DNA of 64,000 nucleotides from Haliotis rubra (Eukaryota). The translations under genes were made by a program, and so were the position numbers. This document shows positions 1-64,000 of this stretch, piece by piece. The stretch covers positions 1,302,001 through 1,366,000 of the forward strand of contig NW_025766002.1 in the NCBI RefSeq assembly GCF_003918875.1, given 5' to 3'. The number at the start of each line of letters is the position of its first letter. The stretch's first letter is position 1. The notes beneath the pieces are model-generated. The model was given only the letters and a program-made list of their open reading frames with translations. It searched no databases and was not told the origin of the DNA.

Positions 1-427
1 AGATCCCAACATGGACGGAGTCAGTCAGTACAACATGCTCATCAATGGTGGAGCCAGCAAGCGAAATGAGTTCGTCTACAACATCTATGACGAGATTGAT
101 GCAGCTGCAATACGGTACGGAGATCTTAAGCTCATCCAAGGCAGTCCAGGAGCTCACAATGGTTGGGCTCCTTTGCCACATCTGGGAATTGATGAAGGTG
201 TCTATGAAGCTGATAACCAAACGTTCCCTCCCTTCATGCTCTACAACATCACTGCAGATCCAACCGAACACTTCGACCTCTCAGCCATGTACCCTGAGCT
301 GGTGGACATGATGAAGAAGAGGCTAGAAATCTGGAAACAGTCTGGTGTTCCGGCGCAGGACAATTCTAGTATTCCTGCAGCAAACCCAAAATACTATGAC
401 GGTGTATGGAGCCCAGGCTGGTGTTAA
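1..427 (+). CDS. Arylsulfatase B-like, copy 1 (C-terminal part only; 5' end lies outside the window)
   Basis: Open frame from the window edge encodes the same C-terminus as the full copies (GVSQY..LINGG..KRNEFVYNIYD...LYNITADPTEHFDL...WSPGWC*). AATAAA at about 500. Confidence 0.93.
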   Translation, partial: DPNMDGVSQYNMLINGGASKRNEFVYNIYDEIDAAAIRYGDLKLIQGSPGAHNGWAPLPHLGIDEGVYEADNQTFPPFMLYNITADPTEHFDLSAMYPELVDMMKKRLEIWKQSGVPAQDNSSIPAANPKYYDGVWSPGWC

Positions 428-624
428 TTTCTCTGAACTGATAAATGGACATTTCAAACTGCATCATTTCCATTTATTTTCACGTACATACAATTTCTTA
501 ATAAAAATCTTTATTTCAGAAAATGGAAGGAAAAAGTTACGATAATGAAATCAATCGCTCTTGAAGAAACCATGCACACTTTGCATAAGCATTGCCAGGA
601 CGTCAAGGTGGCAAGGTGCGAAGG

Positions 625-1122
625 TGGCAAGGTGGGCGAGCTGTCAAAGGCGCCGCGCTAGTAAGCGAAAGGTGCCTGGATCGATCCCCACTTGTGACCT
701 GGTGTAAAAACCTTGGAGCTAACATTACTTGCAGGCTCTTTCATTGTTGTCACAACCCCTTGTGTGCAGTACACAACCCTCTGCACTTAAAATAACCCAC
801 TAATCCGATGGTAGGTGACCAAATGGTGGACACACGAACACGTGCAGGCACCTAGTTGCGGGTATAGTAACGTGAAGTACCATTGGGCAAAGGACTGTGA
901 CTATGTGTCCCAGTTCACATAACTGCAAATGGGTACCTTGTGAGGATGAGACTGTGTGATAACTCGCTGCTCCTAACGGGTTACATGAATTGAATACTCC
1001 CCAGGGAGTTGAGTTGGTTAAAAGAATGCCAGGAAAAAAGACCGTTGATCAAGGGAACACTCCAGCGCCTTGAACGTATACTAGTTGCGTGGATATGTGC
1101 GCTATATAAATATCCTATAATA
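625..1122 (+). mobile_element. tRNA-derived SINE with conserved-core-like body and L2-like 3' tail
   Basis: Degenerate A box (ggtgggcgagctgtcaaagg) and B box (ggatcgatccc), internal AAATGGGTACC and CTCCCCAGGGAGTTGAG motifs, and 3' end agcgccttga...gcgctatataaat...taataa resembling the tail of the L2 at 48562-48630. Confidence 0.6.
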
Positions 1123-2318
1123 AAGTCAAGTAGACGCTACGTATCTTGTATTCAAAGAGCATATCCAAATTCAAACAAAATTCAATAAAATTATATAAAT
1201 CATAAGAAGATTGTACGATGAGCATTCTTCTAATAGTATTTCAAGTAGGTATTTTTAAAGCGTCACGAACTTAATATGCCACCATATCCACCAGCATACA
1301 AAACAGACAGACAGACACAAAATGAAACATTTAACAATACACAAATACAAAGTGCAAGATATTATGAAGTCACCTTGCCTGAAAATATTTATAACCTTCA
1401 CTGAAACAGTTTCACATGGCCAATAGGCCGACGTTTGGATTTGTTTTCTATTTTTATGCTTTTGACATTTTTGGTGCATTAAAAAGGCCAAATGCGGGAT
1501 ACTAGGCAAACCGCAGCAATGGAGAATATTGCCCAACGAAAAAGGCCAACCCGTGCCTAAATTTGGAGGAAAAATGTTAAGTTGTAATTCGACGGTGTTG
1601 CATTTGATACGGGTATCCCAACCCACCACAACTGCAACAATATTATTTCACCTGTTTACATCCAACACCTTCAAAGTATAGAAGCCTTCTGCCAAAATCG
1701 GACTGGTGGAACAAATATGTACTTGGGATTATAATCTTTTAAGTTTTTGTTTTTGTGGTGTCATCTTGCACATGAAATGAAGGTTGTCAGATATCTTTAT
1801 ATCTTGAATAAACACCATGACTAGTCTAACAAAAATCACTACAATTAAGTGAAAAACATTTTTATTTATATTTTTGTCTAATTCTAAGGTAAAGTTTTTG
1901 TAATGTAGTGTTTAAAAAGTAAATATAATGATGAGATTATTATAGAAAGATACTACATTCAAATATGTTGTAATAATGTTTCAATAATTAAAAAACAAAA
2001 GCACCACAATGAACTTTTCGTCACTTTGTATTTGATCCGTTTGTTTGAGTTTTTTGGTAATTACTAAAAGTTTGTGCTACAGATTTTGTAACCACTAAAA
2101 ACAAAACTTGACAAGACTTTGCATTGATTATGACGGGTACCACCGGTAAACATGGTTATGCTCACCTTTTCGCGATCACCTGGTGTCATTCACTATTTCA
2201 CAGTGATTCATACACACATCCTGTCATCGTATCGCATGGTGGCAATCACTGGATTGTCTGCTCCAGACTCGATTTGTTTACAAACAACATCGTATAGCTG
2301 TACTACTGCTGAGACAAA

Positions 2319-2385
2319 CACTACCCATCAAAAGTTTAGACACACTTAACGCACTCGCTAAATGTTATGTATGTATGCATATTAT
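2319..2385. mobile_element. Isolated left-end fragment of the TIR element at 3560-4978
   Basis: actacccatcaaaagtttagacacac...atgttatgta is nearly identical to 3562-3612. Confidence 0.6.
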
Positions 2386-2796
2386 CAGTTGTTCGGGCTC
2401 AGGGAACATAAACAAACATCGAGGGTACATCAACCCATGCCCCCCTCGTGACCAGTGAACAACGTATTTTTCTTACCGAACACCTTGATATGAATTTTAA
2501 ATTGTTTGAAGCACGGGTACAAATCTTTTTGTAGCCATCGCTAGATTTTGCGGACAAGAAAAACACATTTAGAGTTATCTCCCTTCCATCGATTTGCACT
2601 CGCAAAACATCGGTAATTTCCGTACATCATACGTGATTCAATGTTATTCGAGATAAAGAATTACTACCACGAAGTACAGAATGAGTTGCCATTAACAGCG
2701 GGGTACATTGAACTGTTACTCGCTTGTAAGCGGGGTACATTGAAGATAATAGAAGAGCGCTCAGACAATCAGAAAGCGACATTTATGTGTGCGGTA

Positions 2797-2963
2797 AGAT
2801 AAATAGAGAATACTACACGAGGTCTCATTACATACCAATTGCACGAAACGAGTGTCCTTCCTATGGTATCTGACCGAGCGAAAGCGAGGTCAGATAACAT
2901 AGGAAGGTCACGAGTTTCGTATAATTCGTATGTAATGAGACCGAGTGTGGTATTTTATTTATT
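2797..2963. repeat. Long imperfect palindrome/hairpin, probably part of a non-autonomous DNA element
   Basis: Arms aatactacacgaggtctcattacatac...ccttcctatggtatctgacc and ggtcagataacataggaagg...gtatgtaatgagaccgagtgtggtatt flank the loop gagcgaaagcga. A further inverted pair atttattacccacgt (about 2956) / acgtgggtaataaat (about 3540-3554) is present. Confidence 0.8.
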
Positions 2964-3559
2964 ACCCACGTCTTACATGCATTTAAATTGACAAAATAGC
3001 CTATATTTGTTATGTTTTTGGTTTCAAACCGAAACCGGTTTCATAAAGAGGTTGCGGAAGAGTTTTGTACTGTAGTACAATATTTGCATGACGTCACACT
3101 AATGACATCACTGCCATGGTAACCGACGTCACGATGCATGTCAGTTGTCATCGCCTCGTACAGCCTCCTACAGTAAACTACTCCGTTGCACCTCGTTTCT
3201 TGGTTTCCAGTTGCTTCATTCGGTTAACATCACTGGTGGAAACATTGCGTTTATGTTTTTCGACGGATATAATGTCTCAGTTCGACTCACAATTAAACAG
3301 CGACACGGCAACGTTCGCAATGTTTACATTCCCACAATGCATTTAGTTGTAGAATGAATGAATTCACGTGTTTGTTATGAATGAAAAAATAGTTACGTCA
3401 GAATGTGACCTAATTGAAAGGTCATCGGTTATCCAATCAAATCGTTAGAATTTCAGGTCAAGTCGTTACGACACAGGTCAACGCGATACGACACTTGTGT
3501 AACGTACGAGATTAATATGCAACTACCCATACGTTGACCACGTGGGTAATAAATATATA

Positions 3560-4978
3560 TATTACCCATCAAAAGTTTAGACTCACCTAAAGCATTCACT
3601 ATATGTTATGTATAGATATGTGGTTACATCGAAGATGAAATTCTCCACTAACTTAGAGGAAGCAACTGCAAACTTTATGCAGATGAATTGCACGAGGATC
3701 ACGCATCACATTGCTGAAAAGCATGTGCAAATATCGTGCATGTGAACAGTTGCGTTTTGTCACATGCAACGTAAAACACAACTTTGCAGATTCTGATACC
3801 TTTCGGTATGGACTTACCGAAACAAATCATCAAAAATGCAAATTCAACTTATAAAGTTGAAAAATAACGCGATGAAAAAAACCGCGCGAAATCGGAGTTC
3901 AACCGATTCACTAATTTTCCCCCGACTTTTCGGGGAAAACTGGTTTCAACAACTGCGCTGCGCTCATAGCACGTGCGCAGTGAAATAGGTTCGCGCAGCT
4001 TGGAAGTGGGTTGTCCGGTGAAAACTCGGTGAAGGCTTTGGTGTGAGCTATTTTTCTAATGTTTTGTTGATATTTCACAGGCGCGAGCTTTTTATATGTT
4101 ATGACAGTAGATTAACTGTTTATATAATTTCATTTGTCTATTTCACCACACGTTCTTCTTACCGAGTCACTTTCTCAGTTCGATACTTAAAAGCAATGTC
4201 ATTATTTAGCGTTGACACAATTTCAAACTGTGATATAGATATGTCGTTGTCACAGACAAAACTCAATGTCTGTTTATTGACACCTATGTGTCTGCCTGCC
4301 TGTCTGCTAATGACCATATTCAATACACAACTGCGATCACTGACCAAATGCAATTTGAACTTAACACCAATCAGGCTATACACCATAAACAAAATGCATT
4401 GATTTATGGCCCGAGTTCGGTCTATGTCACATTATGTAATTACACAGACAGGCAGGTGCGATACTTGTACACATGACATGTTATGATGTCTGTTGATTGC
4501 AAAATGTTATGCACAAAAAATGAGCATGTATTTACAAAACCCAACATCTCTATATATACACACACAATTAGCCGTGAGGGGATCTGCAAATGAACCAGCC
4601 GTTACACTTGACTGCACACCCACCTGCTCTGACTGGGTTCGGTATCCCGGCTGCTTCGTTTCTTGGGAAGTAAACCCAAGTACACAATATTGCACTTTTG
4701 ATTTGCGATTGTACGCTTATAATTTTGTTTATATGTTTTTTCATAACCAGCAATGTATATTATATGTCATGAATAAGTGATAATTGTGTTTTAATTATGT
4801 TTGATTTTTTGGTTGCATGTGACCTTTAAGAATTCACCAATTTTCACTGAGTTTCACTGTGTAAACAGTACATTTAAACAGTATGGAATATTTTGCAAAA
4901 TCTATATATAGTTTAGGACAGTTAGCTGAAGTAAGTGGCTAAATTTACATTAGTGAGTCTTAACCTTTGATGGGTAGT
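3560..4978. mobile_element. Non-autonomous Tc1/mariner-type TIR element (about 1.4 kb), possibly with a nested MITE at about 3757-4829
   Basis: TIRs tacccatcaaaagtttagactcac / gtgagtcttaacctttgatgggtagt sit within TA runs. An internal inverted pair gtcacatgcaac (3759) / gttgcatgtgac-ctttaa (4812) suggests a nested element. Confidence 0.7.
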
Positions 4979-6316
4979 ATATATAGTCATGCTACAGTCT
5001 GGATTGTACAATCGACTCTTTCTTATGGATGTGGAAAGGGTTTTGTCTCCTGAAAACAAGTATTAATGTTTAGTCACTTGGTATTTTCAGTATTTATAAT
5101 TACTAAAAACATTTGTGTAGCAAGTAGTACAAAACCCGACATTATAGATGACCTTGGGCCCAAAACAAGGTGGAACTGTCTGAAATTCAAGACAATTTAC
5201 ATTACCCTCTTGTATCAGAGAGACCACCAAAATATACCCCTGGCGCTTGCTTGTAAGATGGGAAAATTATACGACACCAAAGACTGCTTTCTCCTTCTTC
5301 ACGTCAATACGTATGTACTAAACGAGATACTTGTTCACTGCAACCCCAGAGAATTAACAGTTTCCAGCGTTTGACGAAGCATATTTCGTGGATCGTTAAG
5401 ACAAATTAGTAAAGAAATTTACAGGAATGGATCACTGACAACAGCGAAGAAACGAAAGGTCTAAGCCTGTCATGTTCTACCGGAACCACCATCTAGGCAG
5501 ACGTGTGATAACTTCGTGGTTTTGGTGAATTCCTCTGAATGTCTGCCATAACATGTACGCATGCCAAGAATGGTTGTCACCCCCTTCAATTTTTTTAATT
5601 GGAGAGGGGGTGTGGGGTGGGGGTCTGAGGTGTGTTTGGGGTTGGGGTGGGGAGGGGGCGACAACCATTATTGGCATGAGTATATTCTGGAATGATTAAA
5701 CCAGGCCTTTAATGATGAATCCTTGATTCAAGGCTTAGCTTTGTCATCCAAAATCTTGTCGAATGACAAAGACCTAAAGCAGCAAATCAATTGCAGAACT
5801 GGAGACATCTTGAGTTGATAGTATATTGCTCGATTAGAAAATGGAAAACCAAAAGAGGGAAACAGTTGGTTCACATGATAACTGCTACTTCTCATAACGT
5901 AATGTTTCCAAAATTGACAAAGATACTGATCACAAAATACATTTCCAATAGTTTCTGGAACAGTGTGTCTTTGTCAACAATACAGTAATAATACAAAGAG
6001 AAGCAATTAATAGAAAATTAAAATATTATACCTGGATGGTAGGCGATATTTTGCCTCGTTTACATTCACCACAACCAAAGACACACAGACATAAAACAGG
6101 CATACACACAGACACAGACAGACGTTTAAAAATCAACTGACATTCTTCTTTTAAGCTGCTGGACTACAATATGTAATATAGGCCAGTCTAGTATCTTTTT
6201 GATATTCATCGCATTTGTTAATTACTGTGTTATGAGAGTGTTTTTTTTGTAATTTTGTAATAACATTGATCAAGTGATACTTATCGCATCATATATGTTC
6301 TATGGTAGTAGTATTT

Positions 6317-6865
6317 GTAGCGGCACGCCTTGTTGATAGCGCTTCAGAGTTGCCTCCTTTAGGGCAACTATTTGTATAACTTTCTGTTTTGACTTCCGGG
6401 TCTCGTCACGTCTTGTGTTCACGATACCTTTCGTGAATGTTCTGAGAGGATAATGATGCCGCCTGGCTTTACAGGAATTCTCTAGAATCTATGTGAGAGC
6501 TATATAAAGGCTGGTCAGTGGATTTGTGTACATCTATCTGCCATCGTCATCATCTGAACTACATTTCTGACTGACCCAGCTCGTCTATATTCAACATATG
6601 TCATTGTAAACAACCTTCAATCAGTATGTCTGCTCTCACTGTAAATGTCAAGACTCTGGTGTGCTAATATTTTATATTTGTGACCCAATATTTTAGATTT
6701 GTGACTCAATTGCATTGTATTAGATATCTGTATTGTCATTCATTTTAGTTTGCCCATTGTTTGCTCAATATATTATTGAATATTTTAGACTTGTCTGTGT
6801 TCTATTTTGCTGGTTCAAAGGGGACTTTTAAACCTTTTATCACGGGAAAGTATTAACCTCAACAA
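6317..6865 (+). mobile_element. Possible solo LTR
   Basis: Starts TGTAG, has an internal TATATAAAG box at about 6501, a T-rich U5-like tail and a possible CA end. No clear TSD was found. Confidence 0.35.
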
Positions 6866-7627
6866 CTGATACACGCTCATTTTTCTTGATGTATTTGTAG
6901 TGACGGGTTATAGCAATATTGTATGTTTAGCTCATAATTAGTTGTCTTCTTTAGTCACAAAATCAGTCCAAGAAAGTCTACATAATATTTGGCAAGTCTA
7001 GATTACTTTCATGAAATGACTCGAGGCTCATTTGAATATAATTTTATCAAGACAATTTAAGAACTGGATTTTTTTCACGTAAAATATGTACATTTCAGAG
7101 ACAAAGTGATAGTGCAGCCTTATCATAGACCCCATACCTTTAACATGTCATATGACAACTGTGTTTGGTATGCAAAGAATGTCTTGCTGTTTCACCAGAC
7201 AGGTCAGATTTAGATATAGGTAGGGAACAACATCTAAAAATAGATATTTTAGGCTCAGGGCCCAGTATCAAGTTGATAAATGTTCAGTCAAATTGATTAC
7301 TGAGAAAAAAAGAAAATATGTGAGTAACATGCCATAAAAGTGGGATGATGAAATGACTCAATTACGCAATGTCAATATCAGGTGTGACCACAATTTGCGT
7401 TGATAAAGGTGTGATAGCGACGGCTCATTGAGGACATCAGATGTTTGTATGAGGGATGATCTTCAAATGTCAACCAAAGATAGGCCAGTGTTAGCCAACT
7501 TCACCGACTGGTTCTGGTCCAGACGTTGTCGTCATCCCAGGCATGTTCAATGGAGGGAACGTCATGGAACGGCCATGGTAGTATAATAAGTTATACTGCC
7601 TCCATTGGTCTGTTACAACATGTGTAA

Positions 7628-8487
7628 CGGCTGGATGGGTATAATCCTGCATTAATGTGACGTTACATCCCTCACTTGCACAAAGTGCAAAACACTATCT
7701 TGGTACCGTACGCCATTCAAATTGTCATTAAAGAAGATAAGTTCTACCTAAAATGTGACAACCTTGAGGAAACCTTTCATCGTCCCGAGACGCACCAAGA
7801 GCCTTGCATGCCCACTAGAGCTGTCCAGATGAAAAATAGATACATCTGTGACCTGCAAACTGCCCCAGTCTTGTCTTCTGAACCTCAGATTGAGTCTACA
7901 CCAACCTAGGCGTGTCTGACGGTGACGGTAAACCAGGACTGGATGTCGCAACATAAAGGTTGTAAGGCAAAGCAATACAAAGGCGAAGCAATACAAAGGT
8001 ACAGCCATTTATCAAATATGTGTCCAAATATGTAGCTAACATACGTTTAAACCGAATAACAAAGAACACTATTTTGTGAATTCGGCTGGATGGGTATAAT
8101 CCTGCATTAATGTAACGGTACGTCCCTGCATTTACACAAAGGGCACAGCATGATCATGGCACCGTACGCCATTCAAATTGGCATTAACAAAGAAAACATT
8201 TACCTACCATCTGAAGACCTTGAGGAAACCTTGCATCGATAAAACATTCTCCTGAGACGCATGAAGACCCTTTCACGACCATGAGAACTGTCAAGATGAA
8301 ACCTGGACTGATGTGTGAACAGTCTACTGTTCATGTCTTGCCTTCTGAACTTCCGCTCGCGTCTTCATGAAACTAGGTGTGTCTGCCGGTGATGTGAAAA
8401 CAAGAACTGGATGTCAGGACCCGATATTTTTCATTTTATCCCAGCTGACAGGACGGTTATAAGGCAAAGCAATACCGAGATACAACC
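7628..8487. repeat. Two-unit diverged direct repeat (period about 455 bp)
   Basis: cggctggatgggtataatcctgcattaatgt at 7628 and 8083. Colinear shared blocks include accgtacgccattcaaattg, ccttgaggaaacctt, cttctgaac, ctggatgtc and taaggcaaagcaatac. Confidence 0.85.
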
Positions 8488-9005
8488 GGCCCCAACTATG
8501 CTTCTAGGTTTGTCAACATCATACCCGAGACAAAGGTTCATATTCTTGTTCATTTGATTCGCCTCAAATTATACCCGTATACGTATTCGTGGGTTTCGCC
8601 AAAGAACTTCAAAGATATTCAGAACTTTGGGGTTTCCTTCCAGATTAACCTCCCAATTAAATGGATCAGCCTTCACTTCTTCTAAATGTACACACATATT
8701 TGACATAGTTCTGTAGAGGTAAGTCTGCATTGGAAGTCAACGATATTTGCAATCTTTGTTTCCCCCGATTTTATCAAACCATGTCACCAAAAATATGGAA
8801 ATGTAATACATGTGATGTAAGTTACAGGCATTGCTATAACAATTATGCTTTCAACATCTGTATAGAGTTTGTGTTGTATACCTTGACAAGTGAAACATCC
8901 AGCTGGTAATCTAAAAGAATGCGTCCTCTAGGATTGCCGTGGCATGCATTATCTATTGAAAACATTTAAATAGAAGCACAATGTATGATACTGAGCAGAA
9001 GCAAA

Positions 9006-10457
9006 ATGAGTGTCCAAAGAGCTGTTTTGTTCTGGATTGTTGGGACTTTTGTTATCTGCGAGTGTGCAGAGAAACCCCATATTGTGTTTATCGTAGCTGA
9101 TGACCTCGGATGGAACGATGTCGGATTCCGGAACCCTCAAATGATCACCCCTAACCTGGACAGACTGGCCAAAGCTGGTGTCATCCTCAACTCATCTTAC
9201 GTCCAGCCTCTATGCTCGCCTTCCAGAAGTTGTTTCATGTCGGGATATTTCCCTTATCACACTGGTCTACAAGATAGCGTTGTTAAGATAAACGCAGCAA
9301 AATTCCTTCCGGCTAACTTAACAACAATGCCACAGAAACTGAAACAACTTGGCTATGATGCTCACATGGTTGGGAAGTGGCATATTGGCTTCTGTAACTG
9401 GCGGTATACACCTACAGAGAGAGGCTTTGACTCCTACCTTGGATATTACACTGGTGATGAGGACTATTTTACTCGCATGGCACACAATAAGAATGGTACA
9501 GAGGGATTTGATTTTCACTTCAACAAAACTGCCTATAGAGATGACAATGGAACCTATTCTCTGCACATGTGTTTGCCAACAAGGCTGTTGAAATCATTGA
9601 AAACCACGACAATAGTAAGCCACTTTATCTATACCTTCCGTTCCAGGCTGTACATTTACCTCTTGAAGTTCCACCAAAATATGAAAACATGTACAAGAAC
9701 ATAGAAACCATAAATAGAAGGATCTATTGTGGAATGGTAACTGCGTTAGACGAAGCTGTAGGAAATATCACGAAGGCATTAGAAGAAAAAGGTCTCATGG
9801 ACAATCTATTGTTGGTCTTTACAACTGATAATGGTGGCCCTACTTTTGTTGCTGCCAATAACCTGCCCTTACGAGGAGCCAAAAATACTCTCTGGGAAGG
9901 GGGAACGAAAGGGACTGGATTCATCTACAGTAAATCCCTTCTCAAGAAGACGGGCTACCTCAACACTGGAATGATGCATGCAGTGGACTGGTACCCGACA
10001 TTGGTGGAGCTGGCTGGTGGAGAGAACACAGATCCCAACATGGACGGCATCAGTCAGTTCGACATGCTCATCAATGGTGGACCCAGCAAGCGGAAATGAG
10101 TTCGTCTACAACATCTATGACATAAAGGATGCAGCTGCCATAAGATACGGAGATCTCAAGCTCATGCAAGGGAGTCCAGGAGATCACAACGGTTGGGCAC
10201 CTTTGCCACATCTAGGAATAGATGAAGGTTTCTATGAAGCTGATAAGCAAACATTCCCTCCATTCATGCTCTACAACATTACTGCAGATCCAACCGAACA
10301 CTTCGACCTCTCAACTAAGTATCCTGATCTACTAGACATGATGAAGAAGAGGCTAGAGAACTGGAAGAAATCACGAGTTCCGGCACAAGACAATTCTCCT
10401 GATCCTGCAGCTAACCCCAAATACTTCGGTGGTATTTGGAGTCCAGGCTGGTGCTGA
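9006..10457 (+). pseudogene. Arylsulfatase B-like copy 2, full length but with two frameshifts (pseudogene or assembly error)
   Basis: Signal peptide MSVQRAVLFWIVGTFVICEC, then ADDLG, CSPSR, GKWHIG, DNGG and WSPGWC. Relative to paralogs there is an extra CT at 9561-9562 and an extra base at about 10093-10096. Confidence 0.88.
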
Positions 10458-10821
10458 TATTCAAAATACAAACTGTCTCACGGACGGAAATGGGGCTTCA
10501 TTTGTATTCAAAAAGAGAAAGCAAATTATACTGTTAATGTTGCCTTACTTGAAATATGTATAAACCGGATAAAATAGGATAACAGAAAAATGATTGGCTT
10601 GTCAAATCATTGTTGTCTCAAGTTGGGTTATTCTATTATAGAGGGTCTCGGGAACAGACAGGCGTGACCACAGATACAGTTCATCTTGACAGGACATCAA
10701 GTGAAGATTCGTTATCCTGTGTTTCATGTAACAAACTAAATCCAAATTAGAATATATTCAAATTAATTACGCCAGAATGAAATACACTTATCATCAACAT
10801 TGTTTTGACAGTATTCAGGTA

Positions 10822-11152
10822 TAACACATGTTGTATTTGGGATTACACTTTCTCAGTAAAGTACAGATTCTAGTACTTTTGTTTGCTTGAGTGCCATCCG
10901 GGATTCGAACCCTCACTCTGGTCAGGCACCCAATCGCCAGCACAGAAAGTTATGCGCCGTCTAACCCACTCAGCCAGCGCAGTTTCCAAAAAAATGGAAG
11001 TCGGACAACTGGTAATCTAGACCACGGGCTTTGTGTACCCGTCTGCTTAGTGTAAATAGCCACGGCTCCCACTGCCCAAAGCTATGAGTACACATTTAGA
11101 AAGTGGTCAAATGTAACACATGCTATATTTGGGATTACACTTTCTCAGTAAA
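10822..11152 (-). repeat. tRNA-like (long-arm) derived repeat bracketed by about 40-bp direct repeats
   Basis: Minus strand 10891-10980 reads gcgctggctgagtgggttag...ggttcgaatcccggatggca (A and B boxes). taacacatg.t.tatttgggattacactttctcagtaaag occurs at about 10822 and about 11115. Confidence 0.6.
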
Positions 11153-11347
11153 GCGAGCCGTGCCAATTTACACTTACACTTACAATGTGCACTAACCTGC
11201 ATTGACGCATAATGTATACCCCGTCAGCACCAGAAGATAACCAGTCTCGATTATACACATAAACAGATTCCATTGGGTTTAAAAGACAAAAGAAGAGGCG
11301 AAATTATTTCAGTGGATCACTTAAAATCTTATAAAATGTTCTGGTTT

Positions 11348-11530
11348 TCTGTAAGCCGTGGCATGACGTACGCGCAGTTTAGGTTGAAATTAACGTGTTT
11401 TCCACAACATTCAGAGGCACGACAATAATTAACCTTTCTTCAAGTTTCAATACCAAGTGTGTGATCTTCAGGTGTCAAAAGCATGCTAAACGTGAGTAAG
11501 TTCATTGTGCACAAACTGCAGGTACCACGC
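11348..11530 (-). mobile_element. Tc1-like 5' fragment (same family as 28790-29130)
   Basis: tctgtaagccgtggcatgacgtacg...attaacgtgttttccacaaca...cttcaggtgtcaaaa is shared with 28938-29065. Confidence 0.65.
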
Positions 11531-12285
11531 AAAATATGTGACATCCAATAAATCCATTGCAACATGTTTATTCAGGCTTTATATGAGCTTTCAAATAACT
11601 TTTATTTTATGCAATTTGATGTTATGCACAGTTACTTTTTTCAGTTAGTATACTTCCCCTTTCATGCAGCTACTACAATGCATGCCACTGATGTTTAATT
11701 GATTTTAATTTTTACATAACGTAAAACACTGAGATCATTGCACTTTGTCCAACAAGTAAACATCCCAACAAGATGTCCAATGAAAAACGTTACGGTATGC
11801 GAAAATGTGTTTGTTAAAGAAGAAATGTAATACAGTGATTCATACGAATATATACATTGGTAGCGTTTTTGGGTAGACTGCACTGTACGGGTCCCCGGAA
11901 GTTTACGCTACAGACATGCGCAGAAGCCATATTTACATCGAAGCGAGCACTAACGCTGACGCCATTTTTTGTGTACTCTAGCGATTGACAATATCGCTGT
12001 TTTGGCCTATTCAATAGCCGTTGGATACTAATCGATAAAATTTTCTAGCCCTTTGTTCCCCTTCAAAACTGATTTAGGGTTAGTATTATTTTCTGGGTTT
12101 GCCAATTGCAATTTTGATTCATATCTTTTATAAGACGCTTAGCATAAAAATACCCCAGTAATGTATTGTTTCGTGTTAGCCCTTGACATTCAATAAGTAT
12201 TAGTATTATATAATTCCACAATAAAATATATTTTAGCCCTAAGATGCATCAATGTATCATTCATTTTTCATTTTCATTTACAATA

Positions 12286-12451
12286 CTGACTGACTGAGTT
12301 TGGTTTTACGCCGCTTTTAGCAATATTCCAGCAACATCACGGCGGGGGACACCAGAAATGGGCTTCACACATTGTACCCATGTGGGGATTCGAACCCGGG
12401 TCTTCGGCGTGACGAGCCAACGCTTTAACCACTAGGCTACCCCACCGCCCC
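12286..12451 (-). mobile_element. tRNA-derived SINE (family A), nested in the Merlin element
   Basis: Minus strand ggggcggtggggtagcctagtggttaaagcg...gggttcgaatcccc...gcggcgtaaaacc+(cagt)n. 12-bp TSD tcatttacaata at 12274 and 12452. Confidence 0.9.
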
Positions 12452-12655
12452 TCATTTACAATAAACAAAATAGGAAGTGTATGTGATATCTAGCAGATCA
12501 TCTCCATTTGTTGTCTCCAGCGTTAGGACAACAAATATCAAAATGCTTCACTTACCACGTACTCTGCTGAGGCATTGAACTCATCTGTAGGCATGTTTTC
12601 ATTTCCATCTTCATTTTCTTTGTTTTCATTTTCATTATTCGTGGTTTTGAATTAA

Positions 12656-13490
12656 TCATGTGTTTTTGGGGATCAAATACACGGCGGATAAGGTAAAAAA
12701 TGTAACAAAAGGATCATCGGAACAACGTAACAACTTTTTCATCACAATATACTCAACAAAATAACTATCATGCAATCCTTTCGTAGTTCCATAACCGGTC
12801 CGGGACGCTTTCACCGCTCTCCACGTACTCTCAGTTTTATTGGTACACGCACCATTCTCTGCATTCACAAATTCCTTACTATGATTCACTGTCACATGCT
12901 CATATCCCATCTCATTCAGTCTGGCATACGCCTTCCAACAATCAGAATGAATTACTGATTCCAGTCGCACCTACTTTCTCAAAAGGGTATCCGCATCACG
13001 CTCTACAACTTCCAAAAACATCCTGTTACTTTCCTTCTCGATACCCCCAAACACCCACACACCATCCACTCGCCTTCCTCGATGAAACTTGCGCTTCCCA
13101 AACTTACTCTCATCAATCTCCACTTCAATCCCTGGCCCACCTATCATCTCATTCTCCTCTTCCATCACAAACAAACACACATCTCTGCAATAATTAAACC
13201 AGTCAACTAAAGTATGATCCGACCCCAGACGCAACTGCTTTTTCACAAAATTCTCTCTCACTTGATAAACCCAATAAAATGTCAATTTCATAAATTTACT
13301 AACGGACAAATGATAATTTAAAAAACAAGAATCACGCTTTGCTACAATCTTATAATTGCATTTTTTATTCGAACAACGCCACACATACCCCTCACTCCGA
13401 CTGGAATCCTTTCGCTTCCCGATACTACCACTGTCAAACCTCACACACTTCCCACTGAAATCTCCAATCAAACGAGCTATATAGAATACA
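12656..13490 (-). pseudogene. Merlin/IS1595-family DDE transposase with an in-frame stop
   Basis: WRCSNKKC zinc-ribbon half, VEIDESKFGKRKFHRGR..G.WVFGGIE, IHSDCWKAY, H.TVNHS..FV and TNKTESTW. An in-frame TAG at 12971-12973 separates ORFs 12971-13687 and 12656-12970. Confidence 0.9.
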
Positions 13491-13765
13491 TTTCTACTTC
13501 CGGGTCGGGGACCCGTAAAGTGCAGCTTTCCCGCGTTTTTGTTCTTATTCCATGCAACGTGATGTATTATGGTTGCTATGATACATAGGTTTTGTAAATA
13601 CACTTTGTTCCTAACATTTGCATAGATTCTGTGGGGTACGTCTTGACAGGTGAAATATCCAGCTGGTAATCTAAAAGAATGTGTCACCCAGGCACGCCAT
13701 GATATGTGTTATCTTATAGAAACCTTTAAATAGAAGCACACTGTACCACACTGAGCAGAAGCAAA

Positions 13766-15208
13766 ATGAGTTTCCTAAGAGCTGTATTTATTGTTTTTGC
13801 TTTTGTAATATGTGAGTGTGCAGAGAAACCTCACATTGTGTTTATCGTAGCTGATGACCTCGGATGGAACGACGTCGGATTTCGAAACCCTCAAATGATC
13901 ACTCCTAACCTGGACAGACTGGCAAAAGCGGGAGTCATCCTAAACTCTTCTTACGTCCAGCCTCTATGTTCGCCCTCCAGAAGCTGCTTCATGTCGGGAT
14001 ATTTCCCTTATCACACTGGACTACAAGATAGCGGTATTCCGATAGACGCAGCAAAATTCCTTCCCGCCAATCTAACAACGATCCCACAGAAACTGAAACA
14101 ACTTGGTTATGATGCTCACATGATTGGAAAGTGGCATTTAGGTTTCTGTAACTGGAAGTATACACCTACAGAGAGAGGCTTTGACTCCTACCTTGGATAT
14201 TACTCTGGTGATGAAGAATATTATAGTCACATGGCTCTGAATCGTAACGGTACAGAGGGATTTGATTTTCACTTCAACAAGACTGCCTTTCGAGACGACA
14301 ATGGGATCTACTCTGCAAATGAGTTCACTAATAGGGCTGTTCAAATCATTGAGGGCCATAACAACAGTAAGCCACTTTATCTGTACCTTCCATTCCAGTC
14401 TGTACATATACCTCTTGAAGTTCCAGCTAAATATGAAAACATGTACAAGAACATTGAAAACCAAAACAGAAGAATATATTGTGGAATGGCGACTGCGTTA
14501 GATGAGGCTGTGGGAAATATCACTAAGGCATTAGAAGACAAAGGTCTCATGGACAATCTATTGGTGGTCTTTACAACAGATAATGGGGGTCCCACATTTG
14601 TTGCTGCCAATAACTTGCCTTTACGAGGAGCCAAAAATACTCTCTGGGAAGGGGGAACGAAAGGAACTGGATTCATCTACAGTAAATCTCTTCTCAAGAA
14701 GACGGGCTACCTCAACACTGGAATGATGCATGCTGTGGACTGGTACCCGACATTGGTGGAGCTGGCTGGTGGAGAGAACACAGATCCCAACATGGACGGA
14801 GTCAGTCAGTACGACATGCTCATCAATGGTGGACCCAGCAAGCGAAATGAGTTCGTCTACAACATCTATGACGAGAGAGAAGCAGCTGCAATCAGGTACG
14901 GAGATCTCAAACTCATGCAAGGGAGTCCAGGAGCTCACAGTGGTTGGGCACCTTTGCCACATCTGGGAATAGATGAAGGTGTCTATGAAGCTGATAAGCA
15001 AACATTTCCTCCATTCATGCTCTACAACATTACTGCAGATCCAACCGAACACTTCGACCTCTCAGCCAAGTATCCTGATCTACTAGAAATGATGAAGAAG
15101 AGGCTAGAGAACTGGAAGAAGTCTCGTGTTCCACCACAGGACACTACCGCTGTGCCTGCAGCGAACCCAAAGTACTTCGGTGGTGTATGGAGTCCTGGGT
15201 GGTGTTGA
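13766..15208 (+). CDS. Arylsulfatase B-like copy 3 (480 aa, intact, intronless CDS)
   Basis: Signal peptide, KPHIVFIVADDLG, formylglycine motif CSPSR, GKWHLG, SVH, DNGG, RGAK, several N-glycosylation sequons and C-terminal WSPGWC. Confidence 0.95.
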   Translation: MSFLRAVFIVFAFVICECAEKPHIVFIVADDLGWNDVGFRNPQMITPNLDRLAKAGVILNSSYVQPLCSPSRSCFMSGYFPYHTGLQDSGIPIDAAKFLPANLTTIPQKLKQLGYDAHMIGKWHLGFCNWKYTPTERGFDSYLGYYSGDEEYYSHMALNRNGTEGFDFHFNKTAFRDDNGIYSANEFTNRAVQIIEGHNNSKPLYLYLPFQSVHIPLEVPAKYENMYKNIENQNRRIYCGMATALDEAVGNITKALEDKGLMDNLLVVFTTDNGGPTFVAANNLPLRGAKNTLWEGGTKGTGFIYSKSLLKKTGYLNTGMMHAVDWYPTLVELAGGENTDPNMDGVSQYDMLINGGPSKRNEFVYNIYDEREAAAIRYGDLKLMQGSPGAHSGWAPLPHLGIDEGVYEADKQTFPPFMLYNITADPTEHFDLSAKYPDLLEMMKKRLENWKKSRVPPQDTTAVPAANPKYFGGVWSPGWC

Positions 15209-15383
15209 TGTCTCACAAAAATACATTTTAATGCATAATAAAATACCAACGGTCACAGCTACTTGTCAAATCGAGTTTCAACTGCATCAAATAAATAATG
15301 CTAAAATAGTGAACATAGAAAGATTACAAGAATGGATCAAACATAATTGAATGTAACCCGGATACCTTCCATTACCACAAATG

Positions 15384-15542
15384 AGTGAGTGATGATGGTT
15401 TTACGCCACGTTTTGCAAAATTCCAGCAATATCACGGCGGGGACACCAATGGGTTTCACACATTTTACCCATGTTGGGAATTGAACCCGGGTCTTTGGCT
15501 TGACGAGCGAACGCTTTAACCACTAGGCTACCCCACCGCCCC
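15384..15542 (-). mobile_element. SINE family A
   Basis: Same body as 12286-12451, with imperfect TSD taccacaaatga / taccataaatga. Confidence 0.85.
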
Positions 15543-17763
15543 TACCATAAATGAACTTTTGGTCACAGAAATATAGGTATCTTTTTCATAAATATGCATC
15601 CACAATATATTATCCATAAATGTCTGAATGAATCCAACAATGCTAGATGTGTAACATCGTTAAAGGCTTCGGGTGGGCTCATGTATTTCCGAGGCTTGAG
15701 AAACGGACAACTAGCAAGTGTGAGGATGCGTCATCGTGTCACTCACCTAATGTGCTACCATCAATGTCGCGCAGACATGGACACAAACGTAACGGATTTC
15801 ATGGAACACATACATCTAACAGTGAACAAAAAACGACAATACATGATAAAGACTCACTGTAATCTGCCACGCCTTTCTGTCCTTCATGATATTTTGGTGC
15901 TCTTGAAGTTTAGGATCAAAATATGTGATATAGGCCAGTTATATATCATTTCGATATTCATTAAACTGTAACTAAAATCGACAAAAAACATTTCCATAAT
16001 TACAATATAGATATGGTACAAAAGAATACGTTGTCTTGACTATCTTCAGAAATAGATTCCCTCTGGTGTAATAGGCAAAATAGCACCGAAAAATAATGGA
16101 TCGCTGAACATCAGCCATGACCCCAGGTGTTCGCGTGAAAACGTAAATACTGTACTGTCCGAAGCCACACAGTGTTAAATATATCTATTAAAGGCAATGT
16201 CCATTCACGTTTCCGACTGTATAATAAGCACATATACTAAGCAGTATGAAAGTGAGCGGGAGTAACTATTTGAGTGGATCACTTAAAATCAGTGATGACA
16301 CCAAATGTTCTATAAAAGAGTAGGCTTCTATAAAAGAGTAGGCTTGCCAGTCCCTACCAGAAGCACCTTACGCACACAATTTGCTACAATTTCGCACACG
16401 TCGTACAACAGCGCTCCTGCCATGCGACGGAGGGTGTCAACAATCCAGACAATCAAGTGTAAAAGTGAAGTGATTCTGATGCTATAATGTACAGAAAAGG
16501 TTTAAATGCATGTCAGTTGTTCCCCATGGACAGAGACAGGGTTATGTGGTACAAATCAAAACAGGTCATTATGTTACTTTCTCAATGATGCGTCAAATTT
16601 GAATATGTTTCCCTGAAAAGATTGCAGAATCGTGTATGTTCTATTACAATTTGGTGGAAAGAGTATGCTTGACTGCACCTGAGTAGTTGTAAAATGTAAT
16701 GGCTCGAGTCTGAAGATGCTCGTCTTAGCTGGAGAGTTGACTATTGACTAGTTGAAGTCATCCCACTTGTGTTGCAATCTTAGGGAGTGTCTTTAGTCAT
16801 TTTGAATCGTTACGCACATATCAAATACTAAATATGAAACGTATGAGGGGATTCATGTGGTCATCCAGTCATACGTTTATCATTTTGGTGGTACTAAAAT
16901 AATAGTAATTATAAGTGCGTTTTGATAACCCAAGCTGCCTGTGAGGCGTCAGAAGGTTAAAAGTCACATGACTTATCCCTCTGGTACCCATTTTCTGCTG
17001 GGTAAACAGAGGCAATTTTGAACAAACTCACATGCCAAAGGTCAAACCACATGTATCACATTTCCTTCTGCACTGATTAGGTCATAATTAGTTTTCTCTT
17101 TCAATTGAGGTAGTGAGTTTAGTTTTACGCCGATTTAGCAATATTCCAAATTTGTTTCTGTGTCATCCTGAATGCCACAAAAGGTGTATTTTATCTCTGA
17201 CCAAAATCCGCTATATTCAACCCAACTTTAGAAACAGTGAAAAGCATTAGAGTGACGTGTAAAAAGATTTACTTTAAAAAGAACAACGATTTTTTGGATA
17301 AGTTATTCACATTTGAAACATGGTGTCGTACGTCTTTCCGTGAGCTTCATGTCATTATGAGTTCAGGTTTTCTTAAATGCAAGGTTTTTTTAGAATCAAA
17401 CATTAAGTTACTCAATTCAACAACACAGTAGCGGTGAAGACGGATGTTTTTACTTAAGCGTTTATGTCAATATATTTCATATTCACTGACTAATTCTAAC
17501 ATTTCTTTGATGGGCTTTTTAGAAGTTGAGTTGATGAAGAATAATGACAATTTTTATGGATATACTTGCTTGGCAACGACATTAGAATCTATGTCGAAAC
17601 GTCGCCTCCACAGAATAAAAGAAGTTTTATATCCATAATAATTATCATTATGCTTAATCCTAACATCCAATGAATCAGCACATCAGTCAAACCAAAATCA
17701 AAATTGTTTTCTGCAAGTACAATGTAGACTGTTCCATTTTGTGCTTCATCAAAAAATGATCGT

Positions 17764-17898
17764 CTGGAAAGTGTCGATGTAAGCATTCCTTCCAAAGATA
17801 AGAATTTAAACTGACAAAAGTAAGGTTAGTCACATGTTATGTTATCTTTGAAACAACCTTATAAACGAATGCGTTTTAAAGCACATGTTAGACACAAC
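17764..17898 (+). promoter_or_regulatory. Conserved upstream block of copy 4 (two GATA sites plus TATA)
   Basis: AGATAAG at about 17796, GTTATCT at 17841 and TATAAA at about 17860. The block is colinear with the upstream regions of copies 6-11. Confidence 0.55.
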
Positions 17899-19341
17899 AT
17901 GCATTTGTCATCAGCTATAAGCCTCCTTTTGACCGCAGTTCTCTGTGACTGTGCAGAGAAACCTCACATTGTTTTCATAGTTGCTGATGACCTCGGATGG
18001 AACGATGTTGGATTTCGGAACCCTCAAATGATCACACCTAACCTTGACAGACTGGCCACAGCGGGAGTCATCCTCAACTCTTCTTACGTCCAGCCCCTGT
18101 GTTCGCCCTCCAGAAACTGCTTCATGTCAGGATATTTCCCTTATCACACTGGACTTCAGGATGGCGTTATTGGGACTGACCAAGCAAAGTTCCTTCCTGC
18201 CAATCTAACAACAATCCCACAGAAACTGAAACAACTTGGCTATGATACTCACATGGTTGGGAAGTGGCATCTTGGCTTCTGTAACTGGAAGTATACACCC
18301 ACAGAGAGAGGCTTTGACTCCTACCTTGGATATTACTCTGGTGCTGAGGACTATTTTACTCACATAAAAGCGCCATCCGATGATGAAGAGGGGCTAGATT
18401 TTCGCTACAACAAGAGTGCCTATAGAGATGCCAATGGAACGTATTCTGCATACGTGTTTGCAGACAGAGCTGTTACAATCATTCAGAACCACGATAACAA
18501 TAAGCCACTTTATATGTACCTTCCATTCCAATCGGTACATGAACCTCTTCAAGTTCCAACTAAATATGAAAACATGTATCAGAACATAGAAACCAAAAAC
18601 AGAAGGGTATATTGTGGAATGGTGACTGCGTTAGACGAAGCAGTTGGCAATATCACGAAGGCATTAGAAGAAAAAGGGCTTATGGACAATCTATTGTTGG
18701 TCTTTACAACCGATAATGGTGGTCCAACATATGATGCTGCTAATAACCTGCCCTTACGAGGAGCCAAAGATACTCTCTGGGAAGGGGGAACGAAAGGAAC
18801 TGGATTCATCTACAGTAAAAACCTTCTCAAGAAGACGGGCTACCTCAATACTGGAATGATGCATGCTGTGGACTGGTACCCGACATTGGTGGAGCTGGCT
18901 GGTGGTGAAAACACAGATCCCGACATGGACGGAGTCAGTCAGTACGACATGCTGATTAATGGTGGACCAAGCAAGCGAAATGAGTTCGTCTACAACATCT
19001 ATGACCACACTGATGCAGCTGCAATACGGTACGGACATCTTAAGCTCATCCAAGGCAGTCCAGGGATTCACAATGGTTGGGCTCCTTTGCCACATCTGGG
19101 AATTGATGAACGTGTTTATGAAGCTGATAACCAAGCGTTCCCTCCCTTCATGCTCTACAACATCACTGCAGATCCAACAGAACACTTTGACCTCTCAGCC
19201 AAATACCCTGAGCTTGTGGACATGATGAAGAAGAGGCTGGTGAATTGGAAGAAGTCTAGTGTCCCGGCCCAAAGCACTTCCCCTGTTCCAAAAGCGAACC
19301 CCAAATACTATGGGGGTGTTTGGAGTCCTGGGTGGTGTTGA
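17899..19341 (+). CDS. Arylsulfatase B-like copy 4 (480 aa from the ATG at 17899)
   Basis: All sulfatase motifs are intact. The start was chosen by alignment of the signal peptide MHLSSAISLLLTAVLCDC and the caacATG context. Confidence 0.95.
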   Translation: MHLSSAISLLLTAVLCDCAEKPHIVFIVADDLGWNDVGFRNPQMITPNLDRLATAGVILNSSYVQPLCSPSRNCFMSGYFPYHTGLQDGVIGTDQAKFLPANLTTIPQKLKQLGYDTHMVGKWHLGFCNWKYTPTERGFDSYLGYYSGAEDYFTHIKAPSDDEEGLDFRYNKSAYRDANGTYSAYVFADRAVTIIQNHDNNKPLYMYLPFQSVHEPLQVPTKYENMYQNIETKNRRVYCGMVTALDEAVGNITKALEEKGLMDNLLLVFTTDNGGPTYDAANNLPLRGAKDTLWEGGTKGTGFIYSKNLLKKTGYLNTGMMHAVDWYPTLVELAGGENTDPDMDGVSQYDMLINGGPSKRNEFVYNIYDHTDAAAIRYGHLKLIQGSPGIHNGWAPLPHLGIDERVYEADNQAFPPFMLYNITADPTEHFDLSAKYPELVDMMKKRLVNWKKSSVPAQSTSPVPKANPKYYGGVWSPGWC

Positions 19342-20259
19342 CAGAAGCTAGGATGGGATACAAATTAAAAGTGCTCGGCATAGTTATTAAATATCCAAGA
19401 TAGACTTTTTCGCATTTGATTGTCTGCAATTAGATTCGTATTTCTGATCATTTATTCGGATTTGTTGGTGACACCTTGAAACCAAAATGTAGAAAGTTAG
19501 ATACAAGTAAAGATGTGTTTCGTCAACAAATTACCAGTTGTCCTGTTTGGTGTAAGGGGTGACTTAAGAAGTGAGACGGTCAGCCTTGCTGACTTTCGCT
19601 GATGATTGTGATTTCAGTTACTGACCCACCGTTACTGTCACCGACTTACGAGAATGTGGTGGTTAGACTTACTGACTTGGTTGATGCTCATGATATGAAT
19701 AACTGGATTGTCTGGTCAAGACTCTAATATTGAAATAGAACCGACAAAACCCTATCCCTTTCTTACGGATGTGGAAAGGGTTTTGTCGCTTCTATTTACA
19801 GCTGCATGATGTTGTTTGTAAACAAATCGCGTCCGGACAACTGCCGTCACATAACTGGAATTTGTTGGGTGTGGCTTTAAACAAACAATCAATAAAATGG
19901 TAAAACACCCAGTGGGACAGGTCGTCTAAGGCGCTATAATTCGCTGTTAAGAGTTGTCTTCCTGATATGTATGTTTATATCGTAGGAATAAAACCTTACT
20001 CACTCACTCACTCACCAGCCACTCTCCAACTCACTCACACACTCACTCGCTTCTATACTACTGGTCTATTGATGTCAAACTCTGTGCAAGCATACACAGG
20101 AGCACTAAATAAGTACCATCTGAACCGAAAGGTAAGTGTTTTATTGGTACGAGCAAGCGATCATACCCCGGCATACTAGAATGCACATGTAAAGCACGTG
20201 CTTCAAACTATATCTCTACAGCTCTGGGACGCATGTTCACGTGCTGCGAAGCCGCCAAG

Positions 20260-20630
20260 TATATACGGGTACACTTTTCATAAATGCAATATGCGCACAT
20301 AAGTGTTCTGAACTGATTTAGAATAACTTTTCTTCACAAGTCAAGACGCGGACTTTCAGAAAATACATGATGGCAGAACAATGGTATAGTATACATGGAG
20401 AAGGGATGTCCCATCGCAACATCCTGTCCTGTCAGTGCTTACTTGAACATTTACCACGCAGTTGTTAGTCCACTTGTGAGGAAGCCCTCGGACATCGATA
20501 AAGCAGAGGATCCTGAAGACTGGAAAAGACAAATGACCATGATGACCGAGTCCAAATTAATCTCGTAAGACGCAATACAATGACCCATGCCGAAGAACTG
20601 CACCGGCAGTGGAGAATGGGAGTGTGACTA
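20260..20630 (+). mobile_element. Possible degenerate Tc1-like transposase N-terminal remnant
   Basis: Frameshifted HTH-like reading (GMSHRNI...HDDRV..NLVRRNTMTHAEELHRQW). Confidence 0.35.
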
Positions 20631-20635
20631 AAGTA

Positions 20636-21387
20636 CTGTCGGAAATAGAAAAAAAACTGTTTTTAGGCTGTTACTCTGTATCCCTAAGATTTACACAATT
20701 GCAAATAGTATATGTCGCAATAATCCACATCGGCCTAACTTGGCGTCAGTGGGATGCTTAATTGGATATCCAGAAAGCACGTTTACTCGTACAATCGGGC
20801 AAAAAATACGTATAGCTGCATGAGATGCATGAGGTACAAGGGTCCATCTCAAAGATATTTGTTCTTTTTCATGTGAGTTGAATATGTCTCATTTAACATC
20901 TTGTGTGTCTTTCTTTCATAAGGTTTATGTGAAAGAGTATGATACCCATAGAAAAGCTTAAATCAAACCATCGTATTTTATGTCTCAAAATATATATGTG
21001 GCATGACCACCCGAAGATCAACAGGGCCCCGTTCCTCAAAGCGATCGTAGCGCTACGACAGTCGTAAGTCTATGTTAAAGTATGGGAGTTACGATCACCT
21101 TAGCGCTACGATCGCTTTGAGGAACGGGGCCCTGGGACTGCATATTTTTTGTAAATTGTTATGACATGCCGTTTACTTCCCCAGTGTAATTCCCCTAAAG
21201 GATTATCTCATCTTAGCTGGTATCTCTATCCAGATATCTACCCAGTCCGACCCCAACCACCGTCTGCGACACCCGTCCGGGTTTTGCTTTTGAGACGACC
21301 CCTCCTACCGGTTTCTTTTTGTAGTGATAGTCAGACTCCAAAGTAGCTACATCCTTAACAGTTTCAGTATTAAAGTTATCATTGTAA
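20636..21387 (-). mobile_element. Truncated TIR element related to 61914-63208, abutting and replacing the 5' end of copy 5
   Basis: Same terminus gta-ctgtcggaaat..aaaaa.tg.ttttt and shared internal sequence cgtcc.gg..ttgcttttgagacg (VSKA.PGR on the minus strand). Confidence 0.65.
21022..21134. mobile_element. Palindromic MITE (PIF/Harbinger-like ends)
   Basis: Perfect inverted repeats of about 34 bp, cagggccccgttcctcaaagcgatcgtagcgcta / tagcgctacgatcgctttgaggaacggggccctg. Confidence 0.85.
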
Positions 21388-22806
21388 CGCCTTTTGTTGA
21401 CTGTAGTTCTCTCTCTGTGTGTGCAGAGAAGCCTCACATTATATTGATGCTGATGACCTAGGCTGGAACGATGTTGGGTTTCGAAACCCTCAAATGATCA
21501 CACCTAACCTGGACAGACTGGCCAAAGCGGGAGTCATCCTCAACTCTTCCTATGTCCAGCATTTGTGTTCGCCCTCAAGACACTGCTTCGTGTCAGGATA
21601 TTTCACATATCACACAGGACTACAAGATGACGTTATTGCAGTAAACGAAGCAAAACACCTACCGGCCAATCTAACAACAATCCCTCAGAAATGAAACAAC
21701 TTGGCTATGATGCTCACATGGTTGGGAAGTGGCATCTTGGTTTCTGTAACTGGAAGTATACAACCACAGAGAGAGGCTTTGACTCCTATCTTGCATGTTA
21801 TTGTGGTGCTGAAGGATATTTTAACCACACGATAAGGGGAGGCCATGGTGAAGTAGGACTGGATTTTCGCTATAACAAGACTGTCTATAGAGATGCCAAT
21901 GGAACCTATTCTGCACACGTGTTTGCAGACAGAGCTATTGAAATCATTCAGAACCACGACAATAGTAAGCCACTTTATCTGTACCTTCCATTCCAGTCTG
22001 TACATATACCTCTTGAAGTTCCAGCTAAATATGAAAACATGTACAAGAACATTGAAAACCAAAAGAGAAGAATCTACTGTGGAATGGTGAGTGCTTTAGA
22101 CGAAGCTGTAGGAAATATCACTCAGGCATCAGAAGAAAAAGGCCTCTTGGACAATCTATTGTTGGTCTTTACAACTGATAATGGGGGTCCCACATTTGTT
22201 GCTGTCAATAATCTGCCTTTACGGGGAGCCAAAACTACTCTCTGGGAAGGGGGAACGAAAGGAACTGGATTCATCTACAGTAAAAACCTTCTCAAGAAGA
22301 CTGGCTACCTCAACACTGGAATGATGCATGCGGTGGACTGGTACCCGACATTGGTGGAGCTGGCTGGTGGAGAGAACACAGATCCCAACATGGACGGAGT
22401 CAGTCAGTTCGACATGCTCATCAATGGTGGACCAAGCAAGCGGAATGAGTTCGTCTACAACATCTATGACGAGATTGATGCAGCTGCAATCAGGTACGGA
22501 GATCTCAAGCTCATCCAAGGGAGTCCAGGAATTCACAACGGTTGGGCACCTTTGCCACATCTGGGAATTGATGAAGGTGTCTATGAAGCTGATAACCAAA
22601 CGTTCCCTCCCTTCATGCTATACAACATTACTGCAGATCCAACCGAACACTTCGACCTCTCAGCCAAATACCCTGAGCTTGTGGATATGATGAAGAAAAG
22701 ACTGGAGAACGGGAAGAAATCCCGTGTCCCGGCCCAGGACCCTTCTGTTGTTCCAAGAGCGAACCCGAAATACTATGGCGGTGTTTGGAGTCCTGGATGG
22801 TGCTGA
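21388..22806 (+). pseudogene. Arylsulfatase B-like copy 5, pseudogene
   Basis: Start codon and promoter are missing. There is a deletion of about 4 nt at about 21445 and a 1-nt deletion at about 21690, plus substitutions at otherwise invariant residues (QHLC, FTYH, YTTTE, LACYC, ENGKK). Confidence 0.92.
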
Positions 22807-23156
22807 AACAAACTAAGATGGTACACACATTCAATGTGCAAGACATATTTTTGCAACAGATTCTCTGTAAATGCTATTGACATTGACTGCATTTGCCAAC
22901 CGCAGTGTTTATTTACGAACATTTGGTGCAATATGTATGAAAATAATAAACAAAATAATAATCGATCTATACATTTTAGTCTGGATATTATCTGGTTTTC
23001 TTCATCAGGTGAGCATTCCGTGAAGATTCCATAGGATGTAATAAGCGCGTTACTCCCGCAATCAACCACCTTCTCACTCTCATGCACAAACACACTTACT
23101 TACTTTTTTCTCGATATCAAAATAGAAGCAAGCGGATTTAAAGAAGATTATATTTT

Positions 23157-23298
23157 CGTGAGTGAGTGTGGTTTTAACAATTATCGAAAAATGTCACGGC
23201 AGGGGACATAAAAAATAGACTTCACAGTTTGTACTCGAAAATCCGGTCTTTGACTCGACGAGCAAATGCTTTAATCCATCGGCTTTCCCACCGTCCCT
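23157..23298 (-). mobile_element. Old SINE family A copy shared with the 3' flanks of copies 7 and 8 (about 37880-38000, about 41942-42070)
   Basis: gtgagtgagtgtggttttaacaa...ctttcccaccgtccct lies at the homologous position in three flanks. Confidence 0.7.
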
Positions 23299-24300
23299 AG
23301 ATGTTTTGTTTTAGCAGTTGGCAACTTGTAAGTATTAAGTTGGAGCACGTGTACCTTAGTCATGCAAAGTTTGCATCTCTTAGCTGTCCTTCGATCGATA
23401 AGTAGATTTGCCTTTGGTCCTTTATATTAAGAAAATATCCATTCCTTTGGGCTTTACTGTCCCTGACATACCGTGAAGTAGCTTCAATACTGTTCAAACG
23501 GGCGGTGTTAAGTTCAACTCACTTTCAAACAGCCTTGTAGAAGAAATAGGAATTAGTGCCCTGGTGTATTGATTGTAATTTTGACAATTGGCCGAAGGGA
23601 AAACTGTTTCGAATCTTTGGTGGTGTTAGTGGCAGCTTCTCTTCGCCGTTGGTGTCGCTGTTTAGAACATATATAAGATATCAGTTGAAGATATCAGTGT
23701 CCGTGACAACATTAACACTGTACTGTTAGCCATAAAATGTGAAACTAGTCGTAGCCAGGCAACAACACACTCTGCATCACCTTCACTGAAACATTATGAA
23801 AGTGAAAACACTTCGGCTACTGAGAAAAAGATTAAATTCCCGGGGTCCAAGTGCCGCCGTCTCCGACCGGGTCCTGAAGCCCATGAAGCCAACGCATCAA
23901 TGCAAATTGCCTTCTCAGAAACATCACTGAAAAGGATGCGTTCAGACCTATTTGTGTGATTTTTAACGGATTTATATTTTAATGTTTCACATGAACCCAT
24001 TTTTTTTTTCTCGAGAGCGTGACATGAGTTGTACTGTGATAAATCTCAGGCCAAATACATGAGAGATGGCAGGTATGAAAATATGTTCTAACCAACGTTC
24101 ATTTATGTTGTATTCTTTCGACATCAAAATCAAATTAAGGAGTTTCTGTATAAACACGTTGCTGAGGGTTATGAGATATTGTAACTGACATATTTAACTA
24201 ATCACTGATCTGGAACTAACTGTCAACTATCCATTAGTTAATAACTAAATGTCAACATTAAATTCCTGTACAAATGTTACCATTACCTGGTGTACCAATA

Positions 24301-24497
24301 CGTAAGAGGCGACTAACGGGATCGGGTAGTCAGGCTCGCTGACTTGGTTGACACATGTCATCAGTTCCCAATTGCGCAGATCGATGCTCATGCTGTTGAT
24401 CACTGGATTGTCTGGTCCAGACTCGATTATTTACAGACCGCCGCCATATAGCTGGAATATTGCTGAGTGCGGCGTAAAATTAAACTCTCACACTCAC
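24301..24497 (+). mobile_element. 5'-truncated SINE family B (GTAAGAGGCGACTAA core, CACT tail)
   Basis: gtaagaggcgactaacgggatcggg...cactggattgtctggtccagactcg...ctggaatattgctgagtgcggcgtaaa. TSD ctggtgta.caata. Absent from the homologous site at about 44012. Fragments also occur at about 2220-2310, 19550-19730 and 33420-33610. Confidence 0.8.
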
Positions 24498-24986
24498 TGG
24501 TGTATCAATATACCATTATATTCTCTAATTGTTGTATCGATATTTCATTATTTAATCAGTAACTGCCCAACAAACATCTTTCAGTGCCATCTTTATCGTC
24601 ATGGCCAGTCGAGACAATAGAACATTCAATAAAAGTGGCATAGCCTTTCAGTAATCATATAAAATATCTGCTGAAAGCAAAGTCAGTTGTACCGATTCCT
24701 ACTATACTGTAAGGATGGTCCTGAAATTCGCCATCTTGAAGACTAATAGTTAACCAATATGTCCGATATTGCACAAAGCACTTGGTGAAACTTTGGCAAA
24801 GCATTCTTCCTCATGTAATTATGTTCCTCAATTCCAAACAGTATCAAAAGCCGCAAAAACCTATAAATTTCAGTTAGATAATTCGGAAGGTTATAAGGAA
24901 ATAATTCCTTTTCAGTTAGCAGCATACTGTACAAGCTCACGATACTGCTACAGGGGCTGATAATATACTCAGCAGCAAAAAAACAT

Positions 24987-25999
24987 CAGTACGAATTCAA
25001 AATTAGATAGGCACTGTAATCAAATCATTACAGAAATTGACATAATAAGCGGATCAAAAATGTTTTTTGTGTACAATATCTTGACACATCAATGAATAAC
25101 TCAGCACAATTTCAAGACATTACGCGAACGTTTGCAGTCCATTCAGACTCTTGACTTCAGTATCTAGTGTGACCACCACGAGCGGCAATAACTGCAGCAC
25201 AGCATCTATGCATGGAGTGCACCAATCGATTGATGAAGGCCATTGGTGCCTGGAACCACACTTTGAGAAAGGCATGGCGCAATAAATCGGCTGTGTTCGG
25301 CCTTGGTATGACATTATTCAGACTCCTCTGAATTTCATCCCAAAGATGTTCAATTGGGTTTAAATCAGGACCTAAGGGTTAGCCACTGCATAATGTTGAC
25401 ACCGTTCTGCTGTAGGAAGTCCCGTGTAGCTCTGGCAGTATGGGCCCGGGCGTTTTCATGGTGGAAAATGTTGTTCCGGTGCCGTGCGAAATGTGGTATG
25501 ACGTGGGATCTGAGAGCTTGGTCGATGTAGCGCACCGCTGTGGCGCCGCCTCCTCTCCCCGGACCAAGGTTCTGGAACACCCAAGGACCCACTCTCTGGT
25601 TCAGACCTCTTCCACCCATACCATGATGCTGCTTGCACCTCCCCATGAGTCTCTTTCCATAACACATTGGTCTGAGTAACGCTGGCCACGTCGTCGCCAT
25701 ATTCTTGTTCTGTCATCTGCAGTTGATACGCAGTACCGACTCTGATCAGTGAACAGAACAGTTCTCTATTGCCTGTATCACCAGTTATGGTGTTGTAGGG
25801 CAAACTGTAGACGTTCACGCCGATGACGTGGGGTGAGGATAGGTCCATGGTAAGCTCTACGGCAATGGAGGTTCCCGCTGTTAAGACGTCGGCGTACTGT
25901 ATCAGTACTGGCGCGCTGTTTCGGATGCCTGCATGAAGGGATTCTGTACCTGCTGTCGCACAACATGACGGTCTTGTCGTCTTGTGGTAACCCACTCAT
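24987..25999 (-). mobile_element. Tc1-like (DD34E-type) transposon, 3' part, degenerate
   Basis: Frameshifted TVRRRL...ILTPRHRRERLQFA..H.NW, LFTDQSRY, FHHENARAHTARATRDFL and DLNPIEHLWD. Confidence 0.85.
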
Positions 26000-26774
26000 A
26001 CTCCATCATGTCCCGTTGCATCGTTAAAAAGGTACATGTTAAAAATTGAACCACCAGAATTCTGCTCTCTGTCAGCTTCCCCGCAAGGCTGTCACTGCTG
26101 GTGATCTATGTTTGTACACTTTGAAAAGCTTGGCCACAATCCAGTCCGAAATGATGAAAACAATGTTCCAAGGAATTCCAAGTTAGTCGCATGTACACAA
26201 AGCAGCACTGTCACTCTTTGGCCGCATGCCGGGGTAGAGGCACGTCATAAAAATCAACAGTCTTTGATGAGTTACAGGTCGTAGGTCGATCAGAAAATGA
26301 TCTATTCTTCGATTCTACACGGATCAGATTCGACAGTCAGTAAAGTATTTGCCACTATCACTTCACATTTCAACCTTTCGCAAAATGTAAACACTGGCTC
26401 GTCCGCCATTTCAAACTGTTGCGTAACTGTCAACACCTACTTCCAAGAAAATAAGTAGGTCAGACGATTCCATTATAGTGTGGCCAGGGTGATACAGTAA
26501 CACGGCACACAAAACAATAGGTTGGTTTCGGTCGTGTGGAGTTGGGATTATAAAACACAAGCTCTTAGGTATTACATTATTGCATTGAATAAACAGTAGT
26601 TTGTTTTCTTTGGACAGATTTTTTTTTTTCTATGTTGCAATGTCAAAAAGAATACGAACTGCCCCTACCATTCCCATCACAAACGAGTTCAATACGTCTC
26701 TCGTTCCATGCCGGATTAGGCAGTGTCTTCCGCAGAACGAAAAGTTCGTTTTTAAATCGGTTATGGTAGAATGG

Positions 26775-26938
26775 AGATAAAAATACTGTGTTTGGAAATA
26801 AGATGAATGTTAGACCGAATTGATAGTCTCTAAATTAATCATTTGAAACCTCACGCTACATGTTCGGCTTCAAATAAAATTTAGAGACTATCAATTCAGT
26901 CTAACATTCATCTAATTTCAAACACAGTACGTTTATCT
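26775..26938. repeat. Long imperfect palindrome
   Basis: tactgtgtttggaaataagatgaatgttagaccgaattgatagtctctaaatt ... aatttagagactatcaattcagtctaacattcatctaatttcaaacacagta. Confidence 0.85.
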
Positions 26939-26989
26939 TCTAATTAATTACCTTGCCACGTTTCAAAAGAAGAGTATTACATTTGTCGA

Positions 26990-28755
26990 GTCTAATTATC
27001 ATGCCAATATCATTAGAAAAGGATTCAACAAGAAGAACCTGTTCTTTCAAAGTGGTATCTCCTTTGGCAAGGAGCTCGATGTCATCAATGTAAAGGAGAT
27101 GACTAAGAGGTGTTAGGGATCTGTCCTGAGGAGGTCCAGGATGGTAACCCTCCTCTTAACTGAGCAGAAAGCTCAAAGAATTTAAATACAAAAACAAAAG
27201 ACTAAAGGAGTCCCCCTGGAATATTCCCCTTCTGATTCGAATAGATTCTGAAGTCTGCACCTGCCCTTGCGAGTACTTCTCAAGTTGAGTCGACCAGCAA
27301 CTCGTTAAAGACTTGTGTAAATCAAGTAGTCACTCAGGGAGGTCAATACAACAAAGAGGGACAGAGCCATATGGGTTTTTTTTATTCAATCCAGCACATG
27401 GAGAGGTTGCGGTGGTATGTTTTACACTCTTCCAAAATCATTTTCTGCACAAGAAGTTGACCCTTGCACCCTTCTGCTCTCTATAAATAATATCATTAGA
27501 AGAGCAGTATGATGACACGAGATTTGTCAAACACCCTGTGAAGTGTTTATATCGTGTATTTAAACAGGTTATAGGACGGACGTTTTTAGGATCAGTCAGC
27601 CTATTGTGCGAATTTTGCAGAATCCTGGAGGAACATCGCCTGTGTCCATGAGAGAATTGAAACAGTACAGTAATGGTGTTTGGACACATGGGAACAGTTT
27701 CCAGTACCGGTTTCGAATGCCATCAGGCCCTGGAGCTGTATTTGATTTGGACCCTCTTGATTACACTTTTCAGGCAATCTAGTGAGATGTAGCAGATAAA
27801 CGACCAAGCTATGTTCTCGTGCATTGTATACGCATAATCACGGACCCATGGTGCCTCAAGGTTACAGTCGCGGGGTACAGACCACTACTGTTTCCAGAAC
27901 CTTTCTCTGGCATCCATGGGAGGTCGTTTATCATGTTCACTATCACCTTTTGTTTTGAGTTGCCTGTAAAAGTGGTTTTCATTGATTTTAAAGAATTTTG
28001 TTCTTGTTTTCTAATTTTTCCTTTAATTTTGCCTTAAGGGAATTAACATTTAGGAGAAGTACCTTTTCTTTCGTTGTCTTAAATTGTAATTTTAGTTTTC
28101 TCCAAATTGACGTTTGCCTTTTAGACACTTGGTTCCCTGACGATCCTATTTTAAGGTACGACTCTGTCCAGGAACTGGTTTTTGCTAGTTTCAGTACTTG
28201 TAAGTTTAACCAGAAACCGGTTTTTCTTTGGTCTTTTGTTATTGTCATTAGATACTTTTTCTTGGAAACTGTGTGAAGTTCCTCTAAAGTTCGAGCAGCG
28301 GCATAGACACAACAATTCACTTCATGTAGCGAACAGTCCGCAATACGTTTTCATTAAGTAAATCAATTTCATTTTGGGGGAAAAACACGTTTAGTTGTTT
28401 AATTGGGCTCCGTTTCTCTAAAAGTAAATCACAAATTTCCTCATAAATAGAGTTAAACAAAATGTAAACAGGGTTCTCAGAAAGATCTGCAACACGAGGA
28501 ATAAGAAGAATGATAAGCAGAAATTTCGGGGCCAATTAGTTCTGTGCCGGAAGAGTTTGTTTCGAAAAGAGGAACGAGGTTCACGCGGACGTCCATTAAA
28601 AGTTTTGGGTCTGCTGCCACTTGGACATTCTGCTCTTGCAAAGGTTCCTGATGGGCACCAGTTGTGGGTTCAACTGGCTCACGGCGCATGTGATTTTTAA
28701 GTCGCCGGAGGTGGTCTCAGATATTTTGATCCGACAGGTAAGCATGCATTGGCAT
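26990..28755 (-). mobile_element. R4/Dong-like non-LTR retrotransposon fragment (degenerate RT)
   Basis: Minus-strand motifs NCCVYAAA, RPITCLNTRYK, EQKGAR, IRRGIFQGDS and SHLLYIDDIEL, with many stops and frameshifts. Confidence 0.75.
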
Positions 28756-28789
28756 GGCATTTTCTCAATGCAGCTTAAGCAACTGACGT

Positions 28790-29130
28790 GACGTCACTCG
28801 TGGAATTCTCTCGTGTTCCCATTTTGTTGAAAACGTCTCCAGAGAGATGAGATGGTGTTTCGATAGACACCAAAATGTTTGGCCACTTCAGTTTGGGCCC
28901 TTCCAGTCTCCAGCATATCCACAGCACGTGCTGAATCTCTGTAAGCCGTGGCATGACGTACGTACGTGGCATTAACGTGTTTTCCACAACAATCAGAGGC
29001 TGCAGAATAATCAACTGCTCTTCAATCTTCAATATCAGGTGTGTGAACTTCAGGTGTCAAAAAACATGCAAAAACCGAGTAATTTCATTGTGCACACAGT
29101 GCGATAGGGGACATCAAATTTCATGCAAAG
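28790..29130 (-). mobile_element. Tc1-like transposon 5' part (HTH N-terminus)
   Basis: MPRLTEI..(frameshift)..ARAVDMLETGRAQTEVAKHFGVYRNTISSLWRRFQQNG. It stops about where the 24987-25999 segment starts. Confidence 0.75.
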
Positions 29131-29216
29131 TGCTTTGCTACATGTGTATTTAGGTGTTTTTTTATCAAGACAAATGTGCACGGACGCACACACGGACGCA
29201 CTGCCGGACGGAGTGC

Positions 29217-30474
29217 ATTTTAATACCCTCCGCAAAACGCGTTGCGGAGGATATTAAAATGCACTCCGTCCGCCCGTGCGTCCGTGCGTGCGTGCGTCCA
29301 TGCACATTTGTCTTTCCCGGAGCAGAACTTTTAAACCGTTCAATATTTCTTCACCAAACTTGGCACATAGATTGGTCTGATGGTGTACTGGTGCCTTTTG
29401 GTAGTTTTGGATTTAATAATTATATTTTTTGCGTTTCCATGGCAACAAGTTTGACTTTGACTGAAATTGGAGTTGGTGCTCTTTCCGGAGCAGAACTTTA
29501 AAACCGTTCAATACTTCTTAATCAAACTTCTCACATAGATAGGTCTGGTGGTGAACTGGTGCCTTTTGGTAGTTTTGGATTTGTAAATAAAATATTTTTT
29601 GCGTTTCCATGGCAACAAGTTTGATTTTGATTGAAGTTGGTGTTAGTGCACTTTTCCGGAGAAGAACTTTAAAACCGTTCAATATTTCTTCACCAACGTT
29701 GGCACATAGATAGGTCTGGTGGTGAACTGGTGCCAATTGGTAGTTTTGGATTTCTGATCATGATATTTTTTGCGTTTCCATGGCAACAAAGTTGACTTTG
29801 AGTGAAATTGGTGTTAGTGCTCTTTTCCGGAGCAGAGCTTTGAAACCGATCATTATTTCTTCACCAGACTTTCGACATAGATAAGTGTGGTGGTGTACTG
29901 GAGCCTTTTGGTAGTTTTGGAATTCTGAATAAATTATTTTTGTTTCCATGGCAACAAGTTTGACTTCGACTGAATTTGGTAGTAGTGCTCTTTTCCGGAC
30001 CTGAACTTAAAACTGTTCACTATTTCTTCACCCAACGTGGCACATAGATTGGCCTTGTGGTGTACTGGTGCCTTTTGGTATGTTTGGTATTCTGAAATAA
30101 ATATTTTTGGCGTTTCCATGGCAACAAGTTTGACTTAAACTGAATTTGGTGGTTGTGCTCTTTTCTGGAGCAGAACTCTAAAACCATTCAATGTTTCTTC
30201 ACCAAACATGGCACATACATCTGGTGGTGTACTGGTGCCTTTTGGTAGTTTGGGTATTCTGAATAAAATATTTTTGGCATTTCCATGGCAATAAGTTTGA
30301 CTGAAATTTGTGGTTGTGTTCTTTTCCGTAGCAGAAATCTAAAACCTTTCAATACTCTCCTTCCACTTTTCTATATACACACCAGAACATTTGACATAAT
30401 CATAACTCGTAGACATATTCATGAAGAGTATTTTGCCATTGCGGGGTATATTGATGACTTTGTCTTCTTGTTTT
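29217..30474 (+). mobile_element. Helentron-associated non-autonomous element (HINE/DINE-1/pearl-like) with internal tandem array
   Basis: 5' ttttaataccctccgc..gcggagg.tattaaaa subterminal IR, (CGTC/CGTG)n microsatellite, core repeats, and 3' gcggggtata + short hairpin + cttgtttt. Confidence 0.75.
29312..30355 (+). repeat. Tandem repeat, about 6 units of about 170 bp
   Basis: tttccatggcaa recurs at about 29433, 29603, 29774, 29942, 30112 and 30279, and whole units are colinear. Confidence 0.95.
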
Positions 30475-31254
30475 CAAATAACTTTTATTTTATGCAATTG
30501 CATATTATGTACTGTTACTTTTTTCCCTTAAAAATAGTACATTTTTTTTTAAAAGGAAATGGAAACAGTAGCATGATATGTTGACAACAAACCCTATTCG
30601 GTAGAACGAGGGACAACATTGTGCAGAATCGCAAGTCTGACACTGAGAAGAAAGAACATAGGTTTGAAGCTTACTACAATATGGGGTTGATGCGCTACAT
30701 CCCGATTTCAAATTTTCAACATTAGACTCATAGTGACGAAAAACATTATTTACCAAAGCCTGTTCGTCTCCCTCGCCGCCATCTTTGAGGATATTTATGC
30801 TGTTTCGGATGCTATGACTGCCGTTTTGTACGCTCGGCAACCGTTCTCTGGCGCTCTTGTAACTGATACGCGAGTTTGTTTCCATTTCAAACGATTAGTT
30901 TCCCATTACAGATGCGTTTGTTTCAGTTTAAGAGGAAATTGTTGCAGTTTTGGAAAATTATTTTCCTATTTTGGTGATTTTTGTTCTGATTTGGTGTTTA
31001 TGAGTTCAGTTTTGAGGATTTGTTCACCGTTTATATGGCAGGCCTAGGTATGATCATATCTGATTGGGACTTAGGCATCACAAGGCAAAGAATTGACTCG
31101 TTTAAATCAAATTCAATCTCGTAACATAAAAAAACATATTCATAGAAACTGGGTTGGCACTTTTGGATAAAAGATTATGCAATATAAAACCTTGTGCTCT
31201 ACTTGTTTACATAAACTCCAATACGGCGACAATGTCTATAGTTTTCATTCTCAA

Positions 31255-31440
31255 GGACTAAATTTTAGCATCCAATTATTTGATCATTATGACAATACAA
31301 AATTAGACTGTTCTATTTAACACGTTATATAATCATATTTTGGAATGTGCTGGCAAACCTAAAGATAAGAATGCAAGCTGGAAAAGGTAGGGCCAGTCAC
31401 GAGTTATGTTATCTTTTAAAGAACTCTCATATACGACTAC
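31255..31440 (+). promoter_or_regulatory. Orphan duplicate of the sulfatase upstream block with no CDS behind it
   Basis: ggaatgtg...aagataagaat..aagctg...gtcacgagttatgttatcttt...ctcatatacgact is repeated again at 31621-31751. Confidence 0.7.
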
Positions 31441-31751
31441 CTTGTGATACACTTGCTTTCATACAGCAATTATGTCAGTAGTGTTTATACATTTCATAAG
31501 TTTCATTAAATTTTGACATCAATAATTTGGTGCTTATGAAATACAAAATTAGCTGTGCGTTTATAGGCCATTGCATATACAATCATGACGTTCTAGTTAA
31601 CGTGTGATATAACCATAGTATGGAATGTGTCGGCGTAGGCATTTCTTCCAATGACACGAATTCGAGCTGATAAAACTAGGGTTAGTCATGAGTTAGGTTA
31701 TCTTTGAACTCTTTCATACGACTGTATTTCACTGCATACACCAGACACAAC

Positions 31752-33194
31752 ATGAATTTCACATCAGCTGTGTGCCTTTTTGTTACTGTAGTTCTCTCTG
31801 TGTGTGCAGAGAAACCTCACATTATATTTATAGTTGCTGATGACCTTGGATGGAATGATGTTGGATTCCGGAACCCTCAAATGATCACACCTAACCTGGA
31901 CAGACTGGCCAAAGCGGGAGTCATCCTCAACTCTTCTTATGTCCAGCCTGTGTGTTCGCCCACAAGAAATTGCTTCATGTCAGGATATTTCCCCTATCAT
32001 ACTGGACTACAAGATGACATTATTGATGTAAATGAAGCGAAACACCTACCGGTCAACCTAACAACAATCCCACAGAAACTGAAACAACTTGGCTATGATA
32101 CCCACATGGTTGGGAAGTGGCATCTTGGCTTCTGTAACTGGAAGTATACACCCACAGAAAGAGGCTTTGACTCCTTTCTTGGATATTACTCTGGTGCTGA
32201 AGGCTATTTTAACCACACGCGAAGGGGAGGACGTGATGAAGTAGGACTGGATTTTCGCTATAACAAGACTGTCAATAGAGACGCCAATAGAACCTGTTCT
32301 ACACGCGTATTTATGCACAGAGCTATTGAAATCATTCAGAACCACGACAACAGTAAACCACTTTATCTCTATCTTCCATTTCAGTCTGTACATGCACCTC
32401 TGGAAGTTCCACCTAAATTTGAAAACATGAACAAGAACATAGAAAACATAAGAAGAAGGATCTATTGTGGAATGGTGAGTATGTTAGACGACGCTGTTGG
32501 TAATATCACTGAGGCATTAGAAGAAAAAGGTCTCATGGACAATCTATTGTTGGTCTTTACAACTGATAATGGTGGGCCTACATATACAGCATCTAATAAC
32601 TTGCCTTTACGCGGCGCCAAAAATACTCTCTGGGAAGGGGGCACAAAAGGAGCTGGATTCATCTACAGTAAAACCCTTCTCAAGAAGACGGGCTACCTCA
32701 ACACTGGAATGATGCATGCTGTGGACTGGTACCCGACATTGGTGGAGCTGGCTGGTGGAGAGAACGCAGATCCCAACATAGACGGAGTCAGTCAGTATGA
32801 CATGCTCATCAATGGTGGACCCAGCAAGCGAAATGAATTCGTCTACAACATCTATGATGAAAGGGAAGCAGCTGCTATCAGGTACGGAGATCTCAAGCTC
32901 ATGCAAGGGAGTCCAGGAGATCACAACGGTTGGGCTCCTTTGCCACATCTGGGAATTGATGAAGGTGTCTATGAAGCTGATAACCAAGTGTTCCCTCCCT
33001 TCATGCTCTACAACATTACTGCAGATCCAACGGAACACTTCGACCTCTCAGCCAAGTACCCTGATGTACTGGACATGATGAAGAAGAGGCTGGAGAACTG
33101 GAAGAAATCCCGTGTCCCGCCCCAAGACCCTTCTCCTGTGCCAAGAGCGAACCCGAAATACTATGGTGGTGTTTGGAGTCCTGGGTGGTGTTGA
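31752..33194 (+). CDS. Arylsulfatase B-like copy 6 (480 aa)
   Basis: ATG at 31752 (caacATG), signal peptide, CSPTR motif, all other motifs intact. Confidence 0.95.
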   Translation: MNFTSAVCLFVTVVLSVCAEKPHIIFIVADDLGWNDVGFRNPQMITPNLDRLAKAGVILNSSYVQPVCSPTRNCFMSGYFPYHTGLQDDIIDVNEAKHLPVNLTTIPQKLKQLGYDTHMVGKWHLGFCNWKYTPTERGFDSFLGYYSGAEGYFNHTRRGGRDEVGLDFRYNKTVNRDANRTCSTRVFMHRAIEIIQNHDNSKPLYLYLPFQSVHAPLEVPPKFENMNKNIENIRRRIYCGMVSMLDDAVGNITEALEEKGLMDNLLLVFTTDNGGPTYTASNNLPLRGAKNTLWEGGTKGAGFIYSKTLLKKTGYLNTGMMHAVDWYPTLVELAGGENADPNIDGVSQYDMLINGGPSKRNEFVYNIYDEREAAAIRYGDLKLMQGSPGDHNGWAPLPHLGIDEGVYEADNQVFPPFMLYNITADPTEHFDLSAKYPDVLDMMKKRLENWKKSRVPPQDPSPVPRANPKYYGGVWSPGWC

Positions 33195-35981
33195 TCCAAA
33201 CTGTAACTGGTTACATATCATATATTACAGATTTTGTCTTCACATTTAATTTTCTGTAAAAAGATATTGGAAGAGGTGCAAATTGGTATGCGACTTCATT
33301 GGTTATACACAAACATGTCGAATGATCCTTAAAGGATAAATAAAAATAACTATTAAATGTACAGATGTAGTTTACTGAGTCAAGGTATTACGTGCTTTCT
33401 CAATTAAGAGCTTCAAGATGAAGGTACGGGCTAGAATTATTCTTCAGCAATCAATGCTTGTTGCACAAAACGAGAAACGGGACTATGTGGTAAGGTAGAG
33501 GCATACCTTCCTATCAAGAACGGTGGGTGGACTCTGGCGATAGCAAACACTAGATTGTCTGGTCCAGATCTGATTATTTATCGGTGTCTTGAATATTGCT
33601 GGGAGTTAAATAAAGAAAATGCTCGAACATTTGAGGGTCTGCCATTTGAGGGATGCTAAATCTTTTGAATGTGTGTATGAATGATCTCAGCTTCGACATG
33701 ACTATATTTACGCGCCATTGGTTGAAAACTACTTAGAGCGAAGCAAAACAATTTTTGCACTAATTCACTGAACCATCAACTCAGGAAAAACAACTAAACC
33801 AATCACTAACTGCCGCAGATTTCAACAGCTGTGAATTTTGTTTGGAGTAATTATAATTTCAGAACTTAAATTTGTGTAAAGGACACAGCAGCTGTGACAA
33901 TTATATGAATGGACCATTGAAAATCAGTGATGACACGAGATGTTTGCGAAAAGGGTAAGAATGTTCTGCCTTTCAGGTAGCAATCGCAATTCGTACAGTT
34001 TGCCTTAAAATGTAAGTAAGAACACCCCTTTATTTACAGAGTGCCGCGTGACGGCCCTCTGTAAATAAACCAAATAATCAGGTGATCGGTGAGCCTGTAA
34101 GTCCAATTGTTATTTTTAATTGTGGCGGCTACGTAGAAGTGCAGAGAAGACATTCCAGTTTGTGTCTGTAATGGACTACATTTGACCAAGAAATGCAGTT
34201 TGCTTCCCTTGGCCGTGTGGGATCGAATCTCCTACTGGCCCAGAAAACTCAGAAACATTATCTTCGGTAGTTTATGGACACCATTCGCATGTATTTCCCA
34301 AAGTTGTAAACCTCTCAGACATGTTTTACTCAGGGTTTCCTCTCCCTCAAAGCTAAAACATGGTGAAACAATTGAAACAATGTTCACAGGGGCGGCACAG
34401 GGCCTGACTCAATGTCTCCAAAACATCTTTTTTTATAAACATATGGACATATGTGCTCCTGTGAATTGTATGCTTGTGGCAGATGTTATATTCCATTGAG
34501 TTCAAGTCGCTTACAATATATACAAGTTTCTTTTTGTTTTTTCTCGGGTAGGCGTGTTCCCCATAACATTAACATTGTTATGACCGTATGCACTGTGCCT
34601 CTGTGTCTCTTTGAAGTAGAATCTTAATCGTAGCAAAGCAAAGACAAATGCCTTTTCTACCACTCAAAGAATTCAGAGAGTAATTTATGTTTACAGAAGG
34701 AAACCTTCAGGATCTTTTTGCACTGTATTGGTCTGTTATTGTACTTTATTTTTTTATAATTTCTGGGTCTGTACTCATGTGCAAGCAGTATTTAGGGAAA
34801 TGGAATCTAAGTAGCTAAAGTTCTGTCAACAACAAAAAAACTGACAATACATGTTGTTTTCATAAAATAAACTGACGTACAAAAGAAAGTTTTTGGTGTT
34901 TTGGGATTATAAGTCACAAACATTGTGCATGTAGAGGCAAAGCAGCACATATATTTATCTAGTGCTCTGTAATATTAACTGAAGAGAATGTGTGTATTTA
35001 ACCTTGATCAAGACCAATTGCTTCACAAATACTTTATAAACCAACTTTCATTTCAATATTCTGTATTTGGACAACAAACATTTTTCTGTGCAAAGACATA
35101 GGAAATAGTTATAAAAATTATGACGGGAGATATCTTTGACAAGCTATTGACAAGTCTATAATTTATAGTCAACATTCAATTTCTGCGCAAATGATGCTAT
35201 GTGGTGTATCAGTATGCCATTCCATTATTTCATCGAAATGTTTGGTTGTTTAATAAAAGCCGTACGTCATCTTACAGTTACATCTATATAATGATTGTCA
35301 GTTGACACAATGGTGCCTATAAATATATGCGACAAACCCTTCCAAAATCGTTGAAAAAAGTTTAAGGAATACCTGTCCAAAGATTTTGATTACTACAAAA
35401 GCATGTGTTGTAGAATCCATATGGAAATTATCCCAGGTGCTCATTAAACACCCCTGGCCGTATCCTGGGCCACAAAGCAGTGCAGAAGTTAAAATACACT
35501 TTGATTCGCTGGGCCCGGCAATATATTTATTATAAATTATGTGTAACATCAACATATACTGGACTTGGAGGCGAGGAGCCCGTCTTGAGAAACTGGTAGG
35601 TAAATATGTCGTTGATTTTTTGACTGCATTGTGGTTTTGGTTTTGGTTTTTAACATATGGCACCCAGCTGTAAAAGTCGTTGGGGTAAATGCGGATCCTT
35701 TGAAAACAGCGATTGTGTCAATGGCTTTCATAGTGAAGGTGTAAAACCTGATATCATATCCTTCTAAAGCAATGGCAATACAAAATTAATACTGGGGCTT
35801 CTAGCCACGAGATATTCAATCTAGACTGCTCTCTTTAATGCGTGGTGTGGAATGTGTCTATGTAAGCATTCCTTCCGATGATAAGAATACCAGCTGACAA
35901 AAATACAGTTATTCGCGAGTCACGTTATCTTTGGAAGAACCCTTATATACGACACTGTTCTGTCGCGCACAGCACATAAAC

Positions 35982-37421
35982 ATGAATTACATATCATTTG
36001 TGTGCCTTATCGTGACCTCAGTTCTCTGTGAATGTGCAGAGAAACCTCACATTATATTTATTGTCGCCGATGACCTGGGATGGAACGATGTTGGCTATCG
36101 GAATCCTCAAATGATCACACCTAACCTGGACAGACTGGCCAAAGCGGGAGTCATCCTCAACTCTTCCTACGTCCAACCTTTGTGTTCACCCTCAAGAAAC
36201 TGCTTTATGTCGGGGTATTTCCCCTATCACACTGGACTACAGGATGACGTTATTGCCGTAAACGAAGCAAAACACCTACCGGCCAATCTAACAACAATTC
36301 CTCAGAAACTGAAACAACTTGGCTATGATGCTCACATGGTTGGGAAGTGGCACCTTGGCTTCTGTAACTGGAAGTATACACCCACAGAGAGAGGCTTTGA
36401 CTCCTATCTTGGATACTACTCTGGTGCAGAGGAGTATTTTACCCACATCCATCAGAGATCAAGCGAAGTGGGGCTGGATTTTCGCTTTAACAAGACTGTC
36501 TATAGAGACGCCAATGGAACGTATTCTGCTAATGTGTTTGCAGACAGAGCTATTGAAATCATTAGAAGTCATGACAACAGTAAGCCACTTTATCTGTACC
36601 TTCCATTCCAGTCTGTACATGAACCTCTTGAGGTTCCAGCTAAATATGAAAACATGTACAAGAACATAGAAACCATAAGCAGAAGGGTCTATTGTGGAAT
36701 GGTGAGTGCGTTAGACGAAGCTGTTGGTAATATCACTCAGGTATTAGAAGAAAACGGTCTCATGGACAATCTACTGTTGGTCTTTACAACAGATAATGGT
36801 GGGCCTACATATACAGCATCTAATAACTTGCCTTTACGGGGAGCCAAAAATACTCTCTGGGAAGGTGGGACGAAAGGAACTGGATTCATCTACAGTAAAA
36901 ACCTTCTGAAGAAGACAGGCTACCTCAACACTGGAATGATGCATGCTGTGGACTGGTACCCGACATTGGTGGAGTTGGCTGGTGGAGAAAACACAGATCC
37001 CAACATGGACGGAGTCAGTCAGTACGACATGCTCATCAATGGTGGACCCAGCAAGCGGAATGAGTTCGTCTACAACATCTATGACGACAGGGAAGCAGCA
37101 GCTATCAGGTTTGGAGATCTCAAACTCATGCAAGGGAGTCCAGGAGATCACAATGGTTGGGCTCCTTTGCCACATTTGGGAATTGATGAAGGTGTCTATG
37201 AAGCTGATAACCAAGTGTTCCCTCCCTTCATGCTCTACAACATTACTGCAGATCCAACCGAACACTTCGACCTCTCAGCCAAGTACCCTGATCTACTGGA
37301 CATGATGAAGAAGAGGCTGGAGAACTGGAAGAAATCCCGTGTCCCTGCTCAGGACCCTTCTCCTGTTCCAAAAGCGAACCCAAAATACTATGGTGGTGTT
37401 TGGAGTCCTGGATGGTGCTAA
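35982..37421 (+). CDS. Arylsulfatase B-like copy 7 (479 aa)
   Basis: ATG at 35982, signal peptide MNYISFVCLIVTSVLCEC, all motifs intact. Confidence 0.95.
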   Translation: MNYISFVCLIVTSVLCECAEKPHIIFIVADDLGWNDVGYRNPQMITPNLDRLAKAGVILNSSYVQPLCSPSRNCFMSGYFPYHTGLQDDVIAVNEAKHLPANLTTIPQKLKQLGYDAHMVGKWHLGFCNWKYTPTERGFDSYLGYYSGAEEYFTHIHQRSSEVGLDFRFNKTVYRDANGTYSANVFADRAIEIIRSHDNSKPLYLYLPFQSVHEPLEVPAKYENMYKNIETISRRVYCGMVSALDEAVGNITQVLEENGLMDNLLLVFTTDNGGPTYTASNNLPLRGAKNTLWEGGTKGTGFIYSKNLLKKTGYLNTGMMHAVDWYPTLVELAGGENTDPNMDGVSQYDMLINGGPSKRNEFVYNIYDDREAAAIRFGDLKLMQGSPGDHNGWAPLPHLGIDEGVYEADNQVFPPFMLYNITADPTEHFDLSAKYPDLLDMMKKRLENWKKSRVPAQDPSPVPKANPKYYGGVWSPGWC

Positions 37422-38793
37422 ACAAACTAGGATGGGATACACATTAAAGGTGCAAGGAATATGTTTGCATCAGATTTTCTGTAAATATTTTTGTCATGGG
37501 CTGCTTTTGCCAACTGTGGTGTTATTTACGACAATTTGGTGAAATATGTATAAAAATAATAAATAGTGTATCGATCTATACATTTGAGTCTGGATATTAT
37601 CTGGAGGGTTTTATCAGGTGAACCTTCCGTGAAGATCCCATGAGGTAAGTAAAAGAGACCGAGGCCAATGGGTGATGAATCAGACAGTCAATAAGGTGAT
37701 AAGACATCCTGTAATGCATGTCATTCAGTCGCCTGTGTCGTATACATTGTTGGAGTTTTGCTAAAAGCACGCTCACTCCCGCAATTAACCATTCACCTAC
37801 TCACTCTCTCACGCACCTACTTACTGTTGATGTCTGGGTATTAAAATAGAAGCATGCGGATTCAAATAGATTACATTTTCGTGAGTGAGTGTGGTTTTAA
37901 CAAGTATCCAAAAATATCACGACAGGGGACATCACACTTTGTACTCGAAAACCGGATCTTCGACGTGACGAGGAAACCACTAGACTTTCCCACCGTCCCT
38001 TGATATTTTGTGATTTATTTACCAATTGACAACTTGCGTTGACAAGTATTGCGTTTGATGATGTTTACCTTAATCATGCGAAGCTTGCATCCCTTAGTTA
38101 AATATACCCTGGAAATTGCCTTTAGGCTTTACTGTCCCTGATATAGCTTCAATACTGTTCAAAAAGATGGCGGTAAGCTCAACTCACTCACTCTGAAACA
38201 TCCTTGTAATAGAAATAGGAATTAGTGCCCCAGTGAATAGATTGCTATATTGACAGTTGACTGAAAGGAAAACAGTTTCGAACAGTTTAGAGGCTCGTCG
38301 TCGTTGGTCATTTACATGTACAAGACATCAATTGAAGAGTTGTGTCCGTGAAACATTAACACTGTACTGCTAGAAGGTGTCATCTTGAAGTAGCCATAAA
38401 TATAAAGCCATGTCCGTAGCCATGCAACACTTGTACAAGAGTTCAAGCGTGGGTTTATAAATAACAGTCTAAAAGTATATCAAAGATCATTTGAAGTTTC
38501 AGGCATGTATCACACAATCTGAAGAAAAATTTACTATCTCGACTAAAACCAATATATTATTATAGAGATGGATGTCGTTAGAAATGTTGCTAAATTGTTA
38601 CAATTTTACGGCTATGAACGTAAGTTGTTTCAATTAAAACGCGTTAAGAAATGTATGACTTATTGATGCAGTATCCACAGGTCTAAAGGAATGTGGTTCT
38701 GCATTAGTTTAACTGTTACTTATAATGTCGGCCGGCAGAAAATTATATTACCATCGGCTGCTGCAATGGTAGCACAAAAGCCCTTGCTTCTGC

Positions 38794-39390
38794 ATTCTAA
38801 ATAATCTCCAGAGTGTACATCTCAATAAATCTCCACTACTGTAGTACCCTGAATGCATCTAGGCTTCGGCCCGATAATTGTATCACCTTCCTTTGCTGGC
38901 TTCGCCTTCTCACAGTAGCCAGTCAGATAAGCCATTACCACCGAGCTTGCCATTGTCAACAAAGATAGCCGCCGCGGCCGCGAAGGCAAATTGACAGGTC
39001 TGAAACCCTAGAAAAATATATGCAAGAACTCTTTCTAGCTCTTTCAGGGTAGGAGCTGTGGGGTAGCCTAGTCGTTAAAACGTTCGCTCGTCACGCCGAA
39101 GACCCGAGTTCGATTCCCCACATGGGTATAATGTGTGAAGCCCATTTCTGATGTCTCCCGCCCTGATATTGCTTGAATATTGCTAAAAGCGGCGTAAAAC
39201 AAATCTCACTCACTCACTCTTTCAGGGTACCTCTGCAACAAGTGAGTTATGATAGAAGCCTTGTGATCGGTACGCTCAACTTTCCAGCGTAGACACCTGA
39301 TTGGATAAAAAGCCATCAAGGTAATAGAATTATCCAGAATGCATCCAGGGTACTAGTGGAGATTTATCGCAATTTATCGAGATTATGTTG
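38794..39390. mobile_element. Non-autonomous element with internal inverted repeats (duplicated at about 42863-43455)
   Basis: Absent at the homologous sites 51672-51700 and 56760. Flanked by ttctgca repeats. IR cgataaatctccactagtaccctggatg / catccagggtactagtggagatttatcg (42891 / 43405 in the second copy). Confidence 0.65.
39052..39216 (+). mobile_element. SINE family A
   Basis: Full-length body, (cact)n tail, 13-bp TSD ctctttcagggta. Confidence 0.9.
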
Positions 39391-40042
39391 TTTCTGCAGT
39401 GAAAATAAAACTCGCATCAGTACACGTATCACTATTTGTACGAGCCGGTATTTCCCCTTGAAGAATACCCTAAACAAATACAGAGCTTCAAACCCCAAAG
39501 AGAAAAAGATTGAAAGGGACGCACTCCCCGAAGACCTCCCTCCCAAAGAATAATTCCCTACTCTGAAAAGTCATTAAAATCAATCATGTATTCAGACTAT
39601 TTGTGTGTGTTTTTGTGGGGTTTTTTGGCGGATATATATTTTAATGATTCACGTGAACCTAGCTTGCCATGAGATTTATCAGTTTCTTCTTGAGAATGTG
39701 ACGTGAGTTGTACTGTAATAAATGCTTGAGTCTCAAGCCAGATGGGTGAGCGTTGGCAAGGAGGAAAATATGTTTGTGTCAATGGCTTTCATAGTGAAGG
39801 TGTAAAACCTGATATCATATCCTTCTAAAGCAATGACAATACAAAATTAACACTGGGGTTTCTAGCCACGAGATGTTCAATCTAGACTGCTTTCTTTAAT
39901 GCGTGGTGTGGAATGTGTCTATGTAAGCATTCCTTCCGATGATAAGAATACCAGCTGACAAAAATACAGTTATTCGCGAGTCACGTTATCTTTGGAAGAA
40001 CCCTTATACACGACACTGTTCTGTCGCGCACAGCACATAAAC

Positions 40043-41482
40043 ATGAATTACATATCATTTGTGTGCCTTATCGTGACCTCAGTCGTCTGTGAATGTGCAG
40101 AGAAACCTCACATTATATTTATTGTCGCCGATGACCTGGGATGGAACGATGTTGGCTATCGGAATCCTCAAATGATCACACCTAACCTGGACAGACTGGC
40201 CAAAGCGGGAGTCATCCTCAACTCTTCCTACGTCCAGCCTTTGTGTTCACCCTCCAGAAACTGCTTTATGTCGGGATATTTCCCCTATCACACTGGACTA
40301 CAGGATGACGTTATTATCGTAAACGAAGCAAAACACCTACCGGCCAATCTAACAACAATCCCTCAGAAACTGAAACAACTTGGCTATGATGCTCACATGG
40401 TTGGGAAGTGGCATCTTGGCTTCTGTAACTGGAAGTATACACCCACAGAAAGAGGCTTTGACTCCTATCTTGGATACTACTCTGGTGCAGAGGAGTATTT
40501 TACCCACATCAATCAGAGATCAAGCGAAGTGGGGCTGGATTTTCGCTATAACAAGACTGTGCATAGAGACGCCAATGGAACGTATTCTGCTAATGTGTTT
40601 GCAGACAGAGCTATTGAAATCATTAGAAGTCATGACAACAGTAAGCCACTTTATCTGTACCTTCCATTCCAGTCGGTACATGCACCTCTTGAGGTTCCTC
40701 CTAAATATGAAAACATGTACAAGAACATAGAAACCATAAGCAGAAGGGTCTATTGTGGAATGGTGAGTGCGTTAGACGAAGCTGTTGGTAATATCACTCA
40801 GGCATTAGAAGAAAAAGGTCTCATGGACAATCTACTGTTGGTCTTTACAACAGATAATGGTGGGCCTACATATACAGCATCTAATAACTTGCCTTTACGC
40901 GGCGCCAAAAATACTCTCTGGGAAGGGGGAACGAAAGGAACTGGATTCATCTACAGTAAAAACCTTCTGAAGAAGACAGGCTACCTCAACACTGGAATGA
41001 TGCATGCTGTGGACTGGTACCCGACCTTGGTGGAGTTGGCTGGTGGAGAAAACACAGATCCCAACATGGACGGAGTCAGTCAGTACGACATGCTCATCAA
41101 TGGTGGACCCAGCAAGCGGAATGAGTTCGTCTACAACATCTATGACGACAGGGAAGCAGCAGCAATCAGGTACGGAGATCTCAAACTCATGCAAGGGAGT
41201 CCAGGAGATCACAATGGTTGGGCTCCTTTGCCACATCTAGGAATAGGTGAAGGTGTCTATGAAGCTGATAACCAAACATTCCCTCCCTTCATGCTCTACA
41301 ACATTACTGCAGATCCAACCGAACACTTCGACCTCTCAGCCAAGTACCCTGATCTACTGGACATGATGAAGAAGAGGCTGGAGAACTGGAAGAAATCCCG
41401 TGTCCCGGCCCAGGACCCTTCTCCTGTTCCAAGAGCGAACCCGAAATACTATGGTGGTGTTTGGAGTCCTGGATGGTGCTAA
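40043..41482 (+). CDS. Arylsulfatase B-like copy 8 (479 aa)
   Basis: ATG at 40043, all motifs intact, sister of copy 7. Confidence 0.95.
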   Translation: MNYISFVCLIVTSVVCECAEKPHIIFIVADDLGWNDVGYRNPQMITPNLDRLAKAGVILNSSYVQPLCSPSRNCFMSGYFPYHTGLQDDVIIVNEAKHLPANLTTIPQKLKQLGYDAHMVGKWHLGFCNWKYTPTERGFDSYLGYYSGAEEYFTHINQRSSEVGLDFRYNKTVHRDANGTYSANVFADRAIEIIRSHDNSKPLYLYLPFQSVHAPLEVPPKYENMYKNIETISRRVYCGMVSALDEAVGNITQALEEKGLMDNLLLVFTTDNGGPTYTASNNLPLRGAKNTLWEGGTKGTGFIYSKNLLKKTGYLNTGMMHAVDWYPTLVELAGGENTDPNMDGVSQYDMLINGGPSKRNEFVYNIYDDREAAAIRYGDLKLMQGSPGDHNGWAPLPHLGIGEGVYEADNQTFPPFMLYNITADPTEHFDLSAKYPDLLDMMKKRLENWKKSRVPAQDPSPVPRANPKYYGGVWSPGWC

Positions 41483-43114
41483 ACAAACTAGGATGGGATA
41501 CACATTAAAGGTGCAAGGCATATTTTTGCATCAGATTTTCTGTAAATGTTTTTGGCATGGGCTGCTTTTGCCAACTGCGGTTCTATTTACGGCAATTTGG
41601 TGAAATATGTATAAAAATAATAAATAGTGTATCGATCTATACATTTGAGTCTGGATTTTATCTGGATTTTTTCATCAGGTGAACCTTCCGTGAAGATCCC
41701 ATGAGGTAAGTAAAAAGAGACCGAGGCCAATGGGTGGTGAATCAGACAGTCAATAAGGTGATAAGACATCCTGTAATGCATGTCATTCAGTCGCCTGTGT
41801 CGTATACATTGTTGGAGTTTTGCTAAAAGCACGCTCGCTCCCGCAATTAACCATTCACCTACTCACTCTCTCACGCACCTACTTACTGTTGATGTCTGGA
41901 TATTAAAATAGAAGCATGCGGATTCAAATAGATTACATTTTCGTGAGTGAGTGTGGTTTTAACAAGTATCCAAAAATATCACGACAGGGAACATCAGGCT
42001 TCACACTTTGTACTCGAAAACCGGATCTTCGACGTGACGAGGAAACCACTAGACTTTCCCACCGTCCCTTGATATTTTGTGATTTATTTAGCAATTGACA
42101 ACTTGCGTTGACAAGTATTGCGTTTGATGATGTTTACCTTAGTCATGCGAAGCTTGCATCCCTTAGTTAAATATACTCTGGAAATTGCCTTTAGGCTTTA
42201 CTGTCCCTGATATAGCTTCAATACTGTTCAAAAAGATGGCGGTAAGCTCAACTCACTCACTCTGAAACATCCTTGTAATAGAAATAGGAATTAGTGCCCC
42301 GGTGAATTGATTGCTATATTGACAGTTGACTGAAAGGAAAACAGTTTCGAACAGTTTAGAGGCTCGTCGTCGTTGGTCATTTACATGTACAAGACATCAA
42401 TTGAAGAGTTGTGTCCGTGAAACATTAACACTGTACTGCTGGAAGGTGTCACTTTGAAGTAGCCATAAATATAAAGCCATGTCCGTAGCCATGCAACACT
42501 TGTACAAGAGTTCAAGCGTGGGTTTATAAATAACAGTCTAAAAGTATATCAAAGATCATTTGAAGTTTCAGGCATGTATCACACAATCTGAAGAAAAATT
42601 TACTATCTCGACTAAAACCTACATATATTTTTATATAGATGGATGTCGTTAGAAATGTTGCGAAATTGTTACAATTTTACGGCTATGAACGTAAGTTGTT
42701 TCAACTTAAACTTAAGAAATGTATGACTTACTGATGCAGTATCCACAGGTCTAAAGGAATGTGGTTCTGCATTAGTTTAACTGTTACTTATAATGTCGGC
42801 CGGCAGAAAATTATATTACCATCGGCTGCTGCAATGGTAGCACAAAAGCCCTTGCTTCTGCATCCTGAATAATCTCCAGGGTGTACATCCCGATAAATCT
42901 CCACTAGTACCCTGGATGCGTCTAGGCTTCGGCCCGATAATTGTATCACCTTCCTTTGCTGGCTACGCCTTCTCACAGTAGCCAGTCAGATAAGCCATTA
43001 CCACCGAGCTTGCCATTGTCAACAAAGATAGCCGCCGCGGCCGCGAAGGCAAATCGACAGGTCTGAAACCCTAGAAAAATATATGCAAGAACTCTTTCTA
43101 GCTCTTTCAGGGTA

Positions 43115-43279
43115 GGAGCTGTGGGGTAGCCTAGTCGTTAAAACGTTCGCTCGTCACGCCGAAGACCCGAGTTCGATTCCCCACATGGGTATAATGTGTG
43201 AAGCCCATTTCTGGTGTCTCCCGCCCTGATATTGCTTGAATATTGCTAAAAGCGGCGTAAAACAAATCTCACTCACTCA
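43115..43279 (+). mobile_element. SINE family A (duplicated with the segment)
   Basis: Same insertion and TSD as 39052-39216. Confidence 0.9.
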
Positions 43280-44494
43280 CTCTTTCAGGGTACCTCTGCA
43301 ACAAGTGAGTTATGATAGAAGCCTTGTGATCGGTACGCTCAACTTCCCAGCGTAGACACCTGATTGGATAAAAAGCCATCAAGGTAATAGAATTATTCAG
43401 GATACATCCAGGGTACTAGTGGAGATTTATCGCAATTTATCGAGATTATGTTGTTTCTGCAGTGAAAATAAAACTCGCATCAGTACACGTATCACTATTT
43501 GTACGAGCCGGTATTTCCCCTTGAAGAATACCCTAAACAAATACAGAGCTTCAAACCCCAAAGAGAAAAAGATTGAAAGGGACGCACTCCCCGAAGACCT
43601 CCTTTCCCAAAGAATAATTCCCTACTCTGAAAAGTCATTAAAATCAATCATGTATTCAGACTATTTGTGTGTGGGTTTTTGTGTGTTTTTTGGGGCGGAT
43701 ATATATTTTAATGATTCACGTGAACCCAGCTTGCCATGAGATTTATCATGTTTCTTCTTGAGAGCGTGACGTGAGTTGTACTGTAATAAATGCTTGAGAC
43801 TCAAGCCAGATGGGTGAGCGTTGGCAAGGAGGAAAATATGTTCTAACCAAATTTCATTTATACTGTCTTCTTTGACATCAAATTCAAATTAAAGAGTTTC
43901 TGTATGAAGACGTTGATGAAGGTTATGAGAAATTGTAACTGACATATTTGACTAATCACTGATCTGGAACTAACTGTCAACATCAAATTCATGTACACAT
44001 GTTATCATTACCTGATGTGCCAACATGCCGTTATATTCTCTAATACATGTATCGATATTTCTTTATTTAATCAGTAACTGCCCAACAAACATCCTTCAGT
44101 CCCATCTTTTATCGTCATGGCCAATCGAGACAATAGTACATTCAATAACAAGAGACATAGCCCATCAGTAATCATATAAAATCTCTGCTGAAAGCAATGT
44201 CAATTGTACCGATTCCCACTATACTGTAAGGGTGGTCCTGAAATTCGCTATCTTGAAAATTCATCGTTAACCAGTAAGCCCGATATTGCAAAAAAACAAC
44301 ACTTGGTGAAACTTTGGCAAAACATTCATCCTCATGTAATTATGTTCCTCAATTCAAAAAGTAGCAAAACCCGTAAGAAAAACCTATTAACTAGAGTTAG
44401 ATAATTTGGAAGGTTATAATGAAATATTTCCTTTTCATGAGCAGCATGGTGTTCTTGTACAAGCTCACGATACTGCTTCAGGGGCTGATAACAT

Positions 44495-44785
44495 AAGTAT
44501 TCCTGAAGGTCTTCGGAAATCATTGTCCCACTACCTAAACCTGGACGTTATCATACGGATCCTTTAAGTTATCAATCAGTTTCATTAACAAGCTGCGTTT
44601 GCAAAACATCGAACGCTTTATAAATAATCGGAATTAGTTTGGTACTTGGAAACCAACAATCTACTTACTAATAAACAATATGGTTTCCGTAAAAAGATCA
44701 TTTAGTGCGCTCAGAATCATTTGTAAAAAAAAGCCATAATTAATGGAAAACATGTAGTGTCTATCTTTTTCCACCTTTAAAAGAA
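44495..44785 (+). mobile_element. I-group (Nimb/Ingi-like) LINE RT fragment
   Basis: Degenerate IIVPLPKPG...YQSVSLTSCVCKT..LVWYLETNNLL...QYGFRK...DHLVR...VSIFF. Confidence 0.7.
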
Positions 44786-46401
44786 ATGGAATTTACTGAT
44801 AAATTTTGAAAAACGCATATATTCCAAACTAGTAAGTAAAATAATAAATTTGGACGAAGGAATAAACAAATGTTAGCGACGGTACCTGAAAGGTGGTTGA
44901 AGTACTGTAAAATAATCCTAATGCAATGGACGTAAGATCAATTTCATTCAAAGTATTTTTCATTCTCATTGTTCTTAGTCGTAGTATTTTTATTACTTTC
45001 AACTGGTTGGTTTATCTGTCTGATCATCGCAAGTAGGCAAATGGATGGTTTAAATACAGCTTGGTTACCATGCAGGTAACAGAAGTATCCAAAGTCCTTA
45101 GTGATTATATACCTGTGTCAAATATCTACCTGTGATTTCTAGTTCTTTTACTGTCCTTTCTGGGCTTATAAATCACCATCACACAGTGATGATATCAAGT
45201 TGTAAGGGAAAAGGTGATCGTACGATGTCCCATCCATGGCACTGGTACAAACACATGCAAAGGAATGGCAATTGTTCACCCGAACACACCCAAATGTATC
45301 GTACATAATTTCTGTCCCTCTTACATTCCATTTTGAAATACAAAGATGTTATCAATTAGGAAGTTCATCATTTCATCTAGTAGGTTTTTTTTGTTAAATA
45401 CATTTCAAATGAAAGTTACATTCTTTTCTTGACATGTTTTTCGAAACCTTTGAAGATGGACATGTAACTACTAATATAGAAGTACATGGTCCCCACGTTC
45501 AGTGATAAAAGGCACATACATAATGGAATGCAGTTTTTATTAAGTCTGTTGTGCGAGATGGTGGTTTACAAATATGAAAATCATATGTTTTGACACCGTT
45601 GAATATTGTACTTATCAGAAATTACAAGCAGAGGTTATGAGAATCCTCAGAACATTGTTTATGTTTGTCTGAAATACTTTCAGCGTTTATAATGTTGTTG
45701 AAGAGTGCGCTCGTCACGCCAAACATCCGGGCCCTATTCCCACATGTGATGCAAATTTCTGGTGTCCCAACCCGTGATATTGCTAAACCTGGCGTTAACC
45801 CCCTCTGCTCACTCACTCACACACCCACTCACTCACTGCTTCAGAGCATTAGAATTTTTGGTTAATCCTCTTGTACATTTGCTCGACACAGTAATTAATC
45901 TCTCTTTGTGCTTTTGTTTCTACAGTTTTCAGTTTCCAGCTCAAAAGTAAAATGAGTTATAGACACAAGTCAAGAGTTGATAGTAATGACGCATTGATTT
46001 CTAACAGTTTGTGCAATTCTGAAAGTCACACAAACTTTTAGGTTGCAGTGAAAATGTAAGCATGTTACATATTCAGTGACCCGCCGTGATGTTGCTGGAA
46101 TATTAATAAAAGCGGCGTAAAACCAAACTGACTCACTCACTCACCCATATTCAGTGACTAATTCCTGATATCCAAAAATCTCGTGATCATGACCGTGCAA
46201 AATTAATATTGCGCTTTTTAGCGTCTATATGTACAATGTGGATTGTTCTTTTTACAATGCGTGATATAATCAGTCTGGAATGTGTCCATGTAAGGATTTC
46301 TTCCAATGATAAGAATTCAAATTCAGGTAAGGCACGTGTCACGTTATCTTCGAAAGATCTCTTATATACGACTGCGTTTCACTGCATACACCAGACACAA
46401 C

Positions 46402-47844
46402 ATGCATTTCACATCAACTGTATGCCTTCTTTTGGCTTCAGTTTTCTGTGAGTGTGCAGAGAAACCCCACATTGTGTTTATAGTTGCTGATGACCTCGGA
46501 TGGAATGATGTTGGATTTCGGAACCCTCAAATGATCACCCCTAACCTTGACAGACTGGCCAAAGCGGGAGTCATTCTCAACTCTTCTTATGTCCAACCTT
46601 TGTGTTCACCCTCCAGAAACTGTTTCATGTCAGGATATTTCCCCTATCACACAGGACTACAAGATGACGTTATTGTGGTAAACGAAGCAAAACACCTACC
46701 GGCCAATCTAACAACAATCCCTCAGAAACTGAAACAACTTGGCTATGACACTCACATGGTTGGGAAGTGGCATCTTGGTTTCTGTAACTGGAAGTATACA
46801 CCCACAGAGAGAGGCTTTGACTCCTATCTTGGATATTACTCTGGAATGGAGTATTATTTTAACCACACGAGAACGGAAGGCAAAGATGAAGTAGGACTGG
46901 ATTTTCGCTATAACAAGACTGCCTACAGAGACGCCAATGGAACCTATTCTGCAAACGTGTTTGCAGACAGAGCTATTGAAATCATTCAGAACCACGACAA
47001 CAGTAAGCGACTTTATCTGTACCTTCCATTCCAGTCTGTACATGCACCTCTTGAAGTTCCAGCTAAATATGAAAACATGTACAAGAACATAGAAACCATA
47101 AGCAGAAGGATCTATTGTGGAATGGTGAGTGCGTTAGACGAAGCTGTTGGTAATATCACTCAGGCATTAGAAGAAAAAGGTCTCATGGACAATCTACTGT
47201 TGGTCTTTACAACTGATAACGGTGGTCCCACGTTTAGAGCTGCTAATAACTTGCCTTTACGGGGATGCAAAAACACTCTCTGGGAAGGTGGAACGAAAGG
47301 AATTGGATTCATCTACAGTAAATCCCTTCTCAAGAAGACAGGCTACCTCAACACTGGAATGATGCATGCTGTGGACTGGTACCCGACATTGGTGGAGTTG
47401 GCTGGTGGAGAGAACACAGATCCCAACATGGACGGAGTCAGTCAGTACGACATGCTCATCAACGGCGGGCCCAGCAAGCGGAATGAGTTCGTCTACAACA
47501 TCTATGAGGACAGGGAAGCAGCTGCTATCAGGTTCGGAGATCTCAAGCTCATGCAAGGGAGTCCAGGAATTCACAATGGTTGGGCTCCTTTGCCACATCT
47601 GGGAATTGATGAAGGTGTCTATGAAGCTGATAACCTAGTGTTCCCTCCCTTCATGCTGTACAACATTACTGCAGATCCAACCGAACACTTCGACCTCTCA
47701 GCCAAGTATCCTGATCTACTGGACATGATGAAGAAGAGGCTGGAGAACTGGAAGAAATCCCGTGTCCCGGCCCAGGACCCTTCTCCTGTTCCAAGAGCGA
47801 ACCCCAAATACTATGACGGCGTATGGAGTCCTGGATGGTGTTGA
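46402..47844 (+). CDS. Arylsulfatase B-like copy 9 (480 aa)
   Basis: ATG at 46402 (caacATG), signal peptide MHFTSTVCLLLASVFCEC, all motifs intact. Confidence 0.95.
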   Translation: MHFTSTVCLLLASVFCECAEKPHIVFIVADDLGWNDVGFRNPQMITPNLDRLAKAGVILNSSYVQPLCSPSRNCFMSGYFPYHTGLQDDVIVVNEAKHLPANLTTIPQKLKQLGYDTHMVGKWHLGFCNWKYTPTERGFDSYLGYYSGMEYYFNHTRTEGKDEVGLDFRYNKTAYRDANGTYSANVFADRAIEIIQNHDNSKRLYLYLPFQSVHAPLEVPAKYENMYKNIETISRRIYCGMVSALDEAVGNITQALEEKGLMDNLLLVFTTDNGGPTFRAANNLPLRGCKNTLWEGGTKGIGFIYSKSLLKKTGYLNTGMMHAVDWYPTLVELAGGENTDPNMDGVSQYDMLINGGPSKRNEFVYNIYEDREAAAIRFGDLKLMQGSPGIHNGWAPLPHLGIDEGVYEADNLVFPPFMLYNITADPTEHFDLSAKYPDLLDMMKKRLENWKKSRVPAQDPSPVPRANPKYYDGVWSPGWC

Positions 47845-48279
47845 CACAAACTAGGATGGGATACATATAAAATATCTAAGATATACTTTTTCGCATTGAT
47901 TTTCTGCAAATGATATTGGAACAGACAGCAACTTTGCATGCGACTGTATTGTCTGTTAAAAAACATTTGGTGATTCCTTGAAAAATATGTAAACATAATA
48001 AATAGTGAAATGATACGTACTTTTGAGTCATGACATTACCTGGGTTTTTTTCTTCATTACGTGCATCTTCTCGTTTGGCGTAAGATGCGACCGGAGGCAT
48101 CGGCAGGTTAGACAATCAAAGTGATACAACATCCTATAGGATCATCTAGTCGCCTGAGGCACTGTAATTCATTGTGAAAAATTGCTTGAATATGTGTTTG
48201 ATTCCCTGTTGTGTTTAGGTATATATCATAAGAACATTACTAAAAGTGGCGTAAAAGCGAACGCTCTAACCACAAGCTC

Positions 48280-48281
<2 letters not shown>

Positions 48282-48338
<57 letters not shown>
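48282..48338. repeat. (AC)n microsatellite
   Basis: Pure AC run inside a SINE remnant. It is absent at the homologous positions after copies 10 and 11. Confidence 0.97.
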
Positions 48339-48343
<5 letters not shown>

Positions 48344-48561
48344 AATATTTTGTGAGAATTTGAGAGAAATTGCCTTAATTCAACTGACAATTTGTAAGCA
48401 TTACGTTGGATCACATTTACTTGAGTTATGCATAGTTTGCGTCCAATAGATGCGCTTCGATCGATAGGTAGAATTTCTAAGTCTCCCAATCGCCCTGCCT
48501 TGGCAGTAAATCAAAGAAATTCCAATTAGTCTTGGCTTTACTGTCCCATCATGTTGTGAAC

Positions 48562-51085
48562 TAATAATAATAATAAATATGCATTTATAATGCGCGCAAT
48601 CCAGACAGATATGCCTGCTCAAGGCGCTACAAGGGGATTGTATAAAGATAAAAGTCAGGGAGTGTTGACTGGATTTAAATGTCACTATGATACTTGGAGA
48701 ACATATGGGTCTTTAGCCTTGATTTGAATTTCTCAAAGGTTGGACACAGTTTCAACTCTGATGGAAGTGAGTTCCAGAGGATAGGGGCAGTGCTGGAGAA
48801 GGATCTGTATCACATTGATAAATGTCTTCAGTCGATATTTAGGAACTTGGAGGAGATTTTGGTCACTTGATCGGAGTTTACGTGCTGGAGTGTGTGGAGT
48901 CAAGAGTTCAGATAGATAGTCAGGGCTGGTGTTATGGAGGCATCGATATGTGATAAAGAGAAGCTTGAACTCTATTCTAGCTTTTAATGGCAACCAGTGG
49001 AGGTCTCTGAGCACTGGTGTCATGTGCACATGTCTTGGTGTTCTTGTGATGATCTGTGCTGCAGAATTTTGCAGCACCTGTAGCTTAGATAGCAGTTTAC
49101 CACTGATGCCCTGAAGCAAACTGTTGCGGTAATCTAGTCTTGATGTTATTAGACCATGGGCAAGTACCTTTGCAACTTCTTATTAAATGTCGAATGTTGC
49201 TGATGGATCGGAGATGATAATAACAGGTTCGGCTGATGTGGGTAACCTATTTCTCCATGGATAGGTGTGCGTCCAGAAATACTCCCAGATCTTTAAGGTG
49301 GTCACTGAGAACTATTTCCGTATCCGCTATCAGAATGGATTGTTCTTCTACTCTGGCCAACTATTGCTTAGTGCCAATCAGCATCACCTCTGTTTTTTCT
49401 CCATTCAGTTTTAGCTTATTTGCTGTCATCCATGACTTAGTTGTTGCCGTACAATCAGACATGCGGTGGAAGAACTCCTGAAGGTTCTTGGGTTTGAATT
49501 TGTCCATCATTTGTGTATTGTCAGCATATCCATGGTGAAGAAGCTTGAGGTGTTGGATGATGTTAGCCAGATTTGCCGTGTACAGCGTGAAGAGTATCGG
49601 ACCTAAAACAGATCCTTGTGGAACACCACAGTGTAGTTTGACGAAATCGGATTTTTCATTGCCGATGATAACTGCTTGTCTACGATCTTCCAAGTAGGAT
49701 GAAAACCACTTGTGGCAGTTACCACGGATGCAAGATTCAACCAAAAGACGGCTTAGGAGAACTTCATGGTCGATGGTATCGAATGCCGCTGGCAGATCGA
49801 GCATGACAAGGGAAGCCATGAAGCCATCATCCAATGCAGACAGTAGGTCATTGAGGACACGTATCAGGGCTGTTTCGGTGCTGTAATATTGGCGGTATGC
49901 GGATTGGAACTTGTCAAGGATAGTATTGACAGATAGATGGACCTTTAGCCTGGTGTTGACAGCTCTTTCTAGTAGCTTGGACAGGAAGGAAAGGTTGGAC
50001 ACAAGTCGGAAGTTCTTAGGGTCATTAGGATCCAAGTTCGGCTTTTTGAGGTGAGGTCTCACAACTGCCTGTTTAAAGTGAGAAGGAAATATTCCAGATT
50101 TCAGGCTCATGTTTACAATTTCTGTTATGATAGGAAGCAGCTGATCTAGTAGCTGCAACAGAATCGCTGTTGGGATCGGGTCAAGGTCACACGTTGTAGG
50201 CTTGGGAGCAGTTATGAGGTCAGAAATCTCATTAGAGGAGAACGGATGAAAGTTAGTAAGTGGTTCACCACTGAAATTCTGTGATGATATGAGATATGAT
50301 ATGTGTTCAGCTTGTGAGTCAGTTTTGAGTGTATTTCTTATCTTGTCTATCTTGGTTATGAAGAAGACATTGAATGACTCAGCGAGGGCTTTCTGGTCTG
50401 AGAAAGAAGGGAGTCTACTATCGCTGTTCTTGCCCAGCCGTGATTTCATGAACCTGTGCATATTCCTGGGGTCTCGTTTTGAATTCTGCAGGGTATTCAG
50501 ACAGTGCTCCCGTTTAGCTTGGGATATAGCTTTAGTTGTGTTGTTTCTAGCCTGACAGTAGAGTTGCCTATGAACTTCAAGATGGGACTTACGCCATTTT
50601 CATTCAGACGTTCTTCGTAGAGATTTCGCTTCCTGTACCTGTTCATTATACCATGGAAGACCGTGACGGTGAGTTATTTTCTTCTCCGTGGGAGGGGTAT
50701 GTGTATCGAGCAGCTCATGTAGTGTCAGGTTGTACAACTGTACAAGCTGGTTACATCCTAGGGAGTATCTTTAGTCAACAAGTCTGAATATTCTAGGTCT
50801 GCCCGAAAAGCATCCATGTCAATGCTCTTCAAGCTTCTACACAGCACGTATTTGTGGTCGGGTTTTGGTTTATGAAGGTTGGTGTTAACAAGTACAAGGT
50901 GGTGATCTGACATCAGTCTGTCTTCTACTGACACGCTGGTGATGATGTTAGAGTCATCACGAGACAAAACCCAGTCGAGAATGTTTCCTGATTTGTGTGT
51001 TGCCTTATCAACGTGTTGCTGAAGACCGTGCGTATGGAGGAGAGATACGAACTTTTTCACATCAGGTTTATCTTCATAAACATCG
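48562..51085 (-). mobile_element. 5'-truncated L2/CR1-group LINE, inactive
   Basis: Endonuclease end (THKSGNILDWVL, SDHHLV), RT (FRLVSNLSFLSKLLE, QSAYR, AAFDTIDH, GVPQGSVLGP, YADN instead of YADD), L2-type C-terminus LHWLP...RKLRS and an (ATT)n tail. Absent from the paralogous flanks at about 55840 and about 61150. Confidence 0.92.
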
Positions 51086-53794
51086 TGCAAAGCAGCGACG
51101 ATAAGCTCAACTCACTCACAACTCACTCACTCACTCTGAAATGTCCATGTAGCAGAAATAGGAATGAACTGATTGTAATTTTGACAGGTGCTGCTCAGTC
51201 GGTTACAACATGTGCAAAATATCAGCTGAAGAGTTTTGTCCGTGATAACATTAACACTGTACTGATGAACTGCACTTTGAAGCAGACATAAAGTATGAAA
51301 ATGTGCGTGTCGAGAACCAGATATTCAAGAGTTCACACGTCGGTTTATGAATAACAGTCTTAAAAGTATATTAAAGATTATTTGAAGTTTCAGACAGAAT
51401 CTGAAGAAAAACTTAATAGCTCGACTAAAACCTATATCTTATTATAGAGATGGATGTCTTTAAATAATGTTGTTAAAATGGTATTTTTTACGACTATGAA
51501 CGGAAGTTGTTTCAACTTGAACACGTTAAGTAATGTATGACTTATTAATGCTGTATCTCCAGACTAAAGGGGTGTGGTTCTACATCACTTTAACTGTTAC
51601 TTATGATGCCAACATGGCTTCGCGCCGGCAGAAAATGATATCACTGTCGGCTACAGCAATGTCAGCACAAAAGCCCTGCTTCTGCAGTGAACATAAAACT
51701 CGCATCAGTATACTATCACTATTTGTAAGTGCACTAGCTGGAACCTACCCTTGAAGAATAGCTTAACAAAATACACAGCTTCCAACCCAGAAAAGAAAAA
51801 AAGCTTGAGCTGTCGAGTCACAAGAGCTGTGCTTGGTTACCATGCAGGTAGCAGAAGTACCGTAAGTCCTTAGTCATTATATACTTATGTTAAATATTTA
51901 CCTGTGATTTCTAGTTCTTTTACTGTCTATTCTGGACTCAATCACTGACTGAAAGGATGAATTAATAATCTCTATCACACGGTGATGATATCAAGTTGTA
52001 AGCAAAAAGGTGAGCGTACCCTGTCCCATCGATGACAGTACTACAAACACATGCAAAGGAACGGCAATTGTTCACCCGAACACTCAAATGTATTGCAGGT
52101 AATTTCTGTCACTCTTATATTACATTTTGAAATATTATTTCCTCCTTATTTTACAGCAAAACCTTTGAACGCTTTCCAAAGACCTTCATTGTTGTAACCC
52201 CTGTTCAAATATGACTGGCGTATGAACATCAAAACGACTTCAAGCAAGGACGACAACTCTATTGCCATTTCATTCCAACAGTCATAAACATTGCTGAAGC
52301 ACTCGAGAGTTTCTGCTGTTAAAAACAATTAAGCTGTTTTAAACAATTACAATGAAGATGATTACCAGCTGTATACCATATATTTCCAAAGGTATATTTC
52401 TAAATAAGATTATTTTCATTCCTGCTGTTATAAGTCCCCCCAAAATAAACAGGTTCAGAGTATTCTCAAATTGAAGAATACGTGGAGTGTCCAAATATGA
52501 TTTGGTTTACGGGATGTCTAGCAGTTGTCTCACCCTGCATGTTCAACATTGCTTCCATAAACCTTTAGAAATTTAAAATAAATACGTTGAAAATAGTGTG
52601 AAGGACTGCAAGATACAGAAGTTACAAAGACCTTATCAATTAGGAAATTCAGCACTTCATATAGTGGGGTTTTGTTTGTTAAATACAATTCAAATGAAAG
52701 TTACAATCTTTTCTTGACAAATTTTCCTAAACCTTTGAAGAGAGACATGTAACTACTAATATACAAATATATGGTCCCCACGTTCAGTGATAAATGGCAC
52801 ATACATAATGGAATGCAGTTTTTATTAAGTCTGTTGTGCGACATGGTGGTTTACAAATATGAAAATCAATTGTTTTGACAACGTTGAACTTGGTACTTAC
52901 AGAATTACAAAATTAAAGTAGGTCAAGCAGAGGTTATGAGAATCCACAGTACATTGTTTATGCTTATCTGAAATACTTTCAGCGTTTATAATGTTGTTAA
53001 CGGGTGCGCTCGTCACACCAAACATCCGGGCCCTATTCCCACATGGGCGATGCAAATTTCTGTCTGGTGTCCCAACCCGTGATATTGCTAAACATGGCGT
53101 TAACCCTCGCTACTCACTCACTCATTCACCCACTGCTTCAGAGCATTAGAAATTTTGGTTAATGCTTGAGACAGGGGTTTCTAATACATTGCTCGACACA
53201 GCAATTTATCTTTCTTTGTGCTTATGTTTCTAAAGTTTTTATATACCAGTACAAAAGTAAACTGTGTTTTAGACAAGAGTCAAAAGTTGATAGTACTAAT
53301 GCTTGGTTCAGTTAGATTTATTCCTCCTTTAACAAATGGCATAATACACAATGTTCATTTCTGGGAAATCAAAACACTGTGCTCATCTCTATAAATTAAG
53401 CCCGTCTGCCTACTCTCAAGCCTGTCCTCAAAAACGGGTTGGCATGTCTTTCAATTAGATTCGCTGGTGTTTTGTTCTAACATTTTCTGCATTTCTGAAA
53501 GTTACACAAACATTTGGCTGCAGTGAAAATGTCAACATGTTTCATTTTCAGTGACTAATTCAATACTTTCGTTATCATGACCGTGCAAAATTAATATTGC
53601 GTTTTTCGCGTCTACGTGTACAATCTGGATTCTTCATTTTCTGTGTGATATAATCAGTCTGGAATGTGTTGATGTACGCATTTCTTCCAATGATAAGAAT
53701 TCAAGCTGGTACAAATAAGGTAAGGCACGTGTTACGTTATCTATAAAAGTTCTCTTATATACGACTGCGTTTCACTGCATACACCAGAAACAAC

Positions 53795-55237
53795 ATGCAT
53801 TTCACATCAACGGTATGCTTTCTTTTGGCTTCAGTTCTCTGTGATTGTGCAGAGAAACCTCACATTGTGTTTATAGTTGCTGATGACCTCGGATGGAACG
53901 ATGTTGGATTCCGGAACCCTCAAATGATCACCCCTAACCTGGACAGACTGGCTACAGCGGGAGTCATCCTAAACTCTTCCTACGTCCAGCCTCTATGTTC
54001 GCCCTCAAGAAACTGCTTCATGTCAGGATATTTCCCCTATCACACAGGACTACAAGATGGCGTTGTTGGGGTAGACGAAGCAAAACACCTACCGGCCAAT
54101 CTAACAACAATCCCTCAGAAACTGAAACAACTTGGCTATGATGCTCACATGGTTGGGAAGTGGCATCTTGGTTTCTGTAACTGGCAATATACACCCACAG
54201 AGAGAGGCTTTGACTCCTACCTTGGATATTACGGTGGTGACGAAGACTATTTTAACCACTCGAGAATGGCAGTCAAAGGTGAAGTAGGACTGGATTTTCG
54301 CTATAACAAGACTGTGTATAGAGACGCCAATGGAACGTATTCTGCAAACGTGTTTGCGGACAGAGCTATTGAAATCATCGAGAACCACGACAACAGTAAG
54401 CCACTTTATCTGTACCTTCCATTCCAGTCTGTACATGCACCTCTTGAAGTTCCAGCTAAATATGAAAACATGTACAAAAACATAGAAACCATAAGCAGAA
54501 GGATCTATTGTGGAATGGTGACTGCGTTAGACGAAGCTGTTGGCAATATCACTCAGGCATTAGAAGAAAAAGGTCTCATGGACAATCTATTGTTAGTCTT
54601 TACAACTGATAACGGTGGCCCCACGTATAGAGCATCTAATAACTTGCCTTTACGGGGAGCCAAAAATACTCTCTGGGAAGGTGGGACGAAAGGAACAGGA
54701 TTCATCTACAGTAAAAACCTTCTCAAGAAGACGGGCTACCTCAACACTGGAATGATGCATGCTGTGGACTGGTACCCGACCTTGGTGGAGCTGGCTGGTG
54801 GAGAAAACACAGATCCCAACATGGACGGAGTCAGTCAGTATGACATGCTCATCAATGGTGGACCCAGCAAGCGGAATGAGTTCGTCTACAACATCTATGA
54901 CAACAGGGAAGCAGCTGCAATCAGGTACGGAGATCTCAAACTCATGCAAGGGAGTCCGGGAGATCACAATGGTTGGGCTCCTTTGCCACATCTGGGAATT
55001 GATGAACGTATCTATGAAGCTGATGACCAGAAGTTCCCTCCCTTCATGCTCTACAACATTACTGCAGATCCAACCGAACACTTCGACCTCTCAGCCAAGT
55101 ATCCTGATCTACTGGACATGATGAAGAAGAGGCTGGAGAACTGGAAGAAATCCCGTGTCCCGGCCCAGGACCCTTCTCATGTACCAAGAGCGAATCCGAA
55201 ATACTATGGCGGAGTATGGAGTCCTGGATGGTGTTGA
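53795..55237 (+). CDS. Arylsulfatase B-like copy 10 (480 aa)
   Basis: Intact ORF with signal peptide and all sulfatase motifs. Confidence 0.95.
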   Translation: MHFTSTVCFLLASVLCDCAEKPHIVFIVADDLGWNDVGFRNPQMITPNLDRLATAGVILNSSYVQPLCSPSRNCFMSGYFPYHTGLQDGVVGVDEAKHLPANLTTIPQKLKQLGYDAHMVGKWHLGFCNWQYTPTERGFDSYLGYYGGDEDYFNHSRMAVKGEVGLDFRYNKTVYRDANGTYSANVFADRAIEIIENHDNSKPLYLYLPFQSVHAPLEVPAKYENMYKNIETISRRIYCGMVTALDEAVGNITQALEEKGLMDNLLLVFTTDNGGPTYRASNNLPLRGAKNTLWEGGTKGTGFIYSKNLLKKTGYLNTGMMHAVDWYPTLVELAGGENTDPNMDGVSQYDMLINGGPSKRNEFVYNIYDNREAAAIRYGDLKLMQGSPGDHNGWAPLPHLGIDERIYEADDQKFPPFMLYNITADPTEHFDLSAKYPDLLDMMKKRLENWKKSRVPAQDPSHVPRANPKYYGGVWSPGWC

Positions 55238-55974
55238 CACAAACTAAGATGGGATGCACATTAAATATTCAAGAAATGCTTTTTCGCATTGATTTTCTGT
55301 AAATGATATTGAATTAAACCGCAACGTTGCATGCGACTGCATTGTCTATTAACGAACATTTGGTGATTACTTGAAGAATATATAAACAGTGTAATGATAC
55401 ATACATTTGAGTCTTGATATTACCTGGTTTTTCTTCATTACGTGCACCTTCTCGTGTGACGTAAGGGGCGACCGTAGGCATCAGATGGTCAGAGATTCAC
55501 TAAAATGATACAACATCCTATAGGACATGTAAGGTTTACGTATATATCGTCATTCATTACTGAAAGTGGCGTAAAAGCGAACGCTTTAACCACTAGGCTA
55601 CCCCACCGCCCCTTGATATTTTGTGAAATGTCTGGTGAAAATTTGAGAGTAATTTTCAACAGACAATTTGCAAGTATTACTTTGGATCCCATTTATCTAA
55701 ATTATGCACAGTTTGCGTCCAATAGATGCGCTTCGATCGATAGGTAGAATGACTAAGTCTCTCATTCGCCCTGAAAATTGCCTTTGGTAGTTTATCAAAG
55801 AAATACCGATTAGTCGGGGCTTGATTGTTCCATCAAGCTGGCGTACTGTGAAATAGCTTCATTGTCGTTCAAAGCAGAGGCGTTAAGCTCAACTCACTCA
55901 GAACACCCTCACTGTGAAACATACAATAGAAATAGGAATGAATTGATTGTAATTTTGGCAGTTGGCTCTATGGT

Positions 55975-56202
55975 GGTATGGTGATCAGCCTTCAGTTGCT
56001 GGTGATCTATAGCACGTTTTATATTGTATTGTTGTCTGTAGTTATTTTTTTTTAAGGTAGCGTAATAGTTTTAGATTTAGAGCTGTGATACTCTAGTAGT
56101 TTTAACTTTATTGATATATGATATAATCATTAATTGTTCTCGTCACGATATGGCTGAAATATTGCCGAAGTGACGTTAAATATTAACTCACTCACTCACT
56201 CA
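55975..56202 (+). mobile_element. 3'-end fragment of a retroposon with (CACT)n tail (duplicated at 61279-61543)
   Basis: TSD ctctatggt. The 3' end cgtcacgatatggctgaaatattgccga.gtgacgttaaa+(cact)n resembles the SINE A/B tail. Confidence 0.7.
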
Positions 56203-58575
56203 CTCTATGGTAGCGTGAGTGGTGGCTGCTCTTCGCCGTTCATGCTGTTAGGTTGTTTACAACATGTACCAGATATCAGTTGAAGAGTTGTGTCCGTGAT
56301 AACATTAACACAGTACTGACAGAAGCCATCACTTTGAAGCAGCCGTAAAATATGAAACTGTTCGTAGCCACGCAACAACAAATGTGCGTCTCGAGAACCA
56401 GATATTCAAGAGTTCAAGCGTCGGTTTATGAATAACACTCTTAGAAGTATATCAAAGATGATTTAAAGTTTCAGACATATCTCACTGAAGAAAAACTTAA
56501 TATCTCGATTAAAGCCTATATCTTATTATAGAGATGGATGTCTTTAAATAATGTTGTGGAACTGTTAGTATCTTACGACTATGAACTGAAGTTGTTTCAA
56601 CTTGAACACGTTAAGTAATGTATGACTTATTAATGCTGTATCTCCAGACTAAAGGGGTGTGGTTCTACATCACTTTAACTGTTACTTATGATGCCAACAT
56701 GGCTTCGCGGCCGGCAAAGAATGATATCACTCTCGGCTACAGCAATGCCAGCACAAAAACCCTGCTTCTGCAGTAAAAATACAACTCGCATCAGTATACT
56801 ATCACTATTTCTAAGTGCACTAGCTGGAACCTCCCCTTGAAGAATAGCTTCAAAAAGTACAGTGCTTCCAACCCAGAAAAGAAAAAAAGCTTGAGCTGTC
56901 GAGTCACAAGAGCTGTGCTTGGTTACCATGCAGGTAGCAGAAGTACCGTAAGTCCTTAGTCATTATATACTTGTGTTAAATATTTACCTGTGATTTCTAG
57001 TTCTTTTCCTGTCTATTCTGGACTCAATCACTGACTGAAAGGATGAATTAATAATCTCTATCACACAGTGATGATATCAAGTTGCAAGCAAAAAGGTGAG
57101 CGTACCCTGTCCCATCGATGACACTACTACAAACACATGCAAAGGAACGGCAATTGTTCACCCGAACACTCAAATGTATCACAGGTAATTTCTGTCACAT
57201 TTTGAAATATCCGCCTTGTTTTACAGCTAAACCTTTGAACGCTTTCCAAAGACCTTCATTGTTGTAACCCCTGTTCAAATATGACTTGTCAAATGAGACG
57301 TTTTTGGAAACGTATGTAGGCATTGGTGAGCCACTCGTGGTATTTCGAGACAAACCGAATAAAGACTCGTGTCAATCTGGAAGGATTTCATATTGGCGTA
57401 TGAACATCAAAACGACTTCAAACAAGGACGACAACTCTATTGCCATTTCATTCCAACAGTCATAAACATTGCTGAAGCACTCGAGAGTTTCTGCTGTTAA
57501 AAACAATTAACCTGTTTTAAACAATTACAATGAAGATGATTACCAGCTGTATACCATATATTTCCAAAGGTATATTTCTAAATAAGATTATTTTCATTCC
57601 TGCTGTTAAGTCCCCCCAAAATAAACAGGTTCAGAGTATTCTCAAATTGAAGAATACGTGGAGTGTCCAAATATGATTTGGTTTACGGGATGTCTAGCAG
57701 TTGTCTCACCCTGCATGTTCAACATTGCTTCCATAAACCTTTAGAAATTTAAAATAAATACGTTGAAAATAGTGTGAAGGACTGCAAGATACAGAAGTTA
57801 CAAAGACCTTATCAATTAGGAAATTCAGCACTTCATATACTGGGGTTTTTGTTTGTTAAATACAATTCAAATGAAAGTTACATTCTTTTCTTGACAAATT
57901 TTCCTAAACCTTTGAAGAGAGACATGTAACTACTAATATACAAGTATATGTATGGTCCCCACGTTCAGTGATAAATGGCACATACATAATGGAATGCTGT
58001 TTTTATTAAGTCTGTTGTGCGAGATGATGGTTTACACATATGAAAATCAATTGTTTTGACACCGTTGAACTTGGTACTTACAGAATTGCAGTAGGTCAGG
58101 CAGAGGTTATGAGAATCCACAGTACATTGTTTATGCCTGTCTGAAATACTTTCAGCGTTGTTAAGGAGTGCGCTCGTCCCGCCAAACATCCGGGCCCTAT
58201 TCCCACATGGGTGATGTAAATTTCTGGTGTCCCAACCCGTGATATTGCTAAACATGGTGTTAACCCTCGCTACTCACTCACTCACTCACCCACTGCTTCA
58301 GAGCATTAGAAATGTTGGTTAATCCTTGAGACAGGGGTTTTCTAATACATTGCTTGACACAGCAATTTATCTTTCTTTGTGCTTATGTTTCTAAAGTTTA
58401 TATACCAGTACAATAGTAAACTGTGTTTTAGACAAGAGTCAAAAGTTGATATTACTAATACTTGGTTCAGTTAGATTTATTCTTCCTTTAACAAATGGCA
58501 TAATACACAATGTTCATTTCTGGGAAATCAAAACACTGTGCTCATCTCTATATTAAGCCCGTCTGCCTACTCTCA

Positions 58576-58745
58576 CTGACTGACTGACTGAGTTTAGTTT
58601 TACGCCGCTTTTAGCAATATTCCAGCAATATCACGGCGGGGGACACCAGAAATGGGCTTCACACATTGTGCCCATGTGGGGAATCGAACCCGGGTCTCCG
58701 GCGTGACGAGCCAACGCTTTAACCACTAGACTATCCCGCCGCCCC
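58576..58745 (-). mobile_element. SINE family A, young insertion specific to the copy 11 unit
   Basis: The empty site cctactctcaagcctg is intact at about 53408-53424. Confidence 0.9.
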
Positions 58746-59124
58746 TCAAGCCTGTCCTCAAAAACGGGTTGGCATGTCTTTCAATTAAATTCGCTGGTGT
58801 TTTGTTCTAACATTTTGTGCAATTCTTAAAGTTACACAAACATTTGGCTGCAGTGAAAATGTCAACATGTTTCATTTTCAGTGACTGATTCAATACTTTC
58901 GTTATCATGACCGTGCAAAATTAATATTGCGTTTTTCGCGTCTACGAATACAATCTGGATTCTTCTTTTACTGTGTGATATAATCAGTCTGGAATGTGTC
59001 GATGTACGCATTTCTTCCAATGATAAGAATTCAAGCTGGTACAAATAAGGTAAGGCACGTGTCACGTTATCTTTAAAAGATCTCTTATATACGACTGCGG
59101 TTCACTGCATACACCAGAAACAAC

Positions 59125-60567
59125 ATGCATTTCACATCAACTGTATGCTTTCTTTTGGCTTCAGTTCTCTGTGAGTGTGCAGAGAAACCCCACATTGTTT
59201 TTATAGTTGCTGATGACCTCGGATGGAACGATGTTGGATTCCGGAACCCTCAAATGATCACACCTAACCTGGACAGACTGGCCACAGCGGGAGTCATCCT
59301 AAACTCTTCCTACGTCCAGCCTCTATGTTCGCCCTCAAGAAACTGCTTCATGTCAGGATATTTCCCCTATCACACAGGACTACAAGATGGCGTTGTTGGG
59401 GTAAACGAAGCAAAACACCTACCGGCCAATCTAACAACAATCCCTCAGAAACTGAAACAACTTGGCTATGATGCTCACATGGTTGGGAAGTGGCATCTTG
59501 GTTTCTGTAACTGGCAATATACACCCACAGAGAGAGGCTTTGACTCCTATCTTGGATATTACTCTGGTGGCGAAGACTATTTTAACCACTTGAGAATGGT
59601 AGGCAAAGGTGAAGTAGGACTGGATTTTCGCTATAACAAAACTGTGTATAGAGACGCCAATGGAACGTATTCTGCAAACGTGTTTGCGGACAGAGCTATT
59701 GAAATCATTCAGAACCACGATAACAGTAAGCCACTTTATCTCTACCTTCCATTCCAGTCTGTACATGCACCTCTTGAAGTTCCAGCTAAATATGAAAACA
59801 TGTACAAAAACATAGAAACCATAAGCAGAAGGATCTATTGTGGAATGGTGAGTGCGTTAGACGAAGCTGTTGGCAATATCACTCAGGCATTAGAAGAAAA
59901 AGGTCTCATGGACAATCTATTGTTGGTCTTTACAACTGATAATGGTGGCCCCACGTATACGGCTGCTAATAACCTGCCTTTACGAGGAGCCAAGACTACT
60001 CTCTGGGAAGGGGGAACGAAAGGAACTGGATTCATCTACAGTAAAAACCTTCTCAAGAAGACGGGCTACCTCAACACTGGAATGATGCATGCTGTGGACT
60101 GGTACCCAACTTTGGTGGAGCTGGCTGGTGGAGAGAACACAGATCCCAACATGGACGGAGTCAGTCAGTACGACATGCTCATCAATGGTGGACCCAGCAA
60201 GCGGAATGAGTTCGTCTACAACATCTATGACGACAGTGAAGCAGCTGCAATCAGGTACGGAGATCTCAAACTCATGCAAGGAAGTCCAGGAACTCACAAT
60301 GGTTGGGCTCCTTTGCCACATCTGGGAATTGATGAAGGTATCTATGAAGCTGATAACCAAGTGTTCCCTCCCTTCATGCTCTACAACATTACTGCAGATC
60401 CAACCGAACACTTCGACCTCTCAGCCAAGTATCCTGATCTACTGGACATGATGAAGAAGAGGCTGGTGAACTGGAAGAAATCCCGTGTCCCGGCCCAGGA
60501 CCCTTCTCCTGTTCCAAGATCGAACCCGAAATACTATGGTGGTGCATGGAGTCCTGGATGGTGTTGA
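59125..60567 (+). CDS. Arylsulfatase B-like copy 11 (480 aa)
   Basis: Intact ORF with signal peptide and all sulfatase motifs. Confidence 0.95.
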   Translation: MHFTSTVCFLLASVLCECAEKPHIVFIVADDLGWNDVGFRNPQMITPNLDRLATAGVILNSSYVQPLCSPSRNCFMSGYFPYHTGLQDGVVGVNEAKHLPANLTTIPQKLKQLGYDAHMVGKWHLGFCNWQYTPTERGFDSYLGYYSGGEDYFNHLRMVGKGEVGLDFRYNKTVYRDANGTYSANVFADRAIEIIQNHDNSKPLYLYLPFQSVHAPLEVPAKYENMYKNIETISRRIYCGMVSALDEAVGNITQALEEKGLMDNLLLVFTTDNGGPTYTAANNLPLRGAKTTLWEGGTKGTGFIYSKNLLKKTGYLNTGMMHAVDWYPTLVELAGGENTDPNMDGVSQYDMLINGGPSKRNEFVYNIYDDSEAAAIRYGDLKLMQGSPGTHNGWAPLPHLGIDEGIYEADNQVFPPFMLYNITADPTEHFDLSAKYPDLLDMMKKRLVNWKKSRVPAQDPSPVPRSNPKYYGGAWSPGWC

Positions 60568-61913
60568 CACAAACTAGGATGGGATGCACATTAAATATTC
60601 AAGAAATGCTTTTTCGCATTGATTTTCTGTAAATGATGTTGAATTAAACCGCAACGTTGCATGCGACTGCATTGTCTATTAACGAACATTTGGTGATTAC
60701 TTGAAAAATGTATAAACAGTGTAATGATACATACATTTGAGTCTTGATATTACCTGTTTTTATTCATTACGTGGACCGTAGGCATCGGATGGTCAGAGAT
60801 TCACTAACATGATACAACATCCCATAGGACGTGTTATGTTTAAGTATATATCGTCATTCATTACTGAAAGTGGCGTAAAAGCGAACGCTTTAACCACTAG
60901 GCTACCCCACCGCCCCTTGATATTTTGTGAAATGTCTGGTGAAAATTTGAGAGTAATTTTCAACAGACAATTTGTAAGTATTACTTTGGATCCCATTTAT
61001 CTAAATTATGCACAGTTTGCGTCCAATAGAAGCTCTTCGATCGATAGGTAGAATGAATAAGTCTCCCATTCGCCCTGAAAATTGCCTTTGGTAGTTTATC
61101 AAAGAAATACCGATTAGTCGGGGCTTGATTGTTCCATCAAGCTGACGTACTGTGAAATAGCTTCATTGTCGTTCAAAGCAGAGGCGTTAAGCTCAACTCA
61201 CTCAGAACACCCTCACTGTGAAACATACAATAGAAATAGGAATGAATTGATTGTAATTTTGGCAGTTGGCTCTATGGTGGTATGGTGATCAGCCTTCAGT
61301 TGCTGGTGATCTATAGCACGTTTTTATATTGTATTGTTGTCTGTAGTGATATTTTTTTATATGATAGCGTAATAGTTTTAGACTTAGAGCTGTGATACTC
61401 TAGTAGTTTTACTGTTCTTCGTCAACAGGTTTTGATTTCTAATTTTATTGATATATGATATAATCATTAATTATTCTCGTCACGATATGGCTGAAATATT
61501 GCCGATGTGACTTTAAATATTAACTCACTCACTCACTCACTCACTCTATAGCAGCGTGAGTGGTGGCTGCTCTTCGCCGTTCATGCTGTTAGGTCGTTTA
61601 CAACATGTACCAGATATCAGTTGAAGAGTTGTGTCCGTGATAACATTAACAAAGTACTGGCAGAAGCCATCACTTTGAAACAGCCATAAAATATGAAACT
61701 GCTCGTAGCCACGCAACAACAAATGTGCGTCTCGAGAACCAGATATTCAAGAGTTCAAGCGTCTGTTTATGAATAACAGTCTTAAAAGTATATCAAAGAT
61801 GATTTAAAGTTTCAGACATGTCTCACTGAAGAAAAACTTAATATCTCAATTAAAGCCTATATCTTATTATAGAGATGGATGTCTTTAAATAATGTTGTGA
61901 AAATGGTATTGTA

Positions 61914-63208
61914 CTGTCGGAAATGCTAGAAAAATGCTTTTTGGCTTATATTTAAAATTCAGAAGTATTACAGTTACCTAAATAACAAATATCATTTTAA
62001 GAAACATCTACCTATGTAGATGGAGGGACTAAATTTTGAGACATGCCCTAAAATGCGTTTTTACTGATGAAAATACCAAAACTTAGAAAAATAAGGGGTA
62101 GTGGACGTTATTTGATACAAACATTAACTGCCTGTGTTACGTCATCAGCATGCACGGTATCGACAGGTGAAATTGACACCTAAGCACACGCTCGGGCGAG
62201 GGGTCATCTCAATAGATGTTTTCTTCAAAATGTTGAATATGTGTACGTATAGTATACCTATTGGTTATGTAAGGGATCATTTGTGTATGTGTGTTTGTTG
62301 TGGAATAAATATACGAATTACTGTACATTGGAAAAAATCCTATCACTTGTGTTATCTTATCGATTGATTGTAGAAATGTGCAACGTTTTAATAAATGTTT
62401 TGCATGTCAACAATATATTTCATTGCAAATATATGGATGTAATTCGGTCAGTTTAATCTAGTTGTGAACATTGGCCACAGATTTAACGAAGTCACTGGTG
62501 TAGCTTCTTTAAAATATATATATTCTTCTTCTCCTAACGTTTGTAGACCGCCCCTCTAAGTACTCAACGTGTTAAAGTTGTCAAGGATGGTTTTACGTCC
62601 CGGTGTTGCTTTTGAGACGGTCCCTGTCGTGTCTGAATTGTTTACAATATTGTTGACTTGTTGGTAAGACATACCAACAGCTCTACAAGTTCTGTATTAA
62701 ACCATTTCTATACTAATGAAAGGTTTACCTCTGTCTTTTTCAAGCACAAACAACTTATAAACCTTTGCAACAATCGTCTGTAAATAGTTGGCCATAGTGG
62801 ACGCTGTGATAAAGATGTGCATCCATCACGGGAAACTTATTTATCAAGACTTAACATTTATATTAATATTTCTTCAATAAAGAAACGATAATTAAGTAAA
62901 GTAACACAAACATTCAACATTTATTTGTTTAAGAAAAACGTTAATTTATATTTTTACACCACCTGTATTATTAGCATACATGTAAAGACTATTTCAGATT
63001 TCTGTTGTTGAACTGCAAAAATCTTAGGTTGTTGTTTTGGTACCAAATTCTCTCCTGTAAACTGCCCTTTAAATGCATGGGAATGTTAAATCAATTAAAA
63101 TAAAAATTAGGTACACTATAGGTGAGTTGATATATTGACAACATAATACATTTATCACCTTTCTAATGATATTGAGGCTAAAAAGCATTTTTGTAGCATT
63201 TCCGACAG
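61914..63208 (-). mobile_element. TIR DNA transposon derivative (IS630-Tc1-mariner-like), 1.3 kb, TA-flanked
   Basis: TIRs of about 29 bp with one mismatch (ctgtcggaaatgcta.aaaaatgcttttt), flanked by TA. Absent in the paralogous unit (about 56560). Minus-strand HTH-like remnant from 62795: MANYLQTIVAKVYKLF...RTCRAVGMSYQQVNNIV...PGRK. Confidence 0.85.
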
Positions 63209-63494
63209 TACTTTAGTATCTTACGACTATGAACGGAAGTTGTTTCAACTTGAACACGTTAAGTAATGTATGACTTATTGATGCTGTCTCTCCAGACTAA
63301 AGGGGTGTGGTTATACATCACCTTAACTGTTACTTATGATGCCAACATAAAAAAAACATGATATCACTGTTGGCTACAGCAATGCCAGCACAAAAGCCCT
63401 GCTTATGCAGTAAAAATACAACTCGCATCAGTATACTATCACTATTTGTAAGTGCACTAGCTGGAACCTTCCCTTGAAGAATAGCTTCAAAATA

Positions 63495-63858
63495 TGTTGT
63501 CAAACTCCAGTTTGAGAGTGTGAACATTCCAACAACTCGCCACCAACACCAATTTCATACTTGTCAAACTGTTGTCGATAAATAGGATCGATCTCTTTTC
63601 TCACCAACCTTTCCATCAAACATTCGGTGTTGTCAAACTCGAGTTTAAAGTGTGAAGTGTTGTCAACTTCGTGTTGTCCAGAAACAACCAATCACAGTCA
63701 ACGAAACTGTCACGTGATGTTTTGATCGTCCGGTCAACCCCACCTCCAAAATGGCATCGCTCAAGTGCCACGAAAGTTTGAAAACGCGAGTTTGGCAACT
63801 TTAAAATTTTAACAACATGTGTTGTCAAACTTTAGTTTCCCGTGTGAAGGCCGCTTTA
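63495..63858. mobile_element. Probable truncated DNA element with repeated gttgtcaaact motifs
   Basis: Interrupts the duplicated spacer, contains several ttgtcaaact copies and ends cgtgtgaaggccgctttaa. Confidence 0.45.
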
Positions 63859-64000
63859 ATGTATGAATATGCCATTATATTCTTTTGATTGATGTATCGA
63901 TTTTTCTTTATTTTATCAACAACTGCCCTGCAACCATCCTTCAGGGACATCTTCACCATCATAGTTTGTCAAGACAACAGTACATTTATTACAAGCGATA

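What the first reader, a model, noticed from the sequence alone, without database searches (positions are those of the whole stretch)
1..60567. Tandem battery of 11 or more intronless, signal-peptide-bearing ARSB-like sulfatases: a candidate digestive/detox desulfation arsenal
Seen: 11 same-strand copies in 60 kb, 8 intact, each with an uninterrupted CDS, signal peptide, CxPxR formylglycine motif and multiple N-glycosylation sequons. The array runs off the left edge of the window. Known: vertebrate ARSB is a single-copy, multi-exon lysosomal GalNAc-4-sulfatase, and gastropod guts are classic sources of sulfatase activity. Inference: an intron-less (retrocopy-like) founder was amplified into a lineage-specific array, plausibly to strip sulfate from dietary algal polysaccharides or sulfated phenolics.
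Basis: partly seen in the sequence, partly recalled or inferred. Interest (0 to 1): 0.85.

Follow-up and report, generated by a model that had tools for sequence, protein, structure and literature searches.

The report
Abalone single-exon ARSB-like sulfatase gene array
This stretch of blacklip abalone DNA holds eleven head-to-tail copies of an intron-free arylsulfatase-B-like gene, part of a large abalone-wide family that probably began as a reverse-transcribed gene copy. It may help digest sulfated seaweed sugars, but expression and substrate were not tested, and the genes are already annotated.

Summary
The window is Haliotis rubra QXJH01000002.1:1302001-1366000. It carries 11 same-strand ARSB-like sulfatase copies: 8 intact, 2 frameshifted, 1 cut by the left edge. 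Each intact copy is one uninterrupted 479-480-codon ORF with a signal-peptide-like N-terminus, a CSP(S/T)R motif, all 11 ARSB catalytic residues and 6-8 N-glycosylation sequons.

The array runs on for at least three more genes to the left. H. rufescens has the same single-exon tandem arrangement.

The nearest multi-exon relatives have about 14 coding exons at matching positions. They are from Patella vulgata, Potamilus and a three-gene H. rubra array. Every Haliotis member checked in the clade is single-exon. This supports one retroposition before the Haliotis radiation, followed by DNA-level tandem duplication, gene conversion and some gene death. Selection is purifying overall (dN/dS 0.12-0.27), with two relaxed or diversifying loops. 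A GATA-plus-TATA promoter module is conserved across copies and in both species.

The digestive role is plausible but untested, because no RNA data could be reached. ARSB-like expansions also occur in non-herbivorous molluscs.

The genes are already RefSeq "arylsulfatase B-like", and mollusc ARSB expansion is published. Other notes of this scan report further sulfatase arrays in this genome. Modest interest.

The parts
1..427 (+). c1: C-terminal 141 codons of a sulfatase copy cut by the window's left edge, with no stop before the natural ...SPGWC end
9006..10457 (+). c2: pseudogene with a +2 bp insertion at about 9557 and a +1 bp insertion at about 10092. Its promoter module is still present.
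13766..15208 (+). c3: intact 480-codon single-exon ARSB-like sulfatase (= P0001)
13709..13732 (+). c3 core promoter: TTATCT (GATA site, reverse orientation) at -57 and TTTAAATA at -41 from the ATG. The same module sits at the same spacing in all 9 window copies that keep a 5' end.
17899..19341 (+). c4: intact 480-codon copy. The mechanical ORF starts at 17839; the homologous Met is at 17899.
21407..22806 (+). c5: pseudogene. Start codon and promoter are replaced, with a -4 bp deletion at about 21449 and a -1 bp deletion at about 21692.
31752..33194 (+). c6: intact 480-codon copy (CSPTR variant of the motif)
35982..37421 (+). c7: intact 479-codon copy
40043..41482 (+). c8: intact 479-codon copy (= P0007), 97% identical to c7
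35713..43842 (+). Youngest tandem duplication: two abutting 4.07 kb units (35713-39774 and 39774-43842) at 97% identity, each carrying one gene
46402..47844 (+). c9: intact 480-codon copy (= P0008)
53795..55237 (+). c10: intact 480-codon copy
59125..60567 (+). c11: intact 480-codon copy, the last of the array
51189..61908 (+). Second young duplication: units of about 5.3 kb (51189-56567 and 56243-61908) at 90-95% identity, carrying c10 and c11
59067..59091 (+). c11 core promoter: TTATCT at -58 and TATATA at -39
48401..51090 (-). Degraded non-LTR retrotransposon between c9 and c10 (RVT_1 E 1e-26; weak Exo_endo_phos_2 match). Filler, not part of the gene unit.
12656..13687 (-). Relic of an IS1595/ISXO2-like DDE transposase ORF just upstream of c3

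Best explanation
The window is the right-hand two thirds of a tandem array of at least 14 genes in Haliotis rubra. The genes encode single-exon, secretory-pathway, formylglycine-dependent sulfatases of the ARSB/ARSI/ARSJ type (SulfAtlas S1_2-like).

**Origin (inferred from gene structures and trees).** A processed mRNA of a 14-exon mollusc ARSB-like gene was reverse-transcribed and inserted before the Haliotis species diverged. It acquired a compact TATA + GATA promoter. It was then multiplied by unequal crossing-over into several arrays. Patchy gene conversion and occasional gene death followed (c2, c5).

**Biochemistry (inferred from conserved residues).** The leader peptide sends the protein into the ER. 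There Cys68 in CSPSR would be converted to formylglycine. The N-glycosylated enzyme would then hydrolyse sulfate esters with the ARSB catalytic set.

**Biological role (inference, not shown).** The enzymes act in the digestive gland or gut, secreted or lysosomal. They would strip sulfate, plausibly 4-O-sulfate on galactose-, GalNAc- or fucose-type residues, from algal galactans and fucoidans so that glycosidases can proceed. Two variable surface loops would give paralogs somewhat different substrate preferences.
For: **Identity**
- Pfam Sulfatase matches end to end.
- The best solved relative is human ARSB 1FSU at E 8e-110. The next hits are bacterial S1_19 carrageenan 4-sulfatases at about 1e-55.
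- All 11 catalytic residues are invariant in the 8 intact copies.
- All top homologues are metazoan, mostly mollusc.

**Retro-origin**
- Patella P0024 has 14 coding exons, Potamilus P0019 has 14, and H. rubra P0017 has about 14 (three tandem copies), with matching boundaries.
- Single coding exons were found in the window copies, P0002, P0003, P0010, P0012, P0018 and P0014.
- All intronless rows form one clade beside Patella P0024. The multi-exon P0015/17 pair is the next sister.

**DNA-level duplication**
- Homology covers about -180 to +200 around the CDS, and whole 4-5 kb units in the young pairs.

**Selection**
- dN/dS is 0.12-0.27 at dS 0.08-0.6.
- Loops at aa 83-98 and 146-170 have pN/pS 0.5-0.8, against 0.02-0.1 in the core.

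**Regulation**
- GATA at -57/-58 and a TATA-like box (degenerate in c6) at about -39/-41 are conserved in 12 of 13 copies of this clade, in both species sampled (H. rubra and H. rufescens).

**Context**
- Four ARSB proteins were found in the scallop hepatopancreas proteome, and mollusc ARSB duplication has been linked to algal diet (PMC5159873).
- The abalone core gut microbiota is poor in sulfatases (PMC5870069).
- The gut glucosinolate sulfatase of Plutella arose from an ARSB duplicate (PMC5066984).
- Heterogeneous H. rufescens sulfatases were purified in 1991 (title cited in PMC5519703).
Against: - No expression or protein evidence for these genes was reachable. The only runs holding the sequence are DNA contigs.
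- No transcript-derived protein above 60% identity from Logan appeared in the protein search.
- No poly(A) tail or target-site duplication remains, so retroposition rests on intron absence and phylogeny alone.
- Support for Haliotis-only monophyly is moderate (86/56).
- ARSB-like tandem arrays also exist with introns in H. rubra (L010), in filter-feeding bivalves and in amphioxus. Dozens of arylsulfatase transcripts occur in a predatory triton snail. Copy number is therefore not tied to macroalgal herbivory.
- A signal peptide does not separate secreted from lysosomal enzymes.
- Loop pN/pS stays below 1, so diversifying selection is not demonstrated.
Confidence: 0.6

Rival explanations
1. The array is real and retro-derived, but the enzymes serve endogenous housekeeping or extracellular-matrix functions rather than food digestion. 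Examples are lysosomal turnover of the animal's own sulfated glycosaminoglycans and mucus, shell-matrix or larval ECM remodelling as in sea-urchin arylsulfatase, or metabolite desulfation as in the muricid Tyrian-purple pathway.
For: - The closest characterised enzyme is lysosomal ARSB acting on chondroitin/dermatan 4-sulfate.
- Arylsulfatases in molluscs have been linked to exoskeleton hardening and to Tyrian purple synthesis (PMC5519703).
- ARSB-like expansions occur regardless of diet.
- The title of Spaulding & Morse 1991 mentions changes during development.
Against: - A purely housekeeping role rarely needs dozens of paralogs kept under purifying selection.
- GATA sites next to the TATA box are typical of gut and endoderm promoters (general knowledge of GATA4/5/6 factors; motif).
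- Digestive-gland sulfatase activity is classical in abalone and limpets, and ARSB proteins are found in scallop hepatopancreas.
Confidence: 0.22
2. The enzymes mainly detoxify or scavenge small sulfated compounds such as sulfated phenolics, phlorotannin conjugates, sulfated sterols or saponins. This would parallel the Plutella glucosinolate sulfatase.
For: - The ARSB-derived glucosinolate sulfatase is a precedent in a herbivore gut (PMC5066984).
- A vetigastropod (Turbo) arylsulfatase is reported to remove the 4-sulfate of xylose in sea-cucumber saponins (cited in PMC5519703).
- Commercial abalone and snail sulfatases are used on steroid sulfates (PMC2684592 listed; general knowledge).
Against: - Nothing in the sequence points to small-molecule rather than glycan substrates.
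- The next-best structural relatives are polysaccharide 4-sulfatases.
Confidence: 0.1
3. Part of the apparent copy number is an assembly artefact, with haplotypes or collapsed and expanded repeats in a long-read draft. Some of the 'pseudogenes' would then be sequencing errors.
For: - c7/c8 are exactly abutting 4.07 kb units at 97% identity, a pattern that false haplotypic duplication can give.
- The c2 lesions are small insertions.
Against: - Most copies differ by 12-15% in DNA (dS 0.2-0.5), far beyond allelic divergence.
- An independent DNA data set yields separate contigs for c3 and c4 at equal depth.
- H. rufescens, assembled independently, has the same tandem single-exon layout with about 14 members of this subclade.
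- c5 has four independent lesions.
Confidence: 0.05
4. The intronless genes came by horizontal transfer from a bacterium rather than by retroposition.
For: They are intronless, and bacterial S1 sulfatases are abundant on seaweeds.
Against: - The closest relatives at 55-60% identity are multi-exon mollusc genes, and ARSB is the best PDB hit. Bacterial sulfatases score far lower.
- GC content of about 42-44% in the coding windows is only slightly above the flanks.
- The genes have a eukaryotic TATA promoter and an AATAAA signal.
Confidence: 0.01

Closest known systems
Human arylsulfatase B (N-acetylgalactosamine-4-sulfatase, PDB 1FSU; SulfAtlas S1_2)
   Same: - Best solved relative (E 8e-110).
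- Same two-domain Sulfatase + Sulfatase_C layout.
- Identical catalytic set (D53, D54, C91, P93, R95, K145, H147, H242, D300, N301, K318).
- Signal peptide and N-glycosylation.
   Different: - Vertebrate ARSB is a single multi-exon gene and lysosomal (general knowledge). Here there are dozens of single-exon paralogs.
- Two loops (aa 83-98 and 146-170) differ and vary among paralogs.
- The substrate is unknown.
Published mollusc ARSB expansions (Chlamys farreri ARSB1-7, Aplysia californica 16 copies; Lyu et al. 2016, PMC5159873)
   Same: - Same family.
- Lineage-specific duplications.
- Four members detected in digestive-gland proteomics.
- The same hypothesis of adaptation to algal polysaccharides.
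   Different: - That work did not describe gene structure or arrays.
- The abalone clade is intronless and larger: at least 23 genes in H. rubra and at least 30 in H. rufescens by cluster counts.
Scallop intronless r-opsins (retroposition then tandem duplication; PMC5700196)
   Same: Same evolutionary mechanism in a mollusc: an intron-containing parent gave an intronless retrogene, which then spread by tandem duplication.
   Different: Different protein family and a much smaller scale (3 genes).
Plutella xylostella glucosinolate sulfatase (SulfAtlas S1_10)
   Same: An ARSB-derived duplicate recruited as a gut enzyme acting on dietary sulfated compounds in a herbivore.
   Different: - An insect, with few copies.
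- A defined small-molecule substrate.
- No evidence that the abalone enzymes detoxify anything.
Bacterial S1_19 carrageenan 4-sulfatases (e.g. PDB 6B0J, 6PRM, 9HH3)
   Same: - Second-best solved relatives (E about 1e-55).
- They remove 4-O-sulfate from galactose in red-algal galactans. This regiochemistry is analogous to ARSB's GalNAc-4-sulfate and fits a red-algal diet.
   Different: They are only distantly related in sequence, bacterial, and not in the same subfamily.
Multi-exon ARSB-like tandem arrays in H. rubra itself (L007, L010)
   Same: Same species, same family, tandem and same-strand. Identity to the window copies is 62% for L007 and 51% for L010.
   Different: - These keep about 14 coding exons and span 7-16 kb per gene.
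- L007 is the closest intron-bearing Haliotis relative, and so a candidate parent lineage.

Membership tests
S1 formylglycine-dependent sulfatases (Pfam PF00884) | Full-length match to the Sulfatase domain above the curated cut-off | tested here: met
   184-191 bits against a cut-off of 25, profile positions 1-300 of 301, in all 8 intact copies
S1 formylglycine-dependent sulfatases (Pfam PF00884) | C/S-x-P-x-R formylglycine motif with the downstream L/M-T/S-G | tested here: met
   C68-S-P-S/T-R72 followed by ...F-M-S-G in all intact copies
S1 formylglycine-dependent sulfatases (Pfam PF00884) | Metal-binding and catalytic residues (Asp-Asp, Lys-x-His, His, Asp-Asn, Lys) | tested here: met
   D30, D31, K122, H124, H214, D272, N273 and K290 align to ARSB D53, D54, K145, H147, H242, D300, N301 and K318. 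They are invariant in the 8 copies.
S1 formylglycine-dependent sulfatases (Pfam PF00884) | Actual Cys-to-formylglycine conversion and sulfate-ester hydrolysis | not testable with these tools
   Needs expressed protein, mass spectrometry and an activity assay
SulfAtlas S1_2 (ARSB/ARSI/ARSJ type) | Closest to ARSB-type sequences rather than other S1 subfamilies | tested here: met
   1FSU scores E 8e-110; the next subfamilies score 1e-55 or weaker. The proteins cluster with metazoan ARSB/I/J-like proteins. No SulfAtlas HMMs were available, so the subfamily call is by nearest neighbour (ARSB = S1_2 per PMC5066984).
SulfAtlas S1_2 (ARSB/ARSI/ARSJ type) | N-acetylgalactosamine-4-sulfatase activity | not testable with these tools
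   No substrate data. The Plutella glucosinolate sulfatase shows that ARSB descendants can change substrate.
Retrogene (processed-mRNA-derived gene) | Lacks all introns present in the parental or related genes | tested here: met
   The 13 intron positions shared by Patella, Potamilus and H. rubra L007 genes are all absent from the continuous ORFs
Retrogene (processed-mRNA-derived gene) | An intron-containing relative at another locus in the same genome | tested here: met
   The P0015/P0017 array lies on contig QXJH01000382.1 and the window on QXJH01000002.1. It is the sister lineage in the trees. Whether it is the true parent is not shown.
Retrogene (processed-mRNA-derived gene) | Poly(A) remnant and target-site duplications | tested here: not met
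   The aligned 3' flanks show no A-tract after the AATAAA, and homology continues past it. This is expected for an old event followed by DNA duplication, so it lowers certainty without excluding the origin.
Secreted or lysosomal digestive enzyme of the mollusc digestive gland | N-terminal signal peptide | tested here: met
   A hydrophobic 17-19-residue leader directly precedes the first beta-strand of the mature ARSB fold. This was judged by inspection; no signal-peptide predictor was available.
Secreted or lysosomal digestive enzyme of the mollusc digestive gland | Expression in digestive gland or gut, or presence in gut fluid | not testable with these tools
   No RNA run holds the sequence; the two runs found are DNA contigs. 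The conserved GATA sites are only suggestive.
Secreted or lysosomal digestive enzyme of the mollusc digestive gland | Activity on dietary sulfated polysaccharides | not testable with these tools
   Needs recombinant enzyme and defined carrageenan, fucoidan or ulvan oligosaccharides

The most novel reading that the evidence does not exclude
A single ancient retrogene gave abalone a host-encoded, GATA-driven battery of dozens of sulfatases. Their variable pocket loops would cover different sulfation patterns of red and brown algal polysaccharides. This battery would replace the sulfatase repertoire that abalone's own core gut bacteria lack. According to other unchecked notes of this scan, IDS-like sulfatases in the same genome underwent a parallel intronless amplification. 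If so, retro-amplification of sulfatases would be a genome-wide dietary adaptation of Haliotis.
Probability: 0.25. Interest if true: 0.6.

Novelty: new member of a known kind. Interest (0 to 1): 0.38.

Why it matters
If the digestive role holds, these arrays are the genetic basis of the long-used "abalone sulfatase" activity. They would also show an animal, rather than its microbiota, encoding a diversified toolkit for desulfating seaweed polysaccharides. That is relevant to abalone nutrition and aquaculture feeds, and to finding eukaryotic sulfatases for tailoring carrageenan or fucoidan. In evolutionary terms it is a clean, large example of retrogene birth followed by tandem amplification, gene conversion and gene death. 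The family, its expansion in molluscs and the dietary hypothesis are already published, and the genes are already annotated, so the advance is incremental.

Tried and rejected
1. **RNA evidence.** The look-up of sequencing runs (kind rna) returned only two runs of one sample, kept as contigs. Read laying showed that they cover intergenic DNA and high-copy repeats as well as genes. They are therefore genomic DNA, not RNA, and give no information on expression, transcript ends or UTR introns.
2. **Failed protein look-ups.** Exact look-ups of P0015 and P0021 were not on record, so the Mya arenaria gene structure was not obtained.
3. **Spaulding & Morse 1991.** The paper is not held. Only its title, as cited in PMC5519703, could be used.
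4. **Literature searches.** Searches on intronless or retrogene sulfatases in molluscs, and on sulfatase expansion in abalone genome papers, found nothing specific.
5. **Horizontal transfer from bacteria.** Considered and rejected on phylogeny and eukaryotic gene signals.
6. **Haplotype mis-assembly.** Rejected for all pairs except possibly c7/c8.
7. **Variable loops and the active site.** I did not map the variable loops onto a 3D model, because the structure tool returns no coordinates. Their proximity to the active site is therefore not shown.
8. **Positive selection.** No site-model test was run (no PAML or HyPhy). Sliding-window pN/pS never exceeded about 1 outside the signal peptide.

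Full report
**1. What is in the window**

The exact protein look-up places copy 3 at QXJH01000002.1:1315766-1317208 of the Haliotis rubra assembly GCA_003918875.1. The window is therefore QXJH01000002.1:1302001-1366000, plus strand. It contains no N.

A tblastn of copy 3 against the window finds 11 same-strand copies and nothing on the other strand:

| Copy | Coordinates | State |
|---|---|---|
| c1 | 2-427 | last 141 codons, cut by the left edge |
| c2 | 9006-10457 | broken |
| c3 | 13766-15208 | intact |
| c4 | 17899-19341 | intact |
| c5 | 21407-22806 | broken |
| c6 | 31752-33194 | intact |
| c7 | 35982-37421 | intact |
| c8 | 40043-41482 | intact |
| c9 | 46402-47844 | intact |
| c10 | 53795-55237 | intact |
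| c11 | 59125-60567 | intact |

- Eight copies are uninterrupted ORFs of 479-480 codons.
- c2 carries a +2 bp and a +1 bp insertion.
- c5 has lost its start codon and promoter and carries -4 bp and -1 bp deletions. None of these lesions lies in a long homopolymer.

**2. What the proteins are**

- All eight intact products match Pfam Sulfatase from end to end (184-191 bits; cut-off 25). They match Sulfatase_C near its cut-off.
- The best solved relative is human ARSB (1FSU, E 8e-110). The next are bacterial S1_19 carrageenan 4-sulfatases at about 1e-55.
- Reading the 1FSU alignment against the paralog alignment, the full ARSB catalytic set is invariant in all eight copies. In c03 numbering these are D30, D31, C68, P70, R72, K122, H124, H214, D272, N273 and K290. 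They correspond to ARSB D53, D54, C91, P93, R95, K145, H147, H242, D300, N301 and K318. The same ten-residue list is given in PMC5159873.
- Each protein begins with a 17-19-residue hydrophobic leader that abuts the first strand of the mature fold.
- Each has 6-8 NxS/T sequons, five at fixed positions.
- SulfAtlas files ARSB under S1_2 (PMC5066984). By nearest neighbour these are S1_2-like enzymes.

**3. The array is real and bigger than the window**

- Neighbouring copies are only 85-88% identical in DNA, with dS 0.2-0.5. That is far beyond allelic divergence.
- An independent DNA data set, 95-99% identical to the window, gives separate contigs for c3 and c4. Their depth is about equal to each other (51.6-71.4 in X1) and, in X2, to a unique intergenic contig (14.5-23.5 against 16.9).
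- To the left of the window, the same contig carries a 478-aa gene (P0003), a 480-aa gene and an inverted, more divergent 468-aa gene (P0010). The array therefore has at least 14 members.
- About 250 kb away lies another same-strand array of 496-aa single-exon paralogs, 68% identical.
- H. rufescens, assembled independently, shows the same layout: 1443-bp single-exon genes in tandem. It has about 14 annotated members of this subclade.
- Only c7/c8 could possibly be a haplotypic false duplication. They are abutting 4.07 kb units at 97% identity, with dS 0.08.

**4. Intronless origin**

I mapped coding exons by tblastn.

| Gene | Identity to c3 | Coding exons | Span |
|---|---|---|---|
| Patella vulgata P0024 | 59% | 14 | 9.3 kb |
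| Potamilus streckersoni P0019 | 59% | 14 | 22.8 kb |
| H. rubra P0017 | 62% | about 14 | three tandem copies on another contig |

The exon boundaries of these three genes fall at matching protein positions.

- Every Haliotis gene checked in the clade that holds the window copies has a single coding exon. These are P0002, P0003, P0010, P0012, P0018 and H. asinina P0014.
- In a 103-protein tree, all these Haliotis rows form one clade with Patella P0024 (SH-aLRT 96). The multi-exon P0015/P0017 pair is the next sister.
- In a careful 37-protein tree, the 34 Haliotis rows are monophyletic with moderate support (86/56), and Patella falls just outside.
- The P0014-type member is at least 90% identical among H. 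asinina, H. rubra and H. rufescens. The intronless state therefore predates the divergence of these species.

The simplest reading is one retroposition of a 14-exon ARSB-like mRNA in the abalone stem lineage. No poly(A) remnant or target-site duplication is left, so this rests on intron absence and phylogeny alone.

Bacterial origin is excluded. The nearest relatives are multi-exon mollusc genes, and the genes carry TATA and AATAAA signals.

**5. How the array grew**

- Homology among old copies extends about 100-250 bp upstream of the ATG and about 200 bp or more downstream, past the AATAAA that lies about 170-180 nt after the stop.
- The young pairs share whole 4-5 kb units (35713-39774 with 39774-43842; 51189-56567 with 56243-61908).
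- The copies therefore arose by DNA-level tandem duplication (unequal crossing-over), not by repeated retroposition.
- Spacers have been filled with a LINE fragment (48.4-51.1 kb), an IS1595-like transposase relic (12.7-13.7 kb), very high-copy SINE-like repeats and a 171-bp satellite.
- Along the CDS, the nearest paralog changes from window to window. For example, c3 is 98% identical to c11 at nt 1001-1150 but 87% overall. This fits patchy gene conversion.
- In the tree, part of the subclade interleaves H. rubra and H. rufescens genes (c3, P0003, P0005 with P0002, P0004 and others). c6-c11 form an H. rubra-only group opposite H. rufescens-only groups. This points to birth-and-death evolution plus concerted evolution after speciation.

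**6. Selection**

- Pairwise dN/dS is 0.12-0.27 for all intact pairs. All eight copies are under purifying selection.
- Sliding windows show a strongly constrained core (pN/pS 0.0-0.1).
- Three relaxed stretches stand out: the signal peptide (about 1.0), aa 83-98 just after the formylglycine helix (0.5-0.6), and aa 146-170 (0.67-0.83).
- This is compatible with loop diversification, but it does not demonstrate positive selection. I could not show that the loops line the pocket.

**7. Regulation**

- All nine window copies that keep a 5' end have TTATCT (a GATA site, reverse orientation) at -57/-58, apart from c6 at -54. The same holds for P0003 and for two H. rufescens copies.
- A TATA-like box lies at about -39/-41 from the ATG in these copies, although the box is degenerate in c6. 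Most c4-c11-type copies also have an upstream TGATAAG or AGATAAG at about -95 to -104.
- The one exception has foreign sequence upstream of its TATA-like box. This matches an earlier scan note of a transposon insertion there.
- The spacing implies a 5' UTR of only about 10-15 nt, so the whole transcript is probably intronless (inference).
- GATA4/5/6-type factors drive gut and endoderm genes in many animals (general knowledge). The motif is consistent with digestive-gland expression but does not prove it.

**8. Function**

Shown: the catalytic machinery is intact and the proteins enter the secretory pathway.

Inferred: formylglycine formation, sulfate-ester hydrolysis, and a role in processing dietary sulfated glycans.

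Supporting context:
- Scallop has seven ARSB genes, four of them detected in hepatopancreas proteomics. Aplysia has 16. The authors proposed adaptation to diverse algae (PMC5159873).
- The core digestive microbiota of H. tuberculata is poor in sulfatases (PMC5870069).
- An ARSB duplicate became the gut glucosinolate sulfatase of Plutella (PMC5066984).
- Heterogeneous sulfatases were purified from H. rufescens (Spaulding & Morse 1991; title only).
- The next-best structural relatives remove the 4-sulfate of galactose in carrageenan. This suits a red-algal diet.

Against the digestive reading:
- No expression data could be reached.
- ARSB-like arrays also exist with introns in H. rubra, in freshwater mussels and in amphioxus.
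- A predatory triton snail expresses dozens of arylsulfatase transcripts in its salivary glands.

**9. Novelty**

- All intact genes are already RefSeq models named "arylsulfatase B-like".
- The family, its expansion in molluscs and the dietary hypothesis are published.
- Retroposition followed by tandem duplication has a mollusc precedent in scallop opsins (PMC5700196).
- In the searchable literature I found no description of three things: the single-exon nature of this clade, its size, or its conserved promoter. The size is at least 23 genes in H. rubra and at least 30 in H. rufescens, counted.
- Other first-stage notes of this scan report further ARSB-like arrays and intronless IDS-like sulfatase arrays elsewhere in this genome. 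I could not check those.

I rate this a new, well-documented member of a known kind, of moderate interest.

Noticed in passing
L007:44760-46160 and L007:91184-92370 (H. rubra QXJH01000382.1): In the multi-exon ARSB-like genes, the tblastn hit to residues about 45-74 (end of exon 2) repeats head-to-tail at about 84-bp steps, more than a dozen times. This is a minisatellite built from an exon end. It agrees with an earlier scan note on exon-2/splice-donor repeats.
   Followed up: no
window 15401-15600, 16801-17200 and 17401-17800: Contig depth in the DNA runs jumps to between 1e4 and 5e6, against about 55 for unique sequence. These are extremely abundant short repeats. The element downstream of c3, c10 and c11 contains a tRNA-like ...GCGAACGCTTTAACCACTAGGCTACCCCACCGCCCC segment, so it is a tRNA-derived SINE.
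   Followed up: partly
window 12656-13687 (-): Two adjacent ORFs (104 + 238 aa) lie immediately upstream of c3. The first matches the ISXO2/IS1595-like DDE transposase domain (E 1.7e-10). This is a eukaryotic IS1595-like transposon relic sitting about 80 bp from the c3 start codon region.
   Followed up: partly
window 29311-30354: A 171-bp satellite, 6.2 copies at 82% match, lies in the 9-kb gap between c5 and c6.
   Followed up: no
window 48401-51090 (-): Degraded non-LTR retrotransposon (RVT_1 E 1e-26; weak endonuclease-RT match) between c9 and c10.
   Followed up: partly
L008:17391-23939 (H. asinina CM074540.1): The conserved intronless member P0014 lies next to a sulfotransferase gene (Sulfotransfer_1) on the opposite strand. 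A sulfatase and a sulfotransferase are thus neighbours.
   Followed up: no
protein search: No H. cracherodii protein, and only a 135-aa H. asinina fragment, falls in the window's subclade, although both species have RefSeq proteins in neighbouring clusters. This may be real presence/absence variation between abalone species, or an annotation or assembly gap.
   Followed up: no
L005:20553-20712 (H. rubra, left of the window): The 480-aa gene there keeps the TATA-like box at -41 but has unrelated sequence where the GATA site should be.
   Followed up: partly

What the first reader, a model, noticed from the sequence alone, without database searches (positions are those of the whole stretch)
9006..60567. 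Hypervariable active-site-flanking segments on an invariant scaffold (repertoire-like diversification)
Seen: long stretches are identical between copies, but variation clusters at a few sites. (1) After HTGLQD: SVVKIN, SGIPID, GVIGTD, DVIAVN, DIIDVN, DVIIVN, DVIVVN, GVVGVD, GVVGVN. (2) Loop after G.E.Y: TRMAHNKNGT, SHMALNRNGT, THIKAPSDDE, NHTIRGGHGE, NHTRRGGRDE, THIHQRSSE, NHTRTEGKDE, NHSRMAVKGE, NHLRMVGKGE. (3) VH-x-P: L/I/E/A. (4) DNGGPT-xx: FV/YD/YT/FR/YR. (5) K-x-TLW: N/D/T. (6) NIY-xxxx: DEID/DIKD/DERE/DHTD/DDRE/EDRE/DNRE/DDSE. (7) SPG-x-H: A/D/I/T. Known: sites 3-5 lie directly after the conserved catalytic His, the metal-binding DN and the second Lys of S1 sulfatases. Inference: the paralogs are diversifying in substrate subsites, forming a combinatorial sulfatase repertoire. 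Even the youngest pairs (7/8, 10/11) differ at these sites.
Basis: partly seen in the sequence, partly recalled or inferred. Interest (0 to 1): 0.9.

Follow-up and report, generated by a model that had tools for sequence, protein, structure and literature searches.

The report
Abalone sulfatase gene array under diversifying selection
A blacklip abalone carries at least 15 tandem, intronless copies of an arylsulfatase-B-like enzyme whose scaffold is conserved, while about a dozen residues, most of them mapping to segments that line the pocket in related sulfatases, are under positive selection, as expected if a seaweed grazer is diversifying the substrate range of a digestive enzyme.

Summary
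The window comes from Haliotis rubra scaffold QXJH01000002.1. It holds 11 same-strand, intronless ARSB-like (S1 sulfatase) copies: 8 intact, 2 pseudogenes and 1 cut by the window edge. They belong to an array of at least 15 copies.

The scaffold is conserved by purifying selection, not by youth (whole-gene dN/dS 0.12-0.24, dS 0.08-0.53).

My own codon-model likelihood tests show about 2-3% of codons with omega of about 3-5. These are codons 92, 147/149, 156-161, 215, 279, 390 and, in H. rubra only, 413.

The signal holds up in five checks:
- using intact copies only;
- dropping the indel-bearing loop;
- giving six segments their own trees, because gene conversion is real;
- a null simulation with recombination;
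- a recombination-proof count of nucleotide states.

The separate H. rufescens array gives the same sites.

By catalytic-anchor homology, codons 215, 279 and the 146-161 segment fall on pocket-lining positions of human GALNS. The codon 92 loop matches a substrate-contact loop. Codons 390 and 413 could not be placed.

Function is untested. Mollusc ARSB expansion is already published; the site-specific, parallel diversification was not in what I searched.

The parts
1..427 (+). Copy 1: the last 141 codons plus stop. The gene starts before the window and is intact in the full scaffold (P0137).
   Evidence: tblastn; exact match of the C-terminus to P0137
9012..10457 (+). Copy 2: pseudogene or assembly error, with a +2 nt (TC) and a +1 nt (G) insertion that shift the frame between them
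   Evidence: three tblastn HSPs in different frames; indels
13766..15208 (+). Copy 3: intact, 480 aa, intronless
   Evidence: equals P0008
17899..19341 (+). Copy 4: intact, 480 aa from the Met used in the public gene model (the ORF extends upstream to 17839)
   Evidence: P0127
21371..22806 (+). Copy 5: pseudogene with no start codon, 4-nt, 4-nt and 1-nt deletions in the 5' third and stops in the signal-peptide region. It is a mosaic: it groups with copy 3 in codons 200-300 and with copy 4 in codons 300-480.
   Evidence: segment trees
31752..33194 (+). Copy 6: intact, 480 aa
   Evidence: P0131
35982..37421 (+). Copy 7: intact, 479 aa. It lies in a 4.06-kb unit (35713-39774) that is 97% identical to the unit of copy 8.
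   Evidence: (P0135)
40043..41482 (+). Copy 8: intact, 479 aa; unit 39774-43842
   Evidence: (P0002)
46402..47844 (+). Copy 9: intact, 480 aa
   Evidence: P0001
53795..55237 (+). Copy 10: intact, 480 aa. It is the numbering reference and the copy whose structure was modelled.
   Evidence: (P0133)
59125..60567 (+). Copy 11: intact, 480 aa. Its unit is 93-95% identical to that of copy 10 over about 5.3 kb.
   Evidence: (P0126)
54068..54070 (+).
   Evidence: posterior 1.0 in every run; residue counts
54233..54277 (+).
   Evidence: ordered hairpin with pLDDT about 90
54437..54439 (+).
   Evidence: posterior 0.9-0.99; anchor equals GALNS A237, a pocket residue (PMC12946951, PMC7404199)
54629..54631 (+).
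   Evidence: posterior 0.99-1.0; anchor equals GALNS S295, a pocket residue
54962..54964 (+).
   Evidence: posterior 0.92-1.0 in both species; position relative to the pocket not established
55031..55033 (+). Its three-base GTG/ACA alternative is carried between copies.

Best explanation
This is a lineage-specific tandem array of intronless genes for signal-peptide-bearing, formylglycine-type sulfatases of the ARSB kind (SulfAtlas S1_2-like) in the abalone Haliotis rubra.

The array grows and turns over by unit duplication and pseudogenisation, and short patches are exchanged between copies by gene conversion. Purifying selection holds the fold and all eleven catalytic and metal-binding residues fixed. 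Positive diversifying selection acts on about 10-13 codons. Most of these sit on the loops that follow the catalytic residues, which are the segments that recognise the leaving group in related sulfatases.

The most likely result is a set of isozymes with different substrate preferences for the sulfated polysaccharides, or other sulfated compounds, of the seaweeds the animal eats.

Shown here: the array anatomy, the selection pattern, its robustness and its recurrence in a second species.
Inferred: pocket location (by homology only), secretion into the gut, and different substrates.
For: Identity
- Pfam Sulfatase E=5e-56.
- 1FSU (human ARSB) E=3e-115.
- AlphaFold model pLDDT 94.5, with TM-score 0.90 to 1FSU.
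- All 23 intact copies keep D30 D31 C68 P70 R72 K122 H124 H214 D272 N273 K290.

Selection in H. rubra
- M0 omega is 0.215.
- With 8 intact copies, the likelihood-ratio test (LRT) is 33.9 for M1a/M2a, 42.5 for M7/M8 and 36.3 for M8a/M8.
- With six segment-specific trees, the LRT is 15.4 (p=4.5e-4) for M1a/M2a and 18.8 (p=1.4e-5) for M8a/M8.
- Without the indel-bearing loop, the LRT is 35.8 in each species.
- Twenty null simulations with recombination reached at most 13.5, against 41.8 observed.

Second species
- H. rufescens alone gives LRT 63.6 and sites 92, 93, 149, 157, 159, 160, 215, 279, 390.
- The rubra-defined sites, tested in rufescens with their own synonymous rate free, give omega 1.6-2.2 (p=0.02-0.03).

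Recombination-proof test
- First and second codon positions at the core sites carry 2.05 extra nucleotide states, against 0.79 at four-fold synonymous sites (Mann-Whitney p=3e-8, rufescens only).

Pocket mapping
- Catalytic equivalences are in PMC7404199 Table 3, and the GALNS pocket list is in PMC12946951.
- S1_19B residue F103, which contacts the -1 sugar (PMC6923384), aligns to residue 90.

Context
- ARSB proteins occur in a scallop digestive-gland proteome (PMC5159873).
Against: - No residue coordinates were available, so distances to the formylglycine were not measured. Codons 390 and 413 are not placed relative to the pocket.
- The codon models are my own implementation with naive (not Bayes) empirical posteriors.
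- Short-tract conversion below the scale of my six partitions inflates tree-based substitution counts. 28 of 39 differences between copies 7 and 8 have both states present in other copies, and codon 413 differs by three bases at once.
- The test with a free synonymous rate in H. rufescens is only modestly significant (p=0.02-0.03).
- The two species' arrays share deep ancestry, so the replication is not fully independent.
- I saw no expression, secretion or activity data.
Confidence: 0.65

Rival explanations
1. There is no adaptive diversification. The variable codons are simply unconstrained surface positions (omega about 1), and the excess above 1 is an artefact of gene conversion, multi-nucleotide changes and loop misalignment in tree-based codon models.
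For: - Recombination is real: AICc keeps improving up to 5 breakpoints.
- Under a recombining null, 4 of 20 simulations exceed the nominal 5% threshold.
- Most differences between copies 7 and 8 reuse states found in other copies.
- Sites 5 and 6 show no excess.
Against: - The observed LRTs (34-134) are far above the simulated maximum of 13.5.
- The signal survives segment-specific trees and removal of the loop.
- The count of distinct nucleotide states cannot be inflated by recombination. It is 2.6 times higher at the nonsynonymous positions of the core codons than at neutral four-fold sites.
- The same codons are recovered in the other species.
Confidence: 0.13
2. Selection is real, but the driver is not a wider range of dietary glycans. 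It could be escape from algal enzyme inhibitors, removal of sulfate from sulfated algal defence compounds, or an endogenous role such as mucus, shell matrix or glycosaminoglycan turnover.
For: - The closest animal precedent is a detoxifying sulfatase family: the three tandem glucosinolate sulfatases of Plutella, which evolved under positive selection (PMC10375594).
- Nothing in my data identifies a substrate.
- Positive selection recurring at the same few sites in two species also fits an arms race.
Against: - ARSB-type enzymes were found in a mollusc digestive-gland proteome, with a dietary reading (PMC5159873).
- Earlier unchecked notes report arrays of GH86-like and IDS-like genes in the same genome.
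- The mapped selected positions correspond to sugar-contact segments of carbohydrate sulfatases (PMC6923384, PMC12946951).
Confidence: 0.2
3. A dedicated mutational mechanism (targeted hypermutation or templated diversification) generates the hypervariable segments, as in immune-type repertoires.
For: Variation is very concentrated: codon 92 has 10 residues in 23 copies. Patchwork exchange between copies exists.
Against: - The synonymous rate at the hypervariable codons is no higher than elsewhere (0.7-1.5 times; pS 0.262 against 0.274).
- The variation is germline and differs between fixed paralogs.
- I saw no template repeats or reverse-transcriptase cassette tied to the genes. The one RVT_1 ORF is a separate retroelement in a spacer.
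Confidence: 0.02

Closest known systems
Human arylsulfatase B / N-acetylgalactosamine-4-sulfatase (PDB 1FSU; SulfAtlas subfamily S1_2)
   Same: It is the best solved-structure match (E=3e-115, 42% identity over the Foldseek structural alignment, TM-score 0.90). The catalytic and metal-binding residues are identical, and the two-subdomain fold is the same.
   Different: - The human gene is single-copy, has introns and encodes a lysosomal enzyme. Here there are 15 or more intronless tandem copies.
- The abalone proteins lack a roughly 23-residue ARSB insert after residue 370 and the Cys that aligns with residue 390.
- The substrate of the abalone enzymes is unknown.
ARSB gene duplications in molluscs (7 in the scallop Chlamys farreri, 16 in Aplysia; four proteins found in scallop hepatopancreas; PMC5159873)
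   Same: Same enzyme family and the same phylum. The same proposal has been made, that duplicated ARSB genes adapt the animal to diverse algal food.
   Different: That work reports copy numbers, a tree and general pocket variability. It does not report an intronless tandem array, codon-level selection tests, gene conversion or parallel selection at the same sites in two species.
Glucosinolate sulfatases GSS1-3 of the diamondback moth Plutella xylostella (PMC10375594)
   Same: They are tandem duplicates of an arylsulfatase gene in a herbivore. They diverged under positive selection and have different substrate ranges.
   Different: - There are three genes, not fifteen or more.
- That review derives them from a different arylsulfatase gene (Sulf C), although PMC5066984 groups them with ARSB.
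- Their role is detoxifying a plant defence, and it has been shown by experiment. Nothing here has been tested.
Bacterial carbohydrate sulfatases of algal polysaccharide utilisation loci (S1_19 carrageenan sulfatases 6PRM/6PSM, 6BIA/6B0J; PMC6923384, PMC9096561)
   Same: They are the next-best structural matches (TM-score 0.77-0.80). Specificity is set outside the conserved sulfate subsite by loops that contact the leaving-group sugar. One such contact, F103, aligns inside the hypervariable site-1 loop.
   Different: Identity is only 27-30%. They belong to a different subfamily and are bacterial. Their diversity comes from many distant subfamilies, not from one young array.

Membership tests
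S1 formylglycine-dependent sulfatases | Sulfatase domain (Pfam PF00884) above the curated threshold | tested here: met
   E=5.4e-56, 190.5 bits against a cut-off of 25
S1 formylglycine-dependent sulfatases | C-x-P-x-R signature with the cysteine that is converted to formylglycine | tested here: met
   C68-S-P70-S-R72 is present in all 23 intact copies
S1 formylglycine-dependent sulfatases | Metal-binding Asp-Asp and Asp-Asn, plus the catalytic Lys/His pairs | tested here: met
   D30 D31 K122 H124 H214 D272 N273 K290 are invariant. Equivalences to ARSB come and from PMC5159873 and PMC7404199.
S1 formylglycine-dependent sulfatases | Two-subdomain alkaline-phosphatase-like fold | tested here: met
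   AlphaFold model with pLDDT 94.5; Foldseek TM-score 0.90 to 1FSU
S1 formylglycine-dependent sulfatases | Formylglycine actually formed, and sulfate ester hydrolysis | not testable with these tools
   Needs protein chemistry and enzyme assays
ARSB subfamily (S1_2, GalNAc-4-sulfatase) | Closest characterised relative is ARSB, not another subfamily | tested here: met
   1FSU scores 389 bits; the next hit (S1_19) scores 194 bits. Public names are arylsulfatase B/I/J-like.
ARSB subfamily (S1_2, GalNAc-4-sulfatase) | Specificity for GalNAc-4-sulfate at the non-reducing end | not testable with these tools
   The positions next to the catalytic residues differ among copies, so a shared specificity should not be assumed
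Gene families under diversifying selection at ligand-contact sites | A class of codons with omega significantly above 1, robust to recombination | tested here: met
Gene families under diversifying selection at ligand-contact sites | The same sites recovered in an independent lineage | tested here: met
   H. rufescens alone gives 92, 93, 149, 157, 159, 160, 215, 279, 390. The lowest between-species dS is 0.34, and there are no one-to-one orthologs.
Gene families under diversifying selection at ligand-contact sites | Selected residues lie in the ligand-binding surface | tested here: inconclusive
   By anchor homology, 215, 278/279, 291 and the 146-161 segment map to the GALNS pocket list. The codon 92 loop maps to the GALNS 105-112 loop and to S1_19B F103. 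Codons 390 and 413 are unplaced. No coordinates were available to measure distances.

The most novel reading that the evidence does not exclude
Abalones may keep a self-renewing 'combinatorial' set of sulfatases. Unit duplication and short-tract gene conversion would keep reshuffling a handful of pocket-lining residues between copies, and diversifying selection would keep the combinations apart. On this reading, two species have independently rebuilt different sets at the same positions to track the sulfated glycans or defence chemistry of their local seaweeds. It would be an enzyme counterpart of MHC-like or resistance-gene-like evolution.
Probability: 0.25. Interest if true: 0.7.

Novelty: new member of a known kind. 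Interest (0 to 1): 0.5.

Why it matters
Very few animal enzymes that remove sulfate from algal polysaccharides have been characterised. Current knowledge of sulfatase specificity comes mostly from bacterial enzymes that are too distant from one another to compare residue by residue.

This array is a natural mutagenesis series. It offers 20 or more closely related enzymes (83-95% identical) that differ mainly at about a dozen positions, several of which map to pocket-lining segments. A small expression panel could show which residues set regio- and sugar specificity in ARSB-type sulfatases.

The array would also help answer how much of seaweed digestion in abalone, an aquaculture species, is done by the host and not by its gut microbes. 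Finally, it gives a clean case of parallel positive selection combined with gene conversion in a digestive enzyme family.

Tried and rejected
- **Residue-level 3D mapping.** Structure prediction and fold search return no coordinates or residue alignments. I used catalytic anchors plus published pocket lists instead, so codons 390 and 413 stay unplaced. A C-terminal-fragment search of solved structures gave no usable GALNS alignment.
- **First null simulation.** I reran it with single-threaded workers.
- **Literature.** Searches for an abalone-specific report of sulfatase expansion or selection found none. This is absence in the searched library only.
- **Gene structure of a more distant paralog.** P0016 was not on record.
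- **Transposon-like ORFs.** Pfam gave no family for the ORFs at 12971-13687 and 25456-25995, so I do not name them.
- **Mutational hot spot.** Rejected because synonymous rates at and around the variable codons are normal.
- **Youth of the copies as the cause of the invariant scaffold.** Rejected because dS is up to 0.53.
- **H. rufescens copies L4c and L6a.** They carry in-frame stops and were left out of all selection analyses. Their back-translated rows are also shifted after the stop.
Full report
**What is in the window**

The window has about 40% G+C and low coding density. It carries eleven homologous open reading frames on the + strand, spaced 4-9 kb apart. Each intact copy is one uninterrupted ORF of 479-480 codons from the Met used in the public gene models, so the genes are intronless.

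Copy 10 matches Pfam Sulfatase (E=5e-56). Its best solved-structure match is human arylsulfatase B, 1FSU (E=3e-115). The next matches are bacterial S1_19 carrageenan sulfatases.

A database search returned only abalone proteins above 80% identity. The window's own products lie on a 9,431,463-bp contig of Haliotis rubra. Locus look-ups place the window at roughly 1,302,001-1,366,000 of scaffold QXJH01000002.1. They also show further copies upstream (P0005, P0004, P0138 and the start of copy 1) and downstream (P0130). The array therefore has at least 15 members over about 94 kb.

Of the eleven copies in the window:
- Eight are intact.
- Copy 1 is cut by the window edge but is intact in the scaffold.
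- Copy 2 has a +2 and a +1 insertion.
- Copy 5 lacks a start codon and has three small deletions.

An N-terminal hydrophobic segment precedes the conserved mature start in every intact copy. This fits entry into the secretory pathway.

**Check of the observation**

Their pN/pS is 1.33, against 0.15 for the other 432 mature codons. pS is the same in both classes, 0.262 against 0.274.

Whole-gene dN/dS is 0.12-0.24, and dS runs from 0.08 (copies 7/8) and 0.11 (copies 10/11) up to 0.53. The invariant scaffold is therefore the product of purifying selection on fairly old duplicates, not of recent copying.

**Is it more than relaxed constraint?**

No PAML or HyPhy was available. I wrote a Goldman-Yang codon likelihood program with F3x4 frequencies and models M0, M1a, M2a, M7, M8 and M8a. 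I checked it by two routes:
- Its M0 omega (0.215) agrees with the counting estimates.
- Data simulated under the null did not produce large test statistics.

Results for H. rubra:

| Data set | Test | LRT |
|---|---|---|
| 10 copies, one tree | M2a vs M1a | 41.8 |
| 8 intact copies | M2a vs M1a | 33.9 |
| 8 intact copies | M8 vs M7 | 42.5 |
| 8 intact copies | M8 vs M8a | 36.3 |

In the 8-copy runs about 2-2.6% of codons have omega of about 5.

**Recombination**

A breakpoint scan (231 segments, AICc) keeps improving up to five breakpoints, and the segment trees conflict. Copy 5, for example, groups with copy 3 in codons 200-300 and with copy 4 in codons 300-480.

When each of six segments gets its own tree and branch lengths, the tests weaken but stay significant: M2a vs M1a 15.4 (p=4.5e-4), M8 vs M7 29.2 and M8 vs M8a 18.8 (p=1.4e-5).

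I also simulated 20 data sets under M1a on the six conflicting trees and analysed each on one tree. This inflated the statistic: 4 of 20 exceeded 5.99, with a maximum of 13.5. That is nowhere near the observed 41.8. Removing codons 147-165, where indels make the alignment uncertain, leaves an LRT of 35.8.

**Replication in a second species**

H. rufescens has a comparable array of 12 intact copies that I could fetch, two copies with in-frame stops, and several fragments. It spans about 62.49-62.63 Mb of JALGQA010000002.1.

A protein tree shows mostly species-specific clades. The lowest between-species dS is 0.34, and many within-species pairs are lower. Most of the diversification is therefore separate in the two species, whether by independent duplication or by concerted evolution.

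H. rufescens alone gives:
- M2a vs M1a LRT of 63.6.
- Selected codons 92, 93, 149, 157, 159, 160, 215, 279 and 390. This is essentially the H. rubra list of 92, 149, 156-160, 279, 390 and 413.
The synonymous rate at these sites is 0.9-1.5 times that of the rest.

Both species together (23 copies) give M2a vs M1a of 134, with omega 4.0 in 2.6% of codons.

**A test that recombination cannot inflate**

Gene conversion can move variants between copies but cannot create new nucleotide states. I compared the mean number of extra states at two kinds of position:

| Data set | Positions 1 and 2 of the ten core codons | Four-fold sites of invariant codons |
|---|---|---|
| H. rufescens only | 2.05 | 0.79 |
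| Both species | 2.6 | 1.3 |

The Mann-Whitney p is 3e-8 for H. rufescens, where the sites were defined beforehand in the other species. Relaxed constraint alone could at most equal the neutral value.

- Supported: site 1 at codon 92 (and 93 in H. rufescens); site 2 at 156-161, plus 147 and 149 in the G.E.Y motif; site 3 (215); site 4 at 279; site 7 (390).
- Not supported: site 5 (291), site 6 (369-372), codons 89-91 and 94, and 278. Their posteriors are about 0 in the pooled and H. rufescens runs. Codon 370 was flagged only in the partitioned H. rubra run.
It is suspect because copies 7 and 8 differ there by all three bases, and both versions occur in other copies.

Their amino-acid differences are enriched at the sites defined in H. 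rufescens: 3 of 12 for copies 7/8 (p=0.002) and 6 of 21 for copies 10/11 (p=1.7e-6).

**How the variation is generated**

Copies 7 and 8 sit in 4.06-kb units that are 97% identical. Copies 10 and 11 sit in units of about 5.3 kb that are 93-95% identical.

In the 7/8 unit the coding region is slightly more diverged (2.7%) than the non-coding part (2.3%), although the coding region is under purifying selection. In addition, 28 of the 39 coding differences have both states present in other copies. This indicates small patches imported from other paralogs.

The mechanism I propose is ordinary mutation, plus unit duplication, plus exchange between paralogs, filtered by selection. Nothing suggests targeted hypermutation.

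**Where the selected residues sit**

The AlphaFold model of copy 10 is confident (pLDDT 94.5, pTM 0.93) and superposes on 1FSU with a TM-score of 0.90. The site-2 loop is an ordered beta-hairpin, not a floppy tail.

I could not obtain coordinates, so the placement rests on homology:
- PMC7404199 (Table 3) equates the catalytic residues of ARSB and GALNS.
- PMC12946951 lists the pocket residues of GALNS (4FDI).
- With those anchors, codon 215 equals A237, codons 278/279 equal I294/S295, and codon 291 equals Q311.
- The pocket stretch N164-I178 falls on codons 146-161. The register rests partly on my recollection of the GALNS sequence, which the residue names in that list corroborate.
- The pocket loop R105-E112 is the loop that contains codon 92.
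- In the kappa-carrageenan sulfatase S1_19B, F103 forms part of the shelf for the -1 sugar (PMC6923384). It aligns to residue 90.
- PMC9096561 states that specificity in S1 sulfatases is set outside the conserved sulfate subsite.

Codons 390 and 413 lie in a C-terminal loop that is absent from the bacterial homologs and remain unplaced.

**Comparison with what is known**

ARSB duplication in molluscs is published in PMC5159873. That paper also reports ARSB proteins in a digestive-gland proteome and proposes adaptation to algal diets.

A tandem, positively selected arylsulfatase family in a herbivore is known from Plutella (PMC10375594).

What I did not find in the searched literature is an abalone array of this size, its lack of introns, codon-level evidence, gene-conversion mosaicism, or recurrence of the same selected sites in two species. 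I therefore file it as a new member of a known kind, of moderate interest.

**Verdict**

Diversifying selection is real at five of the seven sites, and pocket location is supported by homology for four of those five.
- Different substrate ranges remain an inference.

Noticed in passing
L011:3249-18186 (H. rubra scaffold QXJH01000002.1, about 1.02-1.05 Mb, opposite strand): A second tandem array of at least three intronless 496-aa ARSB-like genes lies about 250 kb from this one. P0012 from that array is 69% identical to copy 10. ARSB-like genes without introns are therefore not confined to one array.
   Followed up: partly
window 9012-10457: The two frameshifts of copy 2 are a TC dinucleotide duplication and one extra G. 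They could be true pseudogenising changes or indel errors of a long-read assembly. Between them the frame is lost for about 530 bases.
   Followed up: partly
window 35713-43842: In the young duplicated unit of copies 7 and 8, synonymous divergence in the gene (dS 0.08) is well above the divergence of the flanking non-coding DNA (2.3%). This fits sequence imported from other paralogs into the coding part only.
   Followed up: partly
window 29311-30356: Self-matches offset by about 170 bases, at 82-84% identity, indicate a tandem repeat of roughly six units in the long spacer between copies 5 and 6.
   Followed up: no
window 49361-50461 (-) and 48733-49119 (-), 50758-51090 (-): A reverse-transcriptase ORF (Pfam RVT_1, E=1e-26) with neighbouring ORFs on the same strand suggests a LINE-like retroelement inserted in the spacer between copies 9 and 10.
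   Followed up: partly
window 12656-13687 (-) and 25365-25995 (-): These ORFs look like transposase remnants by eye, but they had no Pfam match at the default threshold, so they remain unnamed.
   Followed up: partly
L002:6710-8091, L003:13696-13985, L004:7395-8306, L005:12777-13350 (H. rufescens): The H. rufescens array also contains a frameshifted copy and several gene fragments between intact copies. Two further copies (L004:17905-19317 and L006:677-2116) carry one in-frame stop each. This indicates birth-and-death turnover in that species as well.
   Followed up: partly
window 46306-46401, 17839-17898, 31704-31751, 35931-35981, 39992-40042: Several copies have in-frame upstream extensions of 16-32 codons before the Met used in the public gene models (some starting with TTG). 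Which start is used is unknown.
   Followed up: no

What the first reader, a model, noticed from the sequence alone, without database searches (positions are those of the whole stretch)
14366..22806. Patchwork gene conversion: copy 5 is a mosaic of several paralogs
Seen: about 100 bp of copy 5 (about 21964-22064, including the diagnostic catatacct and attgaaaaccaaaa) match copy 3 (about 14366-14467) exactly, and gataatgggggtcccacatttgttgctg is also shared by copies 3 and 5. Copy 5's N-terminal loops (DDVIAVNEAKHLP, GAEGYFNHT..GG) group with copies 6/7, its gacgagattgatgcagctgca...ctcatccaa segment with copy 1, and its 3' flank with copies 7/8. Inference: short conversion tracts shuffle variable segments, and pseudogenes may act as donors.
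Basis: partly seen in the sequence, partly recalled or inferred. Interest (0 to 1): 0.7.

Follow-up and report, generated by a model that had tools for sequence, protein, structure and literature searches.

The report
Gene-conversion mosaic in abalone sulfatase pseudogene
One broken copy in a row of abalone sulfatase genes carries short stretches copied from sister copies, which is a clear but ordinary example of gene conversion between neighbouring duplicates.

Summary
The window is blacklip abalone (Haliotis rubra) DNA. It holds 11 of 15 tandem, intronless arylsulfatase-B-like genes.

Copy 5 (21392-22806) matches copy 3 exactly over 101 bp (21964-22064 = 14366-14466). A second 28-bp stretch is shared only by these two copies.

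This exceeds chance:
- A Sawyer-type run test gives an array-wide p of 0.009.
- A 3SEQ-type exact test gives p = 3e-9 (9e-6 after Bonferroni).
- The PHI test gives p <= 5e-4.
- Segment trees conflict, and AU tests reject the swapped placements at p = 0.0003-0.0005.
- Three synonymous changes found only in copies 3 and 5 argue against convergence.

Copy 5 is a pseudogene. A dispersed repeat cuts off its 5' end, and it has 4-bp and 1-bp deletions. Its backbone belongs to the copy 6-12 group, with short upstream-type patches of about 30-110 bp. In the best-resolved patch it is the recipient, so "pseudogene as donor" is not supported.

The red abalone array, from a separate assembly, is also mosaic.

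Read support is only partial. The public contigs are short unitigs, though one from another study and organism label links copy-3-type and copy-5-only letters. An assembly artefact therefore remains possible, at about 10%.

This is a known mechanism in an already annotated gene family, so interest is low to moderate.

The parts
13766..15208 (+). Copy 3: intact ARSB-like sulfatase gene (480 aa) of the upstream-type group. It is the likely donor lineage of the two patches in copy 5.
   Evidence: ORF. It groups with u1-u3 and c2 (99/99).
14366..14466 (+). The stretch in copy 3 that is identical to copy 5 at 21964-22064 (patch 1).
   Evidence: 101-bp exact match.
14579..14606 (+). The stretch in copy 3 that is identical to copy 5 at 22177-22204 (patch 2).
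   Evidence: This 28-mer occurs only at these two places in the window.
20817..21389 (.). Dispersed repeat (thousands of first-look candidates genome-wide) that abuts the truncated 5' end of copy 5. It contains an internal inverted 110-bp duplication.
   Evidence: Searches give many 86-92% matches on other contigs. One search shows very high k-mer depth at 21000-21370. One search finds no start codon or 5' homology upstream.
21392..22806 (+). Copy 5: a sulfatase pseudogene. It has no start codon and lacks most of the signal peptide. It has a 4-bp deletion near 21448/21449 and a 1-bp deletion after 21691. The only remaining open frame is 21691-22806.
   Evidence: Alignment gaps; three-frame reading. 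A unitig of run X2 spans the 4-bp deletion without a gap.
21964..22073 (+). Patch 1: a copy-3-type tract in copy 5. Its minimum extent is 22006-22071 and its maximum is 21964-22073, with 1 difference in 110 bp. It covers the residue after the catalytic His and the 'NIE..' variable cluster.
   Evidence: The letters 22006A, 22053T and 22071A are shared only by copies 3 and 5. Run test.
22177..22213 (+). Patch 2: an upstream-type tract in copy 5. It has a 28-bp exact match unique to copy 3, the copy-3-only synonymous 22185G, and five consecutive upstream-group diagnostic sites (22196-22213). It lies beside the TDNGG metal-binding motif.
22435..22514 (+). Tract identical to upstream copy u3, which lies outside the window (81 bp).
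   Evidence: Pairwise run p = 0.009, not significant array-wide.
22515..22681 (+). Stretch of copy 5 carrying letters otherwise found only in copies 1 and 4 (22515, 22668, 22677, 22681).
   Evidence: The tree for segment 1171-1400 places c5 with (c1,c4) at 99/95, and AU rejects c5+c3 (p = 0.004) and c5+c6 (p = 0.03).
22807..23725 (+). 3' flank of copy 5, closest to the flanks of copies 7 and 8 (about 77-85% over the first 290 bp, about 70% beyond).
   Evidence: with the tree (c5,(c7,c8)) at 100/100.

Best explanation
The window holds part of a 15-copy tandem array of single-exon arylsulfatase-B-like genes in Haliotis rubra. Copy 5 is a dead member of the downstream subgroup (copies 6-12).

Short non-allelic (interlocus) gene-conversion events have pasted stretches of other copies into it. 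In such an event a break in one copy is repaired using a misaligned neighbouring paralogue as template.

- Two patches of about 66-110 bp and 28-37 bp come from the copy 3 / upstream lineage.
- At least one further stretch in the 3' third comes from the u3 / copy 1 / copy 4 lineage.

Patch 1 is very recent (1 difference in 110 bp), whereas the rest of copy 5 differs from copy 3 by about 13%.

The process is not special to copy 5. The whole array, and the separately assembled H. rufescens array, show the same kind of mosaicism. The conversions are patchy and do not homogenise the genes as a whole.

Shown here: the mosaic structure, its statistical significance, the conflicting trees, and copy 5 as recipient in patch 2. 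Inferred: the repair mechanism, the direction of patch 1, and the order of conversion and pseudogenisation.
For: - Eleven copies lie in the window and 15 in the contig, at 85-97% identity. They are sulfatases by Pfam (PF00884, E = 4e-54). The organism follows from near-identical annotated H. rubra proteins.
- There is a 101-bp exact match and a unique 28-mer.
- Run-length permutation test: c3-c5 is the top pair of 105, with array-wide p = 0.009.
- 3SEQ-type exact test with c5 as child: p = 3.3e-9, or 9e-6 after Bonferroni; 9 triplets are significant.
- PHI test: p <= 5e-4, and p = 0.001 at third codon positions.
- Segment trees: c5+c6 at 97/96* in alignment columns 101-665, against c5+c3 at 98/96* in columns 666-930. 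The swapped placements are rejected by AU at 0.0005 and 0.0003.
- The synonymous letters 22053T, 22071A and 22185G are shared only by c3 and c5 and are absent or nearly absent in 9 H. rufescens copies.
- Group-diagnostic sites show c5 as downstream-type except for upstream-type letters at 22064 and 22196-22213.
- H. rufescens copies are also mosaic: r9 gives p = 7e-8.
- Reads: unitigs specific to c5 occur in runs X1 and X2, and one spans the 4-bp deletion. A 75-nt unitig of run X4 (another study and organism label) differs from c5 at 3 sites but from every paralogue at 7 or more. One of the three differences, at 22089, is listed away from the contig end. The other two go unlisted and so most likely sit near its ends. 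On that reading it joins 22064A and 22071A to the c5-only 22065G and 22077C.
Against: - No read or contig spans a whole gene. The Logan contigs here are 60-175 nt, so the linkage of diagnostic sites more than 31 bp apart is unproven.
- The assembly was built from short Nanopore reads (1-2 kb median) with a Platanus/DBG2OLC hybrid step, then Racon and Pilon polishing (PMC6774278). Such a pipeline could in principle blend paralogues.
- The segments for the AU tests were chosen after seeing the data, so those p-values are optimistic.
- The direction of patch 1 is not resolved.
- Several of the shared nonsynonymous states (the Ile after the catalytic His, the 'ENQ' codons) also occur in some H. 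rufescens copies. Recurrent change at these hypervariable codons therefore contributes something.
Confidence: 0.8

Rival explanations
1. Assembly or polishing chimera. The patches were written into copy 5 (or copy 3) by consensus building or Pilon/Racon polishing with reads of another paralogue, and do not exist in the animal.
For: - The assembly pipeline is at risk of this: 1-2 kb median Nanopore reads, a Platanus bubble-merging step, DBG2OLC, Racon and Pilon.
- Patch 1 is about the length of one read and is 100% identical.
- No spanning read could be examined.
Against: - Both loci exist in the assembly, so reads of copy 3 should map to copy 3.
- Letters found only in c3 are interleaved with letters found only in c5 within 31-mer range (22053-22077), and no alternative letter is reported there in X1 or X2.
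- A unitig from another study and organism label (X4) is closer to c5 than to any paralogue there, at 3 differences against 7 or more.
- Patch 2 is flanked by c5 singletons.
- The same kind of mosaicism appears in the separate H. rufescens assembly, and in H. rubra with c5 removed.
Confidence: 0.1
2. Unequal crossing-over alone. Copy 5 is a hybrid gene created by one or two crossovers between misaligned array members, without any gene conversion.
For: - Tandem arrays do expand and contract by unequal exchange.
- The larger-scale discordance would fit one crossover: the 5' half is sister to copy 6, the 3' third goes with copies 1, 4 and u3, and the 3' flank goes with copies 7 and 8.
Against: Patches 1 and 2 are internal, 30-110 bp long, and bounded on both sides by downstream-type or unrelated sequence. 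There are 16 differences in the 105 bp between them. That would need four closely spaced crossovers, which amounts to conversion.
Confidence: 0.05
3. Parallel substitution under selection. The shared states arose independently at hypervariable, substrate-facing codons.
For: - The patches cover variable clusters next to catalytic residues.
- The same amino-acid states recur in some H. rufescens copies.
- The variable loops have raised pN/pS, up to 0.94.
Against: - Three of the c3/c5-only states are synonymous.
- The run remains significant at third codon positions (p = 0.004).
- The 101 bp of complete identity includes many sites that vary among other copies.
- Copy 5 is a pseudogene, so selection on its protein is unlikely.
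- No window has pN greater than pS.
Confidence: 0.03

Closest known systems
Interlocus (non-allelic) gene conversion in tandem gene families, as in primate globin and opsin genes and MHC genes, detected by GENECONV/3SEQ-type tests (general knowledge)
   Same: Paralogues 85-97% identical lie a few kb apart. Short internal tracts (tens to a few hundred bp) of near-identity sit in diverged surroundings. Trees conflict along the gene, and run and triplet tests are significant.
   Different: Nothing essential differs. The recipient here is a dead gene, so the events have no protein consequence. Direction and single-molecule proof are missing.
Pseudogene-to-gene conversion (CYP21A1P to CYP21A2 in humans; chicken immunoglobulin V pseudogene donors; general knowledge)
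   Same: Functional and broken paralogues sit in one array and exchange short tracts.
   Different: The direction is the opposite where it can be read: the pseudogene receives. No tract carrying pseudogene-specific letters into an intact copy was demonstrated.
Concerted evolution of the abalone VERL repeats (discussed in PMC2704960, found)
   Same: It is the same genus, with tandem repeated coding units and within-species homogenisation. Here the 3' half of the sulfatase genes clusters by species at 100/99*.
   Different: VERL repeats are homogenised almost completely. The sulfatase copies keep a dS of 0.2-0.5, about equal to the divergence of their flanks, so exchange is patchy rather than wholesale.
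Arylsulfatase B / N-acetylgalactosamine-4-sulfatase family (Pfam PF00884, PF14707)
   Same: The domain match is strong, the Cys-x-Pro-x-Arg motif is present, and the proteins have signal peptides. Close relatives are annotated as arylsulfatase B-like in several Haliotis species.
   Different: The genes are single-exon and multiplied into lineage-specific arrays. Substrates are unknown.

Membership tests
Interlocus gene conversion | Donor and recipient are paralogues in one genome with enough identity to pair | tested here: met
   There are 15 copies within 95 kb of one contig, at 85-97% identity.
Interlocus gene conversion | An internal fragment of excess identity, bounded on both sides by ordinary divergence, beyond permutation expectation | tested here: met
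   A 101-bp exact match sits in a pair that is 86.5% identical overall. Run test: array-wide p = 0.009. 3SEQ-type exact test: p = 3e-9.
Interlocus gene conversion | Phylogenetic conflict between the tract and the rest of the gene | tested here: met
   c5+c6 at 97/96* against c5+c3 at 98/96*. AU rejects the swapped placements at 0.0005 and 0.0003. The segments were chosen post hoc.
Interlocus gene conversion | Shared derived states include silent sites, which excludes convergence | tested here: met
   22053T, 22071A and 22185G are synonymous, found only in c3 and c5, and seen in 0-1 of 9 H. rufescens copies. Third-position run p = 0.004.
Interlocus gene conversion | The mosaic is present on single DNA molecules and is not an assembly product | tested here: inconclusive
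   Only unitigs of 60-175 nt were available. They support local linkage, including in a second study, but do not span a gene.
Interlocus gene conversion | Non-reciprocal transfer with an identifiable direction | tested here: inconclusive
   In patch 2, c5 is the recipient (five upstream-type sites in a downstream backbone). The direction of patch 1 is unresolved.
Pseudogene-templated conversion (pseudogene as donor) | Letters specific to the pseudogene are copied into an intact paralogue | tested here: inconclusive
   Triplets with u3 or c6 as child and c5 as inner parent are significant, but the direction cannot be told. The clearest event runs the other way.
Array-wide concerted evolution | Paralogues within a species are more alike than orthologues between species | tested here: inconclusive
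   Species clades have 98/98* support for the whole gene and 100/99* for the 3' half. They are not recovered in the 5' half or the middle, where AU cannot reject them either (p = 0.33 and 0.12).
Array-wide concerted evolution | Coding synonymous divergence well below the divergence of flanking non-coding DNA | tested here: not met
   For c5-c7, dS is 0.34 against flanks at 72-74% identity. For c9-c10, dS is 0.20 against flanks at 82-84%. dS is about equal to the flank distance.
Sulfatase (PF00884), ARSB-like | Sulfatase domain above Pfam's gathering score | tested here: met
   184 bits against a cut-off of 25.
Sulfatase (PF00884), ARSB-like | Cys-x-Pro-x-Arg formylglycine motif and the DD metal-binding motif | tested here: met
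   CSPSR and ADDLG can be read in all intact copies. CSPSR is also kept in the shifted frame of copy 5.
Sulfatase (PF00884), ARSB-like | Sulfate-ester hydrolase activity and substrate | not testable with these tools
   This needs expression and an enzyme assay.

The most novel reading that the evidence does not exclude
The array evolves in two modes. The 3' half is homogenised within species by frequent conversion. The 5' half keeps paralogue lineages older than the H. rubra / H. rufescens split. Short conversion tracts move the hypervariable cassettes next to the active site (after the catalytic His, beside TDNGG, and the N-terminal loops) between copies. Together this would generate new substrate-pocket combinations in digestive sulfatases of a seaweed grazer, with dead copies serving as a reservoir of cassettes.
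Probability: 0.12. Interest if true: 0.55.

Novelty: new member of a known kind. Interest (0 to 1): 0.25.

Why it matters
This is a well-documented example of short-tract gene conversion in a mollusc gene family.

It warns that trees, orthology calls and selection tests on abalone sulfatase arrays, and probably on other abalone tandem families, will be misled if recombination is ignored.

If the patches really shuffle residues lining the active site among working copies, that could help explain how grazers diversify enzymes for sulfated algal polysaccharides. That link is untested here, and the focal recipient is a dead gene.

Tried and rejected
1. Dating the patches with H. rufescens orthologues. 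Nine copies were fetched, but all cluster by species, so copy 5 and copy 3 have no one-to-one orthologue.
2. Testing for wholesale concerted evolution by comparing dS with flank divergence. They are about equal, so this is rejected.
3. Looking for orthologous flanks between species. Matches are only 70-78% and not one-to-one, so the result is uninformative.
4. Sliding pN/pS for diversifying selection. No window exceeds 1.
5. Searching for the missing 5' end of copy 5 beyond the repeat. None was found between copies 4 and 5.
6. Read-level phasing. The apparent 'inserted C' at 21691 comes from paralogue-derived contigs that are identical on both sides, so it says nothing about copy 5.
7. Relaxed constraint in copy 5. 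Its singleton N:S ratio (14:15) is like that of the intact copies, so there is no clear signal of long decay.
8. A second protein search for copy-5-like proteins in other data sets was not run, because of its cost and low expected yield for a pseudogene.
Full report
**What is there**

The window carries eleven + strand copies of one gene:
- c1 at 1-427 (3' part only)
- c2 at 8961-10457
- c3 at 13715-15208
- c4 at 17848-19341
- c5 at 21320-22806
- c6 at 31701-33194
- c7 at 35931-37421
- c8 at 39992-41482
- c9 at 46350-47844
- c10 at 53743-55237
- c11 at 59073-60567

The product is a sulfatase: PF00884 at E = 4e-54, plus the sulfatase C-terminal region below its cut-off. It has the CSPSR motif and a signal peptide.

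Near-identical proteins are annotated as arylsulfatase B-like in Haliotis rubra on a 9.43-Mb contig. The spacers hold mobile-element remains, including a reverse transcriptase at 49361-50461.

A search of the window's own genome shows that the array has 15 close copies on one contig. Three lie upstream of the window (u1, u2, u3), together with the rest of c1. One lies downstream (c12). The next relatives are only about 72% identical, so no better donor is hidden elsewhere.

Only c2 and c5 are broken.

**Copy 5 is a pseudogene**

- Homology to the other copies starts at about 21392. That is directly after a dispersed repeat (20817-21389) with thousands of candidate copies genome-wide.
- No start codon, signal-peptide start or promoter-side homology exists between c4 and c5.
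- A 4-bp deletion near 21448/21449 and a 1-bp deletion after 21691 shift the frame twice.
- A unitig of run X2 covers 21410-21508 without mismatch or gap, while every paralogue differs there at 12 or more positions. The 4-bp deletion is therefore in reads.

**The observation**

- The 101-bp identity between c5 (21964-22064) and c3 (14366-14466) is real. It is the longest exact match of c5 to any copy.
- The 28-mer at 22177 and 14579 is unique to these two copies.
- c3 and c5 are only 86.5% identical overall.

**Is it more than chance?**

I ran three tests that allow for the choice of pair and breakpoints.

1. *Run-length test.* I took the longest run of concordant polymorphic sites for each of the 105 pairs and permuted the order of sites 10,000 times. 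c3-c5 is the best pair, with 41 sites over alignment columns 669-768. Pairwise p = 1e-4 and array-wide p = 0.009.
2. *Triplet test.* This is a 3SEQ-type maximum-descent test with exact p-values. For c5 as child, with c6 as the outer parent and c3 as the inner parent, p = 3.3e-9, or 9e-6 after correction for 2730 triplets. Nine triplets with c5 as child remain significant.
3. *PHI test.* p <= 5e-4 for all sites, p = 0.001 for third codon positions, and still p <= 5e-4 without c5.

**Segment trees**

| Alignment columns | Placement of c5 | AU rejections |
|---|---|---|
| 101-665 | sister to c6 (97/96*) | c5+c3, p = 0.0005 |
| 666-930 | sister to c3 (98/96*) | c5+c6, p = 0.0003 |
| 1171-1400 | with c1 and c4 (99/95*), u3 beside them | c5+c3, p = 0.004; c5+c6, p = 0.03 |

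The segments were chosen after seeing the data, so the p-values are optimistic.

**Fine structure**

At 54 sites that separate the upstream subgroup (u1-u3, c2) from the downstream subgroup (c6-c12), c5 is downstream-type throughout. The exceptions are 21916, 21963, 22064, five consecutive sites at 22196-22213, and 22479.

- Letters shared only by c3 and c5 lie at 22006, 22053, 22071 and 22185. The last three are synonymous and occur in 0-1 of nine H. rufescens copies.
- Between 22074 and 22176, c5 and c3 differ at 16 of 105 positions, which is as much as anywhere else.
- There are therefore two separate short patches. Patch 1 has a minimum extent of 22006-22071 and a maximum of 21964-22073, with 1 difference in 110 bp. 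Patch 2 spans 22177-22213.
- In patch 2, c5 is the recipient. The direction of patch 1 is open.
- Patch 1 is younger than the youngest duplication in the array (c7/c8, 2.8% apart).
- Further along, c5 equals u3 over 81 bp (22435-22514). It then carries c1/c4-type letters up to 22681.
- The 3' flank of c5 groups with c7 and c8 at 100/100.

The patches coincide with variable clusters next to catalytic residues: the residue after the catalytic His, and the stretch beside TDNGG. Because c5 is dead, this has no consequence for its product.

**Is the mosaic real or an assembly product?**

The published assembly used wtdbg and DBG2OLC with Platanus contigs, Nanopore reads of 1-2 kb median length, Racon and Pilon (PMC6774278).

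What they show:
- c5-specific sequence is present in runs X1 and X2.
- No alternative letters are reported in X1 or X2 between 21726 and 22285.
- A 75-nt unitig of run X4 (another study and organism label) covers 22047-22121. It differs from c5 at 3 positions but from every paralogue at 7 or more.
- One of its three differences, at 22089, is listed away from the contig end. The other two go unlisted and so most likely sit near its ends. On that reading it joins 22064A and 22071A to the c5-only letters 22065G and 22077C.

This is local support, not gene-long phasing.

Independent support for the process comes from H. rufescens. Nine copies from a separate assembly are also significantly mosaic; for example r9 gives p = 7e-8.

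I put the chance of an artefact at about 10%.

**How far does conversion go?**

It is not wholesale. Pairwise dS roughly equals the divergence of the flanks: c5-c7 has dS 0.34 against flanks 72-74% identical, and c9-c10 has dS 0.20 against 82-84%. Overall pN/pS is 0.2, and no window exceeds 1.

There are still hints of region-dependent homogenisation:
- pS is two to three times lower in columns 1000-1400 than in the 5' third.
- All copies cluster by species for the whole gene (98/98*), and in the 3' half alone at 100/99*.
- The 5' half and the middle do not recover species clades, although AU cannot reject them there.
- In the 5' half, downstream H. rubra copies are closer at silent sites to some H. 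rufescens copies (0.38-0.48) than to their own upstream subgroup (0.5-0.68).

**Verdict**

The core inference, that short conversion tracts make copy 5 a patchwork, is well supported. The idea that pseudogenes act as donors is not supported.

The mechanism is textbook interlocus gene conversion, and the genes are already annotated. The finding is therefore a sound but ordinary example. The caveat is that single-molecule proof is still missing.

Noticed in passing
window 8961-10457: Copy 2 is a second pseudogene. A 2-bp and a 1-bp insertion relative to all other copies split it into three overlapping ORFs.
   Followed up: partly
window 31701-33194: Copy 6 has an intact ORF but the most private amino-acid changes: 21 nonsynonymous against 10 synonymous singletons, 13 of them at codons invariant in the other 14 copies. 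This could be relaxed constraint or a change of function.
   Followed up: no
whole array; alignment columns 951-1522 against 111-700: Species-specific clustering of H. rubra and H. rufescens copies is strong only in the 3' half (100/99*). Silent-site diversity is 2-3 times lower at columns 1000-1400. This may be region-limited concerted evolution.
   Followed up: partly
window 20817-21389: An abundant dispersed repeat lies at the truncated 5' end of copy 5, with an internal inverted 110-bp duplication (21026-21134). K-mer depth is very high in all four runs.
   Followed up: partly
window 12656-13687 (- strand): Two adjacent ORFs (104 and 238 aa) between copies 2 and 3 look transposase-like by eye. 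The 238-aa ORF has no Pfam hit.
   Followed up: no
window 48733-51090 (- strand): A LINE-type element lies between copies 9 and 10. It has a 366-aa reverse-transcriptase ORF (PF00078, E = 1e-26) with neighbouring ORFs on the same strand.
   Followed up: no
L012:949-1066 (upstream of copy u1, outside the window): A 118-bp relic of the sulfatase coding region (query positions 1164-1281, 86% identity) lies about 450 bp upstream of copy u1.
   Followed up: no
L033:7394-8302 and L035:6221-6753 (H. rufescens): Degenerate sulfatase fragments lie between intact genes of the red abalone array. One gene model there (P0014, 374 aa) does not translate straight from its locus, so that array also holds decayed members.
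   Followed up: no
window 21691: All four runs have contigs with an extra C after 21691. These contigs fit copies 8, 10, 11 and 12, which are identical to copy 5 on both sides. In run X1 no contig without the C was reported at this place, so the 1-bp deletion of copy 5 is not confirmed in that run.
   Followed up: partly
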